The translations under genes were made by a program, and so were the position numbers. The notes under the pieces were generated by a model. It had not been told where the DNA came from, did not search any database, and saw nothing but the letters and a program-made list of their open reading frames with translations. Below are positions 1-64,000 of a stretch of DNA of 64,000 bases, in pieces. The stretch spans positions 288,001 to 352,000 of the forward strand of contig CAVUCU010000004.1 in the NCBI GenBank assembly GCA_963740085.1, read 5' to 3'. Within the stretch, counting starts at the first letter, position 1; each line of letters opens with the position of its first letter. The stretch comes from Nitrospirota bacterium. Its GTDB lineage: Bacteria > Nitrospirota > UBA9217.

Positions 1-84
1 GCCGACCCAACAGGCTTCGGAAGAATTTTCAGGAAGCTCACCGGTCATACGCCTTCCGCTTTCAGAAACCTGCCTCAAGAGTGA
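1..84 (+). CDS. C-terminal end of AraC-family transcriptional regulator (partial, runs off window)
   Basis: Frame 1 reads ADPTGFGRIFRKLTGHTPSAFRNLPQE*, matching the AraC second-HTH signature F.R.F+K.TG.TP..+R. Confidence 0.8.
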   Translation, partial: ADPTGFGRIFRKLTGHTPSAFRNLPQE

Positions 85-100
85 TTTTCGCCGAAAAAAG

Positions 101-135
101 CATAAAAAGCCGAGTGCATGTCATAAAACGCCGAG
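101..135 (+). promoter_or_regulatory. Direct-repeat pair, candidate AraC-type operator upstream of giant surface protein
   Basis: cataaaaagccgag (101-114) and cataaaacgccgag (122-135), 21-bp period as in AraC-family half-sites. Confidence 0.55.
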
Positions 136-245
136 ACAGGTGCGGCCTGATTCTGTTACCGTTATGACATTGCGGAATATTCCGTTTATTCCGCTATGCC
201 GGTTTTTCGATAGAGATGATGCCGTTATTCCCATAGCACGACGGA

Positions 246-3200
246 GTGGTTAATTCGTTGAAGATTAAATTGTTGTCAAATGTTACGAGGCATCTGGCCC
301 AACTGGTCGCATCCCTTGCCGTCCTGTTTTTGGCGGCAAACGCGGCGCTGGCCGCCCCCTGTGACATTAAGAACAATGCTCCTCCGTTCATTGACCATGA
401 CCTGACCGCGAATGTCGTCACCAGCGCCAGTTATTGCGAGCTTTGTGGTTACGGCTATGTCACGACCATCATTTCGAATCCGTATTCCGGGGCGACGATG
501 TCCACTATGATTGTTACGGAGGACATGGGCGGTTCCGGGCTTACTTACGATCCCACTGCGCCGACGCCCATCAGGTATCGCGTAAACGGAGGTCCCGCAG
601 TCGCAGGGGCGGCCCCAAGCATCAGCGGCGGCGGATCATTGTTGACCTGGACTGCGACCCAGATACCGGCCCTCGGCAGCCTTGCTTCGGCTCCCGGTCA
701 GGGAAACAACGCACAGACCATTACCATTACGTTTGCCGTGAGGCGGGTTACCAATCCGGAGGGACTGGTGAGTGCTAATCGCACTATCCAGGCGGTTCTG
801 ACATTTGGTACGGATTTTGGTTGCGCTGACTCGCCGCAGAGCGTGACGGACACCCTGCCATTGCGTGAGCCGTTACCAGCCGCGGCAAAAAGCGGATGGA
901 ATTACGACGCGAATCAGCGTGAGGGGAACCACAGCAACCCGATATACGGCAATAACAACGATGATGTGGTCTGGCGTATCGACGTGAACAACACCGGGCT
1001 CGCGGGTCTTCAGGACCTGCGCTTCGACGACGTCATGCAGGCCAACAGCCTCGTCATCAATTACGCCTGCCCAACGGCCGCCAGCGCCAATGCCATCGCT
1101 TCGAACAACGGCGTTCTGCCGGGCGGCTCCCCCTGTGTCGCCGCAACCAACAACATCAACGACTTCATCGTTACGAATCCCTTCGGCGATATGGCCGTTT
1201 CCTTTGACGGCTACGAAGTAGATGTCGTTGCCGGCGGCATTGCCTCCCTCTACCTCGTTGGCAAGATAACGGCTGACGGTTCCTGCATAACCAGTAAGTC
1301 CAACACGGCGAGCGATATTCAGTGGGGTTGTGGAGCGCAGCCGCCCGCCGGGGGCATTACGGTAACGTCTTCCGGCATAAGACCAACGAATGCGATAGCG
1401 AACTTGTACACGCTCTATGGTCAACGATCTTCTCTGACGGTGCAGCGTGCGATCACCGGCATCAACACCGTGCAGCCAGTAGGCAGCAAAGGAATGGTGA
1501 CTATTACTGTCACCAACAACTCGGGAGGCACGGTCAAGAATATAATTTTGACGGACCTTCTTCCGCCTGAGTACGTCATTGACCCCACGTACTGGACAGG
1601 CGGGTTTGTCAAAAACTTACAGGTGCGATCCGCTCTCTTTGGCGTCAACACGATCCAGCCTGACTACGGCAGCTATCCTGGAATGGTTGACCGGATCACC
1701 TGGTCCAATCCGGCGCCGGGCACCCTGACGTCCACCGACCCCGCTGTTCCGCTTTCAAATACTCAGCCAATATTCACGTTAACCAGCACGACGGCCCATC
1801 CCCTGTATCCCGATCAGGTCAACATGCTGCGTGAAGGCGACGTCCTGACGGTGACCTTTCCCATTGTTCTCATTAAATCGTCCTTCTACGACAGAGTCGC
1901 GAATCTGGATGTCCGCACCGAGGCCCCGAATAGCGATCCGCCCGGAACCGATCCGGCCAATCAGGCAACGTTGACGAACAGGCTGACCGTTGAGTTTGAC
2001 ACCTTCTGCGGCACGCAAGGTCATCAGACCCTTGCCTTCACCGACAACAGGCCGGCCTTCCCGGAGGACCTGGATGTCGACATCGTAGGCACAGAGCTCA
2101 TCTTCATTCTCACCAATGATCCGAGCCAGTCGCTACCGCTCACGGTCGCTGTCACAAACAACGGCGGCCACGACGCAAGCAACGGCAACGACAGGAGCCA
2201 GTACCATACCTATGTTTCATTCGGGCAGGGTATGGTCGTATCGGTAGCGCCGGCTGCATGCACAAGAACCACAAACCCACCGCCGCTTCCTGTCTGGACG
2301 CTTCCGGTGTCCATACCGGCCACCGCAACGATTTATGACTGCACCGGGGGGCGGATAGCCCCCGGCGCGACCGTCAATTACGCCTTTCAGGTCATCAAGA
2401 ATGCCGATCCCAATGCGGCCGACGACCTGACGTTCCGTGCGGACACGGTCGGGGAGATCAGGTTATGGGACGGGACGCCTCTTTGGTTCCCGACGCCGAC
2501 CCCACGGCCGGACGGTCTCACTGATCGCGCGAACAACTACACGCTTGACGGCATACGTGCGCGCGTCATTGGCTTTAATCTCCTTAAGTCCGAGTACGGC
2601 AACTGCACGGAGAATCTGCCACCGCCCTCGCTTCCCGACCGCCTTGTACAGATCGGCGAGGACTGCACGTTCCATATCGATACGGGCGGCTGGTTCGGTT
2701 TTAAAACTCCGGGATTTACCTATATTGCGGTCCAGAAGATTCAGGTCGTGGACCAAACGCCCGCAGGACAGGGATACATATCATCTACAGATCCGTTCGC
2801 TAATATCGCTCCTTTTGGCAGCACGACCAGCGCTGTTAAAAGCATCAGTCTGAACAAGGGGAATAGCCTTGTACCGCCCGCGCCGCAACCTCTGGATGAG
2901 GGGTGGTTCAACTGGACATTTAACCAGACCGTTCCCGCGGAGCGCATCACCGTCAAGGACGAATGGTTCCGCGTTAATTACGTTGACCGCATCATGAATA
3001 ACCCTGTCGATGTCGTCGCGGTTCCTAACCTGCATGCAGCGCAAAGCACTAACATTCTTAATTCATATTTCCAGGCCGTGTTCTTCAATACTATTACGAA
3101 TATGGAGGAATTGTATGACCTGGGGCCCAACACCGTGGGCTACCCGCACGAAGCGGTTCGGCGCGTTGATCTGACTATTCAGGAACCCAAGCTCACGGTT

Positions 3201-6200
3201 CTCAAGGAGGTCTGTAACGAGGCGCTGTACGGCGCGGGCCCGGCGTGCAGCCACTTCGTGACGCTGGCCGATGACGGTGACGCCTACAGCTCCTATATCT
3301 ACCGCATCACGCTCACCAACGAAGCAAGCAGCAACGGTGTCCCCCGCGCGCCGGCCTACGATGTCGTCGTTACCGATACTCTCGATCTGAGCGACCTGGC
3401 TTACGTCCTCCCGTTTGGCAGCGACAGCCTGGACAATGACGGCGACGCGCTCATCGACGGTGCCGACACGGACGGCGAGGGCACGATCTCCGACAACGTA
3501 GTCAAGAACGGCGTGCCGGCAACCGTCCAGTTCTCGTATACCCATAGCAATGCCTTAAAGCGGATCGACGCGGGGAAGTCTGTTCCCCTCTATTACCGCG
3601 TAGACTTCGATGACAGCGCCGCACCGCTCCAGCAGTTCGTCAATAAAGCCAAGGCGACGTACGACAGCCTTGAGGGACAGTCCGGCAATCAGAATGCTCC
3701 GCAGCGACCGAATAGCGACAAGGGGGGCGCTCGCGTATATCAAAGCGCCGAAGCTCAGGCGACGGTCAAGATCATACCGGTCCTGACCCAGCCGAAAAAG
3801 ATCGTAGCCGTGTCCAATACCCCGCTGAGTGGATCAAGTCCTCAAGCAGTGTCGGTGGGCGAGGAAGTCAGATATGAACTTACTACGTCAATACCGGTAG
3901 CGCGACTGAGAAGCTTTGTAATCCGCGACGTGCTTCCCATCGGCATTCGGTGCACCGAAGCCCCGGTGGTGAACTTGAACGTAGCGCCCTATTCCGATGC
4001 GGGCTTCGTTCCGGGCGGAATTATCACGCCCACCTGTACAGATAATCTCGTTACCTGGAACTTCGGCGATCAGCAGGTCACCAGGGGGACGACCAACAAC
4101 CGCTACGACCTTAAGGTTAATTTCATCGCACGCGTAGAAAACACGGCCAACACCAATAACGGCGGCATGATCAGAAATGGCGGACTATCGACCAACGTCT
4201 TCGCCGACTACATTGACCAGACTGGACAGCATGTCGTCCTTACATACGGAGAAGCCGCTTTAGTCGTTCAGGAACCGAGGATCACCCTCACCAAGGCATT
4301 CTCGGTCGCAAACGGCGATGCAGGAGACATCGTAACCGTGACTGTCACGGCCACCAACTCGGGCACGGCGGCCGCGTACAACCTGCGGGTGCTGGATGAC
4401 CTTTCGGCCGTTAAGGACCTGACCTACGTGGCGGGCAGCACCGGAGGCACTGATTCGCCCGACATCGTTGATACGACCACGTTCGGAGCCAATCGCCCGG
4501 TCTTCCGCTGGAACCAGTCAAATCCCAAATACGCCATCGCTGCGGGAGCGACCCGAAGCTTCACCTTCAAGGTTAAGGTCGATACAGCGGTACAGCCCCT
4601 TGAGATCCTGAACAACACCATCCAGGCGAGTTGGCAATCTTTGCCGAGCCAGGCTACGGCATTGAACAGCACCGGGAGCATAGGCGCGGATGGCAGCGAC
4701 ATGGGCATGCGCAATGGCGCCTTGCCCAACGGCGGCAACTCCATCAACGATTACGAAACGAGCGCCGGCGCCTCATTCACGGTTTCTGCCGTCCAGATAA
4801 CGAAGACGGACTTGTCGCCGTCCGTCGTTCCCGCCATCGGCGCACAGAAACAGTTCCAGATCGAGTTCCGGCTGCCGGAAGGCACGACCAGGAACCTGGC
4901 AATCACCGACAACCTGGCCGCGACGGGTCTGAGTTACATGCTCGCGAACAATGCCAACTACGACATCACCTACGAGTTCGTGGGTATCGCGAGTATCAAT
5001 GGCCAGGCACCGGGCGAAGCGGCCTTTACATCGTTCCCGGCCGACGACACGTCCGGGAGCGCGATATGGAACATCGGAACGGTGGTCACCGCCACCGAGG
5101 ACGACGTCGTATCCAACACAGTTAACCCGGTCATCCGCATCAAATATTACGCGCGCGCCAATAACGATCTCCAGACCCAGGCAGGCAGTACGCTGCAGAA
5201 CTCCGTCACCGTCACCTATACGAACGGCGCGACTGGTGCGACGCAGACGCTGACCGCCTCCACGTCGCCCGTTACCGTGGTGGAACCGAAACTGACGCTC
5301 ACCAAGACCGCGGCCAATGTGGCGCCGGGCAAGCAACCGGGCGATGTGGCCGTGGGGGGAGACATCCTCGAATATCGCGTTACCGCGACCAACACCGGAA
5401 ACACTACGGCCTATGATGTCAACGTGAAGGACACGCTGCCCCCCGGGCTCGCGTGGTATTCGGGCTTTGCGCCGACGGCGACGATCAATGGTGTTCCCGT
5501 CGTCGCGTTTGTCCAAACACCCGTCGGTCAGCCGAATGGTCCGCTCATCTGGGGGCAGGGCAATGGCGACGGGAGCATCGACATCCCGGCCGGCCAGACC
5601 CTGATACTCACGTATCGTGCCACCGTCGTTATTGCCAATAGCCAGATCCAAAACGGTGTTCTGGCCGACTGGACCTCGCTCGATGGACAAAGCTCATATG
5701 AAAGAACCGGTGTTGGCTGCCCGAATGTTACGCCGCCCAATATCTACTGCGTGGGGCCTGTGACCGCAACCACACTTGGTGTGCAGCCGGTACTGGTATT
5801 CCAGAAGACCTTTATGAACGTAACGCCGGGCAAGCAACCGGGCGCGAACGTGACACCGGGAGATACGCTCAGATACAGCATCCTGGTCAGGAACATCAGC
5901 ACAGCCTCAGTCAATAATTTCTCCATCACTGACGAACTGGACAGGCTTAATGCCCTCCCGATGTTCGTACCCGGCACGCTTGCGCTCGTTACTGCGCCCG
6001 TGGGTGCCTCTACCTCGAACAGCAACCTGACCGGCGGCACCAAGGGGACAGGGCTCGTGGACATTCGTAACCTCAATGTTACGGCCGCAGGCGGGGGTTC
6101 TGACACGATAACAATCGAGTTCGATGCGAGACTTATACCCGTGATCACGAACGGTACAGTTATTTTGGATCAGGCGCAACTAACGGTATCCGGCCTCTAT

Positions 6201-9200
6201 TTCGGCAACAGCGATGATCCCAACGTAAACGGCGCCGACAATCCCGCAATACAGGGCGACGAAGACCCGACACGTACCGTGGTCTTTTCCACACCCGCCT
6301 TCCGGTTCCAGAAGACGGTGCAGGATATTACATCCGGCACTTCCACGGTCATGCCTGGTGATACTCTTCGTTACACCATCACCGTGAAAAACAGCGGCAC
6401 CGAGAACGCATCGGGCGTCTCTTTACGCGACCAGATTCCGGCGAATACGGCATATGTTGCCAATTCCACGAAGATTAATGGAACGGCTGTTCCTGATCCC
6501 GCGACCGGTGTTTCGCCGCTTCAAAACGGCATGCTGGTGCATGCACCCGAAGATGCTACGCCTGGCTCTATGCGGGCAGACAGTACCGCCACCACGACCA
6601 ATGTTGGAACGGTCACGTTTGATGCCGTCGTCAGCCCTGGTCTTTTTAATGGCGCGTCCATTTGTAACCAGGGATTTGTTACCGGTTCCGGTTTGGGCAG
6701 CGGCCCCTTCTCTGAACAGCCGTCTGATAACCCGGCAACACAAGTGATAAATGATCCTACCTGCAAGGTGGTCGGCAACATGCCGCTCCTCTACGCAGAA
6801 AAGACGGTTGCGATCGCCGTGGACAATGGAACGCCAGGGGTCGTTGATCCAGGTGATGTGCTTCGCTACACCATAACAATCAGCAACTCCGGCGCAATTC
6901 CGGCAACGAACGCCGTTCTGGCGGACATTGTGCCGCTGAATACGACGTACGTCGCCAACTCAGTTAAGATAAACGGTATTGCGGTGCCCGATAATGGCGG
7001 CTCTCCGCTCGCCGCAGGGCTTCCTGTCAGTTCCTCGGACCTGACGCCACCTCTTCCCGGCATCGGTGCCGGGACTTTGTCAGCCGGAGCTACAGCGACT
7101 GTCATCTTTGACGTCCAGGTCAACGCAGGCGTACCCTCGGGCACTATTATCAGTAACCAGGGCAGTGTGACGAGCTCGCAACTTCCGACGCTTTTAACCG
7201 ACTCGGATGGAAATCCATCAAACGGTTATCAGCCGACAGTTGTCGTGGTTGGTAACGGGCAACAACTCATAATTACCAAGCAGGTTTCCGTCGTTGGCGG
7301 CGGGACCGCCGATGTCGGCTCCGAGCTTGAGTATGTGGTGCAAGTGACCAATATCGGCGCGGTTCCCGCGACCAACGTGTTGGTCACCGACGCTCTCCCT
7401 GGCCAGCTCTCATACGTTCCAGGATCGGCAGCACTTAATAGTTCAAGTGCCGGGATCACTGTTGCGGCTTTGGTCATCACGGCGGACTACTCGTCGGTAT
7501 ACGGGGGCCTGCTCTCGAACGGGACGTCGGTCCTCAGATTCCATGCAAAGATCGTGTCGGGAGCGCCCGGTACAACGCTGACCAATACCGCACAGGTTAC
7601 ATGGAATACTCCGAGCCAGAGCGCCTCGGCCAGCGCATCTGTGGACATCGGTGGAACTCCCGGAAGCGCCTCTCTGGCCGGCCATCTCTGGCATGACGCG
7701 AACTTCAACAAAATATCAGACAGCGATGAAAAGGTACTGAGCGGATGGACAGTTCAGGTCTATCGGAACAGCCAGCTCTTAGGATACGTGCCGACCGACG
7801 TGAGCGGCGCATACAGGTTAAGCGGCCTCGCACCCACGACAACGGCTGCCGACCAGTACGAAGTCCGCTTTCGCGCGCCCGGCGCCACGACAAGCACGGC
7901 GCTCCTTGGCCGCGCCGACTCGCCATTCACGAACGGCATGCAGCGGATCTCCGGCATCACGGCCCTCTCGGGCAGTAATCTCCAGAACCTGAATCTTCCG
8001 ATCGACCCGAACGGCGTGGTTTACAACTCGGTCCTTCGCATGCCGATCGATGGCACTACCGTAACCATGCTGCGGGCATCGACGAAGAATGCGCTCCCTG
8101 CGGTCTGTTTCGATGACCCGGCTCAGCAAAACCAGATGACGATGGCTTCGGGCTACTATAAGTTCGACCTTAATTTCAGCGATCCGTCCTGCCCGTCGGG
8201 GGCCGACTACCTGATTCAAGTTACTCCTCCGGCGAACGGATACGGCTCCATGCCGTCCAGGATCATTCCGCCTACGACAAGCGACGCAACTGCGGCATTC
8301 TCAGTGCCGGGATGCCCCGGGACGGTTGATGATGCTATTCCGACGACCTTGTCTTACTGCGAAGCGCAGCCTTCCGAGTTTGCCCCGGCAGCAAGCATAG
8401 CCGCTGGATCTGCCGGAACGAAATACTACCTGCACTTTACGCTCAGTAACGACGGAGTTGGCAGCGTTGAACTTTTTGATAACCATATTCCGGTAGACCC
8501 GCCATTAAACACCGCGGTCTCTATCACGAAGACGGCATCGCTTACCAATGTGACCAGGGGTCAGATGGTGCCGTATACGATCACGATCAAAAACACGTTG
8601 GGTGCGCCGTTCCCGAACGTGACCATCGTCGACACCTTCCCGCCCGGCTTCAAGTATGTCTCCGGCTCCGCGCGTTACGACGGCAAGCCGCTCGAACCGG
8701 CGAAGACGACACGCGACCTCCGTTGGGAGAACCTTCTGCTCGCAAGCGCTGACCAGCATGTGATCAAGCTTTTGCTTCTCCCGGGCGCAGGTGTTCATGA
8801 AGGGAACTATGTGAACAGCGCACAGGCACTAAACGGCCCTACGGGCGAAGCAATATCCACCGTGGCTATGGCGACAGTCAGAATCGTCCCCGATCCCACT
8901 ATGGACTGCACGGACATCATCGGCAAGGTCTTTGATGACGCTAACGCCAATGGCAGCCCCGACCAGGGAGAAAAGGGCCTGGGCGGGGTGCGAATCGTCT
9001 CCGCGCGCGGTCTTATTGCGACGACGGACAAGTATGGCCGATTCCATATTACCTGCGCCGCCATACCCAACGAGGACAGGGGCGGCAACTTCATCTTAAA
9101 GCTCGATGACCGCACGCTTCCTACCGGGTACCGCGTCACCACCGAGAACCCGCTTGTGCGACGTGTGACCCGCGGCAAAGCGATTAAATTCAACTTCGGC

Positions 9201-9518
9201 GCGGCTCTCCACAAGGTCGTGCGTCTTGACATCGCTGACGGTGCGTTTGAACCGGAAACATCCGAGATCAGGGAGCAGTGGAAGCCGCGGATCGAGATGC
9301 TGCTCGCCGAACTTCAGAAAGCTCCCGCCATTCTCCGTATCTCGTACCTCGCAGATGTGGAGGACCCGCAGGTTGTGAAGGCGCGCATGGAGGCTGTCAA
9401 GCGCGAGATCGCAGGCAGGTGGGATCGGGAAAACTACCAATTAATGATCGAGACAGAGGTCTTCTGGCGGCGGGGCGGGCCTCCCGACACAAGGACATCA
9501 GTTGGCGCCGGACAATAA
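246..9518 (+). CDS. Giant secreted DUF11 / isopeptide-forming fimbrial-domain repeat protein with SdrD-B-like domains and degenerate OmpA-like C-terminus (putative adhesin)
   Basis: 3090 aa; Sec signal (…ANAALA/AP); many GD.L.Y.I.V.N.G repeats preceded by L..TK; DNDGD Ca-type motif; GHLWHDAN and GKVFDDANANG SdrD-B motifs; Thr/Val/Gly/Asn-rich. Confidence 0.9.
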   Translation: MVNSLKIKLLSNVTRHLAQLVASLAVLFLAANAALAAPCDIKNNAPPFIDHDLTANVVTSASYCELCGYGYVTTIISNPYSGATMSTMIVTEDMGGSGLTYDPTAPTPIRYRVNGGPAVAGAAPSISGGGSLLTWTATQIPALGSLASAPGQGNNAQTITITFAVRRVTNPEGLVSANRTIQAVLTFGTDFGCADSPQSVTDTLPLREPLPAAAKSGWNYDANQREGNHSNPIYGNNNDDVVWRIDVNNTGLAGLQDLRFDDVMQANSLVINYACPTAASANAIASNNGVLPGGSPCVAATNNINDFIVTNPFGDMAVSFDGYEVDVVAGGIASLYLVGKITADGSCITSKSNTASDIQWGCGAQPPAGGITVTSSGIRPTNAIANLYTLYGQRSSLTVQRAITGINTVQPVGSKGMVTITVTNNSGGTVKNIILTDLLPPEYVIDPTYWTGGFVKNLQVRSALFGVNTIQPDYGSYPGMVDRITWSNPAPGTLTSTDPAVPLSNTQPIFTLTSTTAHPLYPDQVNMLREGDVLTVTFPIVLIKSSFYDRVANLDVRTEAPNSDPPGTDPANQATLTNRLTVEFDTFCGTQGHQTLAFTDNRPAFPEDLDVDIVGTELIFILTNDPSQSLPLTVAVTNNGGHDASNGNDRSQYHTYVSFGQGMVVSVAPAACTRTTNPPPLPVWTLPVSIPATATIYDCTGGRIAPGATVNYAFQVIKNADPNAADDLTFRADTVGEIRLWDGTPLWFPTPTPRPDGLTDRANNYTLDGIRARVIGFNLLKSEYGNCTENLPPPSLPDRLVQIGEDCTFHIDTGGWFGFKTPGFTYIAVQKIQVVDQTPAGQGYISSTDPFANIAPFGSTTSAVKSISLNKGNSLVPPAPQPLDEGWFNWTFNQTVPAERITVKDEWFRVNYVDRIMNNPVDVVAVPNLHAAQSTNILNSYFQAVFFNTITNMEELYDLGPNTVGYPHEAVRRVDLTIQEPKLTVLKEVCNEALYGAGPACSHFVTLADDGDAYSSYIYRITLTNEASSNGVPRAPAYDVVVTDTLDLSDLAYVLPFGSDSLDNDGDALIDGADTDGEGTISDNVVKNGVPATVQFSYTHSNALKRIDAGKSVPLYYRVDFDDSAAPLQQFVNKAKATYDSLEGQSGNQNAPQRPNSDKGGARVYQSAEAQATVKIIPVLTQPKKIVAVSNTPLSGSSPQAVSVGEEVRYELTTSIPVARLRSFVIRDVLPIGIRCTEAPVVNLNVAPYSDAGFVPGGIITPTCTDNLVTWNFGDQQVTRGTTNNRYDLKVNFIARVENTANTNNGGMIRNGGLSTNVFADYIDQTGQHVVLTYGEAALVVQEPRITLTKAFSVANGDAGDIVTVTVTATNSGTAAAYNLRVLDDLSAVKDLTYVAGSTGGTDSPDIVDTTTFGANRPVFRWNQSNPKYAIAAGATRSFTFKVKVDTAVQPLEILNNTIQASWQSLPSQATALNSTGSIGADGSDMGMRNGALPNGGNSINDYETSAGASFTVSAVQITKTDLSPSVVPAIGAQKQFQIEFRLPEGTTRNLAITDNLAATGLSYMLANNANYDITYEFVGIASINGQAPGEAAFTSFPADDTSGSAIWNIGTVVTATEDDVVSNTVNPVIRIKYYARANNDLQTQAGSTLQNSVTVTYTNGATGATQTLTASTSPVTVVEPKLTLTKTAANVAPGKQPGDVAVGGDILEYRVTATNTGNTTAYDVNVKDTLPPGLAWYSGFAPTATINGVPVVAFVQTPVGQPNGPLIWGQGNGDGSIDIPAGQTLILTYRATVVIANSQIQNGVLADWTSLDGQSSYERTGVGCPNVTPPNIYCVGPVTATTLGVQPVLVFQKTFMNVTPGKQPGANVTPGDTLRYSILVRNISTASVNNFSITDELDRLNALPMFVPGTLALVTAPVGASTSNSNLTGGTKGTGLVDIRNLNVTAAGGGSDTITIEFDARLIPVITNGTVILDQAQLTVSGLYFGNSDDPNVNGADNPAIQGDEDPTRTVVFSTPAFRFQKTVQDITSGTSTVMPGDTLRYTITVKNSGTENASGVSLRDQIPANTAYVANSTKINGTAVPDPATGVSPLQNGMLVHAPEDATPGSMRADSTATTTNVGTVTFDAVVSPGLFNGASICNQGFVTGSGLGSGPFSEQPSDNPATQVINDPTCKVVGNMPLLYAEKTVAIAVDNGTPGVVDPGDVLRYTITISNSGAIPATNAVLADIVPLNTTYVANSVKINGIAVPDNGGSPLAAGLPVSSSDLTPPLPGIGAGTLSAGATATVIFDVQVNAGVPSGTIISNQGSVTSSQLPTLLTDSDGNPSNGYQPTVVVVGNGQQLIITKQVSVVGGGTADVGSELEYVVQVTNIGAVPATNVLVTDALPGQLSYVPGSAALNSSSAGITVAALVITADYSSVYGGLLSNGTSVLRFHAKIVSGAPGTTLTNTAQVTWNTPSQSASASASVDIGGTPGSASLAGHLWHDANFNKISDSDEKVLSGWTVQVYRNSQLLGYVPTDVSGAYRLSGLAPTTTAADQYEVRFRAPGATTSTALLGRADSPFTNGMQRISGITALSGSNLQNLNLPIDPNGVVYNSVLRMPIDGTTVTMLRASTKNALPAVCFDDPAQQNQMTMASGYYKFDLNFSDPSCPSGADYLIQVTPPANGYGSMPSRIIPPTTSDATAAFSVPGCPGTVDDAIPTTLSYCEAQPSEFAPAASIAAGSAGTKYYLHFTLSNDGVGSVELFDNHIPVDPPLNTAVSITKTASLTNVTRGQMVPYTITIKNTLGAPFPNVTIVDTFPPGFKYVSGSARYDGKPLEPAKTTRDLRWENLLLASADQHVIKLLLLPGAGVHEGNYVNSAQALNGPTGEAISTVAMATVRIVPDPTMDCTDIIGKVFDDANANGSPDQGEKGLGGVRIVSARGLIATTDKYGRFHITCAAIPNEDRGGNFILKLDDRTLPTGYRVTTENPLVRRVTRGKAIKFNFGAALHKVVRLDIADGAFEPETSEIREQWKPRIEMLLAELQKAPAILRISYLADVEDPQVVKARMEAVKREIAGRWDRENYQLMIETEVFWRRGGPPDTRTSVGAGQ

Positions 9519-9519
9519 C

Positions 9520-10974
9520 ATGGTTAAACGAATTTTCATAAGCGTCGTTCTGTGTCTCGGTTCCGTTGTTTCTGTTGCGGGAACTAACACGGCTGCTGTT
9601 CCGGCTATCCCGTTACAATCGGGATCCGGCGTGTCGGATGCGCCCGCGTTAGGCCAGGCTGTTGAAAAACAGTCAGGAGTTGATGAGCCGCGCACCTTAT
9701 GGGGACAGGGTAGTTACGCGAACGGCAAAAAGGGAGATAAGCTCGAAGTGAAAAAGGTCATGGAAAAAGCCGTGAAGACCATTAAACTTCAGAACGTCGT
9801 CCCGCCGATCCACTTTGCGTCCGGAGAAGCGCAAATCCCCGCAGGTTATGTAGAACGTCTGCGCGACATACTTGACAGCATAAAGGAAAAGACCAACGTG
9901 AGGCTTCATTTTGCAGGACACACGGATAATGCGCAGTTATTCGGAGAAGTGAAGGAAAAGTACGGCGACAATCTCACGTTATCGCGGGAACGTGCAGGTG
10001 TGACCGCGGAGCATTTTCAGAGAGCACTTCATCTTCCGCCCGAGTCGATCACGTATGAGGGCATGGGCGAATCCCAGCCAATAGCAAGTAACATCACAGA
10101 GCGTGGTAAGGCGCAGAATCGCCGGGTTGAAGTCGGGGTCTGGTATGACGAGGTCACCGATAAGCTCGTCGATAAAGAAGTAGTGGTCGCCGAGGCGATG
10201 AACCGCGTAAAGGTATGCCGCATCGAAACGGTGTGCAAAATGCGCTACAAGGAGGGGCAATCAAAGCGTGCCCGCATCAAGAACCTGGTGAAGCCGCTCC
10301 GCTTTGACGACGACACGACGGACGTTCCTGATGATTTTGTCCAGAAAGTGAAGCAGGCGCTCGGCAACCTCGCTACAAAGGGGCATGTCGTCGTCAAATT
10401 TATCGGATACACCGACAATCTTCCGCTTACGGGGCGCGCACTGCGTATTTACGGAGACGCAGTGGGGCTATCGAAGGCGCGGGCGCGCAGGGCTGCACTG
10501 GCTGTTCAGGATGCGCTTAAACTCCCCACATCCGGGATCGACGTGGAAGGCAAGGGCCCGGCTAATCCCATCGCTTCGAACGAAACCGATAAAGGCCGGT
10601 CGCTTAACAGGCGCATCGAGGTTGAATTCTGGTATGACGATGCCCTGCAGGAACTGTCGGATGAGCCACAGCTTTGCCCGGAAGCGGCCGGTGCTGAGGC
10701 CGTGACCCGCTATTACGATTCTCCGTCAGGCGGCGTCAAGCCGATACTTTTCGAGAAGGGGAAGCCGGTCATTACTTCAGAACATCTGGAGCGCCTGCGG
10801 AGCAGCATGGACGAAATTCGTGATAAAACAATGGTGCGTTTGCGCTTCATCGGTTATACCAATAATGAACGTCTCGATCGCCGTACCGCGATGGTGTACC
10901 GGGACGATATCGGTCTTTCAACCGCTCGTGCCCGACGTGCCATGAGATGCCGTCAAAGAGCAGTTGAACCTTAA
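9520..10974 (+). CDS. OmpA-family protein with tandem OmpA_C-like domains; N-terminal part of a gene frameshifted at ~10945
   Basis: Signal peptide; GHTDN…LSRERA…NRRVEV, GYTDN…LSKARA…NRRIEV, third domain GYTNN…LSTARARRAM interrupted. Confidence 0.85.
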   Translation: MVKRIFISVVLCLGSVVSVAGTNTAAVPAIPLQSGSGVSDAPALGQAVEKQSGVDEPRTLWGQGSYANGKKGDKLEVKKVMEKAVKTIKLQNVVPPIHFASGEAQIPAGYVERLRDILDSIKEKTNVRLHFAGHTDNAQLFGEVKEKYGDNLTLSRERAGVTAEHFQRALHLPPESITYEGMGESQPIASNITERGKAQNRRVEVGVWYDEVTDKLVDKEVVVAEAMNRVKVCRIETVCKMRYKEGQSKRARIKNLVKPLRFDDDTTDVPDDFVQKVKQALGNLATKGHVVVKFIGYTDNLPLTGRALRIYGDAVGLSKARARRAALAVQDALKLPTSGIDVEGKGPANPIASNETDKGRSLNRRIEVEFWYDDALQELSDEPQLCPEAAGAEAVTRYYDSPSGGVKPILFEKGKPVITSEHLERLRSSMDEIRDKTMVRLRFIGYTNNERLDRRTAMVYRDDIGLSTARARRAMRCRQRAVEP

Positions 10975-13900
10975 AGATGAACAGGCGGAGTTCGAGGGGC
11001 ATGGTTTTGTGCAGTCGGATGACGTTGTAAATACCGGTTTTGTCGAGTCCGATACGGCAAGGGTCGAAGTTAAGGTCATGTATGACGAACTCATGTCCCT
11101 TGACGATACGGAGAGAATGGATATCACACGCTTAACTCGTGAGGTCGCTCCAAAAGACCCCCTTGCGCTTAACCTCATGCGCATCACCGTCGACGGCAAG
11201 CCGGTTGACGATCCGGGCAAGAGCATCGCCGATATCGAGCGGTGTACCGACGTGGCGCTGGACAGAGCGAATGTGCAGTTGAAGTTCGATAATCTGGAGC
11301 TAAAACCCCGGCTCAATGCGACGGCCTGGCCGAATTCCATTAGCTATCAGGACGACGCGAATACCGAATACCCGGAAAACCTGATGCGGTTCCGCGCGTA
11401 CACGAACTACGCAGGGTTTATCAGGAAATCGGAAATCCGCATCTTCGGCGCGCAAGAGTCGGTCAACGGCGTACCCCTTGCGGTCATCGAGGTCAACAAG
11501 GAAGGCCTCGCAGAGTGGCAGCCGGCCTTCACCGAATACAGGGCCCCGCGTGTCTCATTGAAATACGTGCTGCGTGTTTACGACAACGATAATCATTTCG
11601 ACGAGACGAAGCCGCTGCCGATCTGGATCGTTGACAGACAGCCTGCGGAAATACAGGATCACGACGCAGAAAAGGAACTGCTGGTCGGTTACGGCGAGAA
11701 TCACCTCGCGGCAGACAATATTCCGAAGAAAGGCGGGACAATCAAGGTCAGTGGCAGCGAGGTCCCGGCCGATCATGCGGTGTTCGTTGCCGGCCGCTCA
11801 GTGCCGGTCGGGGAGGATGGCAAGTTCGTCACGGAGGAGATCCTTCCGTCCGGCATGCACACCGTCGAGGTGGCGATACTCGATCAAGCGGGTAACGGCG
11901 ACCTGTTCCTGCGCGACCTGGATCTCCCAAGGAACGACTGGTTTTACGTTGGCATCGCAGATGTCACTCTTGCCCGGGATTCCACGACCGGCCCGGCGCG
12001 GCTCGTCACCAGCGATCAGACACACTACAACAACGAGCTTAGCTACGATGGGCGTCTGGCCTTCTACACCAAGGGCAAGTTCGGCAACGGATGGGAACTG
12101 ACCTCAAGCGCTGACTCGCTCGAAGGACCGATAAAGGACATCTTTAGAAACGGGGGGGCCAATTCGCCTGACTCTTTGTTCCGGAGCATCAACCCGCAGT
12201 ATTTTTATCCTACGTATGGTGATGACGGCACCGTGGAGGAGGGGGCGCCGACCCTGGGCAAGCTCTATTTCAAAATGAAGAAGGACGATAGCTACGGACT
12301 GTGGGGCAACTTCAAGATAGGATACAACGACAACGACCTGGCGCAGGTAGACCGCGGATTGTACGGTGCGAACGTCCATTATCAGCCGCTCGCGACAACA
12401 AGCTTTGGCGAGAAGCGGTTCATGATGGACGGCTTTGCCGCGCAGCCGGGAACGGTCGGGACACGTGAGGAGTTTCTGGGAACCGGCGGGTCGCTCTATT
12501 ATTTGCATCATCTGGACGTCCTTACCGGCTCCGAGCGCTTGCGCATCGAGGTGCGCGACAAGGATTCGGGCATCGTCACCGCCGTGAAGGATCTGACGCC
12601 GAACCTCGATTACACCGTCGATTACCTGCAGGGGCGCATTTTGCTTTCGCAACCCCTGTCGCCAACAGCAAGCGACAACATGCTGGTGACGAGCGACACC
12701 ACTTCCGGCAATCTGGTCTATCTGGTCGTGCGGTACGAATACGAGCCCTTCGCCGGCGACACCAATAGCATGAGCCTTGGCGGTCGCACCCATGTATGGC
12801 TTTCCGATTACGTGAAACTTGGTGCTATTTTCAGCAAGGAGGGGGATTCGGAGAACCCGAGCGGGCTTCGTGCCGCCGATCTTACCTTAAGGAAGAGCAC
12901 CCTGTCCTGGGTGAAGGTGGAGACGTCCAGGAGCAAAGGCCCTGGCCTTACCTCCCTTTCTTCCGGCGATGGCGGATTCACCTTTTCTTCGACGTGCTCC
13001 AGCTTTACCGGCACCACGGCCAATCCGGCATGTTCCTCCCTGGGAAACTCCACATCCGTCTCTGCCGGCGCTTACCGGGTCGACACCAGCATCGGTTTTA
13101 ACGATTTCATCAATGGCGCGAACGGACAGTTGACGCTCTACACGCAGAGCATTGATTCGGGCTATTCGGCCCCGGGCCTTGAGACGGCCACGGATACCAG
13201 GCAGTACGGCGGTACCTTGCATGCGCCGGTAACGGACAGAATCGATGTGGCTGCCAAGGTTGACAAAACAACACGACAGCAGGGCTTGGATACCGATTCG
13301 TCCGAACTCGATGTCAATTACCGCTTGGCCGAGCATTGGACCATGAGCCCCGGAGTAAGGCAGGACAGCCGTGTTGACCACTCTCCGGTCGTGCCGCCGA
13401 CGCAGACGGAGGGTGATCGCACGGATGCCGCCGTTCGGGCGACCTACGACTCCAGGGAGAGATGGAGCGCATACGGTTTTGTGCAGGACACGGTCAAAAA
13501 GACCGGCGACCGCGAAGACAATGGCCGCGTGGGAACGGGCGGCGAGTACCGCGTCACCGACCGATTCAAGGTTAATGGCGAAGTGTCTTCCGGCGATCTC
13601 GGAGGCGCGGGCAAGGCCGGCACGGAGTATCTTTATTCCGACCGGACCAGCATATACCTGAATTACGTGTACGACAACGAGATTCCGGACAACGGCATCC
13701 GGTCGAACAAAGGGAATATGGTTACCGGGTTCAAGACCCGATATTCGGACACGACGAGCATTTATGCGGAAGAAAAATATACGCACGGGAACGTGCCGAC
13801 GGGGCTTACCCATTCCGCCGGTGTCGACCTCGCGCCCTTTGATCACTGGAACTTCGGCGCCAATGTGGATTTCGGAACGCTCAGAGACCCTCTTACCGCA

Positions 13901-14701
13901 GCGCATCTCGACCGCAAGGCGGCAGGTGTCAGGGCAGGTTACAGCGACGGAAGGCTTACCTGGACGACAGCATTCGAGTACCGAATTGACAAGACCGAGA
14001 CCATAAATCCGGACATGAACACGAGCACGGTGGATAGGGACAGCTGGCTGGTCAAGACCGGCTTCAAATACCAGTTAGACCCCTCGTCGCGTCTCCTCGG
14101 GAGACTGAATTACGCCGAGAGCAAGAGCCCGGGCAGTTTCTACGACGGCAAATACACGGAAGCGGTCCTGGGTTACGGCTATCGGCCCGTGATGAACGAT
14201 CGTCTCAACACGTTGTTCAAATATACGTACTTTTACAATCTCCCGAGCACGGGTCAGGTCACCGATACGGTCATCAATACGTCCGCCAATACCGTCACGA
14301 ATACGGCCGCGGACTTCATAGAGAAGAGCCATATCTTGTCGCTGGATGTGATGTATGACCTCACCCAACGCTGGACCATCGGGGGCAAATACGCCTATCG
14401 CCTGGCGCAGGTGAGCCTGGATCGGGTCAATCCCGAGTATTTTGACAGCCGGGCTTCCCTGTATATCGTGCGCGCCGACTGGCAATTCGTCCACAGCTGG
14501 GACTCCCTGATCGAGGGCCGACTGCTCGACCTGCCCGATGCCCAGGACCGGCTCAGCGGGGTATTGGTGGGCATCTATCGACATCTGGGCAATTACATCA
14601 AGCTGGGGGTCGGCTACAACTTCAGCAAATTCTCGGACGATCTGACCCAACTGGATTACAAACATCAGGGTCTGTTCATCAATTTGATTGGGGAAATATA
14701 A
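10964..14701 (+). CDS. C-terminal part of the same gene: periplasmic domains plus very large outer-membrane beta-barrel
   Basis: Continues the third OmpA domain (DAVKEQLNLKDEQAEF…ARVEV); alternating aromatic beta-strand pattern over >600 aa; ends GLFINLIGEI; no own signal peptide. Confidence 0.85.
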   Translation: MNLKDEQAEFEGHGFVQSDDVVNTGFVESDTARVEVKVMYDELMSLDDTERMDITRLTREVAPKDPLALNLMRITVDGKPVDDPGKSIADIERCTDVALDRANVQLKFDNLELKPRLNATAWPNSISYQDDANTEYPENLMRFRAYTNYAGFIRKSEIRIFGAQESVNGVPLAVIEVNKEGLAEWQPAFTEYRAPRVSLKYVLRVYDNDNHFDETKPLPIWIVDRQPAEIQDHDAEKELLVGYGENHLAADNIPKKGGTIKVSGSEVPADHAVFVAGRSVPVGEDGKFVTEEILPSGMHTVEVAILDQAGNGDLFLRDLDLPRNDWFYVGIADVTLARDSTTGPARLVTSDQTHYNNELSYDGRLAFYTKGKFGNGWELTSSADSLEGPIKDIFRNGGANSPDSLFRSINPQYFYPTYGDDGTVEEGAPTLGKLYFKMKKDDSYGLWGNFKIGYNDNDLAQVDRGLYGANVHYQPLATTSFGEKRFMMDGFAAQPGTVGTREEFLGTGGSLYYLHHLDVLTGSERLRIEVRDKDSGIVTAVKDLTPNLDYTVDYLQGRILLSQPLSPTASDNMLVTSDTTSGNLVYLVVRYEYEPFAGDTNSMSLGGRTHVWLSDYVKLGAIFSKEGDSENPSGLRAADLTLRKSTLSWVKVETSRSKGPGLTSLSSGDGGFTFSSTCSSFTGTTANPACSSLGNSTSVSAGAYRVDTSIGFNDFINGANGQLTLYTQSIDSGYSAPGLETATDTRQYGGTLHAPVTDRIDVAAKVDKTTRQQGLDTDSSELDVNYRLAEHWTMSPGVRQDSRVDHSPVVPPTQTEGDRTDAAVRATYDSRERWSAYGFVQDTVKKTGDREDNGRVGTGGEYRVTDRFKVNGEVSSGDLGGAGKAGTEYLYSDRTSIYLNYVYDNEIPDNGIRSNKGNMVTGFKTRYSDTTSIYAEEKYTHGNVPTGLTHSAGVDLAPFDHWNFGANVDFGTLRDPLTAAHLDRKAAGVRAGYSDGRLTWTTAFEYRIDKTETINPDMNTSTVDRDSWLVKTGFKYQLDPSSRLLGRLNYAESKSPGSFYDGKYTEAVLGYGYRPVMNDRLNTLFKYTYFYNLPSTGQVTDTVINTSANTVTNTAADFIEKSHILSLDVMYDLTQRWTIGGKYAYRLAQVSLDRVNPEYFDSRASLYIVRADWQFVHSWDSLIEGRLLDLPDAQDRLSGVLVGIYRHLGNYIKLGVGYNFSKFSDDLTQLDYKHQGLFINLIGEI

Positions 14702-14711
14702 AGGCAAGCAC

Positions 14712-14789
14712 TAACCACAGAGAGCACTGAGGGATCTCTGGCGAAAACCGGAACTAAACTCAAGAAGTTCTCTGTGTTCTCTGTGGTTA
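14712..14789. repeat. REP-like palindromic element
   Basis: Arms taaccacagagagcactgag / ctctgtgttctctgtggtta are near-perfect reverse complements. Confidence 0.8.
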
Positions 14790-14806
14790 ATTTTTAGGAG
14801 GCAGCC

Positions 14807-15319
14807 ATGTTCAACATTTTAAGAGGGTTCATTCTATCCATTGTGATTCTGATGCTGAGCTTCCCCGCCACTGCGGAGGAAGTCTCCAGGGAACAGATCA
14901 AGGGTCTGGATGAACAGGTTCAGGAAATCAAGACCGATGCCCTGAGTATTGCGGCAGAACTGAATCAGCTTGAAGAGAAGCTGCTGTATCCGTCCAATAC
15001 GCAGATCGCGGTATTCGCATCACTGGTCAGCGGCGAAACCTTTCGTCTCGACTCGGTCGAGATCCAGTTGGACGGCAAGCCGGTTGCCCATCACCTTTAC
15101 ACGTTCAAGGAACTCGAAGCCTTGCAAAAAGGAGGGGTGCAGCGCATCTATACCGGCAATGTCCGGTCCGGGGAGCATGAGCTCCAGGTCTTTGTCATAG
15201 GTAAAACCGGGGGAGGCGCCGATTTCCAACAATCGGAGCGCTTCAAGGTCAATAAGGATGCGGGCCCCAAGATCGTGGAAATATCTCTGGCCACCCAAAG
15301 CATTACCCTGAGACAATGA
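14807..15319 (+). CDS. Secreted periplasmic protein, coiled coil plus beta-sandwich, associated with TPR/TolQR clusters
   Basis: RBS aggagg; signal peptide (…PATA/EE); heptad region then FRLDSVEIQLDG…GNVRSGEHEL; no HTH. Confidence 0.75.
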   Translation: MFNILRGFILSIVILMLSFPATAEEVSREQIKGLDEQVQEIKTDALSIAAELNQLEEKLLYPSNTQIAVFASLVSGETFRLDSVEIQLDGKPVAHHLYTFKELEALQKGGVQRIYTGNVRSGEHELQVFVIGKTGGGADFQQSERFKVNKDAGPKIVEISLATQSITLRQ

Positions 15320-15468
15320 AATTCCTCTCAAAAGGGGAAGAAAATTTTACTGCGAAGTCGCGAAGGACGCTAGGGAAATCCTGTTTAGATATAAACCAAC
15401 GCTTTACTTTTCTTCGCGACCTTAGCGCCTTGGCGGTTCCAATGTTTAGTTTCGGTTTGTCGGGATTA
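15316..15468. repeat. ~150-bp palindromic intergenic element, copy 1 (carries a 54-aa ORF 15316-15480)
   Basis: Aligns end to end with 21531-21688 (atgaaattc…gcgaagtcgcgaagg…cttggcggttccaa…tgtc.g.atta); internal inverted repeat. Confidence 0.8.
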
Positions 15469-15483
15469 GGTGATAGGTAAACC

Positions 15484-17376
15484 ATGAACAGGCTTTTCAC
15501 AGTATTGACAATTCTGATACTCTCTGCGTCTTCGGCGCCTGCCGCTCCGTCCGCGCCGAAAGAGCTGAAGGACCTCTATTTCGGAGAGGCCCTGTATTAT
15601 GCATTTCAGGGGGAATGGTTCGATGCCATCGCGCGGCTCGACACTGAGCTCATGCAGCACCGTGGGCTCGATGAACCCGAACGCGACACCCTTCATTACC
15701 ATATCAACCAGGCGGAGTTTGACGTGGGCGATTTCGAATTGGCATACCGGATGCACCAGCGCGCCGGGCGCGCCATCAAGGCGGTGATCGAGGGTAATGT
15801 CGAGGAGCCGGTGCGCAACGAGGCCATTTTCCGCCTGGCCCGGATTTACTTCCAGAAAGACCAGCCGCAGAACGCCCTGCAGGCCGTGGAACGCATCAAG
15901 GGCGCCGTTCCCGGGAAAATTCGCGATGATCTTTCTTTCCTGCGGGCGCAAATTTTTATGGCCAACGGCCGCTTCGAGGATGCGGCCCGCATCCTGAAAG
16001 AACTCCAGGGCGCGAAGAGCCTGGAAGGTTTTACCACGTACAACCTCGGGATCGCGCTTCTCAGGGGCGGGAAGGTGAGGGAAGGGCGTGAGTATCTCGA
16101 CCGTACCGGCCGGATCGGGAGCGACAATCCGGCCACGCTGGCGATCAAGGACAAATCGAACCTCGTTCTGGGCGACAAGCTGCTGAGTGAAAATAATTTT
16201 GAGGGCGCCAAGGAGGTGCTCGATAGGGTGCGCTTGAGCGGCCCGTTTTCCAACCGCGCGCTGCTCGGTTCGGGTTGGGCCGACGCCTCCCGGGAAAACT
16301 TCGAAAGTGCCCTGGTGCCGTGGACCATCCTGTCCGAACGCGAGGTCACTGACCAGGCGGTGCAGGAAGGCCTGCTTGCCGTCCCCTATGCCTATGCCAA
16401 GCTCGGTGTGTACAGCCAGGCGGCGCTGAAGTATGGCAGTGCCCTGGAGGCGTTCGGCAAGGAGATCGACAAGCTCGGCGCCTCGATCACCTGCATCCGC
16501 GAAGGCAAATTTCTGAAAGCTCTCGTTCGGGAAGAACTGAAGCAGGATGCCAACTGGGTCGTCAAGCTGCGTGAACTGCCGGAAACGCCCGAGACCTTCT
16601 ACCTGCTCGATTTGATGGCCTCCCATGATTTTCAGGAATCACTGAAAAATTATATTGACCTTGAGCAGCTCCGCAAAAAACTGGAGGTCTGGTCAGAAGA
16701 CCTGGTCGCCTTCGAGGATATCATCGAGCAGCGCCGGGCCTACTACCAGCCGCTGCTGCCCACGATCGACCGGGAATTCAGACAGCTCGACTCGCAGATG
16801 CAGCTGCGGCTGGAGCAGCGAGACCACATAGAACAGCGGTTGCAGGCCATGCTGGTGGCGCCGAGGCCAGACTACCTGGCGACCGCGCCGGAGCGGATTT
16901 TCGGGGAGCACCTTGCACGGTTGGAGAAGGCCATTTCCGCCGGAGGCGGTGCGGCGGCCGGCGACGAAGTCAGGGGCCGCGTCAGGCGTCTGCGGGGAGT
17001 GCTGGACTGGAAGATATATACGGAATATGACCAGCGCTTCACTGCGGCCCATAAAAATCTTCGGGACCTGAATCGAGTCATCGACGTGCTGCACAATCGG
17101 TACACTTCCTTTGTGCGTACACGCCAGGCGGCCACGCAAAGCTATGAAGGTTATGACGAAGTGATCCGCATCCAGCGGGCCCGGATCACGACCGCGCAGG
17201 AAAAAGTGCGGCTCCTATCGGCGCGCCAGGGGCAAATGCTCGAAGTCATGGCCGTGAATGAACTCACCAGGCGGCGCGATCGGCTTGAAGAGATGCAGGT
17301 CAAGGCGCGCTTCGCTCTGGCGGACAGCTATGACCGTGCCACCAGGGCCCAGGCCCAGGAGAAGACAGAGCGATGA
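15484..17376 (+). CDS. Secreted TPR / coiled-coil protein (GltC-like position)
   Basis: Signal peptide; helical repeats (YNLGIAL, ALLGSGWA); C-terminal coiled coil. Confidence 0.8.
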   Translation: MNRLFTVLTILILSASSAPAAPSAPKELKDLYFGEALYYAFQGEWFDAIARLDTELMQHRGLDEPERDTLHYHINQAEFDVGDFELAYRMHQRAGRAIKAVIEGNVEEPVRNEAIFRLARIYFQKDQPQNALQAVERIKGAVPGKIRDDLSFLRAQIFMANGRFEDAARILKELQGAKSLEGFTTYNLGIALLRGGKVREGREYLDRTGRIGSDNPATLAIKDKSNLVLGDKLLSENNFEGAKEVLDRVRLSGPFSNRALLGSGWADASRENFESALVPWTILSEREVTDQAVQEGLLAVPYAYAKLGVYSQAALKYGSALEAFGKEIDKLGASITCIREGKFLKALVREELKQDANWVVKLRELPETPETFYLLDLMASHDFQESLKNYIDLEQLRKKLEVWSEDLVAFEDIIEQRRAYYQPLLPTIDREFRQLDSQMQLRLEQRDHIEQRLQAMLVAPRPDYLATAPERIFGEHLARLEKAISAGGGAAAGDEVRGRVRRLRGVLDWKIYTEYDQRFTAAHKNLRDLNRVIDVLHNRYTSFVRTRQAATQSYEGYDEVIRIQRARITTAQEKVRLLSARQGQMLEVMAVNELTRRRDRLEEMQVKARFALADSYDRATRAQAQEKTER

Positions 17377-20300
17377 ACCGGATTCGGCTTTTCATACTGG
17401 CGGTACCGATGTTGCTGGCTGCCTGTCAATCGATGGGCGACAGGGATACGATTGCCAAGTTGCGTGATATGCATATCGAAATCAAGGAAGAGGAGATCGA
17501 AGGCGGGCTCGACAAAGCGATGGAGAGTTATCAGCACTTTCTGGAGGAGGCGCCGCACTCCGCGTTGACGCCCGAGGCCATTCGTCGTCTGGCCGACCTG
17601 AAGATCGCAAAGGAATACGGCACCCTCACGAGAGGTGCCGAGCCTGCCGGGCGGGCGCCGGCACTGCCTGCCCCGGAACTCGCAACGAGTCCGAAGGTTG
17701 CTTCGATCGCCGGTACACCGTCGGACCGGATATCTGCGATGATCCCGGTTCGCGACGAGTCCGAGGCGGATTTTGAAAAACGGGCGGCCCAGGGCCCGCC
17801 GGCGGGCGGTACGGCAGCGGCTGCGGAAGGAGCGGCCGCAGGCTCGGATGATCTTGAAAGGGCAAGCGCCCGCGAGGCCATTGCGCTTTACGCCAAACTG
17901 CTCAACGATTACCCGCTTTACGAGCGCAACGACCAGGTGCTCTACCAGATGTCCCGCGCGTACGAGGAGTTGGGACAGGTCGAGGAGGCCATGACGGTCA
18001 TGGACCGGATGGTCCGCGAGTTTCCCCGCTCTCGCTATATCGACGAAGTGCAATTCCGTCGCGGCGAATACCTTTTCACCCGCAGGCGATACCTGGATGC
18101 CGAGAATGCTTACGGCAGCATCGTGACCATCGGCGCCTCTTCTTCTTATTATCAGCTCGCCCTGTACAAGCTGGGCTGGACCTTTTACAAACAGGAACTC
18201 TATGACGAGGCTCTGGACCGGTTCATTGCGCTGCTCGATCATAAGGTCAAGGAGAGATACGACTTTGCTCAGACCGGCGACCAGCTGGAACGCAAACGCA
18301 TCGATGACACTTTCCGTGTCATCAGTCTGAGTTTTTCGAACCTTGGCGGCGCCAACTCCGTAGTCGAATACTTCATCCGCAACGGCAAGCGTAGTTACGA
18401 GGACGGCGTTTACAGCAACCTCGGAGAATTCTACTTCGATAAGCGCCGTTACGCCGACGCCGCTGCAACCTACAACGCCTTTGTCAGCCGCAATCCGTTC
18501 CACAAATTATCGCCGCAATTCGCCATGCGGGTGATCGAAATCCATCTTGCCGGGGCGTTCCCAAGCCTGGTCATTGACGCGAAAAAGAAATTTGCCGGCA
18601 TTTACGGGCTCAAGGCCGAATACTGGCGGCATTTCGAACCGGGCGCCCGTCCGGAAGTTCTGGTCTGGCTCAAAACGAACCTCACGGACCTGGCCAAGCA
18701 TTATCACGCGCTTTACCAGAGCCCGCAGCAGATCAAGGATAAAAAGACCAACTTCGAAGAAGCCCTGCATTGGTATCGGGAATTCCTCACTTCCTTCCCG
18801 ACGGACCCCGAGTCGCCGGCCATTAATTATCTGCTGGCGGACCTGTTGCTGGAAAACCGCTCCTTTGATCTGGCGGCGGTGGAATACGAGAAGACCGCTT
18901 ATGAATACCCGCGCCACGAAAGGTCCTCTCAGGCAGGCTACGCGGCAATTTACGCATATCGCCAGCACCTGGCGGCAGTCGCAGCTGCGGCAAAAGATCA
19001 GGTAAAGAGCGAGGTCGTCCGCAGTTCGCTGAAGTTTGCCGACGCCTATCCGGAGCATGAGAAGGCGGCGATTGTTCTCGGAGCGGCTGCGGATGATCTG
19101 TACAACATGAGGGATTATGAACAGGCGCTGGCTACGGCGCAAAAACTCAACAAGGTTTTCCCCGGCGCTGATAAAGAGGTCAAGCGCGGGGCATGGGATG
19201 TCATTGCTCATTCATCCTTCGAACTCCATCGTTACAGCGAGGCCGAAGCCGCGTACGTGAGCCTCCTGGGCTTTGTCCCCGAAGGCGACAAGGAACGCAG
19301 CGCCCTGACTGACAACCTCGCGGTCTCGATCTATAAACAGGGTGAAGAGGCGAACGCTCGTAAGGATTACCGGACCGCGGCCGACCATTTTCTGCGCGTA
19401 GGGGTCATGGCGCCGGCCTCCAAAGTACGGCCGAGCGCCGAATACGATGCCGCAGCGGCCCTGATCGGGCTCAAGGACTGGAAGATGTCGGCCACCGTGC
19501 TGACAGGGTTCCGCGACAAATTCCCCGGCCACGCCTTGCAGCCCGACGTGACCAAAAAGATCGCATACGTCTATAAAGAGGATGGTCAACTGGCGCAGGC
19601 CGCCAATGAGTATGAACGAATAGAAAGAGAGTCACAGGATGATGAAGTAAGGCGGGAGGCGCTGCTGACCGCGGCCGATCTGCATGAAAAGGCGGGCAAC
19701 AGCGACCGTGCACTCGAGGTTTACCGGCGCTATGTGGGGTATTTCCCTCATCCGGTGGAACCCAATCTGGAAACGCGTAACAAAATCGCGGAAACTCTGA
19801 AGAAGAAAAAAGAGAGGGACATCTACCTCGCCGAGCTCAAGCAGATTGTGGCCATTGATGCGGGCGCAGGGGGCGAACGGACTCCCAGGACCCGTTATCT
19901 TGCCGGAAAAGCCGCGTTGGCTTTGGCCGAGCAGACCTTTGACCGGTTCGCTGAAGTCAAACTGGTCAAACCCTTCGAGACCAACCTGCGCAAGAAAAAG
20001 GATCTGATGAAGGTTGCGACCCAGCAGTTTAACAAACTTCTCGATTATGAAGTCGGCGAGGCTACGGCAGCGGCGACATTCTATCTCGCCGAGATCTACG
20101 CCAACTTCAGCAAAGCTCTTCTGGAATCCGAACGTCCGGAGGGTTTGGCGCCCGTGGAGATGGAGCAGTACGAGTTGGCCATCGAAGAGCAGGCCTATCC
20201 CTTCGAAGACAAGGCCATTGCAATGCATAAGAGCAATCTTGAGCTGATCTCCCGTGGGGTATACAATGAGTGGATCGACAAGAGCCTTCAGAAACTGGCC

Positions 20301-20654
20301 AAGTTCGTTCCCGCCCGCTACGATAAGCCGGAAGAGGAGAGTCCGGTCATCACTCAGTTGGATCGTTACCTGTTCGCCATTGAACGTCCGGAGCTGTCCG
20401 TGCAGGCGCCCGAACGGGCGGCGGCCTCCGCCGGCCCTGGGCCGGCGGAGGCAGCCGAACCAGGCGAGGCCCAGAATGCTGAAAGGGCCGTGGAACCGAA
20501 GCCGGGTGAGACCCAGGAAACGGTTAAGAACGTAGAGCCGAAGCATGATGCGAAACCGGCAGAGACCAGAGATGCTGCAAAGGTAGGGGAAACGGCGCAG
20601 GACGTCCAGGACGGAGGCGACAAGGTCACTCCACCTGATGCGGCGGTGGAATAA
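17373..20654 (+). CDS. Large TPR lipoprotein (GltD/AgmU-like)
   Basis: Lipobox LLAAC; many TPRs (VLYQMSRAY, ALYKLGWTFY); C-terminal YELAIEEQAYPFEDKA region; acidic Pro/Ala tail. Confidence 0.85.
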   Translation: MNRIRLFILAVPMLLAACQSMGDRDTIAKLRDMHIEIKEEEIEGGLDKAMESYQHFLEEAPHSALTPEAIRRLADLKIAKEYGTLTRGAEPAGRAPALPAPELATSPKVASIAGTPSDRISAMIPVRDESEADFEKRAAQGPPAGGTAAAAEGAAAGSDDLERASAREAIALYAKLLNDYPLYERNDQVLYQMSRAYEELGQVEEAMTVMDRMVREFPRSRYIDEVQFRRGEYLFTRRRYLDAENAYGSIVTIGASSSYYQLALYKLGWTFYKQELYDEALDRFIALLDHKVKERYDFAQTGDQLERKRIDDTFRVISLSFSNLGGANSVVEYFIRNGKRSYEDGVYSNLGEFYFDKRRYADAAATYNAFVSRNPFHKLSPQFAMRVIEIHLAGAFPSLVIDAKKKFAGIYGLKAEYWRHFEPGARPEVLVWLKTNLTDLAKHYHALYQSPQQIKDKKTNFEEALHWYREFLTSFPTDPESPAINYLLADLLLENRSFDLAAVEYEKTAYEYPRHERSSQAGYAAIYAYRQHLAAVAAAAKDQVKSEVVRSSLKFADAYPEHEKAAIVLGAAADDLYNMRDYEQALATAQKLNKVFPGADKEVKRGAWDVIAHSSFELHRYSEAEAAYVSLLGFVPEGDKERSALTDNLAVSIYKQGEEANARKDYRTAADHFLRVGVMAPASKVRPSAEYDAAAALIGLKDWKMSATVLTGFRDKFPGHALQPDVTKKIAYVYKEDGQLAQAANEYERIERESQDDEVRREALLTAADLHEKAGNSDRALEVYRRYVGYFPHPVEPNLETRNKIAETLKKKKERDIYLAELKQIVAIDAGAGGERTPRTRYLAGKAALALAEQTFDRFAEVKLVKPFETNLRKKKDLMKVATQQFNKLLDYEVGEATAAATFYLAEIYANFSKALLESERPEGLAPVEMEQYELAIEEQAYPFEDKAIAMHKSNLELISRGVYNEWIDKSLQKLAKFVPARYDKPEEESPVITQLDRYLFAIERPELSVQAPERAAASAGPGPAEAAEPGEAQNAERAVEPKPGETQETVKNVEPKHDAKPAETRDAAKVGETAQDVQDGGDKVTPPDAAVE

Positions 20655-20680
20655 GGTTTAACGAGGGAGGTTTAAGCTCT

Positions 20681-21520
20681 ATGAATAAAGAATTCGAAAA
20701 CAAAGGAAGTCTCCGCGTGCCCTGCACTCGCGCTGGCGCACTCGTAAACGCTGGGTACAGGCAGAGCCGCAGAGAACGCAAAGAAAAGCTTTACGTCTTG
20801 GTTCTTTTCTTAATAAAGCAAAACGCTTTAAAGTCTTTCTTTGCGGCTTTGCGTCTCAGCGTGGCCCGCTTGATCGGCCATTGCGCGAAAAACTCTTTTG
20901 TATTTGGACTTGGGTTCGTACTCGCGGTTTTTTTCGGGTGCGCAACCAGCGTCAAGGTCACGCAGCAGCCCGTTACAAATCAGGCACCATCCGTGACAAG
21001 ACTCATGGATGGCCGGGAAGGCTTTATCATCACGGAAGTTCCCAAAATGGATGAGGCGTCGCGCAGAGACTTTGATCGCGCTGTCGCCATGCTGAAGGAC
21101 CAGGACTATGGCCAGGCCATCGATCTTCTGGAAAAGGTCATCAAGCAGTCACCGGGCATCTCCGCTCCTTATATCGACATTGCGATTGCCTATCAGCGAA
21201 TCGGCAAACCGGGGCAGGCCGAGGAGCATCTTAAAACAGCGCTGCAGCTGTTTCCCGATCACCCCGTGGCATGCAATGAATACGGTTTGTTGTATCGCAA
21301 ATCCGGACGATTTACCGAGGCGCGGGCGATTTATGAAAAAGCGATCGCGCGTTTTCCGGATTTTTATCCGTTGCACAGAAATCTCGGGATCCTCTGTGAT
21401 CTGTATCTCGATGACTCCGAATGCGCGCTCAAACAATTCGAAATTTACAGCGAGAAGATGCCTGCGGACGCACAGGTCAAAATCTGGATTGCCGAGCTGC
21501 GCACGCGGCTCGGACGTTAG
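20681..21520 (+). CDS. TPR lipoprotein (GltE/AglT-like); alternative TTG start at 20870
   Basis: Lipobox VFFGC; TPRs ACNEYGLLYRKSG, HRNLGILCDLY. Confidence 0.85.
   Translation: MNKEFENKGSLRVPCTRAGALVNAGYRQSRRERKEKLYVLVLFLIKQNALKSFFAALRLSVARLIGHCAKNSFVFGLGFVLAVFFGCATSVKVTQQPVTNQAPSVTRLMDGREGFIITEVPKMDEASRRDFDRAVAMLKDQDYGQAIDLLEKVIKQSPGISAPYIDIAIAYQRIGKPGQAEEHLKTALQLFPDHPVACNEYGLLYRKSGRFTEARAIYEKAIARFPDFYPLHRNLGILCDLYLDDSECALKQFEIYSEKMPADAQVKIWIAELRTRLGR
20760..20863. repeat. REP-like palindrome within or just before the 5' end of the TPR lipoprotein gene
   Basis: ccgcagagaacgcaaagaaa … tttctttgcggctttgcg arms. Confidence 0.7.
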
Positions 21521-21530
21521 GTACTGAGGA

Positions 21531-21688
21531 ATGAAATTCATTTCAACGGGGGAAAAATATTACCGCAAAGTCGCGAAGGCCGCAAAGGAAATCATGTGTA
21601 GGTTTAAAACCAGAATCTTTATGCTTTTCGTCGCGAGCTTGGCGTCTTGGCGGTTCCAAGGTTTAGATTCCGGCCTGTCCGAATTAAA
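21531..21688. repeat. ~150-bp palindromic intergenic element, copy 2 (carries 60-aa ORF 21531-21713)
   Basis: Homologous to 15316-15468; accgcaaagtcgcgaaggccgcaaag / gtcgcgagcttggcgtcttggcggt. Confidence 0.8.
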
Positions 21689-21705
21689 TGAAAAGGAGGA
21701 GGAAT

Positions 21706-21996
21706 ATGTATAAAAGTCTGTTGCTTTGGCTGTGTCTTCTTCTGGCACTGCTCAGCACGGCCATGGCTGAGGACAAAGAACCGGCGGCCAAAGAACAGGC
21801 GGCCAAACAACTTTCCGGCATGTCCATCGTCGGTAACGATGACGCCCCGAAAGCCCTGTATATTGTGCCGTGGAAAAGTTCCGAAATCGGTGTGGAGGCA
21901 AATTTGAGCATGATGTTAACCGACAGTGCCGTGCCGGTGGATCGAGATGTGTTTATGCGGCAATTGGATTTTTACGGGGTCAGCACCAAAAAATAA
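21706..21996 (+). CDS. Small secreted protein (GltF/CglF-like position)
   Basis: RBS aggaggagg; signal peptide; GMSIVGNDDAPKALYIVPW motif; lies between TPR and TolQ genes. Confidence 0.7.
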   Translation: MYKSLLLWLCLLLALLSTAMAEDKEPAAKEQAAKQLSGMSIVGNDDAPKALYIVPWKSSEIGVEANLSMMLTDSAVPVDRDVFMRQLDFYGVSTKK

Positions 21997-22029
21997 CTTC
22001 GTTGTCTAGTCAGCGAAAAGGAGGAAGAA

Positions 22030-22725
22030 ATGTTTATCATAAGGTTTTTCCAGAGTGGTGGGTTGTTTATGTTCCCGATTCTACTTACGCTTTTGGTCGG
22101 TCTGGCTATCGCGTTTGAACGCTGGGTTCACTTGAAACGCGTCAGGGACGCGAACAAAAAAATATGGGACTCGCTGTATCCGACGCTGGAAAAGGGAGAG
22201 TTCGATAAAGCCCGGGAAATGGCCAACAAGGACAAATCAACTATGGCGCAAATGCTGGGGATGGGATTAGCGCGCCAGGGGGCGGTTAGGCGACGGGAAG
22301 ACATAGAGATCGCCATGGAAGAGAGCATGATGGAGATAATTCCTCAATTGGAAAAGCGCACGCCGTACCTGGCACTGCTCTCAAATATCGCCACCCTGTT
22401 TGGATTGCTAGGCACCATCATGGGTCTTATCATGGCCTTCGCCGCGGTTGCCACTGCGAGCCCCGCCTCGAAGGCAGCCCTGCTCGCGGCCAGCATTTCG
22501 GAGGCCATGAACTGTACTGCCTTTGGTCTGATGTCCGCGATCCCACTTCTGCTGCTCCATGCCCGCCTGACAACAACTACGGGTCAGATTGTGAACAGCC
22601 TGGAGATGGCATCGGTTAGAGCGCTCAATTCTATCTCAAGTTTTGCCAAGCACCAATTTGACAGATCTCCAATCTTATCAGGCGCCGATTTAACAGGAGC
22701 TGATCATGGCCAGACGATTTCATAG
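22030..22725 (+). CDS. MotA/TolQ/ExbB proton channel (AglR-like)
   Basis: GGLFMFPI; NIATLFGLLGTIMGLI; ISEAMNCTAFGL. Confidence 0.93.
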   Translation: MFIIRFFQSGGLFMFPILLTLLVGLAIAFERWVHLKRVRDANKKIWDSLYPTLEKGEFDKAREMANKDKSTMAQMLGMGLARQGAVRRREDIEIAMEESMMEIIPQLEKRTPYLALLSNIATLFGLLGTIMGLIMAFAAVATASPASKAALLAASISEAMNCTAFGLMSAIPLLLLHARLTTTTGQIVNSLEMASVRALNSISSFAKHQFDRSPILSGADLTGADHGQTIS

Positions 22726-23218
22726 CAAAAGGGGACGGGGACAACCATCAGATTTCGATACGGATATCATGCAGGTCATCAACCTGACACCGATGATGGA
22801 TATCCTTACCGTTCTGGTGGTCTTTCTGCTCATCACTGCAGTCTTTATGAGTCTTACGATCGAGGAATTGAGTGTCCCGACCGCCGCAGGCGGATCTTCG
22901 AACCAACCGAATTTCGCCATCGAGGTGATTGTCCGCAAGGCGGGACTGCAGATTGCCAACGGGAGGTCCGTGGAGGCTACGATTCCGAAAAAAGACGATC
23001 AATATGATATTGAGCTACTGTCCAAAATGCTCCTTCGTCTGAAGGCCCAGTACCCGGAGAAGGAGGACGCGACGGTTTTGATGGAGCCGGACATCAAGTA
23101 CGACAATCTGATTGAGATCATGGATGCGGTACGTGAAACAGAAGTGCGGGCGGAAGGGAGCGAAGAGGTCAAAAAAATAGAGCTCTTTCCAAAGATAGCC
23201 ATAGGAGACGCGCCATGA
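22706..23218 (+). CDS. ExbD/TolR family protein (AglQ/S-like)
   Basis: INLTPMMDILTVLVVFLL with conserved TM Asp; YDNLIEIMDAVR. Confidence 0.92.
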   Translation: MARRFHSKRGRGQPSDFDTDIMQVINLTPMMDILTVLVVFLLITAVFMSLTIEELSVPTAAGGSSNQPNFAIEVIVRKAGLQIANGRSVEATIPKKDDQYDIELLSKMLLRLKAQYPEKEDATVLMEPDIKYDNLIEIMDAVRETEVRAEGSEEVKKIELFPKIAIGDAP

Positions 23219-23712
23219 GAGACAGCAGACGAATGAAAAGGATGGAGCGCAACAACAGAAAAGGTGATATTAAGGGTCTTGGTATAAACCTGATCCCGAT
23301 GATGGATGTTCTTTGCGTTCTGGTGTTCTTTCTGCTGTTTCACTCATTCAACAGTACTTTGCCGGATGCTCAGATCGCGCTGCCCGCTTCCATTGTCGAG
23401 ACCAGGCCAAGGGAAACAGTGGCGATCGTGGTCAGCCCCGAAGTCGTAATGGTTCAGGGAGAAGCCGTGATCAGCACCGCCAAACTTCTCGATGACAGCA
23501 TTGGGATAGTTTATGAGGTAAGAGAGCGACTGGAACAACTTCGCACTATTATCGAGACCAGCTCTAATGCGGTTGCCGAAAGCAGGGAAATCACCCTCCT
23601 TGCCGATAAATCGATTCCGTTCAAAGTGCTTAAAAAAATAATGTCGACCTGCGCTGCTTCTGGATACGGAAAGCTTTCCCTCGCCGTCATCCAGAAGGAG
23701 GCAAAAAGATAG
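23215..23712 (+). CDS. Second ExbD/TolR family protein (AglS/Q-like)
   Basis: INLIPMMDVLCVLVFFLL; ADKSIPFKVLKKIMSTC..GY. Confidence 0.92.
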   Translation: MRDSRRMKRMERNNRKGDIKGLGINLIPMMDVLCVLVFFLLFHSFNSTLPDAQIALPASIVETRPRETVAIVVSPEVVMVQGEAVISTAKLLDDSIGIVYEVRERLEQLRTIIETSSNAVAESREITLLADKSIPFKVLKKIMSTCAASGYGKLSLAVIQKEAKR

Positions 23713-23722
23713 TGGGGTTGCC

Positions 23723-25093
23723 GTGAATACATCCATATTAGAAGAGGAATTGGCACACCTGAACGCACAGACCGAGCAAGTCCGGCAAAAGCACGAGGCG
23801 CTGGAAAATGAGTTGCGCGTCGTCGAGGCAGAGCTGGAAACGTTTTCCGCCGATAGACAACGGTTCGATGCATTGCGGGACGTCTGCCATGCGCTCGACA
23901 AGCTAGGGGAACTGAAAGCGGATGAACTCTTTTGGGATGATGTCAAAAATGCCCCCGGACACGTGGAACGGGCGAGGAGCCGGGTTGACCGCTTTGAGGG
24001 GGAGATAAGCGGGATTCTGGAAAAACAGGCATCTTTCAAAGGGCAGATCGACCGATGTCTCGATGAACTGGACATCCTCTATGAAGAAGTACGTGATGCT
24101 TACGCGCGCGAAGCACGGCGCGAGGAAGAATACGTCATAGAGCGGGAGATTTCGTCCATTCCTAATCGCTCGATGCTCATGCCGTGGACCAAAGAGGCTG
24201 AGAGCGAAAGACGTTTCCGCCGAGCCCTGGTTGTCGCTTTCTCATTCTATATCGTTTTTGGCTCTGTGGTTAGCCTGTGGAAACTGCCGCCGCCGGTCCG
24301 CCCGGCCGTGGCTGTGGTTCCGGAACGTCTGGTCTCTATGGTGAGAAAGTTGCCGCCCAAGCCTGAACCGCCGCCTGAACGCCGCAAAGAAGAAAAGAAG
24401 GGAAAAGTGCCGGAGAAAAAGCAGGAAGAACGACCCAAAGCAACCACCGAAGAATCGCAGACTGCGCGCAAAAAAGCGGAGACCACGGGTGTTCTGGCTT
24501 TCAAGGAGGCTTTTAAAGATCTGATGGACGAAACTCCAGCCGCACGGCTCGGCGCCGAGGCGCGTCTGAGCAACCAGTCGGCCGTGGCGTCCGGTCAGGC
24601 CCGGGCAGGCCGGTCAATCATCTCTATGCAGTCGACGGCCGGTTCCAGTGGCGGGATCGGCAATGCCGCAGTCAGCCGCAATGTCGGTAGTGGAAACGGT
24701 AATCGTATTGGCGGCGTCGGGTTAACAAGGGTAGAAAGTACTGTTGCGGGACTGGCTGAAGGGGCGAGGCCGCTGAGCTCCGGACACGGGCCGTCGCGAA
24801 CCGATGAAGAGATCCAGATCGTCTTCGATAAATACAAGGCGACGCTCTATCGGATGTACAATGCCCAATTACGCAAGAACCCCACCCTGCGCGGCAAGAT
24901 TCTCCTGCGCATCACTATCGAGCCGGGTGGCGAAGTCTCCGGATGTACGGTGCAGTCGACCGAGCTGGCCTCGCCGGAGCTTGTGGCCCAGGTTGTGGAG
25001 CGAGTCAAGAAGTTCAATTTTGGACCGAAGGTGGATGTTCCCAAGACCACGATTCTGTACCCGATTGATTTCCTGCCTGGAGGCAGCGCCTGA
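23723..25093 (+). CDS. TonB-like protein with AgmX/PglI-type C-terminal domain (GltG-like), N-terminal coiled coil
   Basis: Single TM, Pro/Lys/Glu linker, Gly-rich segment, YNAQLRKNPTLRGKILLRITIEPGG…YPIDF. Confidence 0.88.
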   Translation: MNTSILEEELAHLNAQTEQVRQKHEALENELRVVEAELETFSADRQRFDALRDVCHALDKLGELKADELFWDDVKNAPGHVERARSRVDRFEGEISGILEKQASFKGQIDRCLDELDILYEEVRDAYAREARREEEYVIEREISSIPNRSMLMPWTKEAESERRFRRALVVAFSFYIVFGSVVSLWKLPPPVRPAVAVVPERLVSMVRKLPPKPEPPPERRKEEKKGKVPEKKQEERPKATTEESQTARKKAETTGVLAFKEAFKDLMDETPAARLGAEARLSNQSAVASGQARAGRSIISMQSTAGSSGGIGNAAVSRNVGSGNGNRIGGVGLTRVESTVAGLAEGARPLSSGHGPSRTDEEIQIVFDKYKATLYRMYNAQLRKNPTLRGKILLRITIEPGGEVSGCTVQSTELASPELVAQVVERVKKFNFGPKVDVPKTTILYPIDFLPGGSA

Positions 25094-25369
25094 GGCTGGA
25101 GATGAAAGTCGGATTCCAGAAATAGGAACACACCTTTCCGCGGCAGGGGGTTGCAAAGATCATTATTTTGGGCGGATTGGTTCATGATCAAAGGGACCTT
25201 TGATCACGACCTGCCCGCCGTTGAGCGGGCCCGTAACCGAGAGCGCGGTTGATGCCCATTTCGCCCTCCCTTCACTACTGGTCGCGCTTCGTGCTGTGCA
25301 CACTTACGGAGCTTGCTGGATAATAAAATGAGTTTGAACAGGATCGCTTCCGGGAAAGGGGAATTCGTG

Positions 25370-26251
25370 ATGAAGAAGATCATCAGCATGCTCGCATTTG
25401 CAGCGCTCGTCCTAGTCATGCTCACCGCATGCCTGGGCACGGGAATGGTGAGGAAGGACCGTATAGCCGAGACGGGCAGGATCGCAATAGTCAGCGTCGT
25501 CATGCCCCGCATAGCGGACACTACCGTGGACCATAACAGGACAGCGCTCCAGGCATGCGTACAACGGGCCCTTGGCCGGGTTCGTGCTAAGCTGAAGTCA
25601 GTGCGGAACTGGACTATCGTGGATCCGGCCGAGTACAAAGGGTTTAACTCGGTCCTGTCCATCAGTAAGGTTCCAAACGAAGAGATAAAAGCTCAGTTCG
25701 CCTCGCCCGAAGAACGGAGGAGAGCGAAAGAGGTGATAACGTCGGAACTGTCGCAATGGAAACGCAGCTTTATCGGCGCGAAAGCGCTGCCGGTCGTTCC
25801 CCGCTCCGGACTGATGCCGAATCACGGCGATAACAGCGCCCTTGCCATAATCCCCACGACCTTGATGAAACGTGCCGGGAAACTGTGTCGTGTTCTGAAC
25901 GTCGATGCGGTAGCCTTCGTTGATGTCGTGGCGAGCATAACCCATCAGAAGGCTGACAAATTCCATGTAAAGAACAACCGGACCGATGGCGCCATTCATA
26001 TGGCGCAGACCATCGTGATCGTGGATAAGCGTGGCGAGATCATCGTTGATATGGGTTCGCCGTCCCTCGGCAAGAGTGCAAAAACCAGGGATATGCTTCC
26101 CCTGTATATTGGCTCCGGCGAGGACGCGATAAAAGAGGACAACATTGACCTGACTGATCCTCAAAAAAAGATCCAGAAGGCTATTTTCTCGTTGATCGAT
26201 GAAACAGCCTCCGACATGGTCAAAAATCTCAAAAAGGCCGCAGCATCATAG
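25370..26251 (+). CDS. Hypothetical lipoprotein
   Basis: MKKII…VMLTAC lipobox; alpha/beta body with LNVDAVAFV. Confidence 0.75.
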   Translation: MKKIISMLAFAALVLVMLTACLGTGMVRKDRIAETGRIAIVSVVMPRIADTTVDHNRTALQACVQRALGRVRAKLKSVRNWTIVDPAEYKGFNSVLSISKVPNEEIKAQFASPEERRRAKEVITSELSQWKRSFIGAKALPVVPRSGLMPNHGDNSALAIIPTTLMKRAGKLCRVLNVDAVAFVDVVASITHQKADKFHVKNNRTDGAIHMAQTIVIVDKRGEIIVDMGSPSLGKSAKTRDMLPLYIGSGEDAIKEDNIDLTDPQKKIQKAIFSLIDETASDMVKNLKKAAAS

Positions 26252-26337
26252 GGGGCAGCGGGTAGAGGCAGAGATGACTTTACCGTTGTTCCCGACTAAA
26301 TATCCGGAATATGCGTTAATTATTTCGTTTGTATTAG

Positions 26338-27318
26338 TTGGGGTCGGACAGGGGATGTACAGTGGAGAAAATCTGGGTTATAAAAGATCCTGATGAAGAC
26401 CTGAAACCCCGCCGGACGCAGCGGATCACGAAAGAAGCTTCTCCTCCCGCTGAACAGGACCCCGCCCTGGCATATACGCTCTCGCTCTTATGCTGGGGTT
26501 CGGGACAGCTGTACAACGGACAGCGCGCCAAAGGCCTGAGCTATATATGCCTCGCGGTATACGGCAACGCCTTCGCACTCCTTCTCTTTGTGTTTCAGCA
26601 GGAGATCCCTTTCTATCTCCGTTATTACAGCATCTCCCCGGCGCAGGCCGTTCTTGTTGCCGCTTTTCTGGTTTTCTGCGGCCTGTTCTTCTGGGTCTCC
26701 AACGCGAGCGATGCCTACCACGCCGCGATGAAGGTCAGACGAACGACGTTCACCGGCGTGACAGGCCGCGCCTGGCCTGTGTTCTGTTCCCTGCTCTTTC
26801 CTGGCTGGGGCCAGTTCCTGAACGGTCAGCCGGTAAAGGGAGGTCTTTTCGCGGTCAGTGCGACGTTCGGCATCTTCTCCCTTATTTCAGTCCTGGAAAT
26901 CCCTCAGGTCTGGCCTTTCCTGGAGGACTCCTCTTCACGCCTCATCGTTGAAGTAGTGCTCCTGCTGTCCCTGTTCTCCCTGTTGCCCATGCCGTTCCTC
27001 TGGATACTCGGTGTATTCGATGCATGGAAAGTGGTCCAGGACGAAATCAAGAAAGAGCCGCTCCTTGAACGGCTCAAGGCAGCGAACAACCGCCGTCGCG
27101 TGTACGGATGGGTCCGCGGTGTCTTTCCGCAGATCAAGAGAACGCTCACACTCGCACTTTTTCTGATCATCCTGATCATCATCATCGTCCGGTTCTATTT
27201 CCCCTGGAATTATTATCGCGAAAACCTTATGAATGCCCTGAGTTGGTCCTCGAAGCAGGGAATGATGCTCATCCCCGAGCTTATCCGCGGAATCATCACG
27301 GTATTGCCGGCCGGCTAA
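26338..27318 (+). CDS. Integral membrane protein with duplicated G.GQ.YNGQ motif
   Basis: WGSGQLYNGQ and PGWGQFLNGQ repeats, multiple TM helices; start uncertain. Confidence 0.75.
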   Translation: MGSDRGCTVEKIWVIKDPDEDLKPRRTQRITKEASPPAEQDPALAYTLSLLCWGSGQLYNGQRAKGLSYICLAVYGNAFALLLFVFQQEIPFYLRYYSISPAQAVLVAAFLVFCGLFFWVSNASDAYHAAMKVRRTTFTGVTGRAWPVFCSLLFPGWGQFLNGQPVKGGLFAVSATFGIFSLISVLEIPQVWPFLEDSSSRLIVEVVLLLSLFSLLPMPFLWILGVFDAWKVVQDEIKKEPLLERLKAANNRRRVYGWVRGVFPQIKRTLTLALFLIILIIIIVRFYFPWNYYRENLMNALSWSSKQGMMLIPELIRGIITVLPAG

Positions 27319-27360
27319 ATCGATTCGTCCGGAGGGGCAAGGTATAGACAGGTTTTGTTT

Positions 27361-27475
27361 TGGTGGAGCTGAGGGGGAATCTTACGCGCTTCACGAAAGG
27401 GCTCGCCCTCTCGTGGACTCACCCGAAGCATGAGGGAATTCTTTCCTCAAACTTTCTCGGTTCAATCCCCCTCAT
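27361..27475 (-). repeat. tRNA-linked repeat: second copy of the tRNA-Ala 3' 18 nt plus inverted T-arm fragment
   Basis: tggtggagctgaggggga (27361-27378) identical to 27520-27537; gttcaatccccctca near 27460-27474 is the inverted T-arm. Confidence 0.7.
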
Positions 27476-27521
27476 CAAAATAAAAAAAGCCGGTCAGTGA
27501 TGACCAGCTTTGTTTATTTTG
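27476..27521 (-). terminator. Rho-independent (bidirectional-looking) terminator after tRNA 3' end
   Basis: aaaataaaaaaagccggtca-gtga-tgaccagctttgtttatttt. Confidence 0.8.
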
Positions 27522-27564
27522 GTGGAGCTGAGGGGGATCGAACCCCTGACCCCAAGACTGCCAG
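27520..27564 (-). other. 3' half of tRNA-Ala(GGC): attachment-site remnant of an integrated element
   Basis: Minus strand CTGGCAG-TCTTG-GGGTC-AGGGGTTCGATCCCCCT-CAGCTCC-ACCA; similarity stops exactly at the anticodon loop; no D-arm or 5' acceptor strand. Confidence 0.88.
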
Positions 27565-27690
27565 CAAGAAAGGGCAGAAAAACACAATCCTTGATTTGTC
27601 GCCTGGTTTCCCGTTTTGAGCTTTGAATCAAGGGGTTGACGGCTTTATAATAATTCCATCTGTTACGAGGTTTTTGCCCTTTTTGATAAT

Positions 27691-27711
27691 TTTTAGCACA
27701 ATTTTAGCACA
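27691..27711. promoter_or_regulatory. Tandem 10-bp repeat, candidate tyrosine-integrase arm-type sites
   Basis: ttttagcaca a ttttagcaca about 130 bp inside the att core. Confidence 0.5.
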
Positions 27712-27818
27712 GTCAATTCGGGGTGAGCCCAAGACTCTCTGTATGATACCCTCTGATAGTGACAGAAATGGATCATGGGGGAGGGGGGTGTGACCTTCAC
27801 CTGTCCATCGTTCCGCAT

Positions 27819-28691
27819 TTACCAGACAGCTTGAGATAGACACTCTTTCGCCTTTCTATATCCTAAATCGATCATCTCGGACGCCCGATCATACTCCAGT
27901 GACCGGCATGCGTTCCGGGCAATATCTATGACGATATCTGGTGGATAAGCAGCAAGTTTTTGACGTGCGATGGTGTTCTGCATAGCCTCAAAAGCCTGAA
28001 CGGCGATTTCGTACCCCCCCCAATCTCGGCCTGTGCTGCTTGCCACCGATCGTTGGTGGTTTATAAAGCGATTGATCCTTTCATGCAGCAACGATGAAGG
28101 GGACACGGGCGCAGGACTCTCGCCACTCGGAAATTCCGGACTATCCGCGGGGCCGCCAAGGTTTACCGCAATAGTCACATCGGTACCATCACCGATCGTG
28201 GGGGCAACAGGCACAGGATTTAATACCCCTCCATCGATAAGATCGACTCCTCGGTCATTAAACGGCGTAAAAAAAAGGGGGATTGACATAGAGGCCCTTA
28301 TCGCATCAAAAAGTTTGCCTGACTTCATCCATATTTCCTTCTGGTTCTTAAGGTCAGTAGCAACAGCAGTATATTGAATCGGCAGATCCTCGATCAGTTG
28401 ATCTCCCACGAGACCGACCAAGGTGTTGATAATTTTGTCGCCTTTGACCAGCCCGCTCTTTCCCCAGGAAAGATCCAGCAAGGTGACGATGTCGATCTTC
28501 TTTAAGGCACGCACCCATTGTTCATATTCATCCAGTTTTCCGGCTGCATATATTCCCCCGATAAGCGCACCAATCGAGGAACCGGCTATAGAGCGTATGT
28601 TGCAATCATGTTCTTTAAGCCAGTGAATAACGCCAATGTGTGCTAAACCCCGGGCACCGCCACTTCCAAGAACTAGAGATACGGTTTTCAT
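27819..28691 (-). CDS. Patatin-like phospholipase (RssA type)
   Basis: LGSGGARG, GSSIG and DGG motifs. Confidence 0.92.
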   Translation of the reverse strand: MKTVSLVLGSGGARGLAHIGVIHWLKEHDCNIRSIAGSSIGALIGGIYAAGKLDEYEQWVRALKKIDIVTLLDLSWGKSGLVKGDKIINTLVGLVGDQLIEDLPIQYTAVATDLKNQKEIWMKSGKLFDAIRASMSIPLFFTPFNDRGVDLIDGGVLNPVPVAPTIGDGTDVTIAVNLGGPADSPEFPSGESPAPVSPSSLLHERINRFINHQRSVASSTGRDWGGYEIAVQAFEAMQNTIARQKLAAYPPDIVIDIARNACRSLEYDRASEMIDLGYRKAKECLSQAVW

Positions 28692-28854
28692 GTTCGTTTT
28701 ATCCCCCCGATTCCGGCAGCCTTGCCTCTGTTTCCGCACTGTAGGTCAACCCGATCAAACTAAACGAATGCATTAGATTGCATACAGCCCAGCCGGTTTA
28801 TTTATCATGAATATAAGCCTGATATGAGAAGATGTCAACGAAATCGGTTGACGT

Positions 28855-30211
28855 TGTCAACCCAAAATAGAAATGTCCTACTCTTGCCAAGATAGAAATG
28901 TCCGCTTTTAGGAAGCAATGGGAAGTTGTACGTTTGCTCTCCGGAGTCTCTTCCATGGATGATCTGGTGGTTGATACCGACTTGTTGGTTTCTTATTGGC
29001 TGCCGGTGCTTTAGGGTTTTCTTTTGCTGGCCGTGTTTTGATCTCCCGGTATGTTAATTCCAAACCCCTGTGAGTGATATGCAGAGATCCATCGAGCCGT
29101 TCTTCGACCGCGACCTTTTGGGTTTTTACGGCATCCTTAATCTGGTAGAGTTTGCCATTATAAGCAATGGTAAAATCGTTCCGTAGCGTACGATCCTCTC
29201 GAATGCAGAAAATCTTGTCGAGTTCCCGTATAGACAGCGCCCTTTGGTGTACATCGACTTCAGAAACGGGCTTTACCTTGAATTTCGCATTGTATATTGG
29301 AAGATATTTTATCAGGAATTCATTTGCCTGCGCGACACTGTTAACTCTGGCAAGCCTCATCTCTTTAACCAGCCGATCCTGGAGCGTGCGAAAACTTCTT
29401 TCTATCCTGCCTTTTGCTTGAGGTGAATTAGCGTGGATGACCGTTACCCCGAGTTCGGTTAGACTCCGTTCAAACTGGCTCATGGGTTTTTTATCTTCCA
29501 ACTCATCCTCGATGCTCTGCTTGGCATTGGATTTATACGTTGAGTGCTTATCCAAATAAACGCTCTGTGGAATGCCGTAGCGCTTAATATACCGCTTGAA
29601 ACTGTCCATAGCTGGCATGGTCCCCTCATAGTCATAAAAGCGCCCATTCACCTTTCCTGTGGCATCATCGATATATCCCATTAATACGCACTCAGGGCCT
29701 CGGCCTTCGAACCAGTCATGATGGGAGCCATCCATCTGGATCATTTCACCGAAATGGTGCTTTCTCTCGCGCCACTGCCGGTGCTTTCGTCCTTTCCGCT
29801 TCTCATAGGGGATGCTTTCCTGATTAAGCCATAGACGAAGGGTCTCGTCGCTTAGCTTGATTTCATGAACATCACGAAGCTTCTCGCAGGCAAAGGTGGG
29901 GCCAAAGTCGCCATACTGCTTCCGATACAGCTTAAGCACTTTGTCTTTGAGGCTCTGGGGGAGGCGACGATTCGAGGCTTTGCCGCGGGAACGGTGGCTG
30001 ATGCCATCGTCGCCCTCCTTCCTTACTCGCTTAATTATCCGCCGAATCTGCCTGCTGCTCAAGCCTACAAGTTCTGCAGCCGCCTTCTGCGTGATCCTTT
30101 TATCCAACGCCTGGTGGAGTCACAATACCCTCCGATTACGTCAGGGTATTGTAACTTAGAATAGGACATTTCTACTTTGGCAGAATAGGACATTATCATT
30201 TTGGGAGTACA
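28855..30211 (-). mobile_element. ISNCY / IS1202-like insertion sequence
   Basis: Ends TGT…ACA; IRs tgtcaacccaaaatagaaatgtcc / tgtactcccaaaatgataatgtcc, each with repeated tagaaatgtcc sites; no target duplication seen. Confidence 0.85.
28908..30107 (-). CDS. DDE (rve) transposase, ISNCY/IS1202 group, apparently 5'-truncated
   Basis: HTH; QMDGSHHDWFE, IDDATG, YLDKHS, SPQAKGRIERSFRTLQDRL. Confidence 0.92.
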   Translation of the reverse strand: MDKRITQKAAAELVGLSSRQIRRIIKRVRKEGDDGISHRSRGKASNRRLPQSLKDKVLKLYRKQYGDFGPTFACEKLRDVHEIKLSDETLRLWLNQESIPYEKRKGRKHRQWRERKHHFGEMIQMDGSHHDWFEGRGPECVLMGYIDDATGKVNGRFYDYEGTMPAMDSFKRYIKRYGIPQSVYLDKHSTYKSNAKQSIEDELEDKKPMSQFERSLTELGVTVIHANSPQAKGRIERSFRTLQDRLVKEMRLARVNSVAQANEFLIKYLPIYNAKFKVKPVSEVDVHQRALSIRELDKIFCIREDRTLRNDFTIAYNGKLYQIKDAVKTQKVAVEERLDGSLHITHRGLELTYREIKTRPAKENPKAPAANKKPTSRYQPPDHPWKRLRRANVQLPIAS

Positions 30212-30324
30212 TGATAGCGATGGAGTATGGAGTATAGCGATGCAGTAATTTAAAGGCGGTGAGTGAGAAGTAACAATTCTATGGATTGTGGTTGGAAATT
30301 AATGTGTTCATTGAACGTCCTATG

Positions 30325-30753
30325 TTAGTACCTTTTAGCTTTAAGAGAATTGATTAAATCCAATATATTTGTCATGATTTCATCCCGTGCTTTCCTGAAT
30401 GCTCCCAGGATCTCCTCTTCAGCACCTTTGGCTTGAACGGGGTCATCAATTGGCCACTGGATGCGTGCTATATGAGGAGGAGTAGTTGGACAAGATGCTT
30501 CTCCGTTTCCACAAAGTGTGATAATCATGTTCATCAAGTTTAAAATGTCATTGTCAATGTCCTTGGATTTTTGACCTGAAATATCTATTCCCAACTCATT
30601 CATGACACGAATCGCGTTTGGATGCACAATCCCTGCAGGCAGACTGCCTGCACTGAATGGAAATAAGACATCTTTGCCGAGCTTCTTGGCAAAGCCTTCC
30701 GCCATTTGGCTTCTAGAGGTGTTGCCAGTGCAGAGAAACATTATTTTAATCAT
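30325..30753 (-). CDS. arsC: Arsenate reductase, LMW-PTP (thioredoxin) type
   Basis: CTGNTSRSQMAEG, ITLC, SCP, WPIDDP. Confidence 0.88.
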   Translation of the reverse strand: MIKIMFLCTGNTSRSQMAEGFAKKLGKDVLFPFSAGSLPAGIVHPNAIRVMNELGIDISGQKSKDIDNDILNLMNMIITLCGNGEASCPTTPPHIARIQWPIDDPVQAKGAEEEILGAFRKARDEIMTNILDLINSLKAKRY

Positions 30754-30779
30754 GAGCTGTGGTTGCTTTCCAGTTTAAT

Positions 30780-30959
30780 TTATTTGCAGTCTGCACGCCA
30801 CAGGCAATTCATTTGACCGCATGTTTGAGCAGAGAAGGTTGCAAAACATGCGTTGCTCCCTTCTGCTGTTTGAATAGCCCTAACGAGGTCTTGTTTATTC
30901 ATTTTCCCAGCCTTAACACCTTTTTGTTTTGCAATTTCCTTTATGTCCTGAACTCTCAT
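30780..30959 (-). CDS. 59-aa SAP/Rho-N-like Cys-rich protein (missed by ORF track)
   Basis: MRVQDIKEIAKQKGVKAGKMNKQDLVRAIQTAEGSNACFAT…CGQMNCLWRADCK; RBS ggagg. Confidence 0.8.
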   Translation of the reverse strand: MRVQDIKEIAKQKGVKAGKMNKQDLVRAIQTAEGSNACFATFSAQTCGQMNCLWRADCK

Positions 30960-31079
30960 GCCCTAACCTCCAAACTGAGTCATAATTGATAAAATAGATA
31001 TTATTAGCCAAGCTGTACAGCATGAATGCATGTTACTCGTGTTGAGAAAACAAAATACGGCATGTCGACTCATAGGTCA

Positions 31080-31236
31080 AGTTAAGATTGTGTTACATGC
31101 GGGGTATTTATAGAGAAGAGAAGAAAGTAACAGTGCTATGGATTTCTTTGAGTGGCTGCCGCGCGGGCAATTCCATCCGGTATTCGGAACGTCGTCGTCA
31201 ATCCAAATGTTACATTTCTGTTAAATCTTTTTACAC
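31080..31236 (-). promoter_or_regulatory. PHO-box-like repeats in the divergent arsC / phoB intergenic region
   Basis: tgttaca/agttaag (31080-31097) and tgttaca/tgttaaa (31208-31225) at 11-bp period, minus orientation. Confidence 0.55.
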
Positions 31237-31276
31237 CCCTTGAATTATTGTGAAGATAAATGTTATAAGTACGCTT

Positions 31277-31972
31277 ATGAATAATAAAATATTAATTGTC
31301 GATGATGAACCAGATATCGTTGAGCTTGTATCCTATAATCTAAAAAAAGACGGATTCAGGGTTACGACAGCTTCAGACGGCGAAGAGGCACTCAAGAAAA
31401 TCAGGAAAGACAAGTTTGATCTGGTAGTTCTTGACCTTATGCTTCCCGGTCTCCAGGGCGTGGAACTTTGCCGTATCATCAGGAATGATCCAAAGACGGC
31501 TAATACTCCCATTATCATGCTTACCGCGAAAGGGGAGGAAGTGGACAGGGTAATCGGCCTGGAAAGCGGCGCCGATGATTATATGACAAAACCGTTCGGT
31601 TCGAGAGAACTCATCGCGCGCATCAAAGCAGTTTTAAGAAGAACGGGAGAAAAAATCACAAAGGAAAAGACCATCCATATCGGCAAACTGTCCATCAATC
31701 TGGAAACCCACGGCGTTACAAAAGGCAAAGTTCCTCTGGAACTCAGCGCAACTGAATTTAACCTGCTTGTATATCTTGTCGAAAGAAAAGGAAAGGTATT
31801 TAGTCGAGAACAGCTTGTTGACGCAGTGTGGAAGGGAGAGGCTTTTATCGAGCCGAGGACCGTTGATGTCCATATCCGAAGACTGAGGACCCAGATCGAA
31901 GATAATTCATCCGATCCGACATACATAAAAACCCGTAGAGGTGTGGGGTATTATGTGGATACGGATTTATGA
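31277..31972 (+). CDS. phoB: PhoB/PhoP-type OmpR-family response regulator
   Basis: IVDDE, LDLMLPG, MLTAKGEEVDRVIGLESGADDY, RTVDVHIRRLR; next to phoR. Confidence 0.9.
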   Translation: MNNKILIVDDEPDIVELVSYNLKKDGFRVTTASDGEEALKKIRKDKFDLVVLDLMLPGLQGVELCRIIRNDPKTANTPIIMLTAKGEEVDRVIGLESGADDYMTKPFGSRELIARIKAVLRRTGEKITKEKTIHIGKLSINLETHGVTKGKVPLELSATEFNLLVYLVERKGKVFSREQLVDAVWKGEAFIEPRTVDVHIRRLRTQIEDNSSDPTYIKTRRGVGYYVDTDL

Positions 31973-33708
31973 AACGGCGAATCTTCGGTCGGATATTTTT
32001 GCTGTATGCGATCACTATTCTTGCCTCGATCGTGTTTATCGAATTCTTTATAACTAATGCCGTGAGAAGCAGTCATATTCATGATCTACGGGATCACCTC
32101 CTTTCTCAGGCAACGCTCATTTCCAATGACATCTCTTTTAAAGCCCAACCCCCTCTCGACAACATTTGCCGGCAGTTCAAGGAGCAAACCGGTTTCCGCG
32201 TGACGATAATCGCTCTCGATGGACTGGTTCTCGGGGATTCAGACTCGGATTCATCCCGCATGGATAATCACGCGGGTCGTCCCGAAGTTCAACAGTCTTT
32301 TCTGTATGGCACCGGCATGTCAGAACGACACAGCAAAACGCTGAATGAAGACTTGCTTTATGTCGCGAAAAAGGTCACGCGTGCCGGCCTGCCCATTGGT
32401 ATTGTCCGGCTCAGCATGCAGCTTACACAAGTAAATGCCTCGATCAACTCCCTGAGATTCAAGATTATCGGCGTAGTCATTGCGATCCTGATTGCCACGG
32501 GCTTGTTCTCGGTGGGACAGTTGGAGCGTATCAGGAGACTGACAAAGCAGATCGGAGACTTTTCGCGATCTCTCGCGGGCGGCGCAATCGGGAACAAGCT
32601 GTATTTTGACCGCGCCGGAGAGTTTGACGAAATAGCCATAAGCCTGAATACAATGTCGGAGGAACTGCAAAACAGTATTGCTGCGAACGAAGAGGAAAGA
32701 AAGAGACTGAACGTAATACTTCGGAGCATTCCCGATGTTCTTATGATACTCGAATCCAATGGTACTATCCAGCTTGCAAGCTCCGCTTCACGGCAGTATT
32801 TCGGAGAAGTCCCCTTGAAGGGAAGACAGGTTTTCGAGGTGATTCGAAATCCATTATTCCTGTCACTTATGGAAGAGGCTCGCAAGAATCTTATGCCCAG
32901 CGTCGGCGAATTGCGACTTGATAATCCGGAGGAAAGATATTTTTCCGCGATGGTTTCACCGCTTTCCTATAAGGAAGGGGAGTTATCCGGTTTTGTCGTC
33001 ATATTGCATGACATCACGCAGTTGAAAAAACTGGAGCAGACTCGAAAGGATTTTGTTGCGAACATATCTCACGAGATCAAGACGCCGATCACGGCCATCA
33101 AAGGTTTTGCCGATGCCCTGCTTGAAGGGGCGTTGCATGACGCAGACCATGCCGATAAATTTTTGAAGATCATCAGGTCGAACAGTGAACGGATCAACAG
33201 TCTTGTGGACGATCTTATGACGATCTCCAAAATAGAACTCGGTGTTGTCAGGATTGAGAAATCTCCGGTGGATGTCAAGGATGCTGTTGAACATGTCCTG
33301 GCTTTGCTGCGGTCAAAAGCAGCGGAAAAGAAGCTGTTCCTGAAAATGGATTTTCCCGCAGAACCTATAACTGTAATGGCTGACCGTGACAAGCTTATGC
33401 AAGTGTTTACGAACCTAGTGGACAATGCATTAAAATTCACCGAAACCGGCGGAGTGATGATCGGCGCACGGAGAGAAAACGATAAAACTTATCTGTACAT
33501 TGAAGACACAGGCATCGGAATTCCGGAGAAACACCTTTCGCGCATCGGAGAGAGATTTTACCGCGTGGACACCGCCAGATCGAGGAAGATGGGCGGCACC
33601 GGGCTGGGTCTTGCGATTGTCAAGCACCTGGTAAAGGCCCATGGCTGGGAGATGCAGATCGAGAGCAGGGAGGAAAAGGGCACAAAGGTGAAAGTGTATG
33701 TGGTTTAA
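31969..33708 (+). CDS. phoR: Phosphate-regulon sensor histidine kinase (HAMP, PAS, HisKA, HATPase)
   Basis: MDNHAGRPEV, RKDFVANISHEIKTP, ERFYRVDTARSRKMGGTGLGL. Confidence 0.9.
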   Translation: MKRRIFGRIFLLYAITILASIVFIEFFITNAVRSSHIHDLRDHLLSQATLISNDISFKAQPPLDNICRQFKEQTGFRVTIIALDGLVLGDSDSDSSRMDNHAGRPEVQQSFLYGTGMSERHSKTLNEDLLYVAKKVTRAGLPIGIVRLSMQLTQVNASINSLRFKIIGVVIAILIATGLFSVGQLERIRRLTKQIGDFSRSLAGGAIGNKLYFDRAGEFDEIAISLNTMSEELQNSIAANEEERKRLNVILRSIPDVLMILESNGTIQLASSASRQYFGEVPLKGRQVFEVIRNPLFLSLMEEARKNLMPSVGELRLDNPEERYFSAMVSPLSYKEGELSGFVVILHDITQLKKLEQTRKDFVANISHEIKTPITAIKGFADALLEGALHDADHADKFLKIIRSNSERINSLVDDLMTISKIELGVVRIEKSPVDVKDAVEHVLALLRSKAAEKKLFLKMDFPAEPITVMADRDKLMQVFTNLVDNALKFTETGGVMIGARRENDKTYLYIEDTGIGIPEKHLSRIGERFYRVDTARSRKMGGTGLGLAIVKHLVKAHGWEMQIESREEKGTKVKVYVV

Positions 33709-33795
33709 TGCCATTCACCGAGACACCGGCGCAATACCTTAGGGGCGTTCCGAGTTTTCTGGGAGTACTGAAATTTCTGCAAAAGGAAGGTAACA

Positions 33796-34512
33796 ATGAA
33801 AATCGGGGTACTCGGCGATGTTCACGGAAATATCGAAGCTCTTAAAGCCGCCTACAATTCGGCAGTTACCATGAAAGTCGACAAGCTTTATCATCTCGGT
33901 GATCTTGGCGGTTACGCGCCGTTCGTGAACGAAGTTGTGGATTTTATGATCGATCACGGCATCGAAGGTGTCCAGGGAAATTACGATGAGGCAGTGGCAA
34001 ATGACCGGGAGCACTGTGGTTGCAAGGCTGAGGAGCCTTTGCAGGAGGAGATGGCTCACCTGTCCTTTGTCTGGACAAAGGAGCACGTGTCTCCTGAGAG
34101 CAAGGCATACCTGAAGAACCTTCCTGCAGAAATAGAATTCACTGCTGAAGGCAAAAAGGTCTGGCTTTTTCATGCTACACCGAAAAAGAACAATCTCTAT
34201 TGGTTTGAAGACCGGCCGGAGAAGTTCTTCCGGGAAATGGCCGAAAAAGGTGAGGCTAGTATCATGATATACGGTCATATCCACAAACCATATCGGAAGG
34301 ACATCAATGGAAATATCTTCATCAACGCCGGCAGTGTGGGCAAGCCCAAGGACGGCGATCCGCGAGCCTGTGTAACGATCGTAGAGATAACGCCTGCGGC
34401 GGTGAGGACTGAGTTTATCCGTATACCCTATGATCTGGAAAAGGTTGCAGCCGCCATCAGTGCTAGCGGATTGCCTGAGTATTATGCAGAAAAGCTGAGG
34501 CGCGGTGCGTGA
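33796..34512 (+). CDS. Metallophosphoesterase (calcineurin-like, YfcE type)
   Basis: GDVHGN, HLGDLGGY, GNYD, HCGC, GHIH, NAGSVGKPKDGDPRA. Confidence 0.9.
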   Translation: MKIGVLGDVHGNIEALKAAYNSAVTMKVDKLYHLGDLGGYAPFVNEVVDFMIDHGIEGVQGNYDEAVANDREHCGCKAEEPLQEEMAHLSFVWTKEHVSPESKAYLKNLPAEIEFTAEGKKVWLFHATPKKNNLYWFEDRPEKFFREMAEKGEASIMIYGHIHKPYRKDINGNIFINAGSVGKPKDGDPRACVTIVEITPAAVRTEFIRIPYDLEKVAAAISASGLPEYYAEKLRRGA

Positions 34513-34558
34513 TGGGCTGAGCAAATGAAGTGGTGAGGAGCCAATAGGGGAGAAAAAT

Positions 34559-34987
34559 ATGGGAAAGGCAAAAGTGTTGTTTGTATGTGTTCACAACAGC
34601 GCCCGCAGTCAGATGGCAGAGACGTTTCTTAACTCTTTGGGCGGTGATAAATTCGTTGCAGAAAGTGCAGGATTGGCGCCGGGACCGTTGAACCCGGTTG
34701 TTGTTGAGGTCATGAAGGAGGTCGGGTTTGATATCTCAGGGAAGAAGACGCAAAGCGCCTTTGACTGCTTCAAGGCGGGCAAACGATATAACTACGTGAT
34801 AACGGTCTGTGATGAAACAAATGCCGAGCGATGCCCCATATTTCCTGGGCACGCGAAGAGGCTGCATTGGGGTTTTCCGGATCCCAGGGTGTTGGGAGGA
34901 AGCCATGAAGAAAAACTCAAGGGGATAAGAATAATCAGAGATCAAATAAGGGCCAAAATAGAGGGGTGGCTCTCGCAGGAACAATAA
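34559..34987 (+). CDS. arsC: Arsenate reductase, LMW-PTP type
   Basis: [31 protein letters not shown]. Confidence 0.9.
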
Positions 34988-35006
34988 AAGAAACGAAGAG
35001 GGGGGG

Positions 35007-35200
35007 ATAACCATCGGTCTCATCCTCATGATGTACCCGCCACTTGCCAAGCTCAAGTATGAAGAACTCGGAGAGGTCTTTCGAAATAAAAAGTCCTTGC
35101 TCTGTCGCTCGTCCAGAACTGGATCATCGGTCCAATACTGAGGTTCGCTCTGGCGATCATATTCCTCCGGTCCTATCCCGAATACATGGTCGGCCTCATC
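35007..35200 (+). pseudogene. acr3: Internal fragment of Acr3 arsenite efflux transporter
   Basis: [27 protein letters not shown] /frameshift/ [16 protein letters not shown]…YPEYMVGLI; no start, no 3' part. Confidence 0.85.
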
Positions 35201-35202
35201 AA

Positions 35203-35257
35203 TTTCATACAAATTTAACCAGCTTGTAACAAGTATGTAATCCAGGCATGGTAGTAT
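35203..35257 (+). promoter_or_regulatory. Four-unit PHO-box promoter of psiE
   Basis: tttcata/tttaacc/tgtaaca/tgtaatc at 35203/14/25/36; -10 tagtat at 35252. Confidence 0.8.
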
Positions 35258-35323
35258 CCTTTCACGCACGGTGGCCTCAGTAAATTGCGCATCGTCTCCT
35301 CAGGTCACGAAAGGACCTTACCC

Positions 35324-35749
35324 ATGAAATACTTAACGAAGATCGTCGACACTATGATCAAATTTATGATTCCGATGGTGATCATTGCCCTTTTGATGGG
35401 GATCGCTCGGGTCATTCTTGACCTTCGAGCAGTGTTTGGGAGCCAGACGCTGGCGTCCGCTTTTGACATGATCGTAACGAATATTCTTTCCATGTTCATC
35501 GTAATCGAACTGCTCAGGAGCCTCCTGGAATATTTCACTGTGCATCGTCTCAAGATTACGTTTATAACCGATGCGGCGCTGGTCTTTGTTCTGCGCGAGA
35601 TCATGATCGGGCTTTATGAGCATAAGATGGAATCCGGAATGATCATGGCGCTCGCATCCCTTATCCTGGTGCTCGGCGGCATCCGGACTCTCGCCGTGGT
35701 ATTTTCGCCAGAAAAATGCACTGATACCGATGAACTTAGCCATGCGTAA
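35324..35749 (+). CDS. psiE: Phosphate-starvation-inducible PsiE family membrane protein
   Basis: Four TM; FIVIELLRSLLEYF, DAALVFVLREI. Confidence 0.85.
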   Translation: MKYLTKIVDTMIKFMIPMVIIALLMGIARVILDLRAVFGSQTLASAFDMIVTNILSMFIVIELLRSLLEYFTVHRLKITFITDAALVFVLREIMIGLYEHKMESGMIMALASLILVLGGIRTLAVVFSPEKCTDTDELSHA

Positions 35750-35846
35750 CAATATGCAAAAGCGGTTTCCGGAAGGATTCGAGGATATCCTGATCTTCGC
35801 CGTTTCCATGGCAGGACTTGTATTCATGGTTTTCTATTGGAAGTGA
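35742..35846 (+). CDS. Putative 34-aa single-TM peptide
   Basis: MRNNMQKRFPEGFEDILIFAVSMAGLVFMVFYWK; overlaps psiE stop and fills the gap to GH1. Confidence 0.4.
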   Translation: MRNNMQKRFPEGFEDILIFAVSMAGLVFMVFYWK

Positions 35847-35869
35847 CACGGGGCGACAAGAGCATCGAG

Positions 35870-37132
35870 ATGCAAGAGACAACGAAAAAATCGGCGTTCC
35901 CGGATGACTTTCAGTGGGGTGTCGCTACCTCCGCTTTTCAGCTTGAAGGTTCTCCGAATGCTGACTGGGCAACCTGGGACCCCGTGTTACGTGATATTCC
36001 ACAGATCACAAATCACTACGCCGTTTTCAGGGAGGACCTGAAACTTCTGAAGGAATTAGGCGTAAATTCCTATCGCTTCTCCATCGAATGGAGCAGAATC
36101 CAGCCTCGGCTGGACACGTGGGATGAAGAGGTCATCGCACATTATCAGGAAATCATCGATATTCTGCGAAGCTATAACATCGAGCCTATGGTCACTCTCC
36201 ATCATTTCACTCATCCGCGCTGGTTTATTGAACGATTTCCTTGGCATCGCAGCGAGTCGATCGAAAAATTCCTGCGCTATGCGGAGAAGATGGTCTCGAC
36301 GCTCAAGAACGTACGATACTGGATAACGTTCAATGAACCTTATGTCATCCTGATCGGCGGGTACCTCGACGGTTGCATGCCGCCGGGTCTGCGCGACGTA
36401 CCCCGTTCCCTCGTTGCCCTGAAGAACATTTTTACCTGCCACGGCAAGGCCTATGACATCATCCATCGATATGTCCCCGATGCGCAGGTCAGCGTCGCGC
36501 ATAATATGTCCGTGTTCGCTCCCTGGAAAAAATGGAATCCCTTCGACCGACTGCTGAAGAAGTCGGCGAATCACTTTTACAATCACTCGATCATTAACGC
36601 GTTCCGAACCGGCATTTTCGTCGTCAAATTCCCTTTTACCAGCGCAGTGGAAATCGAAGTCCCGATAAAGGACAAACTCGACTTCTTCGGCCTGAATTAC
36701 TACACGCGCATTCACCTCCGGTTCAATCCCTTCAAAAAGATGGGAGTTGAGATTCGTTATTCAGATATTGACGGCCATGGCCTTACCAATCTCGGATGGG
36801 AGGTGCACCCGCGAGGTCTGGCAAAGGTCCTTCGCTATGCTTCGCGGCTCGGCGTCCCTCTCATCATCACCGAGAATGGCATTGCTACACACGATTCCGA
36901 GGAAAAAGTAAAGTACATGAAGCGACACGTGGATGTCGTAGAACGATGCCTGAAAGACGGGCTCGATGTCCGCGGTTATTATTACTGGACCCTTATCGAC
37001 AACTACGAATGGTTGCAGGGCCTCGACGCCCGGTTCGGTCTCTACCGGGTAGATTTCAAAACGCTCAAGCGGGCCCCGACGAGCGCCGCGACCTACTATG
37101 CCTACCTGATCCAGAGCCGGTCACGAATTTAA
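35870..37132 (+). CDS. Glycoside hydrolase family 1 (beta-glucosidase-like)
   Basis: FQWGVATSAFQLEG, YRFSIEWSRI, TFNEP, ITENG, DNYEW. Confidence 0.95.
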   Translation: MQETTKKSAFPDDFQWGVATSAFQLEGSPNADWATWDPVLRDIPQITNHYAVFREDLKLLKELGVNSYRFSIEWSRIQPRLDTWDEEVIAHYQEIIDILRSYNIEPMVTLHHFTHPRWFIERFPWHRSESIEKFLRYAEKMVSTLKNVRYWITFNEPYVILIGGYLDGCMPPGLRDVPRSLVALKNIFTCHGKAYDIIHRYVPDAQVSVAHNMSVFAPWKKWNPFDRLLKKSANHFYNHSIINAFRTGIFVVKFPFTSAVEIEVPIKDKLDFFGLNYYTRIHLRFNPFKKMGVEIRYSDIDGHGLTNLGWEVHPRGLAKVLRYASRLGVPLIITENGIATHDSEEKVKYMKRHVDVVERCLKDGLDVRGYYYWTLIDNYEWLQGLDARFGLYRVDFKTLKRAPTSAATYYAYLIQSRSRI

Positions 37133-37182
37133 TATAAAATTCATTTTCTCTTCATATTCCTGTAATACTAATCCTGTACTAT
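37128..37182 (+). promoter_or_regulatory. Four-unit PHO-box promoter
   Basis: tttaata/attcatt/cttcata/tgtaata at 37128/39/50/61; -10 tactat at 37177. Confidence 0.75.
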
Positions 37183-37257
37183 TGATCCATAACAGAGCAG
37201 TGACATTAAGAAGTAAGAAGAAAAATACCGGTTAAATACAATTAAGGAGGCATTCCC

Positions 37258-37488
37258 ATGCAAAATCAGACAGCAGCACTTAGTTTGCAACGGATATACG
37301 ACAAGGAAAACGAACCACACGTACGCGCTATTGATGGACTTGTGCACGAACTCGGGATTCCCGCAGAGGAAGTCAACAGGTCGTATCGGGAGGTCCTTGA
37401 GGAACTGAACAAGGAGATCAAGGTGAAAGCATTCCTTCCGATCCTTGTCAGCAGAGTCGTTAAAGACCGTTTATTGCAGCATCGGTAA
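37258..37488 (+). CDS. Small three-helix-bundle protein (DUF3562-like)
   Basis: RBS aaggagg; …EEVNRSY…IKVKAFLPILVSRVVKDRL. Confidence 0.75.
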   Translation: MQNQTAALSLQRIYDKENEPHVRAIDGLVHELGIPAEEVNRSYREVLEELNKEIKVKAFLPILVSRVVKDRLLQHR

Positions 37489-37604
37489 TACATCCTGTTC
37501 AACGGCGTCTTCAGGGGTTGCACGACTCCGGAATATTGTAAAACTTTTTTTAAAATGGGTGACGTTGACGCTTTTGCCCGGAATAAGGTGTGAGGTGATT
37601 GAGC

Positions 37605-37703
37605 ATGAATGAGAGTGTCCTGAAAGTAATTAAATACGGTCTCACAACAGCCGGGCTGCTCATCGGGATGCTGTTTCTTGTCCTTATCATTCGCGGGACA
37701 TAA
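37605..37703 (+). CDS. Putative 32-aa single-TM peptide
   Basis: MNESVLKVIKYGLTTAGLLIGMLFLVLIIRGT; RBS gaggtg. Confidence 0.5.
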   Translation: MNESVLKVIKYGLTTAGLLIGMLFLVLIIRGT

Positions 37704-37835
37704 ATAAGTTATTTTGCAGCTGTTCCCGATGTTATTGCAATATTAGCATGTGGAGGGCTGATATCAAAAAATAACCGGCAACCCGTGACAAATACTGTAT
37801 TGGATCACATTTATCCGGTCCGGAGCCAGCCAAGA

Positions 37836-37890
37836 TTTAATGAAATCGTAAAATTCTCGTCATAATCTTGTAACACGACTCGTATATGAT
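37836..37890 (+). promoter_or_regulatory. Four-unit PHO-box promoter
   Basis: tttaatg/cgtaaaa/cgtcata/tgtaaca at 37836/47/58/69; -10 tatgat at 37885. Confidence 0.75.
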
Positions 37891-37941
37891 TTGTTCTAAT
37901 CAAGTATAAGCAGATTATTCCCGGATTGAAAGGAGGTACTT

Positions 37942-38160
37942 ATGAGATTAAGTGACGTTGCATCTGGGCGCAATACAGTATGCGCAGAAGCACCTATGGC
38001 GACGTGCCCCTATGAAACAAGCGAAACAGGCAGCAGCAATTATTGTTCCGCCTCCATTATGACAGTTGTAACCAATAGTTTTCAGAAGATAAATTACTGC
38101 TGGACGGACAATTACGATAGCTGTCCGTTGTTCCTGTCGAAGGTTATGCGAAAGAAATGA
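37942..38160 (+). CDS. Small Cys-rich hypothetical protein
   Basis: RBS aggagg; CPY…YCSAS…YCWTDNYDSCPLF. Confidence 0.7.
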   Translation: MRLSDVASGRNTVCAEAPMATCPYETSETGSSNYCSASIMTVVTNSFQKINYCWTDNYDSCPLFLSKVMRKK

Positions 38161-38281
38161 CAGGTGGATTTACGCGAAATATACGGCTTAGGTTTACGGA
38201 TAATATCGTCGGCAGTCAGTATCCCCGTGGAAAGGGGAAGCAGGAGTTCACGTCCACAATAAATAACGCCAGGAGGTCCAA

Positions 38282-38485
38282 ATGTCTGATCAGAATGTAA
38301 GTCATGCCGTGTTGCATCTCAGTGAAAGAGAATCCGCCCAGCTTGCTCGTGCAGTTCAAATACTCATCCAGGAGCTTGGGTTCGATCAGGAAGAGGTGGA
38401 TCGCTCCTACAATGAAAGCCTGGCATATTTTATGAAAAATGATCGTTATGATCAGCGTTTAAGCGGCGATGCATGTTCCATGTGA
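38282..38485 (+). CDS. Small DUF3562-like paralogue with divergent C-terminus
   Basis: RBS aggagg; RAVQILIQELGFDQEEVDRSY aligns with RAIDGLVHELGIPAEEVNRSY of 37258. Confidence 0.6.
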   Translation: MSDQNVSHAVLHLSERESAQLARAVQILIQELGFDQEEVDRSYNESLAYFMKNDRYDQRLSGDACSM

Positions 38486-38672
38486 AGATGAGTATAACTG
38501 CATAATTTCGCGATGCATCACAAAGGGCACCTATTGCAAACGCTGAACGATGAGGTCCTTCATGCAAGATGACTTTAACTTCGTGGCACGTTGATATTGT
38601 TAAACCGTTATTGAGACTGTTTTGCGACCGCCCGCATTCCTCAATGTATGCCAGATCACGGGGCGGAAAACA

Positions 38673-38841
38673 ATTAATTGGAATATCACTTCCTCTTTAT
38701 ACTCCTGTAATGCCAACCTGTATCATCTACCCAATACCCGTTCGATCATCAGATTACTCCCGATGCCGAGCTGACAGGTTAAAACATTTAACAGAAATTT
38801 AACATTTCCGTAATACTGGTGACATATCCAGTATGTATAAT
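38673..38841 (+). promoter_or_regulatory. Tandem pair of four-unit PHO-box promoters
   Basis: Units 38673/84/95/706 with tatcat at 38721; units 38787/98/809/820 with tataat at 38836. Confidence 0.72.
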
Positions 38842-38873
38842 TATTGCATACTTAATAATGATGAGGTTAATAA

Positions 38874-39182
38874 ATGATGGATAAAACATGCAGTCTTAAG
38901 TGTCCCGCATGCGCCTCTGAAGCGGTATATAAATACGGCCACTTAAAAAATGGAAAGCAGCGCCTCAAGTGCATTTTGTGCGGAAGACAGTTTGTCATTG
39001 GTATTTCGAGGCATGAAATGAGCAATCGTCCAACCTGTCCCCGATGCGGCCTTAAGATGCACCTTTACATGCATGACAAAATGGCGTTGCGATTCAGATG
39101 TTCGGAATATCCTGATTGTAAATCATATATAAAAATCCCTTATCAAAAGGAGGTCACCTCATATGAAAAGCTATGTTCATAA
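38874..39182 (+). CDS. Double zinc-ribbon protein (InsA-N-like plus topoisomerase C4-like finger)
   Basis: CPAC…YKYG…GKQRLKCILCGRQF and CPRC…FRCSEYPDC. Confidence 0.75.
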   Translation: MMDKTCSLKCPACASEAVYKYGHLKNGKQRLKCILCGRQFVIGISRHEMSNRPTCPRCGLKMHLYMHDKMALRFRCSEYPDCKSYIKIPYQKEVTSYEKLCS

Positions 39183-39534
39183 TGTACCGGGAAGACTGCG
39201 GATAAAGAATGCCCTGTTTAAAAATGTCTCAATCCACTATGAAGTTCGAAAGGCCCTTGTGGATATGGGCCACGGCATCGGAGCCGCTGATTTCAATACG
39301 ACGACGGGCAGCCTTCTGATCAACTACAACCCGACAGAGGTCCATCATCAGGACATCCTGAGCGCCCTCGCGAGGGGAGGTTTTTATCATCCCGACAAAA
39401 CAATAACCAACGATCAGGTGATTCATCAGGCAACGTCCAAGGCATTCAATGTGGTAGCCAGGGCGGTTTCGGGGGCCTTCATCGACACTGCCCTGCAGGG
39501 CACTGGCTTGTCATTTCTGGCAATATTGCTATAA
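39163..39534 (+). CDS. HMA2-domain protein
   Basis: YVHNVPGRLRIK…NTTTGSLLINY; hydrophobic C-terminus; RBS aggagg. Confidence 0.82.
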   Translation: MKSYVHNVPGRLRIKNALFKNVSIHYEVRKALVDMGHGIGAADFNTTTGSLLINYNPTEVHHQDILSALARGGFYHPDKTITNDQVIHQATSKAFNVVARAVSGAFIDTALQGTGLSFLAILL

Positions 39535-39601
39535 AAAAGGTTGTGCCCGGCTGTTTTTTATATTCTATTTCGGCATATTACGCCGGTATGCGGTACTTTC
39601 A

Positions 39602-40477
39602 TTGATGGCATCTCTATTCGAAAAAGTTGAAACGGCAAGCCGGGAGCATGACAATGCCAGATCAGGAGGTATGCCAGTGTCTCCGGAAATGTGCGACTCT
39701 GAATCGCATAGCTTCTCCCTGGCGATGCAAAGGAAGCTGGAGCGCTTTTATGACAGACTCAAGCCTTTTTGTGTAACAACCCTGGGAAGTACCGCCTGCC
39801 TTGAATTCCCCGTTGACTATCTTGAAACCCTAAACCGTCATAACGAAGCAACTATTCGCCGTAAGGAATGGGCTGAAATATATAAAAATCTCGGTGACGG
39901 AAAGCCGGAGTATGATCTTTGGCTGGACAAATATGAAAGCATTCTTCAAGATGCCGATGATTTGCCGATCATCGACCTTGGATGCGGCTATGGAAATGAC
40001 ACGCTCTATCTTCACGAAAGAGGATATAGGGTTGTTTCCTGTGATCTTTCGGCAGAGGCTCTCAAAAGGTTGACTTACTTCATCGCCGAGCCCGTGACAA
40101 AACAATTCGACATGCTGAACGGACTCCCTTTTGCAAAAGATTCGGCAAAGATTATCATCGCAGATCTCTCGCTGCACTATTTCTATTGGGAAGATACCAA
40201 AAGTGTCCTCAATGATATACGAAGGGTGCTCGTAAATGGCGGCCATCTTTTGTGCAGGGTTAATTCCATCAGGGATACGAGCCATGGGGCAGGACAGGGG
40301 CGACGCATAGAGAAAAACTATTTCGAGGTACAAGGTCGTCTAAAAAGGTTTTTTAACAGGGAATGCGTTGAAGATCTTTTCAAAGACTGGTCGATCGAGC
40401 ATATAAACGAGGCCCCCCTGTACAGATATGGGAAAGAGAAGATCCTCTGGGAAGTAGCCGTAAAAAAGGCGAGTTGA
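39602..40477 (+). CDS. Class I SAM-dependent methyltransferase with N-terminal extension
   Basis: IIDLGCGYG, SCDLS, ADLSLHYF; start uncertain. Confidence 0.85.
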   Translation: MMASLFEKVETASREHDNARSGGMPVSPEMCDSESHSFSLAMQRKLERFYDRLKPFCVTTLGSTACLEFPVDYLETLNRHNEATIRRKEWAEIYKNLGDGKPEYDLWLDKYESILQDADDLPIIDLGCGYGNDTLYLHERGYRVVSCDLSAEALKRLTYFIAEPVTKQFDMLNGLPFAKDSAKIIIADLSLHYFYWEDTKSVLNDIRRVLVNGGHLLCRVNSIRDTSHGAGQGRRIEKNYFEVQGRLKRFFNRECVEDLFKDWSIEHINEAPLYRYGKEKILWEVAVKKAS

Positions 40478-40588
40478 TGAGTGAGGCGCCGTTTTTTATT
40501 CTCTACGGGATCACGGAGAGTAATACTTAGGTAAGGGACGTTCCGACAAGAGAGATATCATGACGCTGCATATATCATCAGCCAGCGT

Positions 40589-40891
40589 CTATCTCGTATC
40601 AGAATGCGAATCCCTGTCTTTCTTTTGCCGTATGTAACAATCGAGCAATGAGTCTATATTTTTCCACACCGTCTGGCTCGGTATATACCAGTTAACACGT
40701 ACGACGCTGATAGCCATGGTCATTTTATACTCATCCCACCTTACGCGCAGTACTGCTCCGTGCAGGCGCGTGTCAATGTCCCATGGATTGAATCCCCTTA
40801 TGATAGCCCCGTGCGAGGCTGCTTCAGTAAGTATCTTATCGATACTCGTTTTACTTATATCTCTGTAGTCGCGTGTACTGAATCCCGTCAA
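40589..40891 (-). CDS. Hypothetical protein
   Basis: 100-aa ORF with aaggag RBS, last gene of minus-strand run. Confidence 0.6.
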   Translation of the reverse strand: MTGFSTRDYRDISKTSIDKILTEAASHGAIIRGFNPWDIDTRLHGAVLRVRWDEYKMTMAISVVRVNWYIPSQTVWKNIDSLLDCYIRQKKDRDSHSDTR

Positions 40892-40965
40892 TGGCTGCTC
40901 CTTAGTGGACCTGCAACGTCCGATTTGATCGCATATGAAAGAATCGTAACGGGGAGTAAATCTTT

Positions 40966-41226
40966 TTACAACTCCCGCGAATGGCCCCGCCGGCCTTCTA
41001 CGTCCGCTGTCGGCGTATTGTCACGCACAATGTCTTTTACCCTCTTTGAGACGAGCGCAGAGAGAAAGTATTTGATTCGCGCGGTCCGCGAATAATGCCT
41101 GAATACCATCCCATAGAGAGTCGATACGCGCTCCGTTGGCCGGTTCAGGCTCTGTGCAAGGTTTTCGATCGCGACCTGGTGATGACGTGGTCCAGACTCA
41201 ATATCCTGCAGAATACGTTTGTTCAT
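40966..41226 (-). CDS. Small DUF3562-like three-helix-bundle protein
   Basis: AIENLA…VSTLY…ARIKYFLSALVSKRVKD; ATGA overlap with CDF stop. Confidence 0.7.
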   Translation of the reverse strand: MNKRILQDIESGPRHHQVAIENLAQSLNRPTERVSTLYGMVFRHYSRTARIKYFLSALVSKRVKDIVRDNTPTADVEGRRGHSREL

Positions 41227-42194
41227 GTTTCGTTCCCCCTTTCTAATCCCAAGGGTTCTTGCCAACAGGACGCAGGCTGCAGAAGCATTTGATCCTGCTG
41301 AAAGCCCGGAGTGTGCGCGTCGTGCACCGTCGTTGGAATGTGCTGCTGTATTTCATAACCCTCTATATAAATATCATATAAGCCGAATTTACCCCGCAAT
41401 AATTTCTTCATCCGTCTCATCGTATCACGGCCATATCCAGAACCATTCGTCCTGATCCGTGCCACCAGGATGATCTTATCCGGTGAAAGACCCCAGATAT
41501 GTATGTCCTTGATATGATGTATTTCGGGGAAAGTCTGCTGCAGAAATCTGACGATATCATCTGCATCTATGTTTGCAGGACTCCCTTCCATGAGGATCTT
41601 GATGCTGTCCCTGACCAAAAAAAAGGTCGGATACGCTGCCAGGCATCCGATCAGGATGCCGGCAAGGGGGTCCACAAAATACAGATGGGTATACCGTATG
41701 ATGACGGCAGCACCGATGACGCCCACCGAACCCAGAGTATCGTTCAGGATAAGAAGCAGCGCCCCCTTGATGTTAACATCCTTTGAGTAGCGGTAGAGTT
41801 GCACAAGACCGAAGGCATTCGCCATGAGACCTACAACGGCAATCATGAGGACCTTGTCCGCTTCAATGGGCTGGGGGTGCAGGATTTTCTGGAAGGCTTC
41901 CGTAAAAACATAGAACAGGATGAAGCCGACCAATATCCCGTTAAACAGACCGGAAAGCACTTTAGCGCGTTCGTACCCGAAGGTGTTTACCTTGTCCGGC
42001 CGTCGGCGGACGATCCTGGTCACCCATAACGCGATGATCTGACCTGAGACATTGACGGCCATGAACGACGCGTCCGTCACGAGGGCGATGCTGTGATAAT
42101 AAAGCCCCCCGAACAATTCCACGAAGAAATAGGAGATTGTTACAACAAGAACGAGCGTCTGGCCTTTTACGTGCGTTTCTTCTGTCTCGTGCAT
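41223..42194 (-). CDS. Cation diffusion facilitator (CzcD/ZitB-like) with altered metal site
   Basis: TFGYERAKVL, DIHIW C-terminal domain; TM2 DASFMAVN, TM5 LLILND. Confidence 0.9.
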   Translation of the reverse strand: MHETEETHVKGQTLVLVVTISYFFVELFGGLYYHSIALVTDASFMAVNVSGQIIALWVTRIVRRRPDKVNTFGYERAKVLSGLFNGILVGFILFYVFTEAFQKILHPQPIEADKVLMIAVVGLMANAFGLVQLYRYSKDVNIKGALLLILNDTLGSVGVIGAAVIIRYTHLYFVDPLAGILIGCLAAYPTFFLVRDSIKILMEGSPANIDADDIVRFLQQTFPEIHHIKDIHIWGLSPDKIILVARIRTNGSGYGRDTMRRMKKLLRGKFGLYDIYIEGYEIQQHIPTTVHDAHTPGFQQDQMLLQPASCWQEPLGLERGNET

Positions 42195-42221
42195 GGTCCA
42201 CTGACCTTCCGTATAACTTTG

Positions 42222-43421
42222 TTATTCTTTCAAGAGAGAGGCCTTGTCAGTTAATTCCCAGGGCAGTCCGATATCCATTCTTCCTACATGACCGTACGCC
42301 GCGAGTTTACGATAAAAACCACCCTTGATCTGAGAGGGGAGGTGTCGAAGGTTGAACTGGCGTATGATCCCTGCCGGCCTAAAGTCGAAATGCTTCTGAA
42401 TAAGATCGGCGATGTTTTGATCAGATATTTTACCGGTCCCAAAGGTCTCTGCCTGGATGCTCACCGGTCGCGAAAATCCGATGGAATAGCTGAGCTGCAC
42501 CTCGCAGGCGGCGGCAAGTCCGGCTGCGACAACATTCTTTGCGGCATATCGAGCTGCATAGGCGCCGGTCCTGTCGATCCTTGAAGGGTCTTTCCCGCTC
42601 AAGGCTGCCCCGCTGATACGGGAGTATTCACCGTAGGTATCGATCGCGTTCTTTCTCCCGGTCAACCCTGAGTGCATGGCAGGACCGCCGCCGATAAAGG
42701 GTCCGTCGGGATTGATGAAGATCCGGGTGTGCTTATCAGGCTTGATCTCCTCGTCCTGAAAAACAGGACTCAGCACCGTTTCCCGGATATCGTCCTGGAG
42801 CCGTTTGGCATCGGGCCCCCCTTTGGGGGCCGTCCGCTTTTGGCTTGCAATAATGGTAATGCTGTGAACACGCGACGGTCTGCCGTCACGATATTCAATG
42901 CCGACCTGGGTCTTGCCGTCGGGCGCAAGATAGTCGAGCGTCTTCTGAAGCCGCACGGCCACAAGCTTCCTGGCAAGACGATGGGCGAGCCAGATGGGAA
43001 GCGGCATGAAGGCCGCGGTCTGATTGCAGGCAAAGCCGAACACCGTTACCTGGTTACGTGCAAGGATGCGTTCGATAACTTCCTCGGTCAGGGTACGTTC
43101 ATCGACCGACAAACTGCCGCCCGTAGGCACCTCGGTGAGGCTTGTTATGACGCTGCAGGTCTTTGCATTAAAGGCCCGCTCGTCATAGTCGACCTGGCTT
43201 ATGACCTGCCGGGCGATATTGGCATAATCGATCTTGGCCGAGGTGGCAAACCGCGCTGCGATGAAGACAATGGCCGTGGAAACAGCGCACTCGGCAATGA
43301 TATTCGCATAAGGGTCCTGCTGCAGAACATGATCGACGATCGCATCACTGATGATATCACAGAGCTTGTCAGGGTGGCCTTCGGTAACTGATTCCGAGGT
43401 GAACATGAAGTCCGTTTTCAT
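42222..43421 (-). CDS. metK: Methionine adenosyltransferase-like protein (divergent MetK paralogue)
   Basis: FTSESVTEGHPDK, PDGKTQV, GLTGRK, SGKDPSRIDR; GAGDQG motif replaced by ARNQV. Confidence 0.88.
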   Translation of the reverse strand: MKTDFMFTSESVTEGHPDKLCDIISDAIVDHVLQQDPYANIIAECAVSTAIVFIAARFATSAKIDYANIARQVISQVDYDERAFNAKTCSVITSLTEVPTGGSLSVDERTLTEEVIERILARNQVTVFGFACNQTAAFMPLPIWLAHRLARKLVAVRLQKTLDYLAPDGKTQVGIEYRDGRPSRVHSITIIASQKRTAPKGGPDAKRLQDDIRETVLSPVFQDEEIKPDKHTRIFINPDGPFIGGGPAMHSGLTGRKNAIDTYGEYSRISGAALSGKDPSRIDRTGAYAARYAAKNVVAAGLAAACEVQLSYSIGFSRPVSIQAETFGTGKISDQNIADLIQKHFDFRPAGIIRQFNLRHLPSQIKGGFYRKLAAYGHVGRMDIGLPWELTDKASLLKE

Positions 43422-43448
43422 TGGGCACTCTCCATGCGCGATGCCTGC

Positions 43449-46400
43449 TCAGGTAACTGCGAAAACTTGATTTCCGTGCAATAACGGAACCGGTGTCGTT
43501 GAACTGCCATTCAGCGCAAACGGCGGAGCAGCTTTCTTCTTTGTCGCTTCATTGATGAGCAGCGGAGCGACAGCGGTCCCGATCGAAATCGCCAGGTCAA
43601 AGGGATTCAGCGGGCCCATTCCCAGGAAGCTCCGGAGGCCTGGAACGAACAGGGTAAGCGACTGTACTCCCAGCGAGGCTGTCAGGGCGACGGTAAGATA
43701 GTTGTTCGGTGCGAGCCGGTCAGCCTCAAAGATGCTATGGGTCTCGGAACGGTGGCTGATCGCGTGCAACAGCCCTGCCGTTACGAAGTTTGTGAAGGCC
43801 ATGCTGCTGGCCTGGGGACCCTGCCCGTAACGAAGGACACCGTAGCCGTATGCAGCCAGCGTCCCCGCAGAGATGGTGGACGCCTCGAAGAGAAGCCGTT
43901 TGAAGTCAGACGAATTGATAAGCTGCTCCTCGGGACTTCGCGGAGGCCGCAGAAGCACGTCGGGTTCAGGGGGCTCTTGGGCAAGGGCTATGCCGGGGAA
44001 GATGTCAGAGATCATGTTGATCCAGAGAAGCTGCATGACATTGAACGGCTGTCCCATGCCCGCGGCAAGAGAGGTGAACATGATCATGATCTCGGCCGTG
44101 TTCTTTGAGATCATGTATCTCACGGATTTTCGGAGATTGTTGTAAATCGTCCGCCCTTGGCTGATGGCCACGACCATGGTCTCGAGATTATCATCCTCGA
44201 GAACCACGTCCGCCACCTCTCGCGCCACATCGGTTCCCGTGTGACCCAGGGCGATCCCGATATCGGCTGCCTTGAGCGCGGGTCCGTCGTTGATGCCGTC
44301 TCCGGTCATGCCGATGACCTTTCCCGCTGACTGGAGCGCCTGGACGATCTGAAGTTTGTTTGCCGGGCTCACTCGTGAAAAGACATGCACCCGCCCGGCC
44401 AGAGCCTTCATTACCTCTGGTTCAAGCTGTGCGAGGTGAGTGGAATCAAGGATCTCCAATTCCTCGTCATTGCTGAGATTAAGTTCTTTCCCGATGGCAT
44501 AGGCAGTGGGACCCTGGTCCCCGGTAATCATCACCGTGTCGATCCCCGCTCGGTGGAACGTACTGATCAGGTTCTTAACACCCTTTCGCACCGTATCCGC
44601 CATACCGACGAGGCCGACCCAGACAAGTCCCTGCTGGAGGATCTCTTCGCTTTTTCTTGTGCTTTCGTCGCTCACCGCGTAAGTGACGGCAAGAACCCGG
44701 AGCGCTTCGCCGGCCATACGTTCATTATTCGCTTCGAAGACCGCGCGGGCATTGTCGTCCATTTCCAGTTGCCGGCCGTCCTTGATGTACCATTTGCATA
44801 GTGACAATACATCGGAGGGACTCCCCTTGAGGGCCAGAAGCCGCTGCCGGTCATTCGAACGGTGTATGGTGCTCATATACTGCCGGTCTTCCGATCGGTA
44901 GTTCAACTTCACGATCGGGTGCTGGGCCCGAAGCGAGTTGACATCCACACCGGCGCTGAGCGCAAGGTTCACGAGGGCGTTTTCCGTCGAGGAGCCCTCG
45001 ACGACGTAATCTCCTTCCAATTCTGATACTATCGATTCATTACAAAGCACCGACAGATGGAGCAGACGGAGGACATCCTCGTTCGTATAGGGATTGATGT
45101 TTTTCCCTTCCGCCATGATCCTGCCGTCAACAACATCGAGACGGCGCATGCCGGCATGCAACTGGACCACAGACATCTTGTTCATGGTGATTGTGCCGGT
45201 TTTGTCAAGACAGATGGTCTCGACCGAACCGAGCGTTTCGACGGCGTCAAGGTGACGGACGAGCACGTTCAGTCCCCTCATGCGCTTGATGCCGAGCGCG
45301 AGGGTCGTCGTCGTAACGGTCGGTAGCCCCTCAGGCACTGCGGCCACGGCCAGGGCAATGGAGGTCTTGAGCATCTGGAGAAAACCGTAACCGCGCAGAA
45401 TGCCTACAATGAACACGATGCCGCATACGGCGCAGGTGATATACACCAACTGGACCCCCAGGTGGTCCATCTGCCGTTCCAAGGGCGTATCGGGCGGCCG
45501 CGCCTCTCCCACCATGGTCTGGATCTTTCCGACCTCGGTAAATCGCCCTGTAGCCACGGCGACGGCGAGGCCTTGTCCTCCCGTGACCAGTGTGCCCATA
45601 TAGACCATGTTGGTGCGGTCGGCAAGGGGGATGTCCGGCACATGCAGTTCTTCGGTGGTTTTCATTACCGGCATGCTCTCGCCCGTCAATGCGGACTCAT
45701 CAATGCTCAGGTATTTTGCCTGTATGAGACGGGCGTCGGCCGCAATATAGCTTCCCGGTCTCAGTACGAGCATCTCGCCGGGAACGACCTCCTTGGCATC
45801 AATGGTCGTGATGACTCCGCCGCGGAGCACTATTGACGAAGGCTGTACGAGGCTCTTTAACCCATGGATGATCTTTTCCGTTTGGTTCTCGGTGTAATAC
45901 CCGATGGAGGAATTAATAACGACCACCCCCATGATCACGACGGCATCCGCAAATCCGCCTGTAGCAACGGAAATGCCCGCGGCAACACCAAGGAGAGCTA
46001 CGGGAAGGGACTTGAACTGATCGAAGAACATGCTCCAGCCGGAGCGGGGAACGGATTCGGGCAGAATGTTGGGACCATATTGGATGAACAAAAGACGGGC
46101 TGCTTCTTCGGACAGGCCTTCTGACGCCGAGGTGCCCCATCGCTGCAGCACATCCTTCCCTTCCATGCAGTGCCATTGCTCTTCCTGCTGGTCTTCGGCA
46201 TTGGCAACCTGTTTGCGAACGGTCCGCAGGCTAGGCGTTTTCTTGCCAGCAGTGGTAAGGTCGGGAGAGACGTCGGCGCGCACGGGCCGGACAACAACTG
46301 TTTCTTTCTTCTGCGACACAGCAGGGAACGGGTTTTTCTTCCCCTTGACCGGCTTGCCATTTTTGCGTTCGACTACGGACTTCAGGAGGGAAGCTACTGC

Positions 46401-46595
46401 TGATGCATGGTTGCCGTTCTGTGAATCGAACAGCACGAGAACGCTGCCCGTGAGGGTATTGATCGAAACGCTCAGGATCCACTTGTGCTGTGTGAGATGC
46501 TGCTCGATCCGCTGTTTCAACTGCTCTGAGCGATAAAGACCCTCTACCTTATAACGGGCCCGCCCTTTTACCGACGTATGAACGGCTTGGACCAC
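43449..46595 (-). CDS. P2A-type (Ca2+-like) P-type ATPase with N-terminal HMA2-like domain
   Basis: TGES, VPEGL, DKTGT, TGDGIND, TM5 SKNTAE, TM6 WINMISD; N-terminus HTSVKGRARY…NTLTGSVLV. Confidence 0.93.
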   Translation of the reverse strand: MVQAVHTSVKGRARYKVEGLYRSEQLKQRIEQHLTQHKWILSVSINTLTGSVLVLFDSQNGNHASAVASLLKSVVERKNGKPVKGKKNPFPAVSQKKETVVVRPVRADVSPDLTTAGKKTPSLRTVRKQVANAEDQQEEQWHCMEGKDVLQRWGTSASEGLSEEAARLLFIQYGPNILPESVPRSGWSMFFDQFKSLPVALLGVAAGISVATGGFADAVVIMGVVVINSSIGYYTENQTEKIIHGLKSLVQPSSIVLRGGVITTIDAKEVVPGEMLVLRPGSYIAADARLIQAKYLSIDESALTGESMPVMKTTEELHVPDIPLADRTNMVYMGTLVTGGQGLAVAVATGRFTEVGKIQTMVGEARPPDTPLERQMDHLGVQLVYITCAVCGIVFIVGILRGYGFLQMLKTSIALAVAAVPEGLPTVTTTTLALGIKRMRGLNVLVRHLDAVETLGSVETICLDKTGTITMNKMSVVQLHAGMRRLDVVDGRIMAEGKNINPYTNEDVLRLLHLSVLCNESIVSELEGDYVVEGSSTENALVNLALSAGVDVNSLRAQHPIVKLNYRSEDRQYMSTIHRSNDRQRLLALKGSPSDVLSLCKWYIKDGRQLEMDDNARAVFEANNERMAGEALRVLAVTYAVSDESTRKSEEILQQGLVWVGLVGMADTVRKGVKNLISTFHRAGIDTVMITGDQGPTAYAIGKELNLSNDEELEILDSTHLAQLEPEVMKALAGRVHVFSRVSPANKLQIVQALQSAGKVIGMTGDGINDGPALKAADIGIALGHTGTDVAREVADVVLEDDNLETMVVAISQGRTIYNNLRKSVRYMISKNTAEIMIMFTSLAAGMGQPFNVMQLLWINMISDIFPGIALAQEPPEPDVLLRPPRSPEEQLINSSDFKRLLFEASTISAGTLAAYGYGVLRYGQGPQASSMAFTNFVTAGLLHAISHRSETHSIFEADRLAPNNYLTVALTASLGVQSLTLFVPGLRSFLGMGPLNPFDLAISIGTAVAPLLINEATKKKAAPPFALNGSSTTPVPLLHGNQVFAVT

Positions 46596-46650
46596 GTACG
46601 ATTCCTCCCCATCTGAAATGGAAGCCGGTCACAAGCCAGGCAAGAACTGA

Positions 46651-47379
46651 TTAAGCCCGTTGCGACTTCGGCAGGGCGGTGCCAGCGACTTCTTTCACGC
46701 CTTCTACAACGCCGACCAGCATGTCCTTGACCGCCTTGACGGCTGTGTTGCCGATCAAAGATGCCGCATCGATCGCGCCCGTGACAGCAACCTTTGCAAC
46801 CTCCTCTGCATTCCCACCGACTTCCTTCGTGGCTTCGATCACGCCGTCTACGGCCCGCCGGGCAACCATGGCTACATCCGCACCGACCTCGGCCGCACCC
46901 TTGACAGCTCCTCTGACGGTCTGGCCTGCAACGGAAATCACGTCGCCGCCAACATCGCTCACTCCCATGATCACCCCTTTTGCAACGCTCTTGGTGCTCA
47001 GGATGAGGCCGGTGCCGACCTCTTCAGTAGCCTGAATGGCGCCCTTGACCACATCTTTCGTGATGTCAATTGCTTCGCCGGCGACCATGCCGGTTGCCCG
47101 CAGCGAATTGGAAACGGTGTTCCTGACAAGGCTGACTATCTCTGCTTCGATCTCGTTGATCCCCTTGAGACTGCTCACGACGCCCTCTTTCACGGTAGAG
47201 CCTGCTTTGCCGATGTCCTGGGCTGAAAATACAACTTCCGTGGCCTCTGCGCTTGTCATGTCTGTTCCTCCTCTTGTAGTCTTCGTTGTTGAGACTAGAT
47301 CATCCGATTTTGATGACGTGCCGCGCGGACTACGTTTCACGGACTTCTTCGTCGGCGCTTTTTGTTTTTGGTCACTCAT
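46651..47379 (-). CDS. 22-aa amphipathic repeat protein with basic N-terminal tail
   Basis: KGAIQATEEVG…/KGVIMGVSDVG…/RGAVKGAAEVG…/DGVIEATKEVG…/TGAIDAASLIG at 22-aa period. Confidence 0.8.
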   Translation of the reverse strand: MSDQKQKAPTKKSVKRSPRGTSSKSDDLVSTTKTTRGGTDMTSAEATEVVFSAQDIGKAGSTVKEGVVSSLKGINEIEAEIVSLVRNTVSNSLRATGMVAGEAIDITKDVVKGAIQATEEVGTGLILSTKSVAKGVIMGVSDVGGDVISVAGQTVRGAVKGAAEVGADVAMVARRAVDGVIEATKEVGGNAEEVAKVAVTGAIDAASLIGNTAVKAVKDMLVGVVEGVKEVAGTALPKSQRA

Positions 47380-47556
47380 AGTGTTACTCCTCCCAAGGTT
47401 TTATAATAATCGCATTACATTTTGTAGCCGGGTAGTTTGATAATTCCGGGGAACGGACTTCTGGTAAATGCCGGATTGTATTGCTTCTTAATGCCTTCGG
47501 AGCTAACAAGGCGGACACAGATGGAAGGGTTCCCGTCTTTCTCAGTGCTGCCAACG

Positions 47557-48045
47557 TTATTTCTTTTCGCCTTCTTTCACTATCTTTGAGTGGAGATTAT
47601 AAGCGTACCAGTACGCCGAGGACCACGGGATGGCCCCTCCATTCCCCGTCAGAATCTGCGCACTACCCGCCACAATCAGGGCTGCAACTGCAAAACCGCG
47701 CAGATCCATATCGCCGTCCGTGAGGTTCTGTATCTGCCGATCAATGCGCTTGAACGTCTCGCCAAGGTTTCGGTTAAGTTCTGCAGGGCGTACCCTGGAA
47801 CTCTTTTGTTCCTCTAAGGAAAAAAGATCCCCCGACCTTGCATACTCCGCAATCTCACGCACTGTCGTTTGGTGAAGCAAGAGTATACTCCCCGTACCCG
47901 GGTTCACCTCGATGGAGAGAACACCCGGACAAGCGGCAAGCTGATCCCCGTATGACTTCAGTGCCGCTAGGTTGCCTTTTTGTGAGGGGACCCTGATCCG
48001 TAATCTCCCGGTTGAAGTATGGGCGATGACGGCAGCCGGGATCAT
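47557..48045 (-). CDS. HMA2-domain membrane protein
   Basis: AHTSTGRLRIRVP…VNPGTGSILL; C-terminal TM with PW…YWY. Confidence 0.82.
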   Translation of the reverse strand: MIPAAVIAHTSTGRLRIRVPSQKGNLAALKSYGDQLAACPGVLSIEVNPGTGSILLLHQTTVREIAEYARSGDLFSLEEQKSSRVRPAELNRNLGETFKRIDRQIQNLTDGDMDLRGFAVAALIVAGSAQILTGNGGAIPWSSAYWYAYNLHSKIVKEGEKK

Positions 48046-48392
48046 GACGTGGCTGGCCTGGGCCTGCGTTTGGAGATTGCAGCCGTTACTGCAACCGGTG
48101 CCGCAGCCGGTGCCGCAACCGTGTCATTCACCGCTTCTGCTGCAGCCGCAGTCGTCTCGGCCAGTTCCGCCTTAGCTTCAGCCACAATATCTTCCGTAAT
48201 TTCAGCGATCTCGGCAAAGGCTTCCTTGCCGCGTTCATACATCTGCATACCTCCTTTTATCGCGGCTTTTGCCAGCGGCTTTGCGATCGTGGCAAACAGA
48301 GGAATGACTACGGGCGCCAGTACTGCGGCGCCGATACCGATTGCCAAACCGGTAATAAGACTACCTTTCAATCCACTATCTAACAGTCCCAT
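48042..48392 (-). CDS. DUF5132-like GxxxG membrane protein
   Basis: GLAIGIGAAVLAP…KPLAKAAIKGG…EDIVAEAKAE; Ala/Pro linker, basic tail. Confidence 0.82.
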   Translation of the reverse strand: MGLLDSGLKGSLITGLAIGIGAAVLAPVVIPLFATIAKPLAKAAIKGGMQMYERGKEAFAEIAEITEDIVAEAKAELAETTAAAAEAVNDTVAAPAAAPVAVTAAISKRRPRPATS

Positions 48393-48421
48393 AATAGCAT
48401 GATCTCCTTTCTATAAAATTA

Positions 48422-48437
48422 ATTGTAGTACTACAAT
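48422..48437. promoter_or_regulatory. Perfect 16-bp palindrome, candidate operator
   Basis: attgtagtactacaat, 30 bp upstream of the DUF5132 start. Confidence 0.55.
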
Positions 48438-48503
48438 GATGCAAAGTCTATCTTCTCTTTCATTACTTACCTACTAGTACTTGAGCAGCCAGTTCATTGC
48501 GCA

Positions 48504-48899
48504 TTACGCTTCAACACGGTTTTTTTTTGGTGCTTTCATGCGTGCCCTGGAGCCAGTCTTTGAACGCTTTGCAATGCTCTTGCCCTCGAGTATCCCGATC
48601 TGCGCTTCAAGGTCCTTGATTCGGGCCATGATCTCTTTGACACCTGCATTGAGAGCAGGGTTTTTGGCTTTGGCACTGCTTATGAGAACATACGTCTTGG
48701 CGCCGAGGTCGGTAATCGCTTCGTGGATCCGTGTCTTGAGTGTCAATACCTTGTACTGACGTTTCTTTTCTTTCGTGAGTTCCCCGGCTTTCTTCTGCAT
48801 CTCGACGGCGCCTTGTTTCACTGCCGCCATGCTTTTTTCCAGCCCTTGTTGCACGTCTTTTTTTATCTTGTTCCAGTTGAAGCCTTCCAAATATCCCAT
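48504..48899 (-). CDS. Helical coiled-coil protein with basic C-terminal tail
   Basis: RBS aggagg; amphipathic N-terminus, heptads, KRSKTGSRARMKAPKK tail. Confidence 0.72.
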   Translation of the reverse strand: MGYLEGFNWNKIKKDVQQGLEKSMAAVKQGAVEMQKKAGELTKEKKRQYKVLTLKTRIHEAITDLGAKTYVLISSAKAKNPALNAGVKEIMARIKDLEAQIGILEGKSIAKRSKTGSRARMKAPKKNRVEA

Positions 48900-49272
48900 T
48901 CGGTAACCTCCTGTAGTATGGAATGCTCAATTCATAAGTTAGAAGTATAGCACGCAAGAGTGTTTCTGGTAGTGAGATCATTAATAAACTTAAGGATGAA
49001 GTAAAAAAATAGCAGTGAGTGTATAAAATAACAGACAACTTGAAATGTAAATCTGGGACAAGAGCAAAAAATCTTGGACACGGATAAAGATGGAGTTTGT
49101 TATGAAAAGGCTGGATTACGTTATTGATTCATCCGCTTTGGTCACGGCCTGTTATCTGATTTTCTCCGTCGTGCCAGCGCTTATGAGTGTGTGTGCGAGG
49201 CAGGGTGTGTCAAAGATCTATTTTTTTGTCTGCTGCTGAGGGCCGCACCATAATCTTGGTATAATAGTATTT

Positions 49273-49953
49273 ATGGCTGCCGAAACAAAGCGTGACAGGA
49301 CTGAATGGGTGATACTGCTGCACGGCCTGGGCCGCTTCAGGCAATCCATGCGCAGGCTCGAGCAGCATCTGAAAAGCCGCGGCTATTCGACCATAAACCT
49401 CGCCTATCCCTCGACAACCAAATCGATCGAGACGATCGCCGAAATGCATCTTGCAGGCGCTGTAGATGTTTGTCAAAAGCAGGGTGCGGGGAAAGTCCAT
49501 TTCGTCGGTCACTCCCTTGGTGGCATTATCGTCCGTCAGTACTTGCAGCAACATCCTGTGCCCGCAGGCAGCCGGCTCGTTATGCTCTCATCGCCCAACC
49601 AGGGCAGTGAGCTCGCCGATCTGCTCATGCATGTCCCTCTCTACCGATGGATTATCGGACCGGCCGGACAGGAGCTCGGCAGGGGACCGGAGTCGGTGGT
49701 CAATCGCTTGAAGCCGGTCGGGATCGACATCGGCGTGATCGCGGGTAACTTGAGCATCAATCTTGTGTCCTCCGTGTTTATGGACGGCCCTCATGATGGC
49801 ACAGTTTCGGTGAAGAGCACCATGCTTCCGGAGATGAGAGACTTCATCGTCGTCCACAACACGCACACGTTTATTATGAGAGACCCGCTGGTAATGAGGC
49901 AGGTCACACATTTTCTCAGGCACGGCAGGTTCGACCACAGTGGGGCGGGATGA
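49273..49953 (+). CDS. Alpha/beta hydrolase (lipase/esterase)
   Basis: LLHGLG, GHSLGG, PNQGS, HDGTVSV, HTFI. Confidence 0.9.
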   Translation: MAAETKRDRTEWVILLHGLGRFRQSMRRLEQHLKSRGYSTINLAYPSTTKSIETIAEMHLAGAVDVCQKQGAGKVHFVGHSLGGIIVRQYLQQHPVPAGSRLVMLSSPNQGSELADLLMHVPLYRWIIGPAGQELGRGPESVVNRLKPVGIDIGVIAGNLSINLVSSVFMDGPHDGTVSVKSTMLPEMRDFIVVHNTHTFIMRDPLVMRQVTHFLRHGRFDHSGAG

Positions 49954-50233
49954 ACTGAATAGTAGCATCATTTGACACACAGTAATTTATATGTTGAAAA
50001 TGCTCAGCGTGAGATCGTCATGAAGCCGACAATCAAATTGAAATTATATATCACAATTCCCTGTGACTTAAAAGTAGGGATTTAATGATTGCTGCACTAC
50101 TATTACGTGTGCTTATGATAAAATAGAAAGAAAGGTCTCCCGGCGATTTCTTGGGTAAAAGGGAGATAAAAATTAAGACCGTCGAAACGAAGGTCATAGC
50201 TTGCGGTACTATATTAAATTAAGGAGTCGAACA

Positions 50234-50794
50234 ATGACAAACTCATTAACAACGGTACTTGAAAAAGTTCAGAACGGCCTTGGACAGGGCGGGGTTTTAG
50301 ATCAGGTCGATAAAATATTTCGGAAGCAGCAAAGAATCAATTTATTTGAAAAGCTCGAAAAGATCGATAATAAAGAGGTAGATAATTTCCCCGTCTCTCT
50401 TTATAAGAGCATCACGCCAAATGGCAAAAAACAGCCTGCCTTATTGCGCTTTTACCTTCCGTCCTGGAAAGGTCACGACGAGATCTTTTGGCACTCGCTC
50501 GGCGATTATGTTATTCTCGCGCTTCACCGGGTGACCGACGTTGACTTCGACAGCTCCAGAGGCCGGATGAAGGTGGCATATTTCCCCAAGATAAAAGGCC
50601 GGACAAAACACCCGGACGACATCAGGGTCGTCATCCAAAAAATTGCCTATCTTGTGGATACCGAAGCTTTGCCGACAGACTTTACCCGCTTCCGGCGCAT
50701 GACGGAACGACGAGGCAGTTTGGGCGAGATGAGCAAGTTCGAGGCCGCGGTACTAGGAACAATAATAGCGGAAGTTCCTACGATCTTAAGGTAG
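50234..50794 (+). CDS. Hypothetical protein
   Basis: 186-aa ORF with aaggag RBS; no recognised motif. Confidence 0.65.
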   Translation: MTNSLTTVLEKVQNGLGQGGVLDQVDKIFRKQQRINLFEKLEKIDNKEVDNFPVSLYKSITPNGKKQPALLRFYLPSWKGHDEIFWHSLGDYVILALHRVTDVDFDSSRGRMKVAYFPKIKGRTKHPDDIRVVIQKIAYLVDTEALPTDFTRFRRMTERRGSLGEMSKFEAAVLGTIIAEVPTILR

Positions 50795-51036
50795 AATATG
50801 AAAAATCAGGATTATTAGCAATACGATCAAAGTGGCTTTATCTTTGCTAAGATTTCCCGATCATTGCAGCATACAGTGAGAGGCGGATCAGGCATTCATC
50901 ATGAGGATATTCAGGACATCAATTGGGCAATGACCGTGCGTTCATATTATTGATGAAAATCATTCTGCACTGCCTCGCAAAACCCTCGATGACTGCTGAA
51001 CCCGCAACGCAGACCTGATCCGAGACTGTCAATAAA

Positions 51037-51204
51037 ATTAATTGAAATTTCATACCCTCTTCATACTCCTGTAATACCTTTTCTGTATCATTGACCAAAC
51101 CCTGATTCGCCCCCCAATATTCCTATTTGCGAAAGCACAAATTATTATTCTTAACACAAATTTAATGTTATCTTCATACTATTGTAACAACAAAAGTATA
51201 AGAT
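51037..51204 (+). promoter_or_regulatory. Tandem pair of four-unit PHO-box promoters of the lipid operon
   Basis: Units 51037/48/59/70 with tatcat at 51086; units 51150/61/72/83 with taagat at 51199. Confidence 0.78.
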
Positions 51205-51211
51205 ATTTTCA

Positions 51212-51904
51212 ATGCTTCTGTGCGATTTTCATATTCACACTACCTTTTCGGACGGGTCGGTTGAGATAAGGAAAACGATCGATCTTTTCGGACAGGCAGG
51301 CTTTGATGCCATCGCCATTACGGACCATGTCGTGAACGGCGATAACGTGATGGGTAAGTTCGCGCGACAGTTCAACCTGTCAATTCGGGGCGATAATTTT
51401 GATGAATATCTTTCCGCAGTCAGGTCGGAGGCGGCGCGGGCATGGGACAAATACGGGATGCTCGTCATCCCGGGTGTCGAGATCAGCAAGAATTACATAT
51501 CGAAGGATCATTCAGCCCATCTCCTCATTCTCGATATCAAAGAATTCATCCCCGCCTGCATGGACTACGAGGAGATCTTTCTCGAAGCTAAGCGCCAGGA
51601 AACCCTGACCGTTGCGTGTCACCCTCACCATACCCCGGATATGGTAAACAAAGACACGCTCTATCTCTGGAACAACCGAGACAAGTATGCAAAATATATC
51701 GATGCCTGGGAGATCGCGAACCGGGATGACGTTTTCAACGTGATCAGTCTGAAAAAATATCCTTATATTGCCAACAGTGATTTCCACAAAGTGCGCCACC
51801 TCTACTCGTGGAAAACACTGCTGAACTGCGAAAAGAACATCGACTCGGTCAAAAACTGCATAAAGCACAATAAAGGAGTCGCAATCACGCTCTTCAGGAA
51901 TTGA
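51212..51904 (+). CDS. PHP-domain phosphoesterase
   Basis: DFHIHTTFSDG, AITDH, PGVEI, CHPH, NSDFH. Confidence 0.9.
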   Translation: MLLCDFHIHTTFSDGSVEIRKTIDLFGQAGFDAIAITDHVVNGDNVMGKFARQFNLSIRGDNFDEYLSAVRSEAARAWDKYGMLVIPGVEISKNYISKDHSAHLLILDIKEFIPACMDYEEIFLEAKRQETLTVACHPHHTPDMVNKDTLYLWNNRDKYAKYIDAWEIANRDDVFNVISLKKYPYIANSDFHKVRHLYSWKTLLNCEKNIDSVKNCIKHNKGVAITLFRN

Positions 51905-51954
51905 ATGATGATGGATCAAACATCTCATAAGCGCCACACTCAGGGAGGAACCGC

Positions 51955-53193
51955 ATGACCATATTTACCATATGTGCTGCGATCTCAATTGTAGGGATCA
52001 TTCTCTACCTGCTTCAGATTGGAGCAACGTATTCACTCTTGAGAAAAAAGCCGAAACCGGACGCAGGAATAACGGCGAGCAAAAAGGATCATACCCCGTC
52101 GGTGTCGATCTTGAAACCCCTTAAGGGACTTGACGACAATCTATTTGACAACCTCGAAAGCTTTTGCACCCAGGATTATCCTGAGCACGAAGTTCTTTTT
52201 AGTCTTCAGGACCTCAATGATCCAGCCTATAAAGTAGCAAAAAAAGTACAAGACAAATACCCTGACCGGGACATATCTATCATAGTTGAAAAGTGCAATG
52301 CCGGTCTCAACCCGAAAGTAAACAACCTCATCCCGGCATATCGCAAAGCCCGTCATCCCTATATACTTATCAGCGACAGCAATGTTATGGTTGGCAACCG
52401 CTATCTTCGGGAGATTGCCCGATATACCCGGGACCCGTCGGTCGGGCTTGTCAGCAACCTCATCCAGGGCGTTGGCGGTCGCAGTTTCGGCGCAATTCTT
52501 GAGAACCTTCATCTCAATTCTTTCATTATGGGCAGCGTCACCTTTCTGGACAGGTTCCTTGGAATGCCCTGCGTTATTGGAAAGTCCATGCTCATGAAAA
52601 AAGTCGATCTGGAGGCGTTGGGAGGGCTGATTGCCTTCAAAGATATCCTGGCCGAGGACTTCATTATTGGCAGAGAGATGCAGAAGAGCGGGAAACAAGT
52701 GGTCCTGTCGAACTATTTGGTCAGCAATGTCAATGAGTACTGGGGCGTCAAGAGATTTCTGAATAGACATACGCGATGGGGCAAACTCAGGTGGAAGATC
52801 GGCGGAGCAAAATATTTGTCCGAACTGCTTGCCAATCCGGTAGTTATGGCGACATTGCCCATTCTGCTCAAGGGGCCGTCGCGCGAAACACTCTCATTTG
52901 CGGCCTTCATAGGACTTATCAAGGTCCTCGGCGATTTCATGCTCGGAAGAAAGATCGAATCAGCAGCACATGCGGATTTTCACAAACAATCACCACTCCT
53001 CTATTTCCTCTCTCCGATCAAGGATCTGTTCATCGGGGTACTGTGGTTCATCCCTCTTTTGAGTTCAACGGTAGTCTGGCGGGGAAATCGGTATGTGATC
53101 GGACGCGATTCCCGTTTGTCGCTCTGTCCGGAGACCGGCGTATGGTCCTGGGGCTATCGTATCACGGACAGTATTCGCGCCCGGATAGCATAA
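51955..53193 (+). CDS. GT21 ceramide-glucosyltransferase / HpnI-like glycosyltransferase
   Basis: VSILKPLKGLD, NPKVNNL, ISDS, GKSM, LAED, RHTRW. Confidence 0.9.
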   Translation: MTIFTICAAISIVGIILYLLQIGATYSLLRKKPKPDAGITASKKDHTPSVSILKPLKGLDDNLFDNLESFCTQDYPEHEVLFSLQDLNDPAYKVAKKVQDKYPDRDISIIVEKCNAGLNPKVNNLIPAYRKARHPYILISDSNVMVGNRYLREIARYTRDPSVGLVSNLIQGVGGRSFGAILENLHLNSFIMGSVTFLDRFLGMPCVIGKSMLMKKVDLEALGGLIAFKDILAEDFIIGREMQKSGKQVVLSNYLVSNVNEYWGVKRFLNRHTRWGKLRWKIGGAKYLSELLANPVVMATLPILLKGPSRETLSFAAFIGLIKVLGDFMLGRKIESAAHADFHKQSPLLYFLSPIKDLFIGVLWFIPLLSSTVVWRGNRYVIGRDSRLSLCPETGVWSWGYRITDSIRARIA

Positions 53194-53197
53194 GCGC

Positions 53198-53647
53198 GTG
53201 ACGGATCGATCAGTCAAGGTAGGGGGAACTGTGCAGCGGAATAAACGAAAAGTCCTTTTGATGGAAGATGAAGAATTACTGAGGTCGGTTACGCAGAGCG
53301 CTCTCGAAAAAAAAGGATATTCAGTACAGGTGATGGGAAACGGTGAAGAAGCAATCGAGGGTTATCGAAAAGCAAAAGAGGCCGGTTGTCCCTATGATGC
53401 AGTAATTGTGGATCTGAACATCCCGCACGGCAAGGGGGGCAAGGAAACAATCAAAGGTCTGCTTGAACTGGACCCTGATGTTAAGGTCATTGTATCGAGC
53501 GGCGACATTCTCGATCCGGCGCTGACGAACTTCAGGGATTACGGCTTTATCGGGAAACTGACAAAACCCTTCACCCGCGAAGAGCTGTTCGGGGTACTTC
53601 ACCGGGCGCTCGATGCGAGGGAAGGGGCTGCGTCAAAAAGATTCTAA
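53198..53647 (+). CDS. Single-domain response regulator
   Basis: LMEDE, IVDLNIP, VSSG, KPF. Confidence 0.88.
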   Translation: MTDRSVKVGGTVQRNKRKVLLMEDEELLRSVTQSALEKKGYSVQVMGNGEEAIEGYRKAKEAGCPYDAVIVDLNIPHGKGGKETIKGLLELDPDVKVIVSSGDILDPALTNFRDYGFIGKLTKPFTREELFGVLHRALDAREGAASKRF

Positions 53648-53711
53648 ATAATTGATCGGACGGAATGAGCTGTGGAACGAGGCATCATGCTGTTGGAGGG
53701 GGTAATGCAAA

Positions 53712-55559
53712 ATGATGAATCAAGTACAGACAACCCGGATCTTCAACCTCAACCTTGCTTTCAGAGGCCCGTTGCAGAACAGACTTCTTTCACTGGTTAA
53801 GGGGCCGATTGAACATGTCATTGGTTTGCAACGGTTGAACCTTTTTTACGATGACGTAAGCAGGATGCCTGACAAACGTCCGTTCCCGGACAAGGTCCTG
53901 GATCGCTTGGGCGTGCTCTACGATATTCCTGAAGAGGACCTCTCGCGGGTCATGATTCCCAAAGGTCCTGTGATCGTTGTGGCAAATCATCCCTTTGGGC
54001 TCATAGAAACCGTTATCCTTGCTTCGATCCTACGCTCGATGCGCTGCGATGTCAAGTTCATGGCAAACTCTCTGTTGAACGCGATACCGGAAATACGGGA
54101 CTTATTGATATCCGTGAATCCTTTTCCGGGAAAGACTTCGGTGCGAGACAACATCAGGCCGCTCAGAGAATCCATCCAATGGGTCAGGAACGGAGGCATG
54201 CTCGTGGTATTTCCCGCTGGCACGGTCTCTCACTTTGGTGCACGGAAAGGCGTCATCACCGATCCTGAATGGAGCCTGAGTATAGCGCGCATTATCAGGA
54301 AAACCGGGGCGCCGGTGCTTCCGGTGTTCTTTCAGGGGACGAACAGCGCGGCATTTCATATAGCGGGCATGGTACATCCTGTTCTTCGCACGGTCATGCT
54401 GCCGAATGAACTGTTTAACAAGAACAGCAGAAAGATTCAGGTGCGCGTCGGCGATCTTGTGCCAATTGGGAAGTTAGAGTCCTTTGATCAGGATGACGAT
54501 ATGACTGCGTACCTGCGGTTGCGAACTTATATACTGGAGTATCGCGGCCATAAAGAAGAAGTGCCCAGCATTGGGGCATTTATTCGAAAGGCAAAAACCG
54601 AGGCGTTTGGCGAGATCATGCCGCCCCAGAACCCGGAAGTCATGGCCGAGGAGATCCGCAGGCTGATGCCGAGCCAGACACTCGTTGAGAGCAACGAGCA
54701 TGTCGTGATCCAGGCGACGACCGACCAGATACCTCACCTCATGCTCGAGATCGGCAGGCTGCGGGAGGTCACCTTCCGTGTCGTGGGCGAGGGGACGGGA
54801 AAGGCTGTTGATATTGACCGGTTCGATAGCTCCTATACCCATCTCTTTATCTGGAATCGGGTAAAAAAAGAAGTGGTCGGCGCCTATCGCCTCGGCAGGA
54901 CCGATGAGATCATCAGACAAAAGGGAGTGAGCGGCCTTTACACGAGTTCCTTATTTCGTTATAAACCAGGATTTTTCGAACAGATGGGGCCTGCTCTGGA
55001 AATGGGACGGTCCTTTATCCGGCTGGAATACCAAAAATCCTTTGCACCTCTCCTGCTTCTCTGGAAAGGCATCGGCAGATTCGTTGTCGAAAACCCGCAA
55101 TATAAAACCCTCTTTGGTCCCGTAAGCATCAGTGATGAGTACCGGCAGCTGTCAAGGCAACTTCTGGTCAGTTACCTGAAAATGACCCGGTACCGCAGCG
55201 ATATGGCCGGCTTCGTCAAACCCAAAAATCCCTTACTTGCAAAACCGCTAAAAGGCTGGGACATCGATGCCGCGGTCCGGCTTCTGAAGGACGACGTGGA
55301 GAACATATCGGAGTTGATCTCCTGCGTGGAATCAGACCGCAAAGGCGTCCCGATCCTGCTGAAGCAATATCTCAAGCTGGGTGGCGAGATCGCGGGTTTC
55401 AATGTCGATACCGCATTCGGAAATGTCGTTGATGGTCTGATCATCGTCGATTTGACGAAAACTGAACCGCGAATACTGGATCGGTACCTTGGCAAGGACG
55501 GCGCCCGCATGTTTCTTGACCATCATGAAGCAATGAAACGGGATTGTCTTGTCGCCTGA
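53712..55559 (+). CDS. PlsC acyltransferase fused to GNAT N-acyltransferase, OlsF-like bifunctional aminolipid synthase
   Basis: NHPFGLIE and FPAG (PlsC); GRLREVTFR, DIDRFD, LEMGRSF (OlsB-like). Confidence 0.85.
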   Translation: MMNQVQTTRIFNLNLAFRGPLQNRLLSLVKGPIEHVIGLQRLNLFYDDVSRMPDKRPFPDKVLDRLGVLYDIPEEDLSRVMIPKGPVIVVANHPFGLIETVILASILRSMRCDVKFMANSLLNAIPEIRDLLISVNPFPGKTSVRDNIRPLRESIQWVRNGGMLVVFPAGTVSHFGARKGVITDPEWSLSIARIIRKTGAPVLPVFFQGTNSAAFHIAGMVHPVLRTVMLPNELFNKNSRKIQVRVGDLVPIGKLESFDQDDDMTAYLRLRTYILEYRGHKEEVPSIGAFIRKAKTEAFGEIMPPQNPEVMAEEIRRLMPSQTLVESNEHVVIQATTDQIPHLMLEIGRLREVTFRVVGEGTGKAVDIDRFDSSYTHLFIWNRVKKEVVGAYRLGRTDEIIRQKGVSGLYTSSLFRYKPGFFEQMGPALEMGRSFIRLEYQKSFAPLLLLWKGIGRFVVENPQYKTLFGPVSISDEYRQLSRQLLVSYLKMTRYRSDMAGFVKPKNPLLAKPLKGWDIDAAVRLLKDDVENISELISCVESDRKGVPILLKQYLKLGGEIAGFNVDTAFGNVVDGLIIVDLTKTEPRILDRYLGKDGARMFLDHHEAMKRDCLVA

Positions 55560-56691
55560 ACGCAACGCGACCATGGACACCGGCAATGATGCCGTGGAGC
55601 CGACGCTGTCGCGCCGGCCGTCATGGATAGGTCCGCTCTTCAGAAAAATGATATTTCTCATACCGCTCGGGGTTATTGGTAATGTGGTCTTTGTTCTGCT
55701 TGCGACCGACGGGTCTCTGTTCCGCTCCGTGCCCGGTTTTTCACCGGGATATATTATCATCGCCATGCTTCTGAGCATTACCCCCTGGTTCATGGGGTCG
55801 CTTCGGCTGCTGCTCTGGAGCAGGTTCCTTGGGAACAGATTTCGTTATCGTGATACGTTCAGGATAGCGCTCGGAGCGGAGCTCGGCGCGGCTATAAGCC
55901 CGCCCATGATCGGAGGAACCGCTGTAAAAACCTGCATGCTGATGCAGCAAGGCCTCTCCAGCGGCGCGGCTCTGTCTCTAACCGTGATCGAGAGCGTTGA
56001 GGAAAGTTTGTTCTTCCTCCTCATGGTACCGCTCGCCATCACGCTTTCGTCATCCTGGGACCTGCCGGTGATACAGGGTCTGCTGTCCGGCATCCGCCAT
56101 ACATCGCCCCGGATGTTCCTTGCGGGAAGCGGGGTTGCCTGTACTGCTGTCCTTGTGCTGGCACGACCGCGCTTTCGAACGCTAGTAATGCGGTTTCGGC
56201 CGTCGGCTCGCTTCATAACAATGATAGGGTCGGCATATCATAGGTTTATCCTGACATGGAGAACCATCATGTGCAGCGGAAAATCGGTCTTTGCTCTGAC
56301 CTTTGTGTTGACAGCTGCCCAGTGGATCTGCCGGTATGCCGTAATTTCCCTGCTGCTCATGAGCCTTGGGCTCCCGGCACAACCTGTTCTCTTCATGTCA
56401 CTGCAGGTCCTTGTGTTCGCACTCATGTCGTTCATACCGACGCCGGGAGGGGCAGGCGGCGCTGAAGCGGTATTCTATCTCTTTTACCGGCCCTTTCTCG
56501 CCGCGGATTCCATCGGCGCGGTGATCATGGGATGGCGATTTCTTACGTTTTACTTTCTCCTGCTTCTTGCCGCGGTCCTTTTCCTGATCATGAAAAGGCC
56601 GAAGCCGGAATCATTGTCTGTCATTCAGGACAGCGGATCGGAGCAAGCCGGGCCGACGGCGCATCGGGTTACTGGTCTTGCCGGAGAATAA
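55549..56691 (+). CDS. Lysylphosphatidylglycerol-synthase TM / flippase-like (UPF0104) protein
   Basis: AISPPMIGG, PTPGGAGGAE, WRFLTFY; multi-TM. Confidence 0.85.
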   Translation: MSPERNATMDTGNDAVEPTLSRRPSWIGPLFRKMIFLIPLGVIGNVVFVLLATDGSLFRSVPGFSPGYIIIAMLLSITPWFMGSLRLLLWSRFLGNRFRYRDTFRIALGAELGAAISPPMIGGTAVKTCMLMQQGLSSGAALSLTVIESVEESLFFLLMVPLAITLSSSWDLPVIQGLLSGIRHTSPRMFLAGSGVACTAVLVLARPRFRTLVMRFRPSARFITMIGSAYHRFILTWRTIMCSGKSVFALTFVLTAAQWICRYAVISLLLMSLGLPAQPVLFMSLQVLVFALMSFIPTPGGAGGAEAVFYLFYRPFLAADSIGAVIMGWRFLTFYFLLLLAAVLFLIMKRPKPESLSVIQDSGSEQAGPTAHRVTGLAGE

Positions 56692-56723
56692 CATAGCGCG
56701 CGTTATCGTAAAATTCCGCCGGA

Positions 56724-57575
56724 ATGATGCTACTGCCACGCAGGTTGATCACAAAGGAGATGATCATGAAGTCAGTTCAGGATGAGGTTGTAAGCGTTAA
56801 AATGCCATTACCGTGCATATCCGCCATCCCGCGATCACCGGGAAGATCCCTTCCTGCGGCCATGCATGATGATTCGCCCCTTCAAGGTATACAATCGCCT
56901 GTCATTGCCCAGGCTACCCGGGAAGCAGGGTCGACGCTGTATGAACTTCTGGGCATGGCCGAACTTCTCCGCGTGGCATACGAAAAAGGGGAACTGGAAA
57001 GCGCTCTAAACAGGCTTGAGATCATTTTGCTTCAGGCCGGGGTGCTCTCGTCAACACTCTCAATGATCACCGAATTTTCCCGAAAGGGGTTTAAGCCGTC
57101 CGAGACGACCAGTCAAGTCTTCGATATCGTTGCGCTTTTGAAGGAGGTTTCCCATGCCGCGCGAGCGCTGGTACAGGACAAACCAATAAAAGTGACGGAT
57201 GATGCCTGCACAACGCCCTTTTTCATCAATTCCGATCCCGCTAAGATCAGGAGGATCATGACTGGTCTTATGAGCAATGCGGCATCATTCACCGACCGGG
57301 GAAGGATCGCAATGATCCTGAACAGGGATAAAGATGAAGTCAGACTTACCATTGCCGATACCGGTAAAGGGATGGTGCAGGAACAGATCGATGCGATCTT
57401 GTCGTTATCTGATCATGAGCATGACATTGAAAAGAACGCCCCTTTGCCACGCTGTCCAGGGTTCCCGATCATCAATAAACTGATCAAGCAGCTGCGAGGC
57501 AGCCTTTCCATTGCAAGTAAAACAGGCGAGGGTACGATCGTTACCGTTTCTTTACCACTGAAGAGTTCTTCATAA
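56724..57575 (+). CDS. Degenerate histidine-kinase-like ATPase (no phospho-His)
   Basis: N box LMSNAASFT and G1 DTGKG present; H box reads TREAGST, G2 box PRCPGF. Confidence 0.75.
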   Translation: MMLLPRRLITKEMIMKSVQDEVVSVKMPLPCISAIPRSPGRSLPAAMHDDSPLQGIQSPVIAQATREAGSTLYELLGMAELLRVAYEKGELESALNRLEIILLQAGVLSSTLSMITEFSRKGFKPSETTSQVFDIVALLKEVSHAARALVQDKPIKVTDDACTTPFFINSDPAKIRRIMTGLMSNAASFTDRGRIAMILNRDKDEVRLTIADTGKGMVQEQIDAILSLSDHEHDIEKNAPLPRCPGFPIINKLIKQLRGSLSIASKTGEGTIVTVSLPLKSSS

Positions 57576-57652
57576 AAGAGTTTCGCATGTCACCTGCCCC
57601 GGCAGTCACGTGGACGCAGTCGTGAGCCCTGCCTTCCATACGCATATCTTCT

Positions 57653-57707
57653 TGTAACCAACATTTAACCCAGGCTTCATACTCCTGTAACAGAATCGGG
57701 GTATAGT
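57653..57707 (+). promoter_or_regulatory. Four-unit PHO-box promoter
   Basis: tgtaacc/tttaacc/cttcata/tgtaaca at 57653/64/75/86; -10 tatagt at 57702. Confidence 0.78.
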
Positions 57708-57753
57708 GAGACTGCTAATTTCAATTAAATGCAAAGATTGGGACCAGGGTTTT

Positions 57754-58929
57754 ATGAAAAAACAAATCCTTATTGTTGAAGATGAAAATGATTGTGCAGA
57801 GCTCCTTACGTATAACCTCCAAAAAGAGAACTATGAAGCGGTGATCGCGCGCAACGGGAAGGAAGCAATAGAAGCCGTGCAGCGGCAAATGCCGGATGTG
57901 GTCCTCCTGGATGTCATGATGCCCGAGCTTAACGGCTGGGAAGTTTGCCGTATTTTGCGCGAGAGTACAAACGGAAAATCGCTGCCGATCATCATGCTGA
58001 CCGCGCTGTCCGAAGAAGAGGAGCGCGTCAAGGGCCTCAGCCTTGGCGCCGATGATTACCTTTCCAAGCCATATTCCGTGAAAGAACTGCTGCTGAAGAT
58101 AAAGAAATACATTGACCGGCAGGAAACGATCAAAGAGCTCGTGGCCCGTGAGCAGGAACAGGACACAGCCCTGCAATGTTTAGTGCATGAATTAAAAGGT
58201 TCAATACATGTCATTGGCGGATTTTCATCACACGCTCTCAGACAGGATACTTCGAATAAACATCTTCAGACCATTAATACTGTCGCCACCCATGCAGAGC
58301 GCCTGCTTCGCGACGCACCGCTTCTGTCCCGGCTTGAAACGAGAGGAAAGAGCCTGCCGATCAAACATGTCGACGTCGATCAACTGATCAGTGAACCGGC
58401 TGATTTTATTCATGTTGTGCCAAATGTCAAGGTGGCGCATCAGCTGGTTAATGCAGCATCGCTCATTTCTGAAATTGCGGATACCGCCCGCATGCTCATC
58501 GGGAAAAAGCCGGTGACTGTGGAGGTCAAGACGCTTGCACTGTCCGTGATGATAAGCACGGACAGCGTCAGGCTCAGGCAGATCCTCATTAATCTTGTGA
58601 GCAACGCAGCGAAGTTTACCGAACAGGGTAAAATTGTAATCACCCTGTCTGTCATCGGAAGCTGGATGGAGATTGCGGTCAGCGATACGGGTGTCGGAAT
58701 AAAAGAAGAGGACCTGCATAAACTCTTCACCGCCTACGGCAGGATCGAGGACGCAAAAACCAAAGAACAGAGAGGGACGGGGCTTGGTCTGGCAATCAGC
58801 AAGAATCTCGCCGAGCTCCTCGGCGGTACGATATCAATTACGAGCTTCTATGGAAAAGGTTCAACCTTTGTCCTATCACTGCCGTTGCAACAGGCGGACG
58901 GCCAGAGAGGACTTTATAGTGCAGAATAA
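57754..58929 (+). CDS. Hybrid REC-histidine kinase with PhoB-like receiver
   Basis: LDVMMP…MLTALSEEEERVKGLSLGADDY; LVHELK; NLVSNAAKFT; GTGLGL. Confidence 0.88.
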   Translation: MKKQILIVEDENDCAELLTYNLQKENYEAVIARNGKEAIEAVQRQMPDVVLLDVMMPELNGWEVCRILRESTNGKSLPIIMLTALSEEEERVKGLSLGADDYLSKPYSVKELLLKIKKYIDRQETIKELVAREQEQDTALQCLVHELKGSIHVIGGFSSHALRQDTSNKHLQTINTVATHAERLLRDAPLLSRLETRGKSLPIKHVDVDQLISEPADFIHVVPNVKVAHQLVNAASLISEIADTARMLIGKKPVTVEVKTLALSVMISTDSVRLRQILINLVSNAAKFTEQGKIVITLSVIGSWMEIAVSDTGVGIKEEDLHKLFTAYGRIEDAKTKEQRGTGLGLAISKNLAELLGGTISITSFYGKGSTFVLSLPLQQADGQRGLYSAE

Positions 58930-59036
58930 CAAAATTCTCCCCTTAGGATGCTTTTCGATGAAATATCCGATGCTGCATTTATGCTGGTCGTTTTAAGTAA
59001 CAGTAACGTAAGACAATGAGGTTAACACAAGAAATA

Positions 59037-59093
59037 TTTAACAAAATCTTAATAAACTTGTAACAATCATGTAACAATTGAATGGTATAAGAT
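59037..59093 (+). promoter_or_regulatory. Four-unit PHO-box promoter of pstS
   Basis: tttaaca/cttaata/tgtaaca/tgtaaca at 59037/48/59/70; -10 region tataagat at 59086. Confidence 0.85.
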
Positions 59094-59124
59094 AACAATT
59101 CAAAATAAAACAAGGAGGAACAAT

Positions 59125-60135
59125 ATGAAAAGAAGTTTAATGGTTGCATTGGTAGTAATAGGCCTGTTGTCTTTCAATCTGGCACAGGCGGAAGAGATGC
59201 TGAACGGCGCAGGGGCAACGTTTCCGTATCCAGTTTATTCTGCATGGGCCAATGAATACAACAAGGTAACCGGCGTGAAGCTGAACTACCAGTCCATCGG
59301 CTCTGGCGGCGGCATCAAACAGATCACCGAGCGGACAGTTGACTTCGGCGCATCGGATAAGCCGCTCAAGCCCGAAGAGCTTGCCAAGGACAACCTGCTC
59401 CAGTTCCCGGCAGTCATCGGCGGCGTTGTGCCGGTGGTGAATATCCCGGGAATCAAGGCCGGAGAATTACGGCTCGATTCAGAAACAGTTTGTAAAATCT
59501 ACCTTGGTGAAATCAAAAACTGGAACGACAAGGAGATCAAGGGACTGAACCCAAAGCTGAATCTCCCGGGCAATGAAATCACCGTTGTGCACCGCTCCGA
59601 TGGTTCGGGTACGACGGCCATCTTTACGGATTATTTGAGCGATGTTTGCCCAGCCTGGAAGGAAAAAGTCGGCACCGGCACGTCGGTGAGCTGGCCCACC
59701 GGCATCGGCGGCAAAGGGAACGAGGGGGTCGCCAATTATGTTCAGCAGCAGATGAACTCGATCGGGTATGTGGAATTCGCCTATGCCAAGCAGAACAACC
59801 TGACCCACACGGTCCTGAAGAACCACGCCGGCACCTTTGTGGAGCCGAGCTTCGAGAGTTTTGAGGACGCGGCGGCAACGGCCAGCTTCGACCCCAAGAA
59901 GGACTTCTATCTTTGGCTGAATGATGCCCCGGGGAAAAAATCCTGGCCGATCGCAGGCGCGACGTTCATTCTTCTTGCCAAGGAGAAAAAGGACTCAAAC
60001 ATGAAGGTGGTAAAATTCTATGACTGGGCGTTCAAGAACGGGGACGCAAAGGCGAAAGAGCTCATTTACGTGCCGCTTCCAAAATCGCTCAAAGACAAGA
60101 TAAAAGGCTACTGGAAGTCGAACGGTATTCAGTAA
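59125..60135 (+). CDS. pstS: Phosphate ABC transporter substrate-binding protein
   Basis: GAGATFPYP, YQSIGSGGG, DFGASD, HRSDGSGTT. Confidence 0.97.
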   Translation: MKRSLMVALVVIGLLSFNLAQAEEMLNGAGATFPYPVYSAWANEYNKVTGVKLNYQSIGSGGGIKQITERTVDFGASDKPLKPEELAKDNLLQFPAVIGGVVPVVNIPGIKAGELRLDSETVCKIYLGEIKNWNDKEIKGLNPKLNLPGNEITVVHRSDGSGTTAIFTDYLSDVCPAWKEKVGTGTSVSWPTGIGGKGNEGVANYVQQQMNSIGYVEFAYAKQNNLTHTVLKNHAGTFVEPSFESFEDAAATASFDPKKDFYLWLNDAPGKKSWPIAGATFILLAKEKKDSNMKVVKFYDWAFKNGDAKAKELIYVPLPKSLKDKIKGYWKSNGIQ

Positions 60136-60169
60136 ACCCTTTGCAAAGCGATAATACCCTTTAACCAAT

Positions 60170-60210
60170 ACGGGTCAGGTATATATACTGAAAATACCTG
60201 ACCCGTTTTC
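60170..60210 (+). terminator. Stem-loop after pstS (terminator or mRNA stabiliser)
   Basis: acgggtcaggtat…atacctgacccgt followed by T-rich tract. Confidence 0.8.
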
Positions 60211-60250
60211 TTTCTTTATTTATCTTTCGGACAAGCGGAAAGGTCATGCA

Positions 60251-61192
60251 TTGGCCGCATTATCAAAAAAAAACATCCCCGAGCTGATTTTTCTCTCTCT
60301 TACCGCGATCGCGTCCCTCACCGTCATCATTTTTATCATCGGCATCATCGCAGTGCTGTTGAAGGAATCGTCGCTCGCAATAGGGAAGTTCGGGCTGATC
60401 GATTTTCTTACCTCTACGGCGTGGAATCCCGTGACAGGAATGTTCGGAGCGGCAACCACCATCTACGGCACGTTCCTCACGACCGCTCTCGCCCTGCTCT
60501 TTGCCATGCCGACCGCCATCGGCATTGCGATCTTCGTCACGGAAATCGCGCCGAATTTTCTGAAGGGTCCCATCGGCGTGGCGATCGAATTGCTGGCCGC
60601 CATCCCGAGCATCATCTACGGCATGTGGGGACTTTTCACTCTTGCACCCATCATGTCGAGGTATATCGAACCTGCGCTCCAGGGCACCATAGGAAAACTG
60701 CCTGTCGTCGGCATCCTGTTCGAGGGCACTCCCATGGGCATCGACCTGCTGACTGCAAGCGTCATACTCGCGATTATGATCATTCCATTCACGGCGAGCA
60801 TCGCGCGTGACTCCTTCAATCTGACGCCATCCGTGGTCAAGGAGTCGGCTTATGCGATCGGGGCGACTCAATGGGAAGTCGTCAAAAACGTGGTGCTCCC
60901 GTACTCTAAACTTGGCGTGTTCGGAGGAGTCGCACTATCCCTGGGTCGGGCTCTCGGCGAAACCATGGCGGTTGCCTTTGTGCTCGGGAACAATCACAAG
61001 ATCGCCACATCGCTTTTCGACGCTGCGTCCACCATAACGGTGAGCCTTGCGAACGAATTTACAGAAGCCGACAGCGACCTCTATCTCTCGTCCCTCTTTT
61101 ATCTCGCGCTCATACTGTTCGTGATGAGTTTCATTATCCTGGCAATAGCCAAGTTCTTTCTTCTGAAGGCGGAGAGAAAGTATTCACGATGA
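60251..61192 (+). CDS. pstC: Phosphate ABC transporter permease
   Basis: WNP, IELLAAIPSIIYGMWG, LGRALGETMAV. Confidence 0.95.
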   Translation: MAALSKKNIPELIFLSLTAIASLTVIIFIIGIIAVLLKESSLAIGKFGLIDFLTSTAWNPVTGMFGAATTIYGTFLTTALALLFAMPTAIGIAIFVTEIAPNFLKGPIGVAIELLAAIPSIIYGMWGLFTLAPIMSRYIEPALQGTIGKLPVVGILFEGTPMGIDLLTASVILAIMIIPFTASIARDSFNLTPSVVKESAYAIGATQWEVVKNVVLPYSKLGVFGGVALSLGRALGETMAVAFVLGNNHKIATSLFDAASTITVSLANEFTEADSDLYLSSLFYLALILFVMSFIILAIAKFFLLKAERKYSR

Positions 61193-62030
61193 ACATCGAG
61201 AAAAGAAGAAAGGTAGAGAGTTTCGTCGCGCTGACACTGAGCGGTCTTGCGGCCGCAACAGGTCTTTTCTGGCTTGTGTATATCCTGGCCGACGTTCTCA
61301 TCCATGGCCTGGGCGCTTTGCACTTAAGTCTGTTCTTCAATGACCCCGCACCCGCGGGTGTTGAAGGCGGAGGTCTCAGAAATGCTTTCATCGGGCAACT
61401 GATGATCACCCTGGCCGCCACGTTGATCGGGGTCCCCGTGGGCGTTCTGGGCGGGACCTTTCTGGCCGAGTATGCCCGGGGAAAAAGATCGCTCGTATTA
61501 TCAGTGTTATTTCGGATATTATGGTCAGCATTCCTTCCATTGTGGTCGGCGCTTTTGTCTACGCGCTTCTCGTCAGGCCGCTCCATCATTTCAGCGGCTG
61601 GGCGGGGGCGTTTGCGCTTTCGATCATTATGATCCCGGTGGTGCTCAGGACGACGGAAGACATGCTGTCACTGGTGCCCTGGACGTTGCGGGAAGCGGCG
61701 TTCGCCCTTGGAGCGCCCTATTACAAGGTGATCATCCAGATCGTTTATCGCGGTGCGGCCACGGGCATTCTGACCGGTATTTTGCTGTCCATCGCCCGTG
61801 TCGCGGGTGAAACAGCGCCGCTCCTTTTTACCTCGTTCAACAACAACTTTTTTTCAACAGACATGAACCGGCCGATCGCGTCGTTGACGGTTACGATCTT
61901 CCAGTACGCCATGGGGCCCTATAAAAGCTGGCATTCCCAAGCCTGGGGTGCGGCACTGGTCATAACCCTTTTTATCCTCATGCTTACCATTGCCGGAAGA
62001 CTCATTTTAAAGTGGAGGTATAAGCAGTGA
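61189..62030 (+). CDS. pstA: Phosphate ABC transporter permease, split by a 1-nt deletion at ~61482-61486
   Basis: GGLRNAFIG…FLAEYARG, then in another frame [22 protein letters not shown]…[11 protein letters not shown]; break lies in an A run. Confidence 0.9.
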
Positions 62031-62791
62031 CCGCAATGAGAGAGATCGAGGTCAAAAACCTGGATTTTTATTATAATGGTGATATCCACGCTCTCCAGAA
62101 AATATCGCTGACAATCTATAAGGACAAGGTAACCGCCTTGATTGGTCCCTCCGGCTGCGGCAAGACCACCCTGCTCAGGTGCTTTAACCGGATGCACGAC
62201 CTCTACCCGAAGCACCGGTATGAAGGGGAGATTCACTTCAAGGATAAAAACATTCTGGCGCATGACATGGACCTCATCCATCTTCGCAGCCTTATCGGCA
62301 TGGTGTTCCAGAAGCCCACGCCGTTTCCGATGAGTATTGCTGAGAATATTGCCTACGGACTCAGATTAAAAGGCATCAGGAACAAATCAGAACTTGTCGG
62401 GCGCATCGAAGAGGCGCTTAAAAACGCAGCGCTCTGGGCGGAGGTCAGGGATAAATTGAATGAGAGCGCGTATGAACTGTCCGGAGGGCAGCAGCAGCGT
62501 CTTGTCATCGCGCGGGCACTGGCGGTGGAACCGAAAGTCCTTCTTTTTGATGAGCCCACGTCTGCGCTGGACCCCATTTCAACGGCCAAGATCGAGGAAC
62601 TTGTCGTGTCTTTGAAAAAGGTCGTCACGATCATAATCGTTACGCACAACATGCAGCAGGCGGCCCGCGTATCTGACATGACGGGACTACTGTATATGGG
62701 AGAGCTGATCGAGTACGGGACTACGGAGAAGATATTCACAAACCCGGACAATAAACAGACCGACGATTATATAACGGGCAGGTTCGGATAA
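62027..62791 (+). CDS. pstB: Phosphate ABC transporter ATPase
   Basis: [40 protein letters not shown]. Confidence 0.97.
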
Positions 62792-62842
62792 AAGAAGGGA
62801 ACAGGGTTCAGTCACCCTTATCCTGCATCCGCAACACTGTAC

Positions 62843-62880
62843 CCTGACACCGGGACCCTAAACCCTGAACCCTGAACCCT
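62843..62880. repeat. Degenerate heptamer tandem repeat (accctga)n
   Basis: accctgacaccgggaccctaaaccctgaaccctgaaccct; complementary cagggttcag near 62803. Confidence 0.55.
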
Positions 62881-62899
62881 ATTACTCAAGGAGTATTCC

Positions 62900-63577
62900 A
62901 TGGCCAGACAAAAAGAAGAGGATATTGAAGCTCTCAAGGAGCAGATTCTCAAAATGGGAGGCATTGTCGAAGAGTCCATCAGGCAGTCCGTCAAAGCGCT
63001 GGTTGAACGTGACAGGAATCTGGCAATCACGGTCATCGATGGCGACGCCATTGTCAATCATTACGATGTCCAGATCGAGGAAGAATGCATCAGGTTACTC
63101 GCCATCTGGCAGCCCACGGGCAGCACTCTCCGATTTCTTACAACCGCGATAAAGATCATCACCGATCTCGAACGCATGGGCGATCTGGCAGTCGACGTTT
63201 GCGAACGGGCCATCGAGCTGAACGAAGAACCGCCGCTCAAGCCATTTATCGATATGCCGCGTATGGCCGAAGCAGCTCAGACAATGCTCAAGGACAGCCT
63301 TGATTCTTTTGTGAGGGAGGATGCCGACCTCGCCATGAAGGTGTGCGCGTCTGATGATTATGTGGACAATTTGAATGTTCAGATCTTCAATGAATTGCTC
63401 GTGTATATGCTGCAAGACCCAAGGAACATCTCACGCGCTGTTCGCCTCACCTACATTACGAAGTATCTGGAGCGCATTGCCGATCATGCAACCAATATCG
63501 CGGAAATGGTCGTGTATATGGTCAAGGGGAAGGTCATTCGCCACACGGCATGTGACGAACGCGTCAAGGATGCGTAG
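62900..63577 (+). CDS. phoU: Phosphate signalling protein PhoU
   Basis: TDLERMGD, YLERIADHATNIAE. Confidence 0.96.
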   Translation: MARQKEEDIEALKEQILKMGGIVEESIRQSVKALVERDRNLAITVIDGDAIVNHYDVQIEEECIRLLAIWQPTGSTLRFLTTAIKIITDLERMGDLAVDVCERAIELNEEPPLKPFIDMPRMAEAAQTMLKDSLDSFVREDADLAMKVCASDDYVDNLNVQIFNELLVYMLQDPRNISRAVRLTYITKYLERIADHATNIAEMVVYMVKGKVIRHTACDERVKDA

Positions 63578-63598
63578 AAGTCGAGTTCAGAGATAGTT

Positions 63599-63784
63599 TG
63601 GAAATTTTATAACCACGGTATTCAGTTCGGCAACACGATCACCTACCACTTGTCTTTCAGCGATCCGGTTGCCGGCGGGCCCTCCGGCGGGAGTAGCACC
63701 TTCTCTCACGGCCTTTTCGGAGGTGAAGACGGCACAAATCCGCTTCTGACCACCGACGGAACCCTGTACACGCTTAGTATATAA
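63599..63784 (+). pseudogene. Possible fragment of a secreted beta-rich protein gene
   Basis: Open frame WKFYNHGIQFGNTITYHLSF…GSSTFSHGLFG…NPLLTTDGTLYTLSI with no start codon. Confidence 0.3.
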
Positions 63785-63884
63785 AAAAATACTCCGCTCA
63801 TCGGTTCACGACCGGTGAGCGGAACTTCTTGAGAAAAAAGGGACAAATTTACAAGCTATTTTAAATAAACAGCGCCAAAGATAA

Positions 63885-63939
63885 TTTAACGGCAAATTAA
63901 TGAATCCTTCATCATCTTGTAATGAAAATATGATTTAAT
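63885..63939 (+). promoter_or_regulatory. Four-unit PHO-box promoter for a gene beyond the window
   Basis: tttaacg/attaatg/cttcatc/tgtaatg at 63885/96/907/918; tttaat at 63934. Confidence 0.65.
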
Positions 63940-64000
63940 GCGCAAGAATTAGTAATCAGACGTGGGCCCTTTGCTGACCTTGTAAAGGAAACAGAAAACC

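Follow-up and report, generated by a model that had tools for sequence, protein, structure and literature searches.

Gene Organization of the Cluster

The question raised by this locus is what a motor of the kind found in the Myxococcus gliding machine acts on when its genes stand next to those for a giant adhesin and a barrel of the outer membrane. In the window, i.e., the whole analyzed stretch of 64,000 nucleotides of a Nitrospirota bacterium, an unbroken run of 11 genes was found on the + strand at positions 246–25093 using ORF listing and Pfam/NCBIfam scans (Table 1), with several overlaps of 4–20 bases between neighboring genes. Such an uninterrupted run had been proposed earlier from the DNA itself (below, the sequence-only reading), and both the run and its end point at 25093 were borne out; the next two ORFs (25313–26251 and 26338–27318) are conserved only within the genus. 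In agreement with that reading, the Pfam search of the cluster proteins revealed no autotransporter beta-domain, RTX repeats, TonB-dependent receptor or plug. The regulator gene (L002:17224-18084) directly upstream encodes Response_reg and HTH_18/HTH_AraC domains and has homologues upstream of the adhesin gene in Nitrospirota relatives (L067, L099/L105, L100, L103, L066 and L006); it may control the cluster.

Table 1. Features at positions 1–25093 of the window.
Position	Strand	Feature	Basis
1..84	+	3' end of response-regulator/AraC-type regulator gene	Directly upstream of adhesin gene
246..9518	+	Giant fibrillar adhesin, 3090 aa	Pfam/NCBIfam domains, AlphaFold 2 (AF2) model of C-terminus
9520..10974	+	OmpA-barrel gene, 5' part: signal peptide, OmpA-like domains 1, 2 and half of 3	Pfam, NCBIfam
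10945..10946	+	Single extra base splitting the OmpA-barrel gene	Comparison with P0001 and public contigs
10964..14701	+	OmpA-barrel gene, 3' part, 1245 aa: rest of OmpA-like domain 3, Ig-like region, barrel	
14807..15319	+	p170, 170 aa, secreted, no known family; first gene of nine-gene core block	
15484..17376	+	TPR protein, 630 aa, periplasmic; GltC-like position	TPR_16, TPR_19, TPR_2
17373..20654	+	TPR lipoprotein, 1093 aa; GltD-like position	TPR_6, TPR_2; lipobox visible in sequence
20681..21520	+	TPR lipoprotein, listed ORF 279 aa; GltE-like position	TPR_12, TPR_2, TPR_1
21688..21996	+	p102, small secreted protein, 102 aa, no family; 'additional gene' within core	No family match
22030..22725	+	TolQ/ExbB-type stator channel; AglR position	MotA_ExbB (PF01618), 84.4 bits
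22706..23218	+	ExbD/TolR-type stator subunit 1	ExbD (PF02472), 58.1 bits
23215..23712	+	ExbD/TolR-type stator subunit 2	ExbD (PF02472), 50.3 bits
23723..25093	+	GltG-like force transducer: cytoplasmic coiled coil, one TM helix, Pro/Lys-rich linker, TonB_C/AgmX-PglI tail	NF033768

The Adhesin and Its OmpA-Barrel Partner

The giant protein consists of an N-terminal signal-like segment, a conserved head of ~600 aa, a variable stalk and a conserved C-terminal part of 330 aa (54–96% identity across 62 loci). By eye, its hydrophobic N-terminal stretch resembles a Sec signal. Pfam domains DUF11 (157.9 bits), DUF7507, DUF7619 and SdrD_B were found, together with the NCBIfam matches TIGR01451 (250 bits) and the RrgB-type isopeptide domain TIGR04226 (166 bits). 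AF2 modeling of the last 330 aa (pLDDT 86.4) gave two pilin/SdrD-like Ig domains, with Z 13.3 to EbpB and LrpA, followed by a terminal beta-alpha-beta-alpha-beta domain; the closest folds were Gram-positive pilins and SdrD (Z 12–13). According to a preprint (bioRxiv 10.1101/2025.04.25.650565), DUF11 ('CLIPPER'), DUF7507 and SdrD_B build the stalks of extracellular fibrillar adhesins. The features by which such adhesins are recognized were found here, namely the signal-like segment, a stalk of tandem DUF11/CLIPPER, DUF7507 and SdrD_B domains, and an anchoring part; fused relatives suggest that the anchor is the OmpA-barrel protein. The adhesin is presumably exposed on the cell surface.

In the ORF listing, two separate ORFs follow the adhesin gene, one for the OmpA-like domains and one for the barrel. 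They belong to one gene of 1726 aa interrupted by a one-base insertion. The first ORF (start at 9502 or 9520) matches Pfam OmpA with 79.1 bits in two stretches and TIGR03350 with 142.4 bits (cut-off 139.8), and the product of the second gave a weak OMP_b-brl match alone in Pfam. In the near-identical public protein P0001 (1726 aa) the two ORFs are joined without interruption, and the insertion falls within the third OmpA-like domain. All of the other homologues listed (119/119) are single proteins, mostly of ~1700 aa, some being shorter or partial. In addition, the extra base is absent from the contigs of the three public runs that cover the site (X1, X2 and X5; 3/3). It is probably a consensus error of the assembly.

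The C-terminal outer-membrane barrel module (~920 aa) is encoded at 11933–14698. AF2 modeling with an 84-row alignment (pLDDT 87.1, pTM 0.83) predicts a large barrel, with a nearly all-beta structure of ~50 strands. The module was not attributed to any Pfam family and a sequence search of the PDB gave no matches; the barrel has no solved relative among PDB sequences. The best matches in a structural search with the model were large outer-membrane barrels, of generic likeness only (TM 0.16–0.24), including BtuB and Cir in Foldseek (TM 0.16–0.18 on the query). SprA aligned over 549 residues (Z 12.2, rmsd 14.1), and the beta-domains of BrkA and Hbp showed generic barrel likeness to the 922-residue model over ~200 residues (Z 9.2 and 9.1). 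The barrel presumably closes, and the adhesin may be threaded through it. The module family comprises 3106 cluster representatives at E ≤ 1e-3, located nearly always at the protein C-terminus.

The adhesin C-terminal domain was found directly upstream of the OmpA-barrel gene in all loci with at least 700 bases of upstream sequence (68/68). In L067, L068 and L078 the two form a single ORF, as they do in four Nitrospirota genomes of the same family, namely G097 (4549 aa), G105 (4425 aa), G149 and G161; at the junction in G097 and G105, the adhesin end is joined to the mature N-terminus of the partner and the internal signal peptide is gone. Among the best 150 representatives of the barrel family, 26 exceed 2000 aa and end in the barrel. 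A domain scan of 10 of these 26 revealed DUF11 in nine and SdrD_B in eight, and three of the ten had the order ...DUF11/CarboxypepD_reg-OmpA-barrel. These fusions show that adhesin and barrel protein form one unit, which supports this part of the sequence-only reading. In its arrangement this unit resembles a split autotransporter.

The Core Motor Block

By gene content and order, the genes at 14807–25093 correspond to what Luciano et al. (PLoS Genet 2011, PMC3169522) call the Agl/Glt "core complex". The available parts of that paper list, as Group B, gltC, gltD, gltE, gltG, aglR, aglQ, aglS and one small gene, leave their function unassigned outside gliding, and mention one further block gene without a Myxococcales or Bdellovibrionales homologue. 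The eight consecutive core genes of the cluster (TPR, TPR, TPR, small gene, TolQ-like, TolR-like, TolR-like and TonB-like/AgmX-PglI) agree in content and order with Fig. S1 of that paper, as the sequence-only reading had recognized for the TPR-TPR-TPR-TolQ-TolR-TolR-TonB set; of the machine that it took for a candidate undescribed one, the motor block has been in print since 2011. The lineages named there, namely Geobacter and gamma- and beta-proteobacteria, also carry the core studied here. The cluster differs from that account by a ninth gene, p170, and by its tie to a giant adhesin and an OmpA-barrel, which is absent from the available parts. No description of a link between the core and an adhesin–barrel pair was found in the literature.

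No Pfam or NCBIfam match was found for p170, which accompanies the core block in all gene orders and shows 33–34% identity in paralogous cores. The 630-aa TPR protein (55–94% identity across 37 loci) did not match a GltC model. The 1093-aa TPR protein scored 117.8 bits against the YbgF/CpoB-type model TIGR02795 (cut-off 90.1) and 76.2 bits as BamD-like. The third TPR gene probably starts later than listed, and its product matched the GltE model NF033758 far below the cut-off (30.8 vs 225 bits). The best scores of the cluster proteins against the NCBIfam equivalog models of GltG (29.1 vs 650) and GltJ (34.3 vs 450) were likewise far below the cut-offs. The gene p102 was found in 32 loci and lies where the eight-gene runs of Fig. 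S1 (Luciano 2011) leave a gap of one tag; the label 'GltF-like' given to it earlier was overstated, size and position being its sole basis. The TolQ-like and the two TolR-like genes lie side by side and overlap, and both ExbD/TolR-type subunits carry an Asp in the transmembrane segment, as judged by eye. The GltG-like protein matched NF033768 with 58.3 bits (cut-off 40) and TonB_C with 18.5 bits. A genome-wide search revealed three MotA/ExbB/TolQ genes including this one, and the GltG-like protein was the sole protein with an AgmX tail. Because the TolQ-like gene is the third in the genome and the tail occurs in GltG alone, the motor is considered a dedicated one.

Linkage across Genomes

The analyzed genomes are mostly MAGs, related genomes among them are not independent, and taxon labels were assigned by hand on the basis of record titles. 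Outside the gamma- and beta-proteobacteria, all nine core genes lie directly downstream of the unit in every locus with ~10 kb of downstream sequence (29/29), and at least two of the first three core genes in every locus with at least 2.5 kb (34/34). In gamma/beta-proteobacterial loci the core was downstream in 0/17; in the five genomes fetched, the nine-gene block is located directly upstream of the adhesin (5/5), on the same strand in four and divergent in one, and one further case has a consistent core position on the same contig. Thus, the unit adjoins the core in three gene orders across Nitrospirota, 'delta'-type lineages and gamma/beta-proteobacteria. The sequence-only reading had named, as evidence that would speak against it, a lack of linkage between the pair and the motor in other genomes; linkage was found there.

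Among 201 Nitrospirota genomes, 14 contained an orthologous barrel, 17 an orthologous 1093-aa TPR protein and 13 both, the identity tiers for 'orthologue' having been chosen after the lists were seen. Of these 13, 12 have the barrel and TPR genes side by side on a single contig. Four of the 17 core-positive genomes gave no orthologous barrel (G133, G153, G129 and G174), and no adhesin or barrel was found within 11–12 kb on either side of the core in G133. Among 401 Gammaproteobacteria, a GltD-like match was found in 14/24 barrel-positive vs 62/376 barrel-negative genomes, and the best five pairs are 15–22 kb apart on one strand. In this class the barrel is found far less often than GltD-like proteins (24/401 vs 76/400 genomes); therefore, most gammaproteobacterial cores have other partners. 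In G005, the genes on either side of a paralogous core encode a small OMP barrel and a PD40/PKD/VWA protein.

More distant adhesin–barrel pairs occur without any Glt-type transducer, which counters a strict dependence on the motor. The one-contig genome G079 encodes an adhesin of 2582 aa with an OmpA-barrel partner of 1424 aa, and in this and two other barrel carriers (G060 and G203) the searches gave 0 matches to the AgmX/PglI tail and no GltD-like match. The genome of the window itself contains a second, fused member of 2061 aa without a core nearby.

Comparison with Known Systems

The M. xanthus Agl-Glt machine is similar to the cluster in that, in the available parts of the published accounts (PMC11761067, PMC9946355), it combines a TolQR-type motor, GltG, a TPR scaffold, barrel(s) and a surface adhesin; in the model given there, GltC joins GltD, GltE and GltG to the adhesin and to the barrels of the outer membrane (PMC11761067). 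M. xanthus GltG is described with an FHA domain (PMC11761067), whereas the GltG of the cluster has a coiled coil and gave no FHA match. The outer-membrane platform GltA/B/H/K and the adhesin CglB are unrelated in sequence to the barrel and adhesin found here, which are far larger; among the cluster proteins, no match above cut-off was found to models of GltA, GltB, GltH, GltK, GltI, GltJ or CglB. Moreover, the cluster adds three OmpA-like wall-binding domains and is without the cytoplasmic GltI/AglZ/MglA part. M. xanthus glides, whereas gliding is not known for the organisms carrying this cluster.

The Tol-Pal system shares with the cluster a stator, a TolA/TonB-like transducer, a CpoB-type TPR protein and an OmpA-like outer-membrane partner. 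However, the cluster is without TolB, its proteins miss the equivalog cut-offs, and a giant barrel accompanied by an adhesin serves as the partner. SprA (barrel), GldLM (motor) and SprB (adhesin) belong to type 9 secretion and gliding. Both systems combine a proton-driven stator-type motor with a giant repeat adhesin and a barrel of very large size, but no sequence match to SprA, PorV or GldK/L/M/N was found in the cluster, Por_secre_tail is absent, and the PorW/SprE model scored 42 bits against a cut-off of 250.

In type 5 secretion, a passenger of Ig-like repeats with a Sec signal is carried by an outer-membrane barrel of 12 strands, and intimin has a periplasmic wall-binding LysM domain. 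The fused relatives of the present pair likewise contain a Sec signal, Ig-like repeats, a periplasmic wall-binding domain and a barrel in one polypeptide. The differences lie in the barrel (~50 predicted strands rather than 12), in the order of passenger, three OmpA-like domains and barrel, and in the split into two genes; the Pfam search of the adhesin and the OmpA-barrel protein gave no autotransporter or intimin-type beta-domain at E ≤ 0.01. A published Gram-negative adhesin with a DUF11 stalk and a C-terminal OmpA-like anchor (2129 aa) is close in length to the fused 2061–2134-aa members; the available part of its description mentions no barrel or motor.

Proposed Mechanism and Alternatives

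The cluster may represent two coupled envelope modules, whose linkage is observed as synteny and co-occurrence. The first would serve surface display and be organized like a split autotransporter: a Sec-exported adhesin with an isopeptide-type Ig stalk would be served by a partner with three peptidoglycan-binding OmpA-like domains, an Ig-like region and the C-terminal barrel. The adhesin C-terminal domain would lie in the periplasm beside the N-terminus of the mature partner protein, the stalk would reach the surface through the barrel or be held by it, and the OmpA-like domains would tie the anchor to the cell wall. The second module would consist of the TolQ-like channel, two TolR-like subunits, the GltG-like transducer, three TPR scaffolds, of which two are lipoproteins, and a pair of small secreted proteins. 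Its proton-driven motor would send force by way of GltG and the TPR scaffolds to the barrel–adhesin anchor fixed to the wall, which would be moved, loaded, exposed or freed from the wall. The analogous cases are the action of Agl-Glt on an adhesin and an outer-membrane platform and that of Tol on Pal. We consider it somewhat probable (roughly 0.55) that the motor exerts its force on the adhesin anchor held in the peptidoglycan and is dispensable for export; it would then be an accessory of the display unit and not an export engine. We infer the topology, the contact between the modules and the effect of the force.

The sequence-only reading had proposed a motor that energizes export, anchoring or movement of the adhesin through the barrel; taken as export, this would be a secretion engine threading the giant adhesin outwards as in type 9 secretion. 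The periplasm holds no ATP, the adhesin carries a signal-like segment and the cluster encodes no other outer-membrane exporter; the very large barrel, with SprA among its structural matches, and the tight synteny of motor and cargo are also consistent with such an engine. Nevertheless, it is the weaker option and rather unlikely, given the related pairs in G079, G060 and G203, i.e., in genomes without an AgmX-type transducer, the fused member without a core nearby in the genome of the window, and the generic nature of the structural matches, although motor-less units could still use another energizer. In a Tol-Pal-like role, the motor would not act on the adhesin itself but would handle, at the anchor, how the outer membrane is joined to the peptidoglycan, with the OmpA-like domains being loaded, released or relocated so that the envelope stays intact under load; this role is quite unlikely. 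The TolQ/TolR-like stator, the TonB/TolA-like transducer, the three Pal-like OmpA-like domains of the partner and the 1093-aa protein, which passes the YbgF/CpoB cut-off, point to it, but no TolB-like gene is present in the cluster, the TolQ (73.6 vs 221) and TolR (42.7 vs 127.3) scores are far below their cut-offs, and the genome has two other MotA/ExbB/TolQ genes. This role overlaps with force on the adhesin anchor; what sets it apart is mainly the purpose that the force serves.

That the pair and the core are separate neighbors, co-inherited by chance without a shared function, is highly improbable: each module is found without the other in some genomes, but their adjacency is kept through the three gene orders in the lineages named above, and they co-occur in two independent genome samples. 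It is equally hard to credit that the giant protein is a periplasmic or inner-leaflet fiber tied to the wall and the barrel. Its C-terminus is contiguous with the periplasmic OmpA-like domains in the fused forms, which would suit such a fiber, but its DUF11, DUF7507 and SdrD_B domains are those of extracellular stalks in the available part of the cited preprint (bioRxiv 10.1101/2025.04.25.650565), its closest folds are Gram-positive pilins and SdrD, and an Ig fiber of 3000 aa would be far longer than the width of the periplasm.

A proton-driven motor of the Myxococcus gliding-machine kind is genetically linked, in this genome and in many other bacteria, to a giant surface fiber and the very large anchor of that fiber in the outer membrane; this linkage points to what the motor targets. 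The partner of the core, the two-gene adhesin/OmpA-barrel unit, appears new. It is possible, and we suggest it only tentatively, that the pair is the cargo of one major type of Glt core and that the whole is an unrecognized and widespread pmf-driven machine of several hundred or more species. If so, a machine present in Nitrospirota, Desulfuromonadota-type lineages and gamma/beta-proteobacteria would either secrete a giant isopeptide-stabilized adhesin via a new, very large barrel or drag or tension it, and would correspond in function to type 9 secretion with SprB or to the focal adhesions of myxobacteria. It may also represent the ancestral state, from which gliding machines would have been built by swapping the outer-membrane module.

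Organization of the gene cluster

The window belongs to a 3.46-Mb genome assembled in 7 contigs; its closest homologues assign the organism to Nitrospirota. According to the ORF listing, all long ORFs of the cluster with family matches are located on the forward strand and are overlapping or tightly spaced. Families were assigned by Pfam and NCBIfam scans. The genes for a giant adhesin and an OmpA-barrel protein are followed by a core block of nine genes, namely p170, TPR630, TPR1093 (GltD-like), TPR279, p102, TolQ, two TolR genes and GltG. Inspection by eye showed that the membrane-segment Asp is kept in both TolR-like proteins. No Pfam match to an autotransporter domain, RTX repeats, a TonB-dependent receptor or a plug was found in any cluster protein, in agreement with the absence of an autotransporter barrel, RTX repeats and a TonB-dependent receptor proposed in the sequence-only reading. 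A scan of positions 9000-28000 yielded 13 promoters and 22 terminators vs. 8.6 ± 2.8 and 19.9 ± 5.1 in shuffles, respectively; since these counts are at the shuffle level, the scan was uninformative on operon structure.

Response-regulator/AraC genes are located upstream of the adhesin gene, a position conserved in related Nitrospirota, and are candidates for the regulators of the cluster. Among these relatives, one to three such genes were found immediately 5' of the adhesin gene in the fetched loci L103, L105 and L067. The two ORFs that follow GltG (25313-27318) were considered as parts of the system and rejected; they are 93% conserved in the same-genus genome G043 only and are absent after GltG in the genomes G052 and G097. 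Beyond the cluster come genes for a patatin-like phospholipase and for a transposase-like protein (HTH + rve_3), followed by a region of reduced G+C content.

Features of the cluster, its surroundings and the compared loci (positions without a prefix refer to the window; L, fetched locus; G, genome; C, contig)
Feature	Position	Strand	Length (aa)	Assignment
Whole cluster	246-25093	+
Giant adhesin			3090	DUF11, DUF7507, DUF7619, SdrD_B and RrgB-type isopeptide domains throughout
OmpA-like-domain ORF	9502-10974	+		Pfam/NCBIfam
Extra base	10945/10946
Barrel ORF	10964-14701	+	1245	OMP_b-brl, weak match only
p170			170	Secreted; no family match
Three TPR proteins			630, 1093, 279	Lipoboxes visible in the 1093- and 279-aa proteins
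p102			102	Secreted; no family match
Stator genes				One MotA_ExbB/TolQ protein, two ExbD/TolR proteins
GltG-like protein			456	TonB_C/AgmX-PglI tail; NF033768, 58.3 bits vs. cut-off 40
Putative lipoprotein	25313-26251		312
Multi-pass membrane protein	26338-27318		326	Weak DUF5683
Patatin-like and transposase-like genes	27819-30107	-
Reduced G+C	30000-42000			From about 0.55-0.60 to 0.43-0.49
PutA, split	L002:12857-13519, 13531-15762			L002 = C4:270001-289000
E1-beta, truncated	L002:10322-11080
Response-regulator/AraC genes	L103:3015-5305; L105:9390-10253; L067:738-2338
Barrel module of a giant frame	G365:C2:461371-463989
Second adhesin-like gene region	L048:12000-21530
Second fused member, own genome	L109:8861-15046	-	2061	DUF11, CarboxypepD_reg, OmpA, barrel N-part
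Tandem cores	L089:94-7681, 8091-18329			Type 2, then type 1
Type-2 core of G005	L094:7850-17230
Protein flanking the G005 core	L094:4181-7699	-	1172	PD40/PKD/VWA
Protein on the other flank	L094:18420-19490	-	356	OMP_b-brl

The OmpA-barrel gene is broken in the window, and OmpA-like domain 3 spans the end of the first ORF and the start of the second. The near-identical public protein P0001, used as the reference, is a single 1726-aa chain that corresponds to the two ORFs joined, and 119 other listed homologues are also single proteins, mostly of about 1700 aa, with some shorter or partial. The extra base of the window is absent from the contigs of all three public runs covering the site (3/3), two of which are at least 99% alike, yet of low depth. 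The break was read as a consensus error. Two further genes look damaged in the locus L002, upstream of the window: PutA occupies two separate ORFs, and the gene for the transketolase-like E1-beta is truncated in that its pyrimidine-binding domain has lost its beginning. Along with the break, they suggest that the assembly contains single-base indel errors.

The adhesin and the OmpA-barrel protein

With the C-terminal 922 residues of the OmpA-barrel protein as the query, 3106 cluster representatives were matched (E ≤ 1e-3), 860 of them at E ≤ 1e-30, and in nearly every case the matching region lay at the protein's C-terminus. Among the best 150 representatives, 26 had a length of 2134 to 6889 aa. 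Pfam analysis of 10 of these 26 revealed DUF11 in nine and SdrD_B in eight N-terminal to the barrel, with an intervening OmpA domain between stalk and barrel in three. In G097 and G105, two genomes that belong to the same Nitrospirota family, the adhesin and its partner form one ORF of 4549 and 4425 aa, respectively, which aligns to the window adhesin until residue 3081-3084 and to P0001 from residue 15-17; the junction is without the hydrophobic core of an internal signal peptide. In the genomes G149 and G161, the open frames measure 4655 and 4291 aa, respectively, and the loci L067, L068 and L078 are fused too. In the split form, all loci with sufficient upstream sequence (68/68) encode the C-terminal 330 aa of the adhesin immediately 5' of the OmpA-barrel gene. 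This tail is 54-96% identical over 62 loci, and the middle of the adhesin is variable. The adhesin and its OmpA-barrel partner constitute one unit, whose two halves, we infer, meet in the periplasm.

Some members of the family have further peculiarities. In the gammaproteobacterial genome G365, the barrel module closes an open frame of 11777 aa. In Alcanivorax nanhaiticus (L048), a second adhesin-like gene starts 3' of the OmpA-barrel gene, with 36-50% identity in the matches to its head and middle. The idea that the mature N-terminus of the barrel protein carries a docking motif restricted to motor-linked members was dropped: a simple pattern recovered this motif in only 22 of 116 long members, and a related motif was seen by eye in the short, motor-less class as well.

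Modeling of the barrel module (pLDDT 87.1, pTM 0.83) led to a nearly all-beta structure with about 50 strands and an Ig-like insert near residues 172-272. Porin alignments cover model residues 1-922, which suggests one closed barrel. Foldseek yielded LptD, TonB-dependent transporters, MtrB, SlpA and SprA at TM 0.16-0.24, and VIA yielded 16-18-stranded porins (Z up to 14.2), ushers (about 12.9) and SprA (12.2). Both sets of matches were generic, and the PDB, searched with a profile of the barrel module, gave 0 matches; thus, no specific structural relative was assigned, and the predicted structure can be classified only as a large outer-membrane barrel. In the model of the adhesin tail (pLDDT 86.4), two Ig domains of the pilin/SdrD type (Z 13.3) are followed by a small end domain of beta-alpha-beta-alpha-beta topology, which lies outside the fold-search rows, as these spanned residues 1-229. 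By eye, the end domain could be a degenerate OmpA-like module, but hhalign returned no more than an E of 0.018 and a probability of 2.5%. An alignment-based complex prediction for TPR630 (residues 22-630) and the OmpA-barrel protein (residues 23-413) yielded no verdict (score 0.00, without controls) and counts neither way.

Linkage of the adhesin-barrel unit to the core block

A one-genome-per-species scan revealed at least 590 stretches encoding relatives of the barrel protein, from which 77 loci were kept and grouped by hand from record titles. The loci outside the gamma/beta group belonged to Nitrospirota, Desulfuromonadales/Geobacter, Desulfobacterales and similar, plus five with other labels. 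Of p170, TPR630 and TPR1093, two or more followed the barrel in all such loci with at least 2.5 kb downstream (34/34), and all nine core genes did so in each of those with about 10 kb downstream (29/29). In the gamma/beta loci, the core was downstream of the barrel in 0 of 17; in the five gamma/beta genomes fetched, the nine-gene block was located directly 5' of the adhesin gene (5/5), sharing its strand in four and divergently oriented in the fifth, a Curvibacter MAG. Five further gamma/beta genomes all contained a GltD-like gene (52-59% identity), which was on the adhesin's contig at the expected distance in one and on unrelatable contigs in four, since contig ends cut the adhesin off. The linkage by which the sequence-only reading was to stand or fall thus extends to other genomes, the adhesin-barrel unit adjoining the core in these 34 loci and in the five gamma/beta genomes fetched.

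Among 201 Nitrospirota, the barrel (≥61% identity) was found in 14 genomes, one of them with a partial copy, TPR1093 (≥56%) in 17 and both in 13, with the two genes adjacent in 12 of the 13; these identity tiers were picked after the lists were seen. Gammaproteobacteria yielded a barrel match (E ≤ 1e-100) in 24 of 401 genomes and a GltD-like match (E ≤ 1e-60) in 76 of 400, the latter in 14 of 24 barrel-positive vs. 62 of 376 barrel-negative genomes. With tiers likewise picked afterwards, all six Gammaproteobacteria with a GltD-like protein of at least 47% identity also carried a barrel of at least 47%, and in five of the six the two genes were 15-22 kb apart on one strand.

Exceptions and other partners of the core

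In G079, a one-contig genome of the same family, a 2582-aa adhesin overlaps its partner, which has 1424 aa and comprises a single OmpA domain plus the barrel; the surrounding 13-17 kb contain no core. The genomes G079, G060 and G203 carry this barrel subtype, with 0 AgmX tail family matches and no GltD-like match. The window's own genome contains a second, smaller and fused member on contig C1 (L109), whose barrel N-part is at 26-30% identity, with no core genes within the 20 kb fetched. Conversely, the core was present and an orthologous barrel was not found in the genomes G133, G153, G129 and G174; there was no giant ORF in the flanks of the G133 core, and the G153 contig stops just beyond p170.

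Most GltD-like proteins of Gammaproteobacteria are 30-43% identical ("type 2") and are encoded away from the barrel of the adhesin-barrel unit. In a Thiohalomonadaceae MAG (L089), a type-2 core is followed in tandem by a type-1 core and then by the adhesin; p170 and p102 were not detectable in the type-2 copy. The proteins flanking the paralogous type-2 core of the gammaproteobacterial genome G005 are reminiscent of Myxococcus proteins, the OMP barrel of GltA/B and the VWA protein of the VWA adhesin CglB. In view of the unlinked barrels and the barrel-less or type-2 cores, the core looks like a motor module whose outer-membrane partner varies, and the adhesin-OmpA-barrel pair looks like the partner of one core subtype.

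Comparison with the Agl-Glt complex

In Luciano et al. (2011; PMC3169522), gltC, gltD, gltE, gltG, aglR, aglQ and aglS are clustered with one additional small gene, and the gltC-aglS core cluster is reported in Geobacter, one beta-proteobacterium, several gamma-proteobacteria and Fibrobacter. The core complex outside gliding myxobacteria was described there as having an "unknown function". Fig. S1 of the same paper contains runs of eight consecutive locus tags, one unlisted, and the order TPR, TPR, TPR, p102, TolQ, TolR, TolR, GltG in the window matches these runs. The proposed match to the core of the Myxococcus gliding machinery is therefore borne out in gene content and order, and the motor block, in print since 2011, is not an undescribed one. 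Note that GltE and GltG scored 30.8 and 29.1 vs. cut-offs of 225 and 650 for the Myxococcus equivalog models of NCBIfam, which makes the cluster a relative of the gliding machine and not the gliding machine itself. The window's genome contains two further MotA/ExbB/TolQ genes and zero other AgmX-tail proteins.

Discussion

The adhesin and its partner, a predicted large outer-membrane barrel with wall-binding domains, are co-inherited with a dedicated Glt-type motor. In the mechanism proposed here, the adhesin stalk would reach the surface through the barrel or be held by it, and the terminal domain of the adhesin and the OmpA-like domains would remain periplasmic, fastening the anchor to the wall. 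Force would pass from the TolQ/TolR-type stator via GltG and the TPR scaffold to the barrel-adhesin anchor. Within the scaffold, the most probable element would be the 630-aa TPR protein, which occupies the place of GltC; the model for Myxococcus (PMC11761067) has GltC gripping the periplasmic ends of the barrels. Such work on the anchor could move it, put it under tension, expose it or free it from the wall, and the isopeptide-type stalk fits a load-bearing fibre. The motor could instead be an export engine for the adhesin, but the adhesin-barrel relatives of G079, G060 and G203 exist without a motor, and work on the anchor is for this reason rated above export. Thus, where the motor had been proposed to energise export, anchoring or movement, work on the anchor is the favoured part and export is less probable.

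A DUF11 adhesin held by an OmpA-like anchor has been depicted once before as a general concept. In the openly accessible literature, without bioRxiv and other closed supplements, no description of the 920-aa barrel family or of its fused and split forms was found, nor was any paper in which a giant adhesin or an OmpA-barrel protein is linked to the core complex. What is left of the proposed undescribed machine is, within this literature, the barrel family and its linkage to the motor, the motor block itself being published. In the bolder reading, the whole may be a new motor-coupled adhesin machine.

One large core subtype is tied to a defined outer-membrane cargo, namely a giant adhesin with a very large wall-anchored barrel, and the question left open in 2011 becomes experimentally approachable. 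Cultured carriers include an Alcanivorax isolate among the loci, and proteins of Sulfurifustis variabilis and Thiohalomonas denitrificans are among the matches. In addition, a large family of C-terminal barrel modules is defined that are anchors of giant adhesins, fused or split, and that have neither a Pfam model nor a solved relative. Should the motor prove to move or load the adhesin, a third independent case of a motor-driven surface adhesin would join Agl-Glt and type 9/SprB.

What the first reader, a model, noticed from the sequence alone, without database searches (positions are those of the whole stretch)
40589..48899. Ferrosome-like organelle operon built around a Ca2+-type P2A ATPase instead of a P1B-6 ATPase
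Seen: a co-oriented run of coiled-coil protein, DUF5132-like GxxxG membrane protein, HMA2 membrane protein, 22-mer amphipathic repeat protein, P-type ATPase with an HMA2-like GRxR N-terminus, divergent MetK, divergent CDF, DUF3562-like protein and a hypothetical. Known: ferrosome (fez) clusters combine small GxxxG proteins, HMA-like proteins and FezB, a P1B-6 ATPase. This ATPase instead has SERCA-type PEGL, TM5 N..E and TM6 N..SD motifs. Inference: the vesicle-forming toolkit is coupled to another cation (Ca/Mg/Mn), possibly an acidocalcisome-like cation-phosphate store, which would fit its place among Pho genes.
Basis: partly seen in the sequence, partly recalled or inferred. Interest (0 to 1): 0.9.

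Follow-up and report, generated by a model that had tools for sequence, protein, structure and literature searches.

The report
Calcium-pump module with ferrosome-like partners
A widely shared gene set, not found described in the papers searched, couples a calcium-type ion pump to small membrane proteins like those of bacterial iron-storage organelles and to an altered copy of the enzyme that normally makes S-adenosylmethionine, hinting at a new mineral-storing compartment.

Summary
Window 40589-48899 (minus strand) encodes DUF5132, a CoBaHMA/HMA_2 membrane protein, a 22-residue-repeat amphipathic protein, a P2A-type ATPase with an N-terminal CoBaHMA domain, a second MetK, a CDF and DUF3562.

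It is not a chance run. Of 51 related loci with enough downstream sequence, 45 have the MetK paralogue directly after the pump. In 33 loci with long flanks, DUF5132 occurs in 32 and the CoBaHMA hairpin protein in 31. Hosts include Nitrospirota, Thermodesulfobacteriota, Cyanobacteriota and Pseudomonadota.

The MetK paralogues form one clade. Their methionine pocket is rebuilt (D238H in 50/50; E55R/H in 49/50) while the triphosphate and Mg residues are kept.

The same DUF5132 + CoBaHMA partners flank P1B pumps. Clusters with the FezB signature also carry CoBaHMA proteins. The ferrosome-toolkit idea is therefore partly supported, but this is not a fez cluster.

Links to phosphate are pst/phoU neighbours and a Pho-box-like motif before the Zn-ribbon/CoBaHMA operon. 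Links to calcium are Na/Ca-exchanger neighbours.

An organelle is inferred, not shown. I judge this a new variant of a known kind.

The parts
48042..48392 (-). DUF5132 protein (116 aa): N-terminal glycine-zipper hydrophobic helix (G15xxxG19xG21) followed by a long charged helix. Core partner.
   Evidence: PF17195 E 8.3e-13. Present in 32 of 33 long-flank loci. Fused to the hairpin of the next protein in 6 cyanobacterial loci, and to the whole next protein in L017. Its stop overlaps the next gene's start by 4 nt (coordinates).
47557..48045 (-). CoBaHMA (HMA_2) domain protein with a C-terminal helical hairpin (162 aa). Core partner with FezC-like architecture.
   Evidence: PF19991 52.2 bits over model positions 10-153. 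AF2 model, pLDDT 87.3: beta0 plus a ferredoxin-like fold, then helices 88-108, 115-133 and 141-161. Foldseek finds HMA, MerP and YAM domains at probability about 1 but E above 1e-3. R14 and R16 are invariant in 25 homologues. Present in 31 of 33 long-flank loci.
46651..47379 (-). 22-residue (2 x 11) repeat amphipathic-helix protein (242 aa). Frequent but not universal partner; candidate membrane or granule coat.
   Evidence: Periodicity 11/22/44 and helical period 3.67. No Pfam or NCBIfam family. Homologues in 27 of 80 loci and 16 of 33 long-flank loci. Nearest Atlas clusters are 'hypothetical' and 'Phasin family protein' at 0.93, which is a lead only.
43449..46595 (-). P2A-type (Ca2+-class) P-type ATPase (1048 aa). 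N-terminal CoBaHMA domain (about residues 4-75) and a basic linker (76-140), then the pump core.
   Evidence: Domains and NCBIfam scores. Best solved relatives are SPCA1 at 499.7 bits, Listeria LMCA1 at 463.5 and SERCA at about 405. Ion-site residues. H6, G11, R12, R14 and R22 are invariant in 14 homologues. CoBaHMA-bearing pumps lie in one clade of 69 (support 100).
42222..43421 (-). MetK paralogue (399 aa) with a rebuilt methionine pocket. Tight partner of the pump.
   Evidence: TIGR01034 375.8 bits against 604.3 for the housekeeping metK elsewhere in the genome. Directly downstream of the pump in 45 of 51 loci, with a 4-nt overlap in 17. One clade, SH-aLRT 100. Site table.
41223..42194 (-). 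CDF divalent-cation transporter (323 aa). Lineage-specific addition.
   Evidence: TIGR01297 183.7 bits; ZitB model 162 bits, below cut-off 408. Homologue found in only 2 of 80 loci, L006 and L014.
40966..41265 (-). DUF3562 small basic protein (99 aa). Occasional neighbour.
   Evidence: PF12085 28.1 bits. Found in 7 of 80 loci.
40589..40891 (-). Hypothetical 100-aa ORF. Lineage-specific; unclear whether it is a real gene.
   Evidence: No family. Found in 1 of 80 loci.
48504..48899 (-). Lys/Glu-rich 131-aa protein, possibly a coiled coil. Lineage-specific.
   Evidence: No family above threshold. Found in 1 of 80 loci, L006. Lies 111 nt upstream of DUF5132.
38874..39182 (+). Basic double zinc-ribbon protein (102 aa), first gene of a small accessory operon.
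   Evidence: Weak hits to zinc-ribbon models; the L009 homologue scores 35.1 bits on Zn_ribbon_IS1595. Found in 12 of 80 loci, usually next to a small CoBaHMA gene.
39163..39534 (+). Small soluble CoBaHMA protein (123 aa), overlapping the zinc-ribbon gene by 20 nt.
   Evidence: PF19991 28.6 bits, just under cut-off 30; the L009 homologue scores 57.0 bits. It is one of only three PF19991 matches in the whole genome, all in this cluster.
38787..38815 (+). Three phased copies of the Pho-box-like word T[G/T]TAACA at 11-bp spacing, 59-87 nt before the zinc-ribbon start codon.
   Evidence: Zero- and two-mismatch matches. The same motif lies before pstS, phoB and psiE in the window and before pstS in L008 and L009. 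It precedes the zinc-ribbon gene in 7 of 14 loci, against a background of 0.021 per 310 bp.
39602..40477 (+). SAM-dependent methyltransferase (291 aa) after the small CoBaHMA gene. Membership doubtful.
   Evidence: Methyltransf_11 E 4.2e-15. No homologue in any of the 80 related loci.

Best explanation
The locus is one copy of a conserved, horizontally spread gene module. At its centre is a P2A-type (calcium-class) P-type ATPase carrying an N-terminal CoBaHMA domain.

The pump works with four partners:
- DUF5132, a single-helix glycine-zipper protein.
- A CoBaHMA protein anchored by a helical hairpin.
- Often, an 11/22-residue-repeat amphipathic protein.
- A MetK paralogue encoded immediately after the pump.

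The accessory pair (DUF5132 plus the CoBaHMA hairpin protein) is the same kind of kit that accompanies CoBaHMA-tagged P1B pumps. CoBaHMA proteins also sit in clusters with the ferrosome FezB signature.

Most likely mechanism (inferred): the pump exports Ca2+, possibly with other divalent cations, from the cytoplasm into a small membrane-bounded compartment or specialised membrane domain. The hairpin protein, DUF5132 and the repeat protein shape or coat that membrane. The cation is held there with phosphate, or with carbonate, in analogy to the iron-phosphate of ferrosomes.

The system is tied to phosphate status through a Pho-box-like site in front of the small zinc-ribbon/CoBaHMA operon.

The MetK paralogue is probably not a normal SAM synthetase. 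It keeps the Mg/K/triphosphate site but has replaced the residues that hold methionine. I expect it to bind or hydrolyse ATP or tripolyphosphate, or to use a different, more anionic nucleophile, in a role coupled to the pump.

Shown: gene content, conservation, fusions, clades, residue changes, motif positions.
Inferred: the transported ion, the compartment, the mineral, PhoB control, and the MetK-like activity.
For: 1. Conservation. 45 of 51 CoBaHMA-pump loci with at least 1.3 kb downstream have the MetK paralogue directly after the pump; L043 is a 46th case hidden by a merged ORF. In 33 long-flank loci DUF5132 occurs in 32, the hairpin protein in 31 and the repeat protein in 16.

2. Internal control. 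Six outgroup P2A pumps without the N-terminal domain (L078-L081, L083, L084) and three cyanobacterial members that lack it (L047, L055, L060) have none of the partners.

3. Gene fusions. DUF5132 is fused to the hairpin in 6 cyanobacterial loci, and to CoBaHMA plus hairpin in L017.

4. Same kit with other pumps. DUF5132 plus CoBaHMA proteins flank P1B pumps with TM4 motifs ACPCA, DFGTG or DYGTG. FezB-signature pumps (DYSCA + HNxxT) sit with CoBaHMA proteins. The fez operon is sufficient for ferrosomes in E. coli (preprint passages), and ferrosomes hold iron phosphate.

5. Calcium. The pump has SERCA-like site residues. Na_Ca_ex genes lie inside or beside the module in 5 loci, 4 of them checked with Pfam. 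DUF5132, CoBaHMA proteins and a Ca/H exchanger lie beside ccyA in Microcystis (preprint passages).

6. Phosphate. pstB and phoU lie within 10 kb in L008, L009, L014, L052 and L054, with pstS also found in three of them (L008, L009, L014); L018 has pstS only and L053 phoU only. The Pho-box-like motif is enriched in the window: 32 sites against 8.1 +/- 3.1 expected, reached by 0 of 100 shuffles. It precedes the zinc-ribbon gene in 7 of 14 loci.

7. Coat-like repeat protein with 11/3 periodicity.

8. MetK paralogue. One clade. D238H in 50/50; E55 to R in 42, H in 7, Q in 1; K269R in 50/50. D16, K17, E42, R244, K245, K265 and D271 are kept in 50/50. The human equivalents Glu70 and Asp258 bind the methionine nitrogen, and a D258G mutant loses SAM synthesis but keeps phosphatase activity (PMC6850014 passages).

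9. Chlorogloeopsis fritschii PCC 6912 carries two pump + MetK-like pairs. It is reported to show Ca- and P-rich inclusions (PMC8890360 passages). This is circumstantial.
Against: - No direct evidence for any compartment, granule or localisation.
- No RNA data were available.
- Solved bacterial P2A pumps such as Listeria LMCA1 are ordinary calcium pumps by their PDB titles. That they sit in the plasma membrane is my recall.
- The main operon's upstream regions (48380-49290) hold no Pho-box-like site, even at 3 mismatches. Only 5 of 59 DUF5132 genes elsewhere have one.
- SERCA E908 in TM8 is G here and Q in the family consensus, so ion stoichiometry and specificity are open.
- FezB's own N-terminus reaches only 23.7 bits on PF19991, and the fez-cluster GxxxG protein has no Pfam DUF5132 hit.
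- Iron-homeostasis neighbours typical of fez clusters were not seen here.
- The genome lacks PPK1 and PPK2, so a polyphosphate store is unlikely in this host.
- The deepest pump branches lack the MetK paralogue, so it is not essential to the basic kit.
Confidence: 0.45

Rival explanations
1. An ordinary cytoplasmic-membrane efflux pump for Ca2+ (or Mn2+) with regulatory subunits. DUF5132 and the CoBaHMA hairpin protein act like small-protein pump regulators. The CoBaHMA domain is an autoinhibitory or anionic-lipid-sensing module. No organelle is formed.
For: Closest solved relatives are calcium pumps: SPCA1, LMCA1 and SERCA. The fusions and tight linkage fit a stable pump-regulator complex equally well. 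The module occurs in very different lifestyles, from nitrifiers and cyanobacteria to sulfate reducers. CoBaHMA was proposed to be regulatory and to bind anionic lipids (cited in the preprint passages). That SERCA and Na,K-ATPase use single-helix regulators is my recall.
Against: It does not explain the 11/3-periodic coat-like repeat protein, the MetK paralogue, the pst/phoU linkage, or the kinship of the kit with clusters that are sufficient to build ferrosomes.
Confidence: 0.33
2. A phosphate-starvation device rather than a store. Under Pi limitation the module handles cations and short phosphate chains: the MetK paralogue acts as a tripolyphosphatase or ATP-cleaving enzyme that frees Pi, and the pump removes the released Ca2+. 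This happens together with the phosphorus-free lipid genes nearby.
For: The module sits between phoBR-like and pstSCAB-phoU genes and next to glycosyltransferase, OlsF-like and LPG-synthase-TM genes. There is a Pho-box-like site before the accessory operon. The triphosphate site of the MetK paralogue is kept while the methionine site is lost. PHP/glycosyltransferase neighbours also occur in four other loci.
Against: No PPK1 or PPK2 was found in this genome, so there is no obvious polyphosphate to mobilise. The main operon has no detected Pho box. The lipid genes are not conserved next to the module: GT21 in 0, LPG synthase in 0 and OlsF in 1 of 80 loci.
Confidence: 0.12
3. The MetK paralogue is a genuine, merely divergent SAM synthetase that supplies SAM locally, for example to the neighbouring methyltransferase or for lipid methylation. 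The rest is a cation pump operon.
For: TIGR01034 score above the curated cut-off (375.8 against 309.4). A SAM-dependent methyltransferase lies at 39602-40477.
Against: The residues equivalent to human Glu70 and Asp258, which hold the methionine nitrogen, are R/H and H in 49/50 and 50/50 paralogues. The gating-loop Gln is not kept, and the adenine-stacking Phe is variable. The methyltransferase has no homologue in the 80 loci. Every genome tested that has the paralogue also keeps a housekeeping metK.
Confidence: 0.1

Closest known systems
Ferrosome (fez) gene clusters: FezB P1B-6 ATPase, FezC, and the GxxxG proteins FezA/E/G
   Same: A P-type ATPase with an N-terminal Arg-rich (RxR/RxRxR) stretch. 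A small protein with an N-terminal HMA-like domain and two membrane helices. Small hydrophobic GxxxG proteins (preprint passages). In clusters with the FezB signature the ACPCA-type pump and a 105-aa protein match PF19991 above cut-off. The fez GxxxG protein aligns to the DUF5132 profile at hhalign probability 73%.
   Different: The pump class is P2A, not P1B-6, with no D[Y/F]SCA or HNxxT. A MetK paralogue and an 11-mer repeat protein are added. Neighbours are Pho, pst and Na/Ca-exchanger genes rather than Fur or Feo. No granule has been shown.
Gene neighbourhood of ccyA (calcyanin), the marker of intracellular amorphous CaCO3 in Microcystis aeruginosa PCC 7806
   Same: Two DUF5132 proteins, a CoBaHMA protein with a C-terminal helical hairpin, a further CoBaHMA protein, a coiled-coil protein and a calcium transporter lie together. 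Some are co-expressed with ccyA (preprint passages).
   Different: The transporter there is a Ca2+/H+ exchanger, not a P2A ATPase. Calcyanin (GlyZip x3) was not looked for in the window. No MetK paralogue is mentioned in the passages read.
P2A calcium pumps: SERCA, SPCA1/PMR1, Listeria LMCA1
   Same: Full P2A domain set, DKTGT, PEGLP, TM5 N..E and TM6 N..(S/T)D residues.
   Different: Scores fall below both NCBIfam equivalog cut-offs. There is an extra N-terminal CoBaHMA domain and basic linker. The TM8 glutamate is absent. The partners are dedicated and conserved.
MetK / methionine adenosyltransferase
   Same: Three-domain MetK fold family. Mg, K and triphosphate residues are kept in 50/50 paralogues.
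   Different: Methionine-binding positions are replaced (E55R/H, D238H), K269 is R, a different loop replaces the gating loop, and there is a C-terminal insert. It is always a second copy beside a housekeeping metK.
Acidocalcisomes (Ca/polyphosphate organelles)
   Same: The idea of a membrane-bounded Ca-plus-phosphate store. The genome has an H+-pyrophosphatase elsewhere.
   Different: No PPK1 or PPK2 was found in this genome. The H+-PPase is on another contig. No defining acidocalcisome component lies in the module.

Membership tests
Ferrosome fez cluster | FezB-type P1B-6 ATPase with TM motifs D[Y/F]SCA and HNxxT (preprint) | tested here: not met
   The window's pump has VPEGLP in TM4 and P2A domains. 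No other PF19991-bearing pump exists in the genome.
Ferrosome fez cluster | N-terminal Arg-rich motif (RxR/RxRxR) on the pump and on a partner protein | tested here: met
   Pump has G11-R12-A-R14; partner has G13-R14-L-R16-I-R18. These residues are invariant in homologues.
Ferrosome fez cluster | FezC-like protein: N-terminal HMA-type domain plus two membrane helices | tested here: met
   PF19991 hit over the whole length. The AF2 model shows the domain plus a helical hairpin. This is architecture only; no FezC sequence was compared directly.
Ferrosome fez cluster | Small GxxxG protein homologous to FezA/E/G | tested here: inconclusive
   GxxxG is present. Against the GxxxG proteins of FezB-signature clusters in Desulfovibrionales: hhalign probability 73%, E 3.1e-5; own HMM E 2e-5 to 1e-3; no Pfam DUF5132 hit.
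Ferrosome fez cluster | Forms lipid-bounded iron-phosphate granules | not testable with these tools
   Needs microscopy and genetics.
CoBaHMA / Pfam HMA_2 domain | PF19991 match above the gathering score | tested here: met
   Pump N-terminus 39.4 bits and partner 52.2 bits, cut-off 30. The small protein at 39163-39534 scores 28.6, just below.
CoBaHMA / Pfam HMA_2 domain | Conserved His in strand beta0, basic residues in beta1/beta2, and no CxxC (PMC8890360 passages) | tested here: met
   H6, R12, R14 and R22 are invariant in 14 pumps. H9 is frequent and R14/R16 invariant in 25 partners. No CxxC in either sequence. The beta0 strand is present in the model.
P2A (SERCA/SPCA-type) calcium ATPase | P2 domain set and calcium-site residues in TM4, TM5 and TM6 | tested here: met
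P2A (SERCA/SPCA-type) calcium ATPase | Reaches an NCBIfam equivalog cut-off (PMR1-type or SERCA-type) | tested here: not met
   610.5 against 798.3, and 531.6 against 703.4.
P2A (SERCA/SPCA-type) calcium ATPase | Transports Ca2+ | not testable with these tools
   Only indirect support: Na_Ca_ex neighbours in 5 loci.
MetK (SAM synthetase) | TIGR01034 above cut-off | tested here: met
   375.8 against 309.4.
MetK (SAM synthetase) | Methionine-binding residues (human Glu70, Gln113, Asp258; PMC6850014) | tested here: not met
   Equivalent columns in 50 paralogues: R 42 / H 7 / Q 1; variable, mostly L; H 50/50. Numbering mapped on chain 7ll3.
Intracellular CaCO3 (calcyanin) system | ccyA with a triple GlyZip domain | not tested
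   No calcyanin model or sequence was available from a tool. No gene in the window had a matching annotation.
Acidocalcisome-like polyphosphate store | Ability to make polyphosphate (PPK1 or PPK2) | tested here: not met
   PF13090, PF02503 and PF03976 gave no match in a 98.5%-complete genome. Absence in an incomplete assembly is not proof.

The most novel reading that the evidence does not exclude
The module builds a previously unrecognised bacterial organelle: a ferrosome-like vesicle loaded by a calcium-class pump. The vesicle stores calcium with orthophosphate (or carbonate), is switched by the Pho regulon, and serves as a phosphorus and cation reserve in lineages that lack polyphosphate kinases. 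The neofunctionalised MetK has given up SAM synthesis for a triphosphate- or ATP-cleaving or sensing role coupled to the pump. More generally, DUF5132 plus a CoBaHMA hairpin protein plus a CoBaHMA-tagged transporter would be a universal, cargo-swappable kit for cation-mineral compartments: Fe with P1B-6 pumps, Ca with P2A pumps or CAX exchangers, and other metals with the D[Y/F]GTG pumps.
Probability: 0.3. Interest if true: 0.92.

Novelty: new variant of a known kind. Interest (0 to 1): 0.78.

Why it matters
Only a handful of lipid-bounded bacterial organelles have a known genetic blueprint. If this module behaves like its fez relatives, three things follow:
- The ferrosome kit would be a general, cargo-swappable system.
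- There would be a genetic handle on intracellular calcium mineral formation outside cyanobacteria.
- A phosphate-storage route would exist for anaerobes that lack polyphosphate kinases.

It also defines a large MetK subfamily whose methionine pocket is invariantly rebuilt. That subfamily is a clean target for enzymology.

The work is directly testable because cultured strains carry the module: Chlorogloeopsis fritschii PCC 6912, Nitrosospira sp. Nsp14, Oligoflexus tunisiensis and Thermodesulfatator autotrophicus. In addition, the fez precedent shows that heterologous expression can work.

Tried and rejected
- Complex prediction with two copies of the MetK paralogue plus pump residues 1-140 gave no answer (score 0.00). 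I draw nothing from it.

- The look-up of sequencing runs listed no RNA holder, only soil, sediment and wetland DNA runs with at most 0.38 of the words.

- My iterated HMMs drifted. The MetK model swelled to 171 ORFs and was dropped; I used single-pass phmmer hits at E below 1e-20 instead. The 'HMA2b' and 'HMA2mem' models became generic CoBaHMA detectors (model lengths 329 and 198). Their labels mean only 'CoBaHMA-containing'. Subsets were re-checked with Pfam and with clean sub-models.

- For the MetK alignment and tree, 8 of 57 hits outside 370-480 aa were left out.

- For the pump tree, 6 of 81 rows shorter than 840 aa were left out. The tree is FastTree only.

- A Pho-box search before the main operon found nothing.

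- The promoter and terminator scan was at or below the shuffle level.

- Foldseek on the hairpin-protein model gave no match at E of 1e-3 or better.

- PPK1 against module presence across 301 genomes of the phylum: PPK1 is concentrated in families f9 and f17 and the module in f1, f11 and f18. This is a lineage effect, so I make no claim of anticorrelation.

- ccyA was not sought in the cyanobacterial hosts because no query sequence was available from a tool.

- Literature. 'ferrosome'/'DUF5132', 'CoBaHMA', PF19991 and related terms, iACC in magnetotactic bacteria and MetK-paralogue terms turned up no description of a P2A + MetK-like module. Searches looked for papers on MetK residue roles: one search returned only an unrelated paper, and led to PMC6850014. 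Gaschignard et al. 2024, the CoBaHMA paper, is not held. It may list P-type ATPase architectures or this neighbourhood, so my novelty claim is limited to what I could search. Supplementary tables of the ferrosome and calcyanin papers were not seen.

- Taylor & Markham 1999 on E. coli D118N/D238N is recalled only and is not used as evidence.

Full report
**What is in the window**

The minus strand from 48899 to 40589 carries nine ORFs.
- Pfam and NCBIfam name six of them: DUF5132 (48042-48392), a full-length HMA_2 protein (47557-48045), a 1048-aa P-type ATPase (43449-46595), a MetK (42222-43421), a CDF (41223-42194) and DUF3562 (40966-41265).
- The ATPase joins an N-terminal HMA_2 domain to a complete P2-type core.
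- Three ORFs have no family: 48504-48899, 46651-47379 and 40589-40891.
- According to a Microcystis preprint, Pfam HMA_2 is the CoBaHMA domain first defined in calcyanin (passages). I use that name from here on.
- The ATPase scores best on the PMR1-type and SERCA-type calcium-pump models but below both curated cut-offs.
- Its closest solved relatives are human SPCA1, Listeria LMCA1 and SERCA.
- Alignments to SERCA2 and SPCA1 confirm PEGLP in TM4, N832/E835 in TM5 (SERCA-like, unlike SPCA1) and N860/S863/D864 in TM6. The TM8 glutamate of SERCA is glycine here.
- The 242-aa protein has a clean 22-residue repeat with 11/3 helical periodicity.

**Extent of the system**

- Just downstream on the other strand lies a small operon: a basic double zinc-ribbon protein (38874-39182), a 123-aa soluble CoBaHMA protein (39163-39534) and a SAM-dependent methyltransferase.
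- All three PF19991 matches and the only PF17195 match in the 3.46-Mb genome lie in this cluster. There is therefore no separate fez cluster in this genome.
- The surroundings are phosphate-related: PhoB/PhoR-like genes, a metallophosphoesterase, PsiE, a PstS-like gene followed by pst/phoU homologues, and lipid-remodelling genes.

**Is it conserved?**

- The best 120 database relatives of the pump (at least 58% identity) nearly all carry PF19991 plus the P2 domains.
- A scan of one genome per species returned 80 loci. I searched their six-frame ORFs with the window's proteins.
- Among 61 near-complete pumps that carry the N-terminal domain, 51 have at least 1.3 kb downstream. Of these, 45 have a MetK paralogue directly after the pump, 17 with a 4-nt overlap. 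L043 is a further case hidden by ORF merging.
- In the 33 loci with at least 3 kb upstream and 6 kb downstream, DUF5132 is present in 32, a 120-260-aa CoBaHMA protein in 31, the repeat protein in 16 and the MetK paralogue in 28.
- The coiled-coil-like protein, CDF, DUF3562 and the last ORF occur in 1, 2, 7 and 1 of 80 loci. They are local additions.
- By record title, hosts include Nitrospirota (closest, 85-86% identity), many Thermodesulfobacteriota families, Cyanobacteriota (among them Chlorogloeopsis fritschii PCC 6912), Chromatiaceae and other Gammaproteobacteria, Nitrosospira, Alphaproteobacteria, Binatia, Rokubacteria, Methylomirabilota, Acidobacteriota and Oligoflexus.
- In the window's own phylum, PF19991 was found in 58 of 301 genomes. 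At least 31 of these, counting the window's genome, have it in an open frame of 1011-1083 aa; 59 matches were not listed. Only 2 of 8 other genomes of the same genus have a match. The distribution is patchy.

**Controls and phylogeny**

- On a FastTree of the pump core, all 62 CoBaHMA-bearing pumps fall in one clade of 69 (support 100).
- The seven clade members without the domain are of two kinds. Four are truncated or frameshifted (L036, L040, L068, L070). Three are cyanobacterial pumps (L047, L055, L060) that also lack the MetK and DUF5132 neighbours.
- The six outgroup pumps without the domain have no partners.
- The MetK paralogue is confined to a crown clade of 58 (support 97). The deepest branches (L069, L072, L063, L066, L073, L064, L075, L076) lack it.

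**The partners act together**

- In six cyanobacterial loci the gene before the pump is a fusion of DUF5132 with the hairpin part of the CoBaHMA protein.
- In L017 a single 282-aa protein joins DUF5132, CoBaHMA and the hairpin.
- An AF2 model of the window's hairpin protein (pLDDT 87.3) shows strand beta0, a ferredoxin-like fold, an intermediate helix and a two-helix hairpin.
- Foldseek ranks HMA, MerP and YAM domains high in probability but with E above 1e-3.

**The MetK paralogue**

- The genome has a housekeeping metK on another contig (604 bits) beside this copy (376 bits).
- Four other genomes that carry the paralogue also keep a housekeeping copy. Oligoflexus, whose module lacks the paralogue, has only the housekeeping gene.
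- C. fritschii has a second pump + paralogue pair.
- In a quick IQ-TREE run, 51 module copies form one clade against 6 housekeeping copies (SH-aLRT 100).
- Residues were mapped on an E. coli-numbered chain and counted over 50 paralogues.

| Position | State in 50 paralogues |
|---|---|
| D16, K17, E42, R244, K245, K265, D271 | kept in 50/50 |
| H14 | kept in 47/50 |
| D238 | H in 50/50 |
| E55 | R 42, H 7, Q 1 |
| K269 | R in 50/50 |
| D118 | N 28, D 10, H 6, other 6 |
| F230 (adenine-stacking) | variable |

- The gating loop is replaced by a different loop.
- In human MAT, Glu70 and Asp258 hold the methionine nitrogen and Gln113 its oxygen. The D258G patient variant loses SAM synthesis but keeps phosphatase activity (PMC6850014 passages). 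The offset of 15-20 residues makes these positions E55, D238 and Q98 in E. coli numbering.
- The paralogue therefore keeps the metal and triphosphate site but has turned an acidic methionine pocket into a basic one. I infer that it is not a normal SAM synthetase. Its real activity is unknown.

**Relation to ferrosomes**

- The ferrosome preprint (passages) defines FezB by D[Y/F]SCA and HNxxT. It notes an N-terminal RxR/RxRxR motif on FezB and partner proteins, and describes FezC as an HMA-like domain plus two membrane helices. It finds GxxxG proteins in nearly all clusters and shows that a fez operon suffices for granules in E. coli.
- The window's pump fails the FezB motif test, so this is not a fez cluster.
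- In the window's phylum I found P1B pumps with CoBaHMA N-termini flanked by DUF5132 and CoBaHMA proteins. Their TM4 motifs are ACPCA, DFGTG or DYGTG. Pfam gave DUF5132 23.6 and 17.3 bits, below the cut-off of 25.
- In Desulfovibrionales, PF19991 matched 122 of 251 genomes. Nine fetched regions hold pumps with DYSCA or DFACA plus HNxxT. These sit next to an ACPCA pump (PF19991 50.6 bits), a 104-105-aa CoBaHMA protein (35.7 bits) and, in most of them, a 105-aa GxxxG protein.
- FezB's own N-terminus scores only 23.7 bits.
- The GxxxG protein has no Pfam hit but aligns to the DUF5132 profile at hhalign probability 73%, E 3.1e-5.
- The kit is thus shared at the level of CoBaHMA. For DUF5132 the link is suggestive only.

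**Relation to intracellular carbonate**

Beside ccyA in Microcystis lie two DUF5132 genes, a CoBaHMA protein with a helical hairpin, another CoBaHMA protein, a coiled-coil protein and a Ca/H exchanger. Several are co-expressed with ccyA (passages). That is the same trio of partner types with a different calcium transporter.

**Which ion, which anion?**

- Calcium is favoured by the pump class and site residues.
- It is also favoured by Na_Ca_ex genes inside or beside the module in five loci of three lineages, four of them confirmed with Pfam.
- Phosphate is suggested by pstB/phoU genes within 10 kb in L008, L009, L014, L052 and L054, with pstS also detected in L008, L009 and L014, and by partial sets in L018 and L053.
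- It is further suggested by a phased T[G/T]TAACA-N4-T[G/T]TAACA motif. In the window this has 32 sites at 3 or fewer mismatches, against 8.1 +/- 3.1 expected; none of 100 shuffles reaches that number.
- The best sites lie before pstS, phoB, psiE and the zinc-ribbon gene.
- The motif also lies before pstS in L008 and L009. It precedes the zinc-ribbon gene in 7 of 14 loci, against a background of 0.021 per 310 bp.
- That it binds PhoB is inferred.
- The main operon has no such site.
- Ferrosomes store iron as phosphate (passages), which makes a calcium-phosphate analogue plausible.
- The genome has an H+-PPase but no detectable PPK1 or PPK2. A polyphosphate store is therefore unlikely here.
- C. 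fritschii PCC 6912, which carries two pump pairs, was reported with Ca- and P-rich inclusions (passages). This is circumstantial, because such inclusions are common.

**Verdict**

- The core is DUF5132, the CoBaHMA hairpin protein, optionally the repeat protein, the CoBaHMA-P2A pump and the MetK paralogue, with a Pho-box-preceded zinc-ribbon/CoBaHMA pair as a frequent satellite.
- My best reading is a ferrosome-like cation-loading module for calcium tied to phosphate status (confidence 0.45).
- The main rival is a regulated plasma-membrane pump (0.33).
- I found no description of this module in the searches listed under Tried and rejected, but the key CoBaHMA paper was not available to me.

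Noticed in passing
window 31080-31225, 35203-35242, 51150-51189, 57653-57692, 59037-59076: Phased T[G/T]TAACA repeats at 11-bp spacing lie before the phoB-like, psiE, PHP-domain, hybrid kinase and pstS-like genes. This looks like the lineage's Pho box and outlines a local Pho regulon.
   Followed up: partly
window 49273-56691: A run of lipid-related genes lies upstream of the module: alpha/beta hydrolase, PHP-domain protein, GT21 glycosyltransferase, response regulator, acyltransferase+GNAT (OlsF-like) and LPG_synthase_TM. It resembles a phosphorus-free membrane-lipid set. PHP and/or GT4-type glycosyltransferase genes also lie near the module in L015, L026, L037 and L077; only L026 was Pfam-checked, and no Pfam PHP hit was found there.
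   Followed up: partly
L110-L113, L063, L069, L072 (loci from other genomes): P1B-like ATPases with a CoBaHMA N-terminus have TM4 motifs DFGTG or DYGTG/DYGTA in place of a Cys-containing metal motif. They are flanked by DUF5132 and CoBaHMA proteins. This may be an uncharacterised pump class related in form to FezB's D[Y/F]SCA.
   Followed up: partly
L106 (G001:C1:1572000-1591900), pump at 12635-15830 and MetK-like gene at 16340-17542: Chlorogloeopsis fritschii PCC 6912 has a second pump + MetK-like pair. The pump reads as two ORFs (12635-15520 and 15510-15830), which suggests a frameshift or sequencing error. No DUF5132 was detected there.
   Followed up: no
whole genome G000: No PPK1 (PF02503, PF13090) or PPK2 (PF03976) match in a 98.5%-complete genome, while an H+-pyrophosphatase is present on contig C5. 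In the phylum sample, PPK1 is concentrated in two families that mostly lack HMA_2.
   Followed up: partly
window 28908-30107 (minus strand): ORF with helix-turn-helix domains and a weak integrase-core (rve_3) match, probably a transposase. It sits at the low-GC stretch (0.43-0.49) that precedes the Pho genes. The module itself is GC-richer (0.55-0.57) than its immediate flanks.
   Followed up: no
L051 5063-5560; L016 7143-8087; L054 16928-17929; L044 1689-2759: Na_Ca_ex (CaCA) exchanger genes are embedded in or next to the module. In L051 the exchanger sits directly after the pump, where the MetK paralogue usually lies.
   Followed up: partly
L065 5918-7249 and three other loci (L041, L048, L062): An EcsC-family protein recurs beside the module in four proteobacterial loci. 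Its role is unknown.
   Followed up: no

Follow-up and report, generated by a model that had tools for sequence, protein, structure and literature searches.

A MetK-like protein of a distinct multi-phylum family, encoded next to a calcium-type P2 ATPase in a Nitrospirota bacterium

The MetK-like gene and its operon

The window analysed here, a 64,000-nucleotide stretch of a Nitrospirota genome, carries a minus-strand operon in which a paralogue of the S-adenosylmethionine (SAM) synthase MetK directly follows a gene for a P-type ATPase (Table 1). The open reading frame of the MetK-like gene starts with ATG, fills 42222-43421 exactly when the stop codon is included, and has a Shine-Dalgarno-like site (GGAGAG) 8 nt 5' of its start. 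All three MetK domains (PF00438, PF02772 and PF02773) are recognised by Pfam with E-values of 1e-32 to 4e-55, and the protein scores 375.8 bits against TIGR01034, which places it above the equivalog cut-off of 309.4. A canonical metK is found elsewhere in the same genome, on contig C1, and scores 604.3 bits against this model, 228 bits above the MetK-like copy; the term paralogue used in the first-pass annotation is thus correct. Identity to canonical MetKs is 40-44%. The AlphaFold2 model (pLDDT 85.4) matches solved MetKs with TM values of 0.84-0.88 in Foldseek (e.g. E. coli 1FUG/7LL3 and L. plantarum 7R3B), its sole low-confidence part (pLDDT <50) being the triphosphate-binding loop, residues 255-272.

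Table 1. Features of the operon and of the convergent unit beside it (window coordinates).
Position	Strand	Feature	Evidence
38787..39534	+	Convergent small unit: Pho-box-like triple repeat, zinc-ribbon protein, CoBaHMA protein	Pattern search, Pfam
40966..41265	-	99-aa DUF3562 protein, last operon gene	Pfam DUF3562 1.6e-6
41223..42194	-	CDF-family cation efflux transporter, 323 aa	Pfam Cation_efflux 2e-39; TIGR01297 183.7 bits
42222..43421	-	MetK-fold paralogue, 399 aa	ORF/translation, Pfam, TIGR01034, MAFFT alignment, family conservation, AlphaFold2 model
43449..46595	-	P2-type (calcium-type) P-type ATPase, 1048 aa, N-terminal CoBaHMA	Pfam, NCBIfam, solved relatives
46651..47379	-	242-aa protein, basic N-terminus, Val/Gly/Ala-rich helical repeats	No known family
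47557..48045	-	162-aa CoBaHMA (HMA_2) protein, hydrophobic C-terminal part	Pfam HMA_2 8.6e-14, full length
48042..48392	-	116-aa DUF5132 protein, hydrophobic N-terminus	Pfam DUF5132 8.3e-13

The ATPase gene stops 27 nt ahead of the MetK-like start codon. Pfam recognises E1-E2_ATPase, Cation_ATPase_N/C, Hydrolase and HMA_2 (residues 4-63) in its product; within residues 1-150, the CoBaHMA domain is joined by a basic/acidic linker that ends in WH. The top NCBIfam models are the Ca ATPases of PMR1 type (610 bits) and SERCA type (532 bits), both under their cut-offs, while the heavy-metal P1B models score far lower. Among solved structures, human SPCA1 (499.7 bits) and Listeria LMCA1 (463.5 bits) match best, and in the alignment PEGLP and the N..D of TM6 are retained. 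A motif in the C-terminal tail of the pump at first seemed peculiar to MetK-linked pumps and was considered as a docking motif, but was set aside, as it is conserved in close Nitrospirota only.

The operon also holds DUF5132, CoBaHMA-hairpin and helical-repeat proteins. The DUF5132 gene, whose stop overlaps the start of the next gene by 4 nt, is kept in 12/20 loci, and the 162-aa CoBaHMA protein, which bears an N-terminal GRLRIRV motif, in 11/20. The helical-repeat protein has no Pfam or NCBIfam match; relatives occupy the same position in 11/20 loci and in many loci of the wider sets. The CDF gene lies 27 nt downstream of the MetK-like gene, an arrangement found in 7/20 loci and in some lineages only, and its end is overlapped by the DUF3562 gene; L012, L022 and L023 likewise have a DUF3562 gene downstream of the MetK-like one. 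Across the loci compared, the conserved operon genes include none with a biosynthetic role or a link to an acceptor. The window further contains two ArsC-like LMW phosphatases and a nearby methyltransferase, from which a link to arsenic was considered and then rejected, none of them being conserved with the MetK-like/ATPase pair. In locus L019, one ArsC-like LMW phosphatase follows the MetK-like gene.

A PhoB/PhoR-like pair, PsiE, OlsF and pstS are encoded in the same window, and a pattern search retrieved 13 Pho-box-like dimers against 0.66 expected. With up to 4 mismatches allowed, the intergenic sequence ahead of the main operon genes of this window contains no such dimer. The convergent unit carries a Pho-box-like triple repeat at 38787-38815 (matches with 0 and 2 mismatches), followed by genes for the zinc-ribbon protein (38874-39182) and for a 123-aa CoBaHMA protein (39163-39534). 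The boxes and the CoBaHMA gene recur in seven other loci (L004-L009 and L011), and this CoBaHMA gene heads the main operon in L012 and L023. Since the operon sits among Pho-regulon genes, this setting suggests that the pump module acts in the handling of cations or phosphate when phosphate is limiting.

Residue changes and the MetK-like family

Residues were compared after aligning the protein, by MAFFT, to E. coli K-12 MetK and the canonical MetK of the same genome, and are numbered as in E. coli MetK minus Met1. The MetK-like protein keeps H14, D16, E42, D163, K165, F230, R244, K245, K265 and D271. By contrast with these, GGE55 has become AAR (E55R), KQ98SPDI has become TEVPTGG (Q98V) in a loop that is 5 residues longer, GAGD118QG reads LARNQV (G117R, D118N and G120V), GGPMGD238 reads GGPAMH (D238H), and K269 is replaced by R. 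The methionine ligands E55, Q98, D238, K269, S99 and I102, whose roles are described in PMC3853416 (section 8), PMC1282579 and PMC6850014, accordingly read R, V, H, R, P and G. The first-pass annotation had reported, by eye, that the triphosphate/metal ligands are kept and that the methionine-binding residues (E55, Q98, GAGDQG, D238 and K269) are lost; every one of its residue calls holds in the alignment, and the losses are fixed family-wide. It had missed S99P, T227D, the change of HGGGAF to ISGAAL, and seven residues (LPSQIKG) inserted close to the C-terminus. The triphosphate-binding loop carries the further changes G253E, G258S and F262L.

These changes are not chance drift, as they are fixed across the 129 relatives compared: R55 is found in 127, R/K117 in 126, N118 in 127, and H238 and R269 in all 129. 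Position 98 is hydrophobic in 125/129, and T227 is replaced by D/E in 127/129. The kept triphosphate/metal ligands (H14, D16, E42, K165, R244, K245, K265 and D271) are present in 127-129 of the 129, and the rebuilt gating loop of the family bears an invariant acidic D107-E108 motif. D118 is found in 109/109 canonical sequences, a set defined by D238 alone.

The alignment and phylogeny against bona fide MetK that had been proposed as a check was run: the methionine-site residues are not conserved, and all sequences with H238/R269 fall into one clade (81, against 109 canonical) with an SH-like support of 1.0. Within this wider clade, the triphosphate ligands are found in 77-81 of the 81 members (H14 78, D16 80, E42 79, R244 80, K245 81, K265 81 and D271 77); R272 and H238 occur in 81, R269 in 80, and position 55 is basic in 74. 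The aromatic residue at position 230, which stacks on adenine, is kept in 40/81 and K165 in 66/81, and the part conserved clade-wide is therefore the triphosphate site. The signature of the family is H238, R269 and L262, usually together with a basic residue at 55.

The MetK-like protein thus belongs to a distinct, monophyletic, multi-phylum sister family of MetK, with at least 6 phylum-level groups and >100 sequence clusters. Its members come from Nitrospirota, Desulfobacterota-type lineages, Cyanobacteria (e.g. Chlorogloeopsis fritschii PCC 6912), Acidobacteriota, Planctomycetota and Gammaproteobacteria; for the deep-branch member P0133, the best of the matches listed has 47% identity and none is a close genome relative. 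A canonical metK accompanies the MetK-like gene in 6/6 genomes checked (the source genome and 5/5 other carriers). The family keeps the Mg/K-triphosphate half of the MetK active site (H14, D16, K17, E42, D163, R244, K245, K265, D271 and R272), while the residues that in MetK grip the amino and carboxyl groups of methionine are replaced and the gating loop is rebuilt.

Linkage of the MetK-like gene to the pump

The MetK-like gene is genetically locked to the CoBaHMA-headed calcium-type P2 ATPase. The ATPase lies directly upstream in 17/17 loci with an upstream flank in the 20-locus set, in 22/22 informative MetK-like loci among the matches listed, and in 1/1 further locus; in metagenome contigs, it adjoins the MetK-like gene in 35, and lies within ~1.2 kb in 3, of the 39 listed, these genome and metagenome counts being samples from single-protein searches rather than censuses. 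Two sets of canonical metK loci showed an adjacent ATPase in 0/58 and 0/36 cases among the matches listed. Viewed in reverse, a MetK-like gene follows 24/25 close relatives of the ATPase. The stop and start codons of the two genes overlap by 4 nt in L012, L016, L019, L020 and L023, and even a deep-branch member with Q165 and no F230 (L203) lies 60 nt behind a P2 ATPase. There are exceptions: L130 has the ATPase and no MetK-like partner, L238 has a MetK-like gene with no upstream ATPase and a shorter P-type ATPase ~340 nt downstream, and a sister clade of CoBaHMA-headed ATPases occurs without any MetK-like gene. The first-pass proposal that the protein serves the adjacent ATPase system appears well supported by this near-invariant adjacency across phyla.

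The synteny suggests that the MetK-like protein and the pump may associate physically. A search for longer proteins found no intact full-length ATPase+MetK fusion. A 1237-aa ATPase+MetK reading frame in L203 proved to be an artefact, its upstream part being another frame of the ATPase gene and Pfam recognising MetK domains only, and four singleton hybrids (P0285, P0286, P0307 and P0397) were dropped as Rosetta-stone evidence on account of deletions or breaks across the junction.

Possible function and comparison with known systems

Taken together, the residue changes suggest that the MetK-like protein no longer makes SAM. Its relatives are labelled SAM synthetase or methionine adenosyltransferase in databases; the name SAM synthase is probably wrong for this gene, because the methionine pocket is rebuilt, the triphosphate site is kept and the gene is linked to the pump. 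The interpretation given with the first-pass annotation, of a protein that is not a SAM synthase, perhaps a (poly)phosphatase or an adenosyltransferase for another nucleophile, serving the adjacent ATPase, is partly supported: the service to the ATPase and the loss of SAM synthesis both seem well founded, the latter on the family-wide replacement of methionine ligands and the coexisting canonical metK.

The explanation as a whole towards which we lean, with moderate confidence, is that of a SAM-deficient, MetK-fold accessory of the pump that keeps a Mg-triphosphate site. Of MetK catalysis, this cytoplasmic accessory would still carry out the second half-reaction, or at least keep the binding site for it, and would bind, and probably hydrolyse, a Mg-triphosphate moiety, be it tripolyphosphate, the end of a polyphosphate or a nucleotide triphosphate. 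The link to pumping might be that PPPi, PPi or Pi is supplied or removed at the pump, or that phosphate-anhydride status is sensed. Single variants of known enzymes behave in a comparable way: in human MAT-alpha1 D258G and K289N, in MAT-alpha2 S114A, and in gating-loop mutants of E. coli MAT, SAM formation is lowered or lost while the phosphatase activity is unaffected (PMC6850014); from shared motifs, human D258, K289 and S114 would correspond to E. coli D238, K269 and S99. Against this explanation stand the score above the TIGR01034 cut-off, the exceptions L130 and L238 together with the sister ATPase clade, the lack of a Pho-box-like dimer upstream of the main operon genes in the window, and the retention of F230, D163, K165 and H14; in addition, G253E, G258S and F262L sit in the low-confidence loop, where they may affect PPPi binding. 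A more specific version, which we regard as speculative and rather improbable, would make the protein a stoichiometric cytoplasmic subunit of the pump, with an ancestral tripolyphosphatase site that makes or removes PPPi, PPi or Pi there or reads polyphosphate status. Cation transport would thereby be tied to phosphate-anhydride chemistry, in a system induced by phosphate starvation and possibly forming compartments of a ferrosome-like or calcium-granule-like kind.

It is conceivable, if rather unlikely, that the protein is a sensor or scaffold without catalytic activity. As a dimer of MetK fold, it would then hold ATP, PPPi or polyphosphate as a ligand that is not turned over, and would control the pump or gather it into clusters, perhaps by way of the CoBaHMA head of the pump, as a report on phosphate or energy status. 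The strict adjacency and the stop/start overlaps suggest equal stoichiometry with the pump, CoBaHMA has been described with a conserved basic surface whose presumed ligands are anionic (bioRxiv 10.1101/2024.07.07.602159; PMC8890360), and the invariant D107-E108 motif and the Pho-related setting would also fit. However, conservation extends to every metal ligand and to the catalytic His, seemingly more than binding alone needs, and the ATPases of the sister clade carry this CoBaHMA head too but have no MetK-like partner.

That the protein transfers adenosyl to another, probably anionic, nucleophile seems to us unlikely; C5' of ATP would be attacked by a non-methionine acceptor held in the basic pocket (R55, R/K117, H238 and R269), with release of PPPi. 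H14 (the catalytic acid), D163 (ribose), K165 and F230 are kept here and in 127-129 of the 129 close relatives, which makes nucleotide binding, and even adenosyl transfer, possible. The acidic ligands of the methionine amino group are swapped for basic ones, and the near-invariant D/E at position 227 corresponds to Ser247 of human MAT, which hydrogen-bonds adenine N1 (PMC6850014). Nevertheless, the operon conserves no acceptor-related gene, and deep-branch members without F230 or K165, as in L203, are still linked to the pump. Because the wider pump-linked clade so often lacks the aromatic residue while its triphosphate ligands stay, the comparison favours a triphosphate-centred role, tripolyphosphatase-like or as a sensor, over adenosyl transfer.

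It is very improbable that SAM synthesis is still the function, in an isozyme that has diverged at the methionine pocket and is co-expressed with the pump. In favour of it are the intact fold, the annotation in the sources and the score above the equivalog cut-off. Against it, the charges around the methionine amino group are reversed or removed by E55R and D238H, Q98, S99 and the GAGDQG motif are lost, and in human MATs SAM formation is lowered or abolished when the residues equivalent to D238, K269 and S99 are substituted (PMC6850014); every carrier genome checked also has a canonical metK, and the clade stands apart from all canonical sequences.

With a SAM-deficient pump accessory as the preferred reading, the family would be a natural experiment that parts the two half-reactions of MetK, and would open an undescribed pump module to testing. 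MetK is among the most conserved enzymes, and to our knowledge no non-SAM function has been described for its fold; none was found in our literature searches. Nor did these searches find a paper describing the MetK-like/pump pair, and Gaschignard et al. 2024 may bear on CoBaHMA-ATPase architectures or neighbours. Should the protein be a stoichiometric pump subunit, it would be the first example of a pump accessory drawn from the SAM-synthetase fold. Since pipelines name these proteins methionine adenosyltransferase and they pass the TIGR01034 cut-off, metabolic reconstructions may over-count SAM synthases.

The pump module has parts in common with candidate bacterial calcium-carbonate granule genes and resembles ferrosome clusters, and here it lies among phosphate-starvation genes. 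Ferrosome (fez) clusters likewise combine a P-type ATPase with small membrane proteins, one of them HMA-like with two transmembrane segments and an N-terminal RxR-type motif (bioRxiv 10.1101/2020.01.10.902569), to which GRLRIRV and GRARYKV correspond in our operon. The fez pump FezB, which occurs with FezA and FezC, is a P1B-6 ATPase with DYSCA and HNxxT motifs, whereas the best matches of the present pump are P2 calcium ATPases; fez-type DUF4405, FeoA and ferritin-like genes are absent here, an organelle would be conjectural, and the text of the ferrosome preprint does not contain the term adenosylmethionine.

In the neighbourhood of ccyA (calcyanin) in Microcystis aeruginosa PCC 7806, DUF5132 and CoBaHMA with a C-terminal helical hairpin surround a calcium transporter (bioRxiv 10.1101/2024.07.07.602159; PMC8890360). 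In our window, CoBaHMA (PF19991) proteins and a DUF5132 protein adjoin a calcium-type transporter, and the same set is found in other phyla; the transporter near ccyA, however, is a CAX exchanger, while here its place is taken by a P2 ATPase that itself carries a CoBaHMA head. C. fritschii PCC 6912 has ccyA but showed no intracellular carbonate granules, and its sister strain PCC 9212 forms granules. The CoBaHMA/ccyA literature that was term-searched mentions neither adenosylmethionine nor the MetK-like gene.

With canonical MetK/MAT (EC 2.5.1.6), the protein shares the three-domain fold and H14, D16, E42, K165, R244, K245, K265 and D271. It differs in the replacement of E55, Q98, S99, D238 and K269, the loss of GAGDQG, a longer and acidic gating loop and the C-terminal insertion, and in being encoded by a second copy beside canonical metK, near-always next to a P-type ATPase. 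The 'metK2' of PMC8092242 was rejected as a member of the same family, being an ordinary SAM synthetase from Halorhodospira. Most plausibly, by analogy, the MetK-like protein works like the tripolyphosphatase-only MAT variants (PMC6850014), with which it shares changes at E. coli D238, K269, S99 and the gating loop. Those variants are loss-of-function mutants of SAM synthases, whereas the MetK-like changes form a co-ordinated set that is fixed and conserved from phylum to phylum, and are accompanied by the new conserved residues R55, H238 and D107-E108.

A MetK paralogue with an altered methionine site

The MetK-like gene is a single ORF, stop codon included, which encodes a 399-aa protein from an ATG start with GGAGAG located 8 nt upstream. 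Three MetK domains are detected by Pfam, and the protein scores 375.8 bits against the NCBIfam metK equivalog TIGR01034 (cut-off 309.4). Its closest solved structures are bacterial MetKs at ~40% identity; an AlphaFold2 model built from 28 relatives (mean pLDDT 85.4) superposes on solved MetKs with TM 0.84-0.88, the sole low-confidence stretch being residues 255-272, which form the triphosphate loop. The genome, which is 98.5% complete, has a second, canonical metK on its contig C1 (604.3 bits against TIGR01034), so the first-pass annotation correctly called the gene a paralogue. A canonical metK is also found in 5/5 other carrier genomes checked, with one copy split over contig ends.

We aligned the MetK-like protein with the canonical MetK of the same genome and with E. 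coli K-12 MetK, whose numbering without Met1 is used here. H14, D16, E42, D163, K165, F230, R244, K245, K265 and D271 are kept. The changes are E55R (GGE to AAR), Q98V within a gating loop rebuilt and extended by five residues, G117R, D118N and G120V (GAGDQG to ARNQV), D238H and K269R. The alignment thus bears out each triphosphate or metal residue that the first-pass annotation had listed as kept and each that it had listed as changed; S99P, T227D, G253E, G258S, F262L and a 7-residue insertion ahead of the C-terminal helices had escaped it. According to section 8 of PMC3853416, D238 and E55 hold the amino group of methionine, Q98 and K269 its carboxylate, and I102 contacts its side chain, while D163 and D238 bind the hydroxyls of the ribose, F230 provides the adenine stack and H14 is the catalytic acid. 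The assignments in the relevant part of PMC1282579 are consistent with these, and a passage of PMC6850014 gives the human equivalents Glu70, Gln113 and Asp258.

These changes are not drift but are fixed in a family. At least 120 clusters at 74-97% identity were retrieved from 5.8 billion proteins; the databases name them SAM synthetase or methionine adenosyltransferase, with Nitrospirota MAGs as their named members. Among 129 clade members (the query, related proteins P0002-P0121 and eight cross-phylum loci), compared with 7 canonical sequences, H238, R269, S258 and L262 are invariant (129/129 each), R55 and N118 occur in 127/129, R/K117 and V120 in 126/129, and a hydrophobic residue at 98 in 125/129; the kept ligands are present in 127-129 of the 129. 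Between 151 paralogues and 75 canonical representatives, 61 positions are common to both groups and 11 differ between them although each group is at least 90% conserved there, the columns 55, 118, 238, 269 and 14 being circular because the canonical set was chosen by E55, D118, D238, K269 and H14.

An exhaustive search of representatives gave 17,684 proteins; of the best 150, 106 were aligned and 44 were left out for lengths outside 360-470 aa. H238 is present in 16 of the 106, 15 of which also have R269, and in a first FastTree the H238 representatives join the clade of the query (20 tips, support 0.72). A larger tree was computed from the whole trimmed alignment of 190 sequences (75 canonical and 13 divergent representatives, 28 genome and 74 metagenome sequences), with groups defined by residue 238. 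Set against bona fide MetKs in this way, all 81 H238 sequences are parted from the 109 D238/K269 sequences by a single branch with SH-like support 1.0 and a stem of 0.29. Carriers include Nitrospirota, Desulfuromonadales, Geobacteraceae, Syntrophobacteraceae, Desulfobacteraceae, Dissulfurispiraceae, Acidobacteriota, Pirellulales and other Planctomycetota, one Gammaproteobacteria MAG and the cyanobacteria Chlorogloeopsis fritschii PCC 6912, Rivularia, Leptolyngbyaceae and Oscillatoriales. The gene is patchy in the window's own lineage (7/40 relatives searched, 2/8 of the same genus), and identity this high between phyla suggests that it spread horizontally.

Linkage to a calcium-type pump

The P-type ATPase gene upstream encodes the pump. 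Among families it matches PMR1-type and SERCA-type calcium ATPases best, each below cut-off, and among solved structures human SPCA1 and Listeria LMCA1, alignment with which shows that it keeps the PEGLP motif as well as the Asn and Asp of TM6. Residues 4-63 form an HMA_2 domain, Pfam's name for CoBaHMA as stated in a passage of 10.1101/2024.07.07.602159. One pump relative, L062 (1545-2300), apparently has two tandem CoBaHMA-like N-terminal units, 252 of its residues aligning to the first 150 of the query pump.

The link to the ATPase proposed at first pass is well supported by gene order. In the first genome scan the ATPase is adjacent at 17/17 loci with upstream sequence; L013, L014 and L022 start at a contig edge and fall outside this count. 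Among the 80 loci listed as matching the related protein P0133, it is adjacent to 22/22 MetK homologues with 53% or more identity to the query and to 0/58 canonical-like ones, one of which (L054) has an unrelated ATPase ~4 kb off on the other strand. Among the metagenome matches listed, 39 of 42 H238/R269 contigs have upstream flank: the ATPase is adjacent in 35 and lies at ~0.6-1.2 kb in 3, and the exception, L238, has none upstream and a shorter P-type ATPase ~340 nt downstream; canonical loci among these matches have an adjacent ATPase in 0/36. Conversely, a MetK-like gene follows 24/25 ATPase relatives (at least 49% identity, downstream sequence present), L130 being the sole exception. The ATPase stop and MetK-like start overlap by 4 nt at five loci (L012, L016, L019, L020 and L023). 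The complete genome of C. fritschii PCC 6912 has two such pairs; in the second (L199, 3177-8039) the ATPase match is broken over two frames, with a shift near residue 948, and ends ~640 nt from the MetK-like gene.

A search for longer database proteins found no intact ATPase-MetK fusion. Four singleton proteins join part of a pump to part of a MetK-like protein: in P0285, P0286 and P0307 an in-frame deletion spans the junction, at a site that differs between the three, and in P0397 the MetK-like part ends after ~100 residues. Assembly error or gene decay may account for all four.

CoBaHMA-headed P2 ATPases of a sister clade (44-47% identity; known from Desulfotignum and others) have no MetK-like gene, which shows that this partner belongs to a single lineage of pumps. 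At four sister-clade loci (L139, L142, L150 and L151, ~6150-7230 each) a Na/Ca-exchanger family gene fills the MetK-like slot, with the DUF5132 and CoBaHMA-hairpin genes retained upstream; this supports calcium as the candidate cargo of the pump module.

A full-text search, judged by title and abstract, returned no published description of such a MetK-like family, and the term 'adenosylmethionine' is absent from the searched text of CoBaHMA papers and of the ferrosome preprint 10.1101/2020.01.10.902569; within that scope, nothing on the gene pair was found in print. The MetK2 in PMC8092242, from Halorhodospira, is an ordinary SAM synthetase.

Possible function of the MetK-like protein

Across 81 diverse H238 sequences, the triphosphate and metal ligands are nearly constant (H14 in 78, D16 80, K17 80, E42 79, D163 78, R244 80, K245 81, K265 81, D271 77, R272 81), and residue 55 is basic in 74. 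K165 is present in 66/81, and an aromatic residue (F/Y) for adenine stacking at 230 in 40/81, against 109/109 canonical sequences. The deep-branching L203 has Q165 and no F230, yet lies 60 nt behind a P2 ATPase. These counts and L203 indicate that what stays constant in the pump-linked family is the predicted Mg-triphosphate site, not the adenosine site. Of the two activities suggested at first pass, (poly)phosphatase and adenosyltransferase, the wider clade thus favours one centred on triphosphate.

Passages of PMC6850014 describe the phosphatase activity of MAT as independent of SAM formation: Asp258Gly, Lys289Asn and other patient variants decrease SAM and leave phosphatase unaffected, Ser114Ala retains 2.5% of SAM synthesis with unchanged phosphatase activity, and E. 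coli gating-loop mutations reduce SAM formation >200-fold with PPPi hydrolysis unchanged. Going by shared motifs between the human and E. coli enzymes, these would be positions changed in the MetK-like protein. The best reading, which we consider somewhat more probable than all others together, is that it serves the pump and that a triphosphate moiety is its ligand and probably also its substrate for hydrolysis. A non-catalytic sensor or scaffold is unlikely but deserves consideration. Because F230, D163, K165 and H14 are all present in the window protein, transfer of the adenosyl group to a different, probably anionic, acceptor is also a candidate, but it is rather less likely still given the loss of the stacking aromatic in many clade members and of K165 in some. 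Retention of SAM synthesis is very improbable.

Operon, phosphate-starvation setting and comparable gene sets

Features of the window around the MetK-like gene
Feature	Coordinates	Strand	Remark
ArsC-like	30325-30753	minus	below family cut-off
PhoB-like regulator and PnpS/PhoR-like kinase	31250-33708		two-component pair
YfcE-type phosphodiesterase	33796-34512
ArsC-like	34559-34987	plus	below family cut-off
PsiE	35285-35749
Class I SAM-dependent methyltransferase	39602-40477	plus	weak TehB/ArsM-like matches
DUF3562	41265-40966	minus	operon gene 7
CDF transporter	42194-41223	minus	operon gene 6
MetK-like	43421-42222	minus	operon gene 5
Pump (P-type ATPase)	46595-43449	minus	operon gene 4; 1048 aa; 27 nt from MetK-like gene
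Helical-repeat protein	47379-46651	minus	operon gene 3; 242 aa; no known family
CoBaHMA protein	48045-47557	minus	operon gene 2; 162 aa; hydrophobic tail
DUF5132	48392-48042	minus	operon gene 1
Coiled-coil protein	48504-48899		131 aa; precedes operon
OlsF-like ornithine-lipid synthase	53712-55559		phosphorus-free lipid
pstS	59200-60120

The operon has intergenic gaps of at most 177 nt and two overlaps. Genes 1-5 are found again across phyla, and the CDF gene in some lineages only. The methyltransferase adjoins a small CoBaHMA gene and is probably outside the module because it is kept only in the closest relative, L007. The two ArsC-like genes resemble thioredoxin-type arsenate reductases or LMW phosphatases, and a 65%-identical gene lies directly 3' of the MetK-like gene in L019 (9246-9725).

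The window also contains a neighbourhood of phosphate-starvation genes, made up of the two-component pair, the YfcE-type phosphodiesterase, PsiE, the OlsF-like synthase and pstS, the PhoB-like regulator scoring 278.9 bits (cut-off 296). A direct, 11-bp-periodic repeat, TKTAACA-N4-TKTAACA, derived from two pstS upstream regions, occurs 13 times in the window (sites between 27692 and 59076) against 0.66 expected and is probably the Pho box of the organism. Sites lie 5' of the phoB-like gene (31080, 31208), psiE (35214-35242), pstS (59037-59076), a hybrid kinase gene (57653) and the convergent zinc-ribbon and CoBaHMA unit at 38874 (38787-38815). None, even at 4 mismatches, is found in the window's intergenic regions 5' of the main operon genes. 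In L012 and L023 the counterpart of the small CoBaHMA gene in the 38874 unit is the first gene of the main operon and is preceded by such boxes, and boxes also lie 0.1-1 kb upstream in several other relatives, so that Pho control of the MetK-like gene in the window is plausible at most. A different direct repeat, TGTCCAAGATT / TGTCCCAGATT, 20 nt apart (49050-49080, minus strand), lies upstream of the coiled-coil gene; its sequence departs from the Pho-box pattern and could be the site of another regulator.

Parts of this operon recall known systems. In Microcystis, DUF5132 and CoBaHMA-hairpin genes like those of the window lie beside ccyA, which encodes calcyanin, and are expressed together with it, as stated in a passage of 10.1101/2024.07.07.602159. 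Ferrosome clusters, in which FezC combines an HMA domain with two transmembrane segments and an RxR motif (described in part of 10.1101/2020.01.10.902569), have a similar layout; however, the ferrosome pump is of the P1B-6 type, whereas that of the window is P2.
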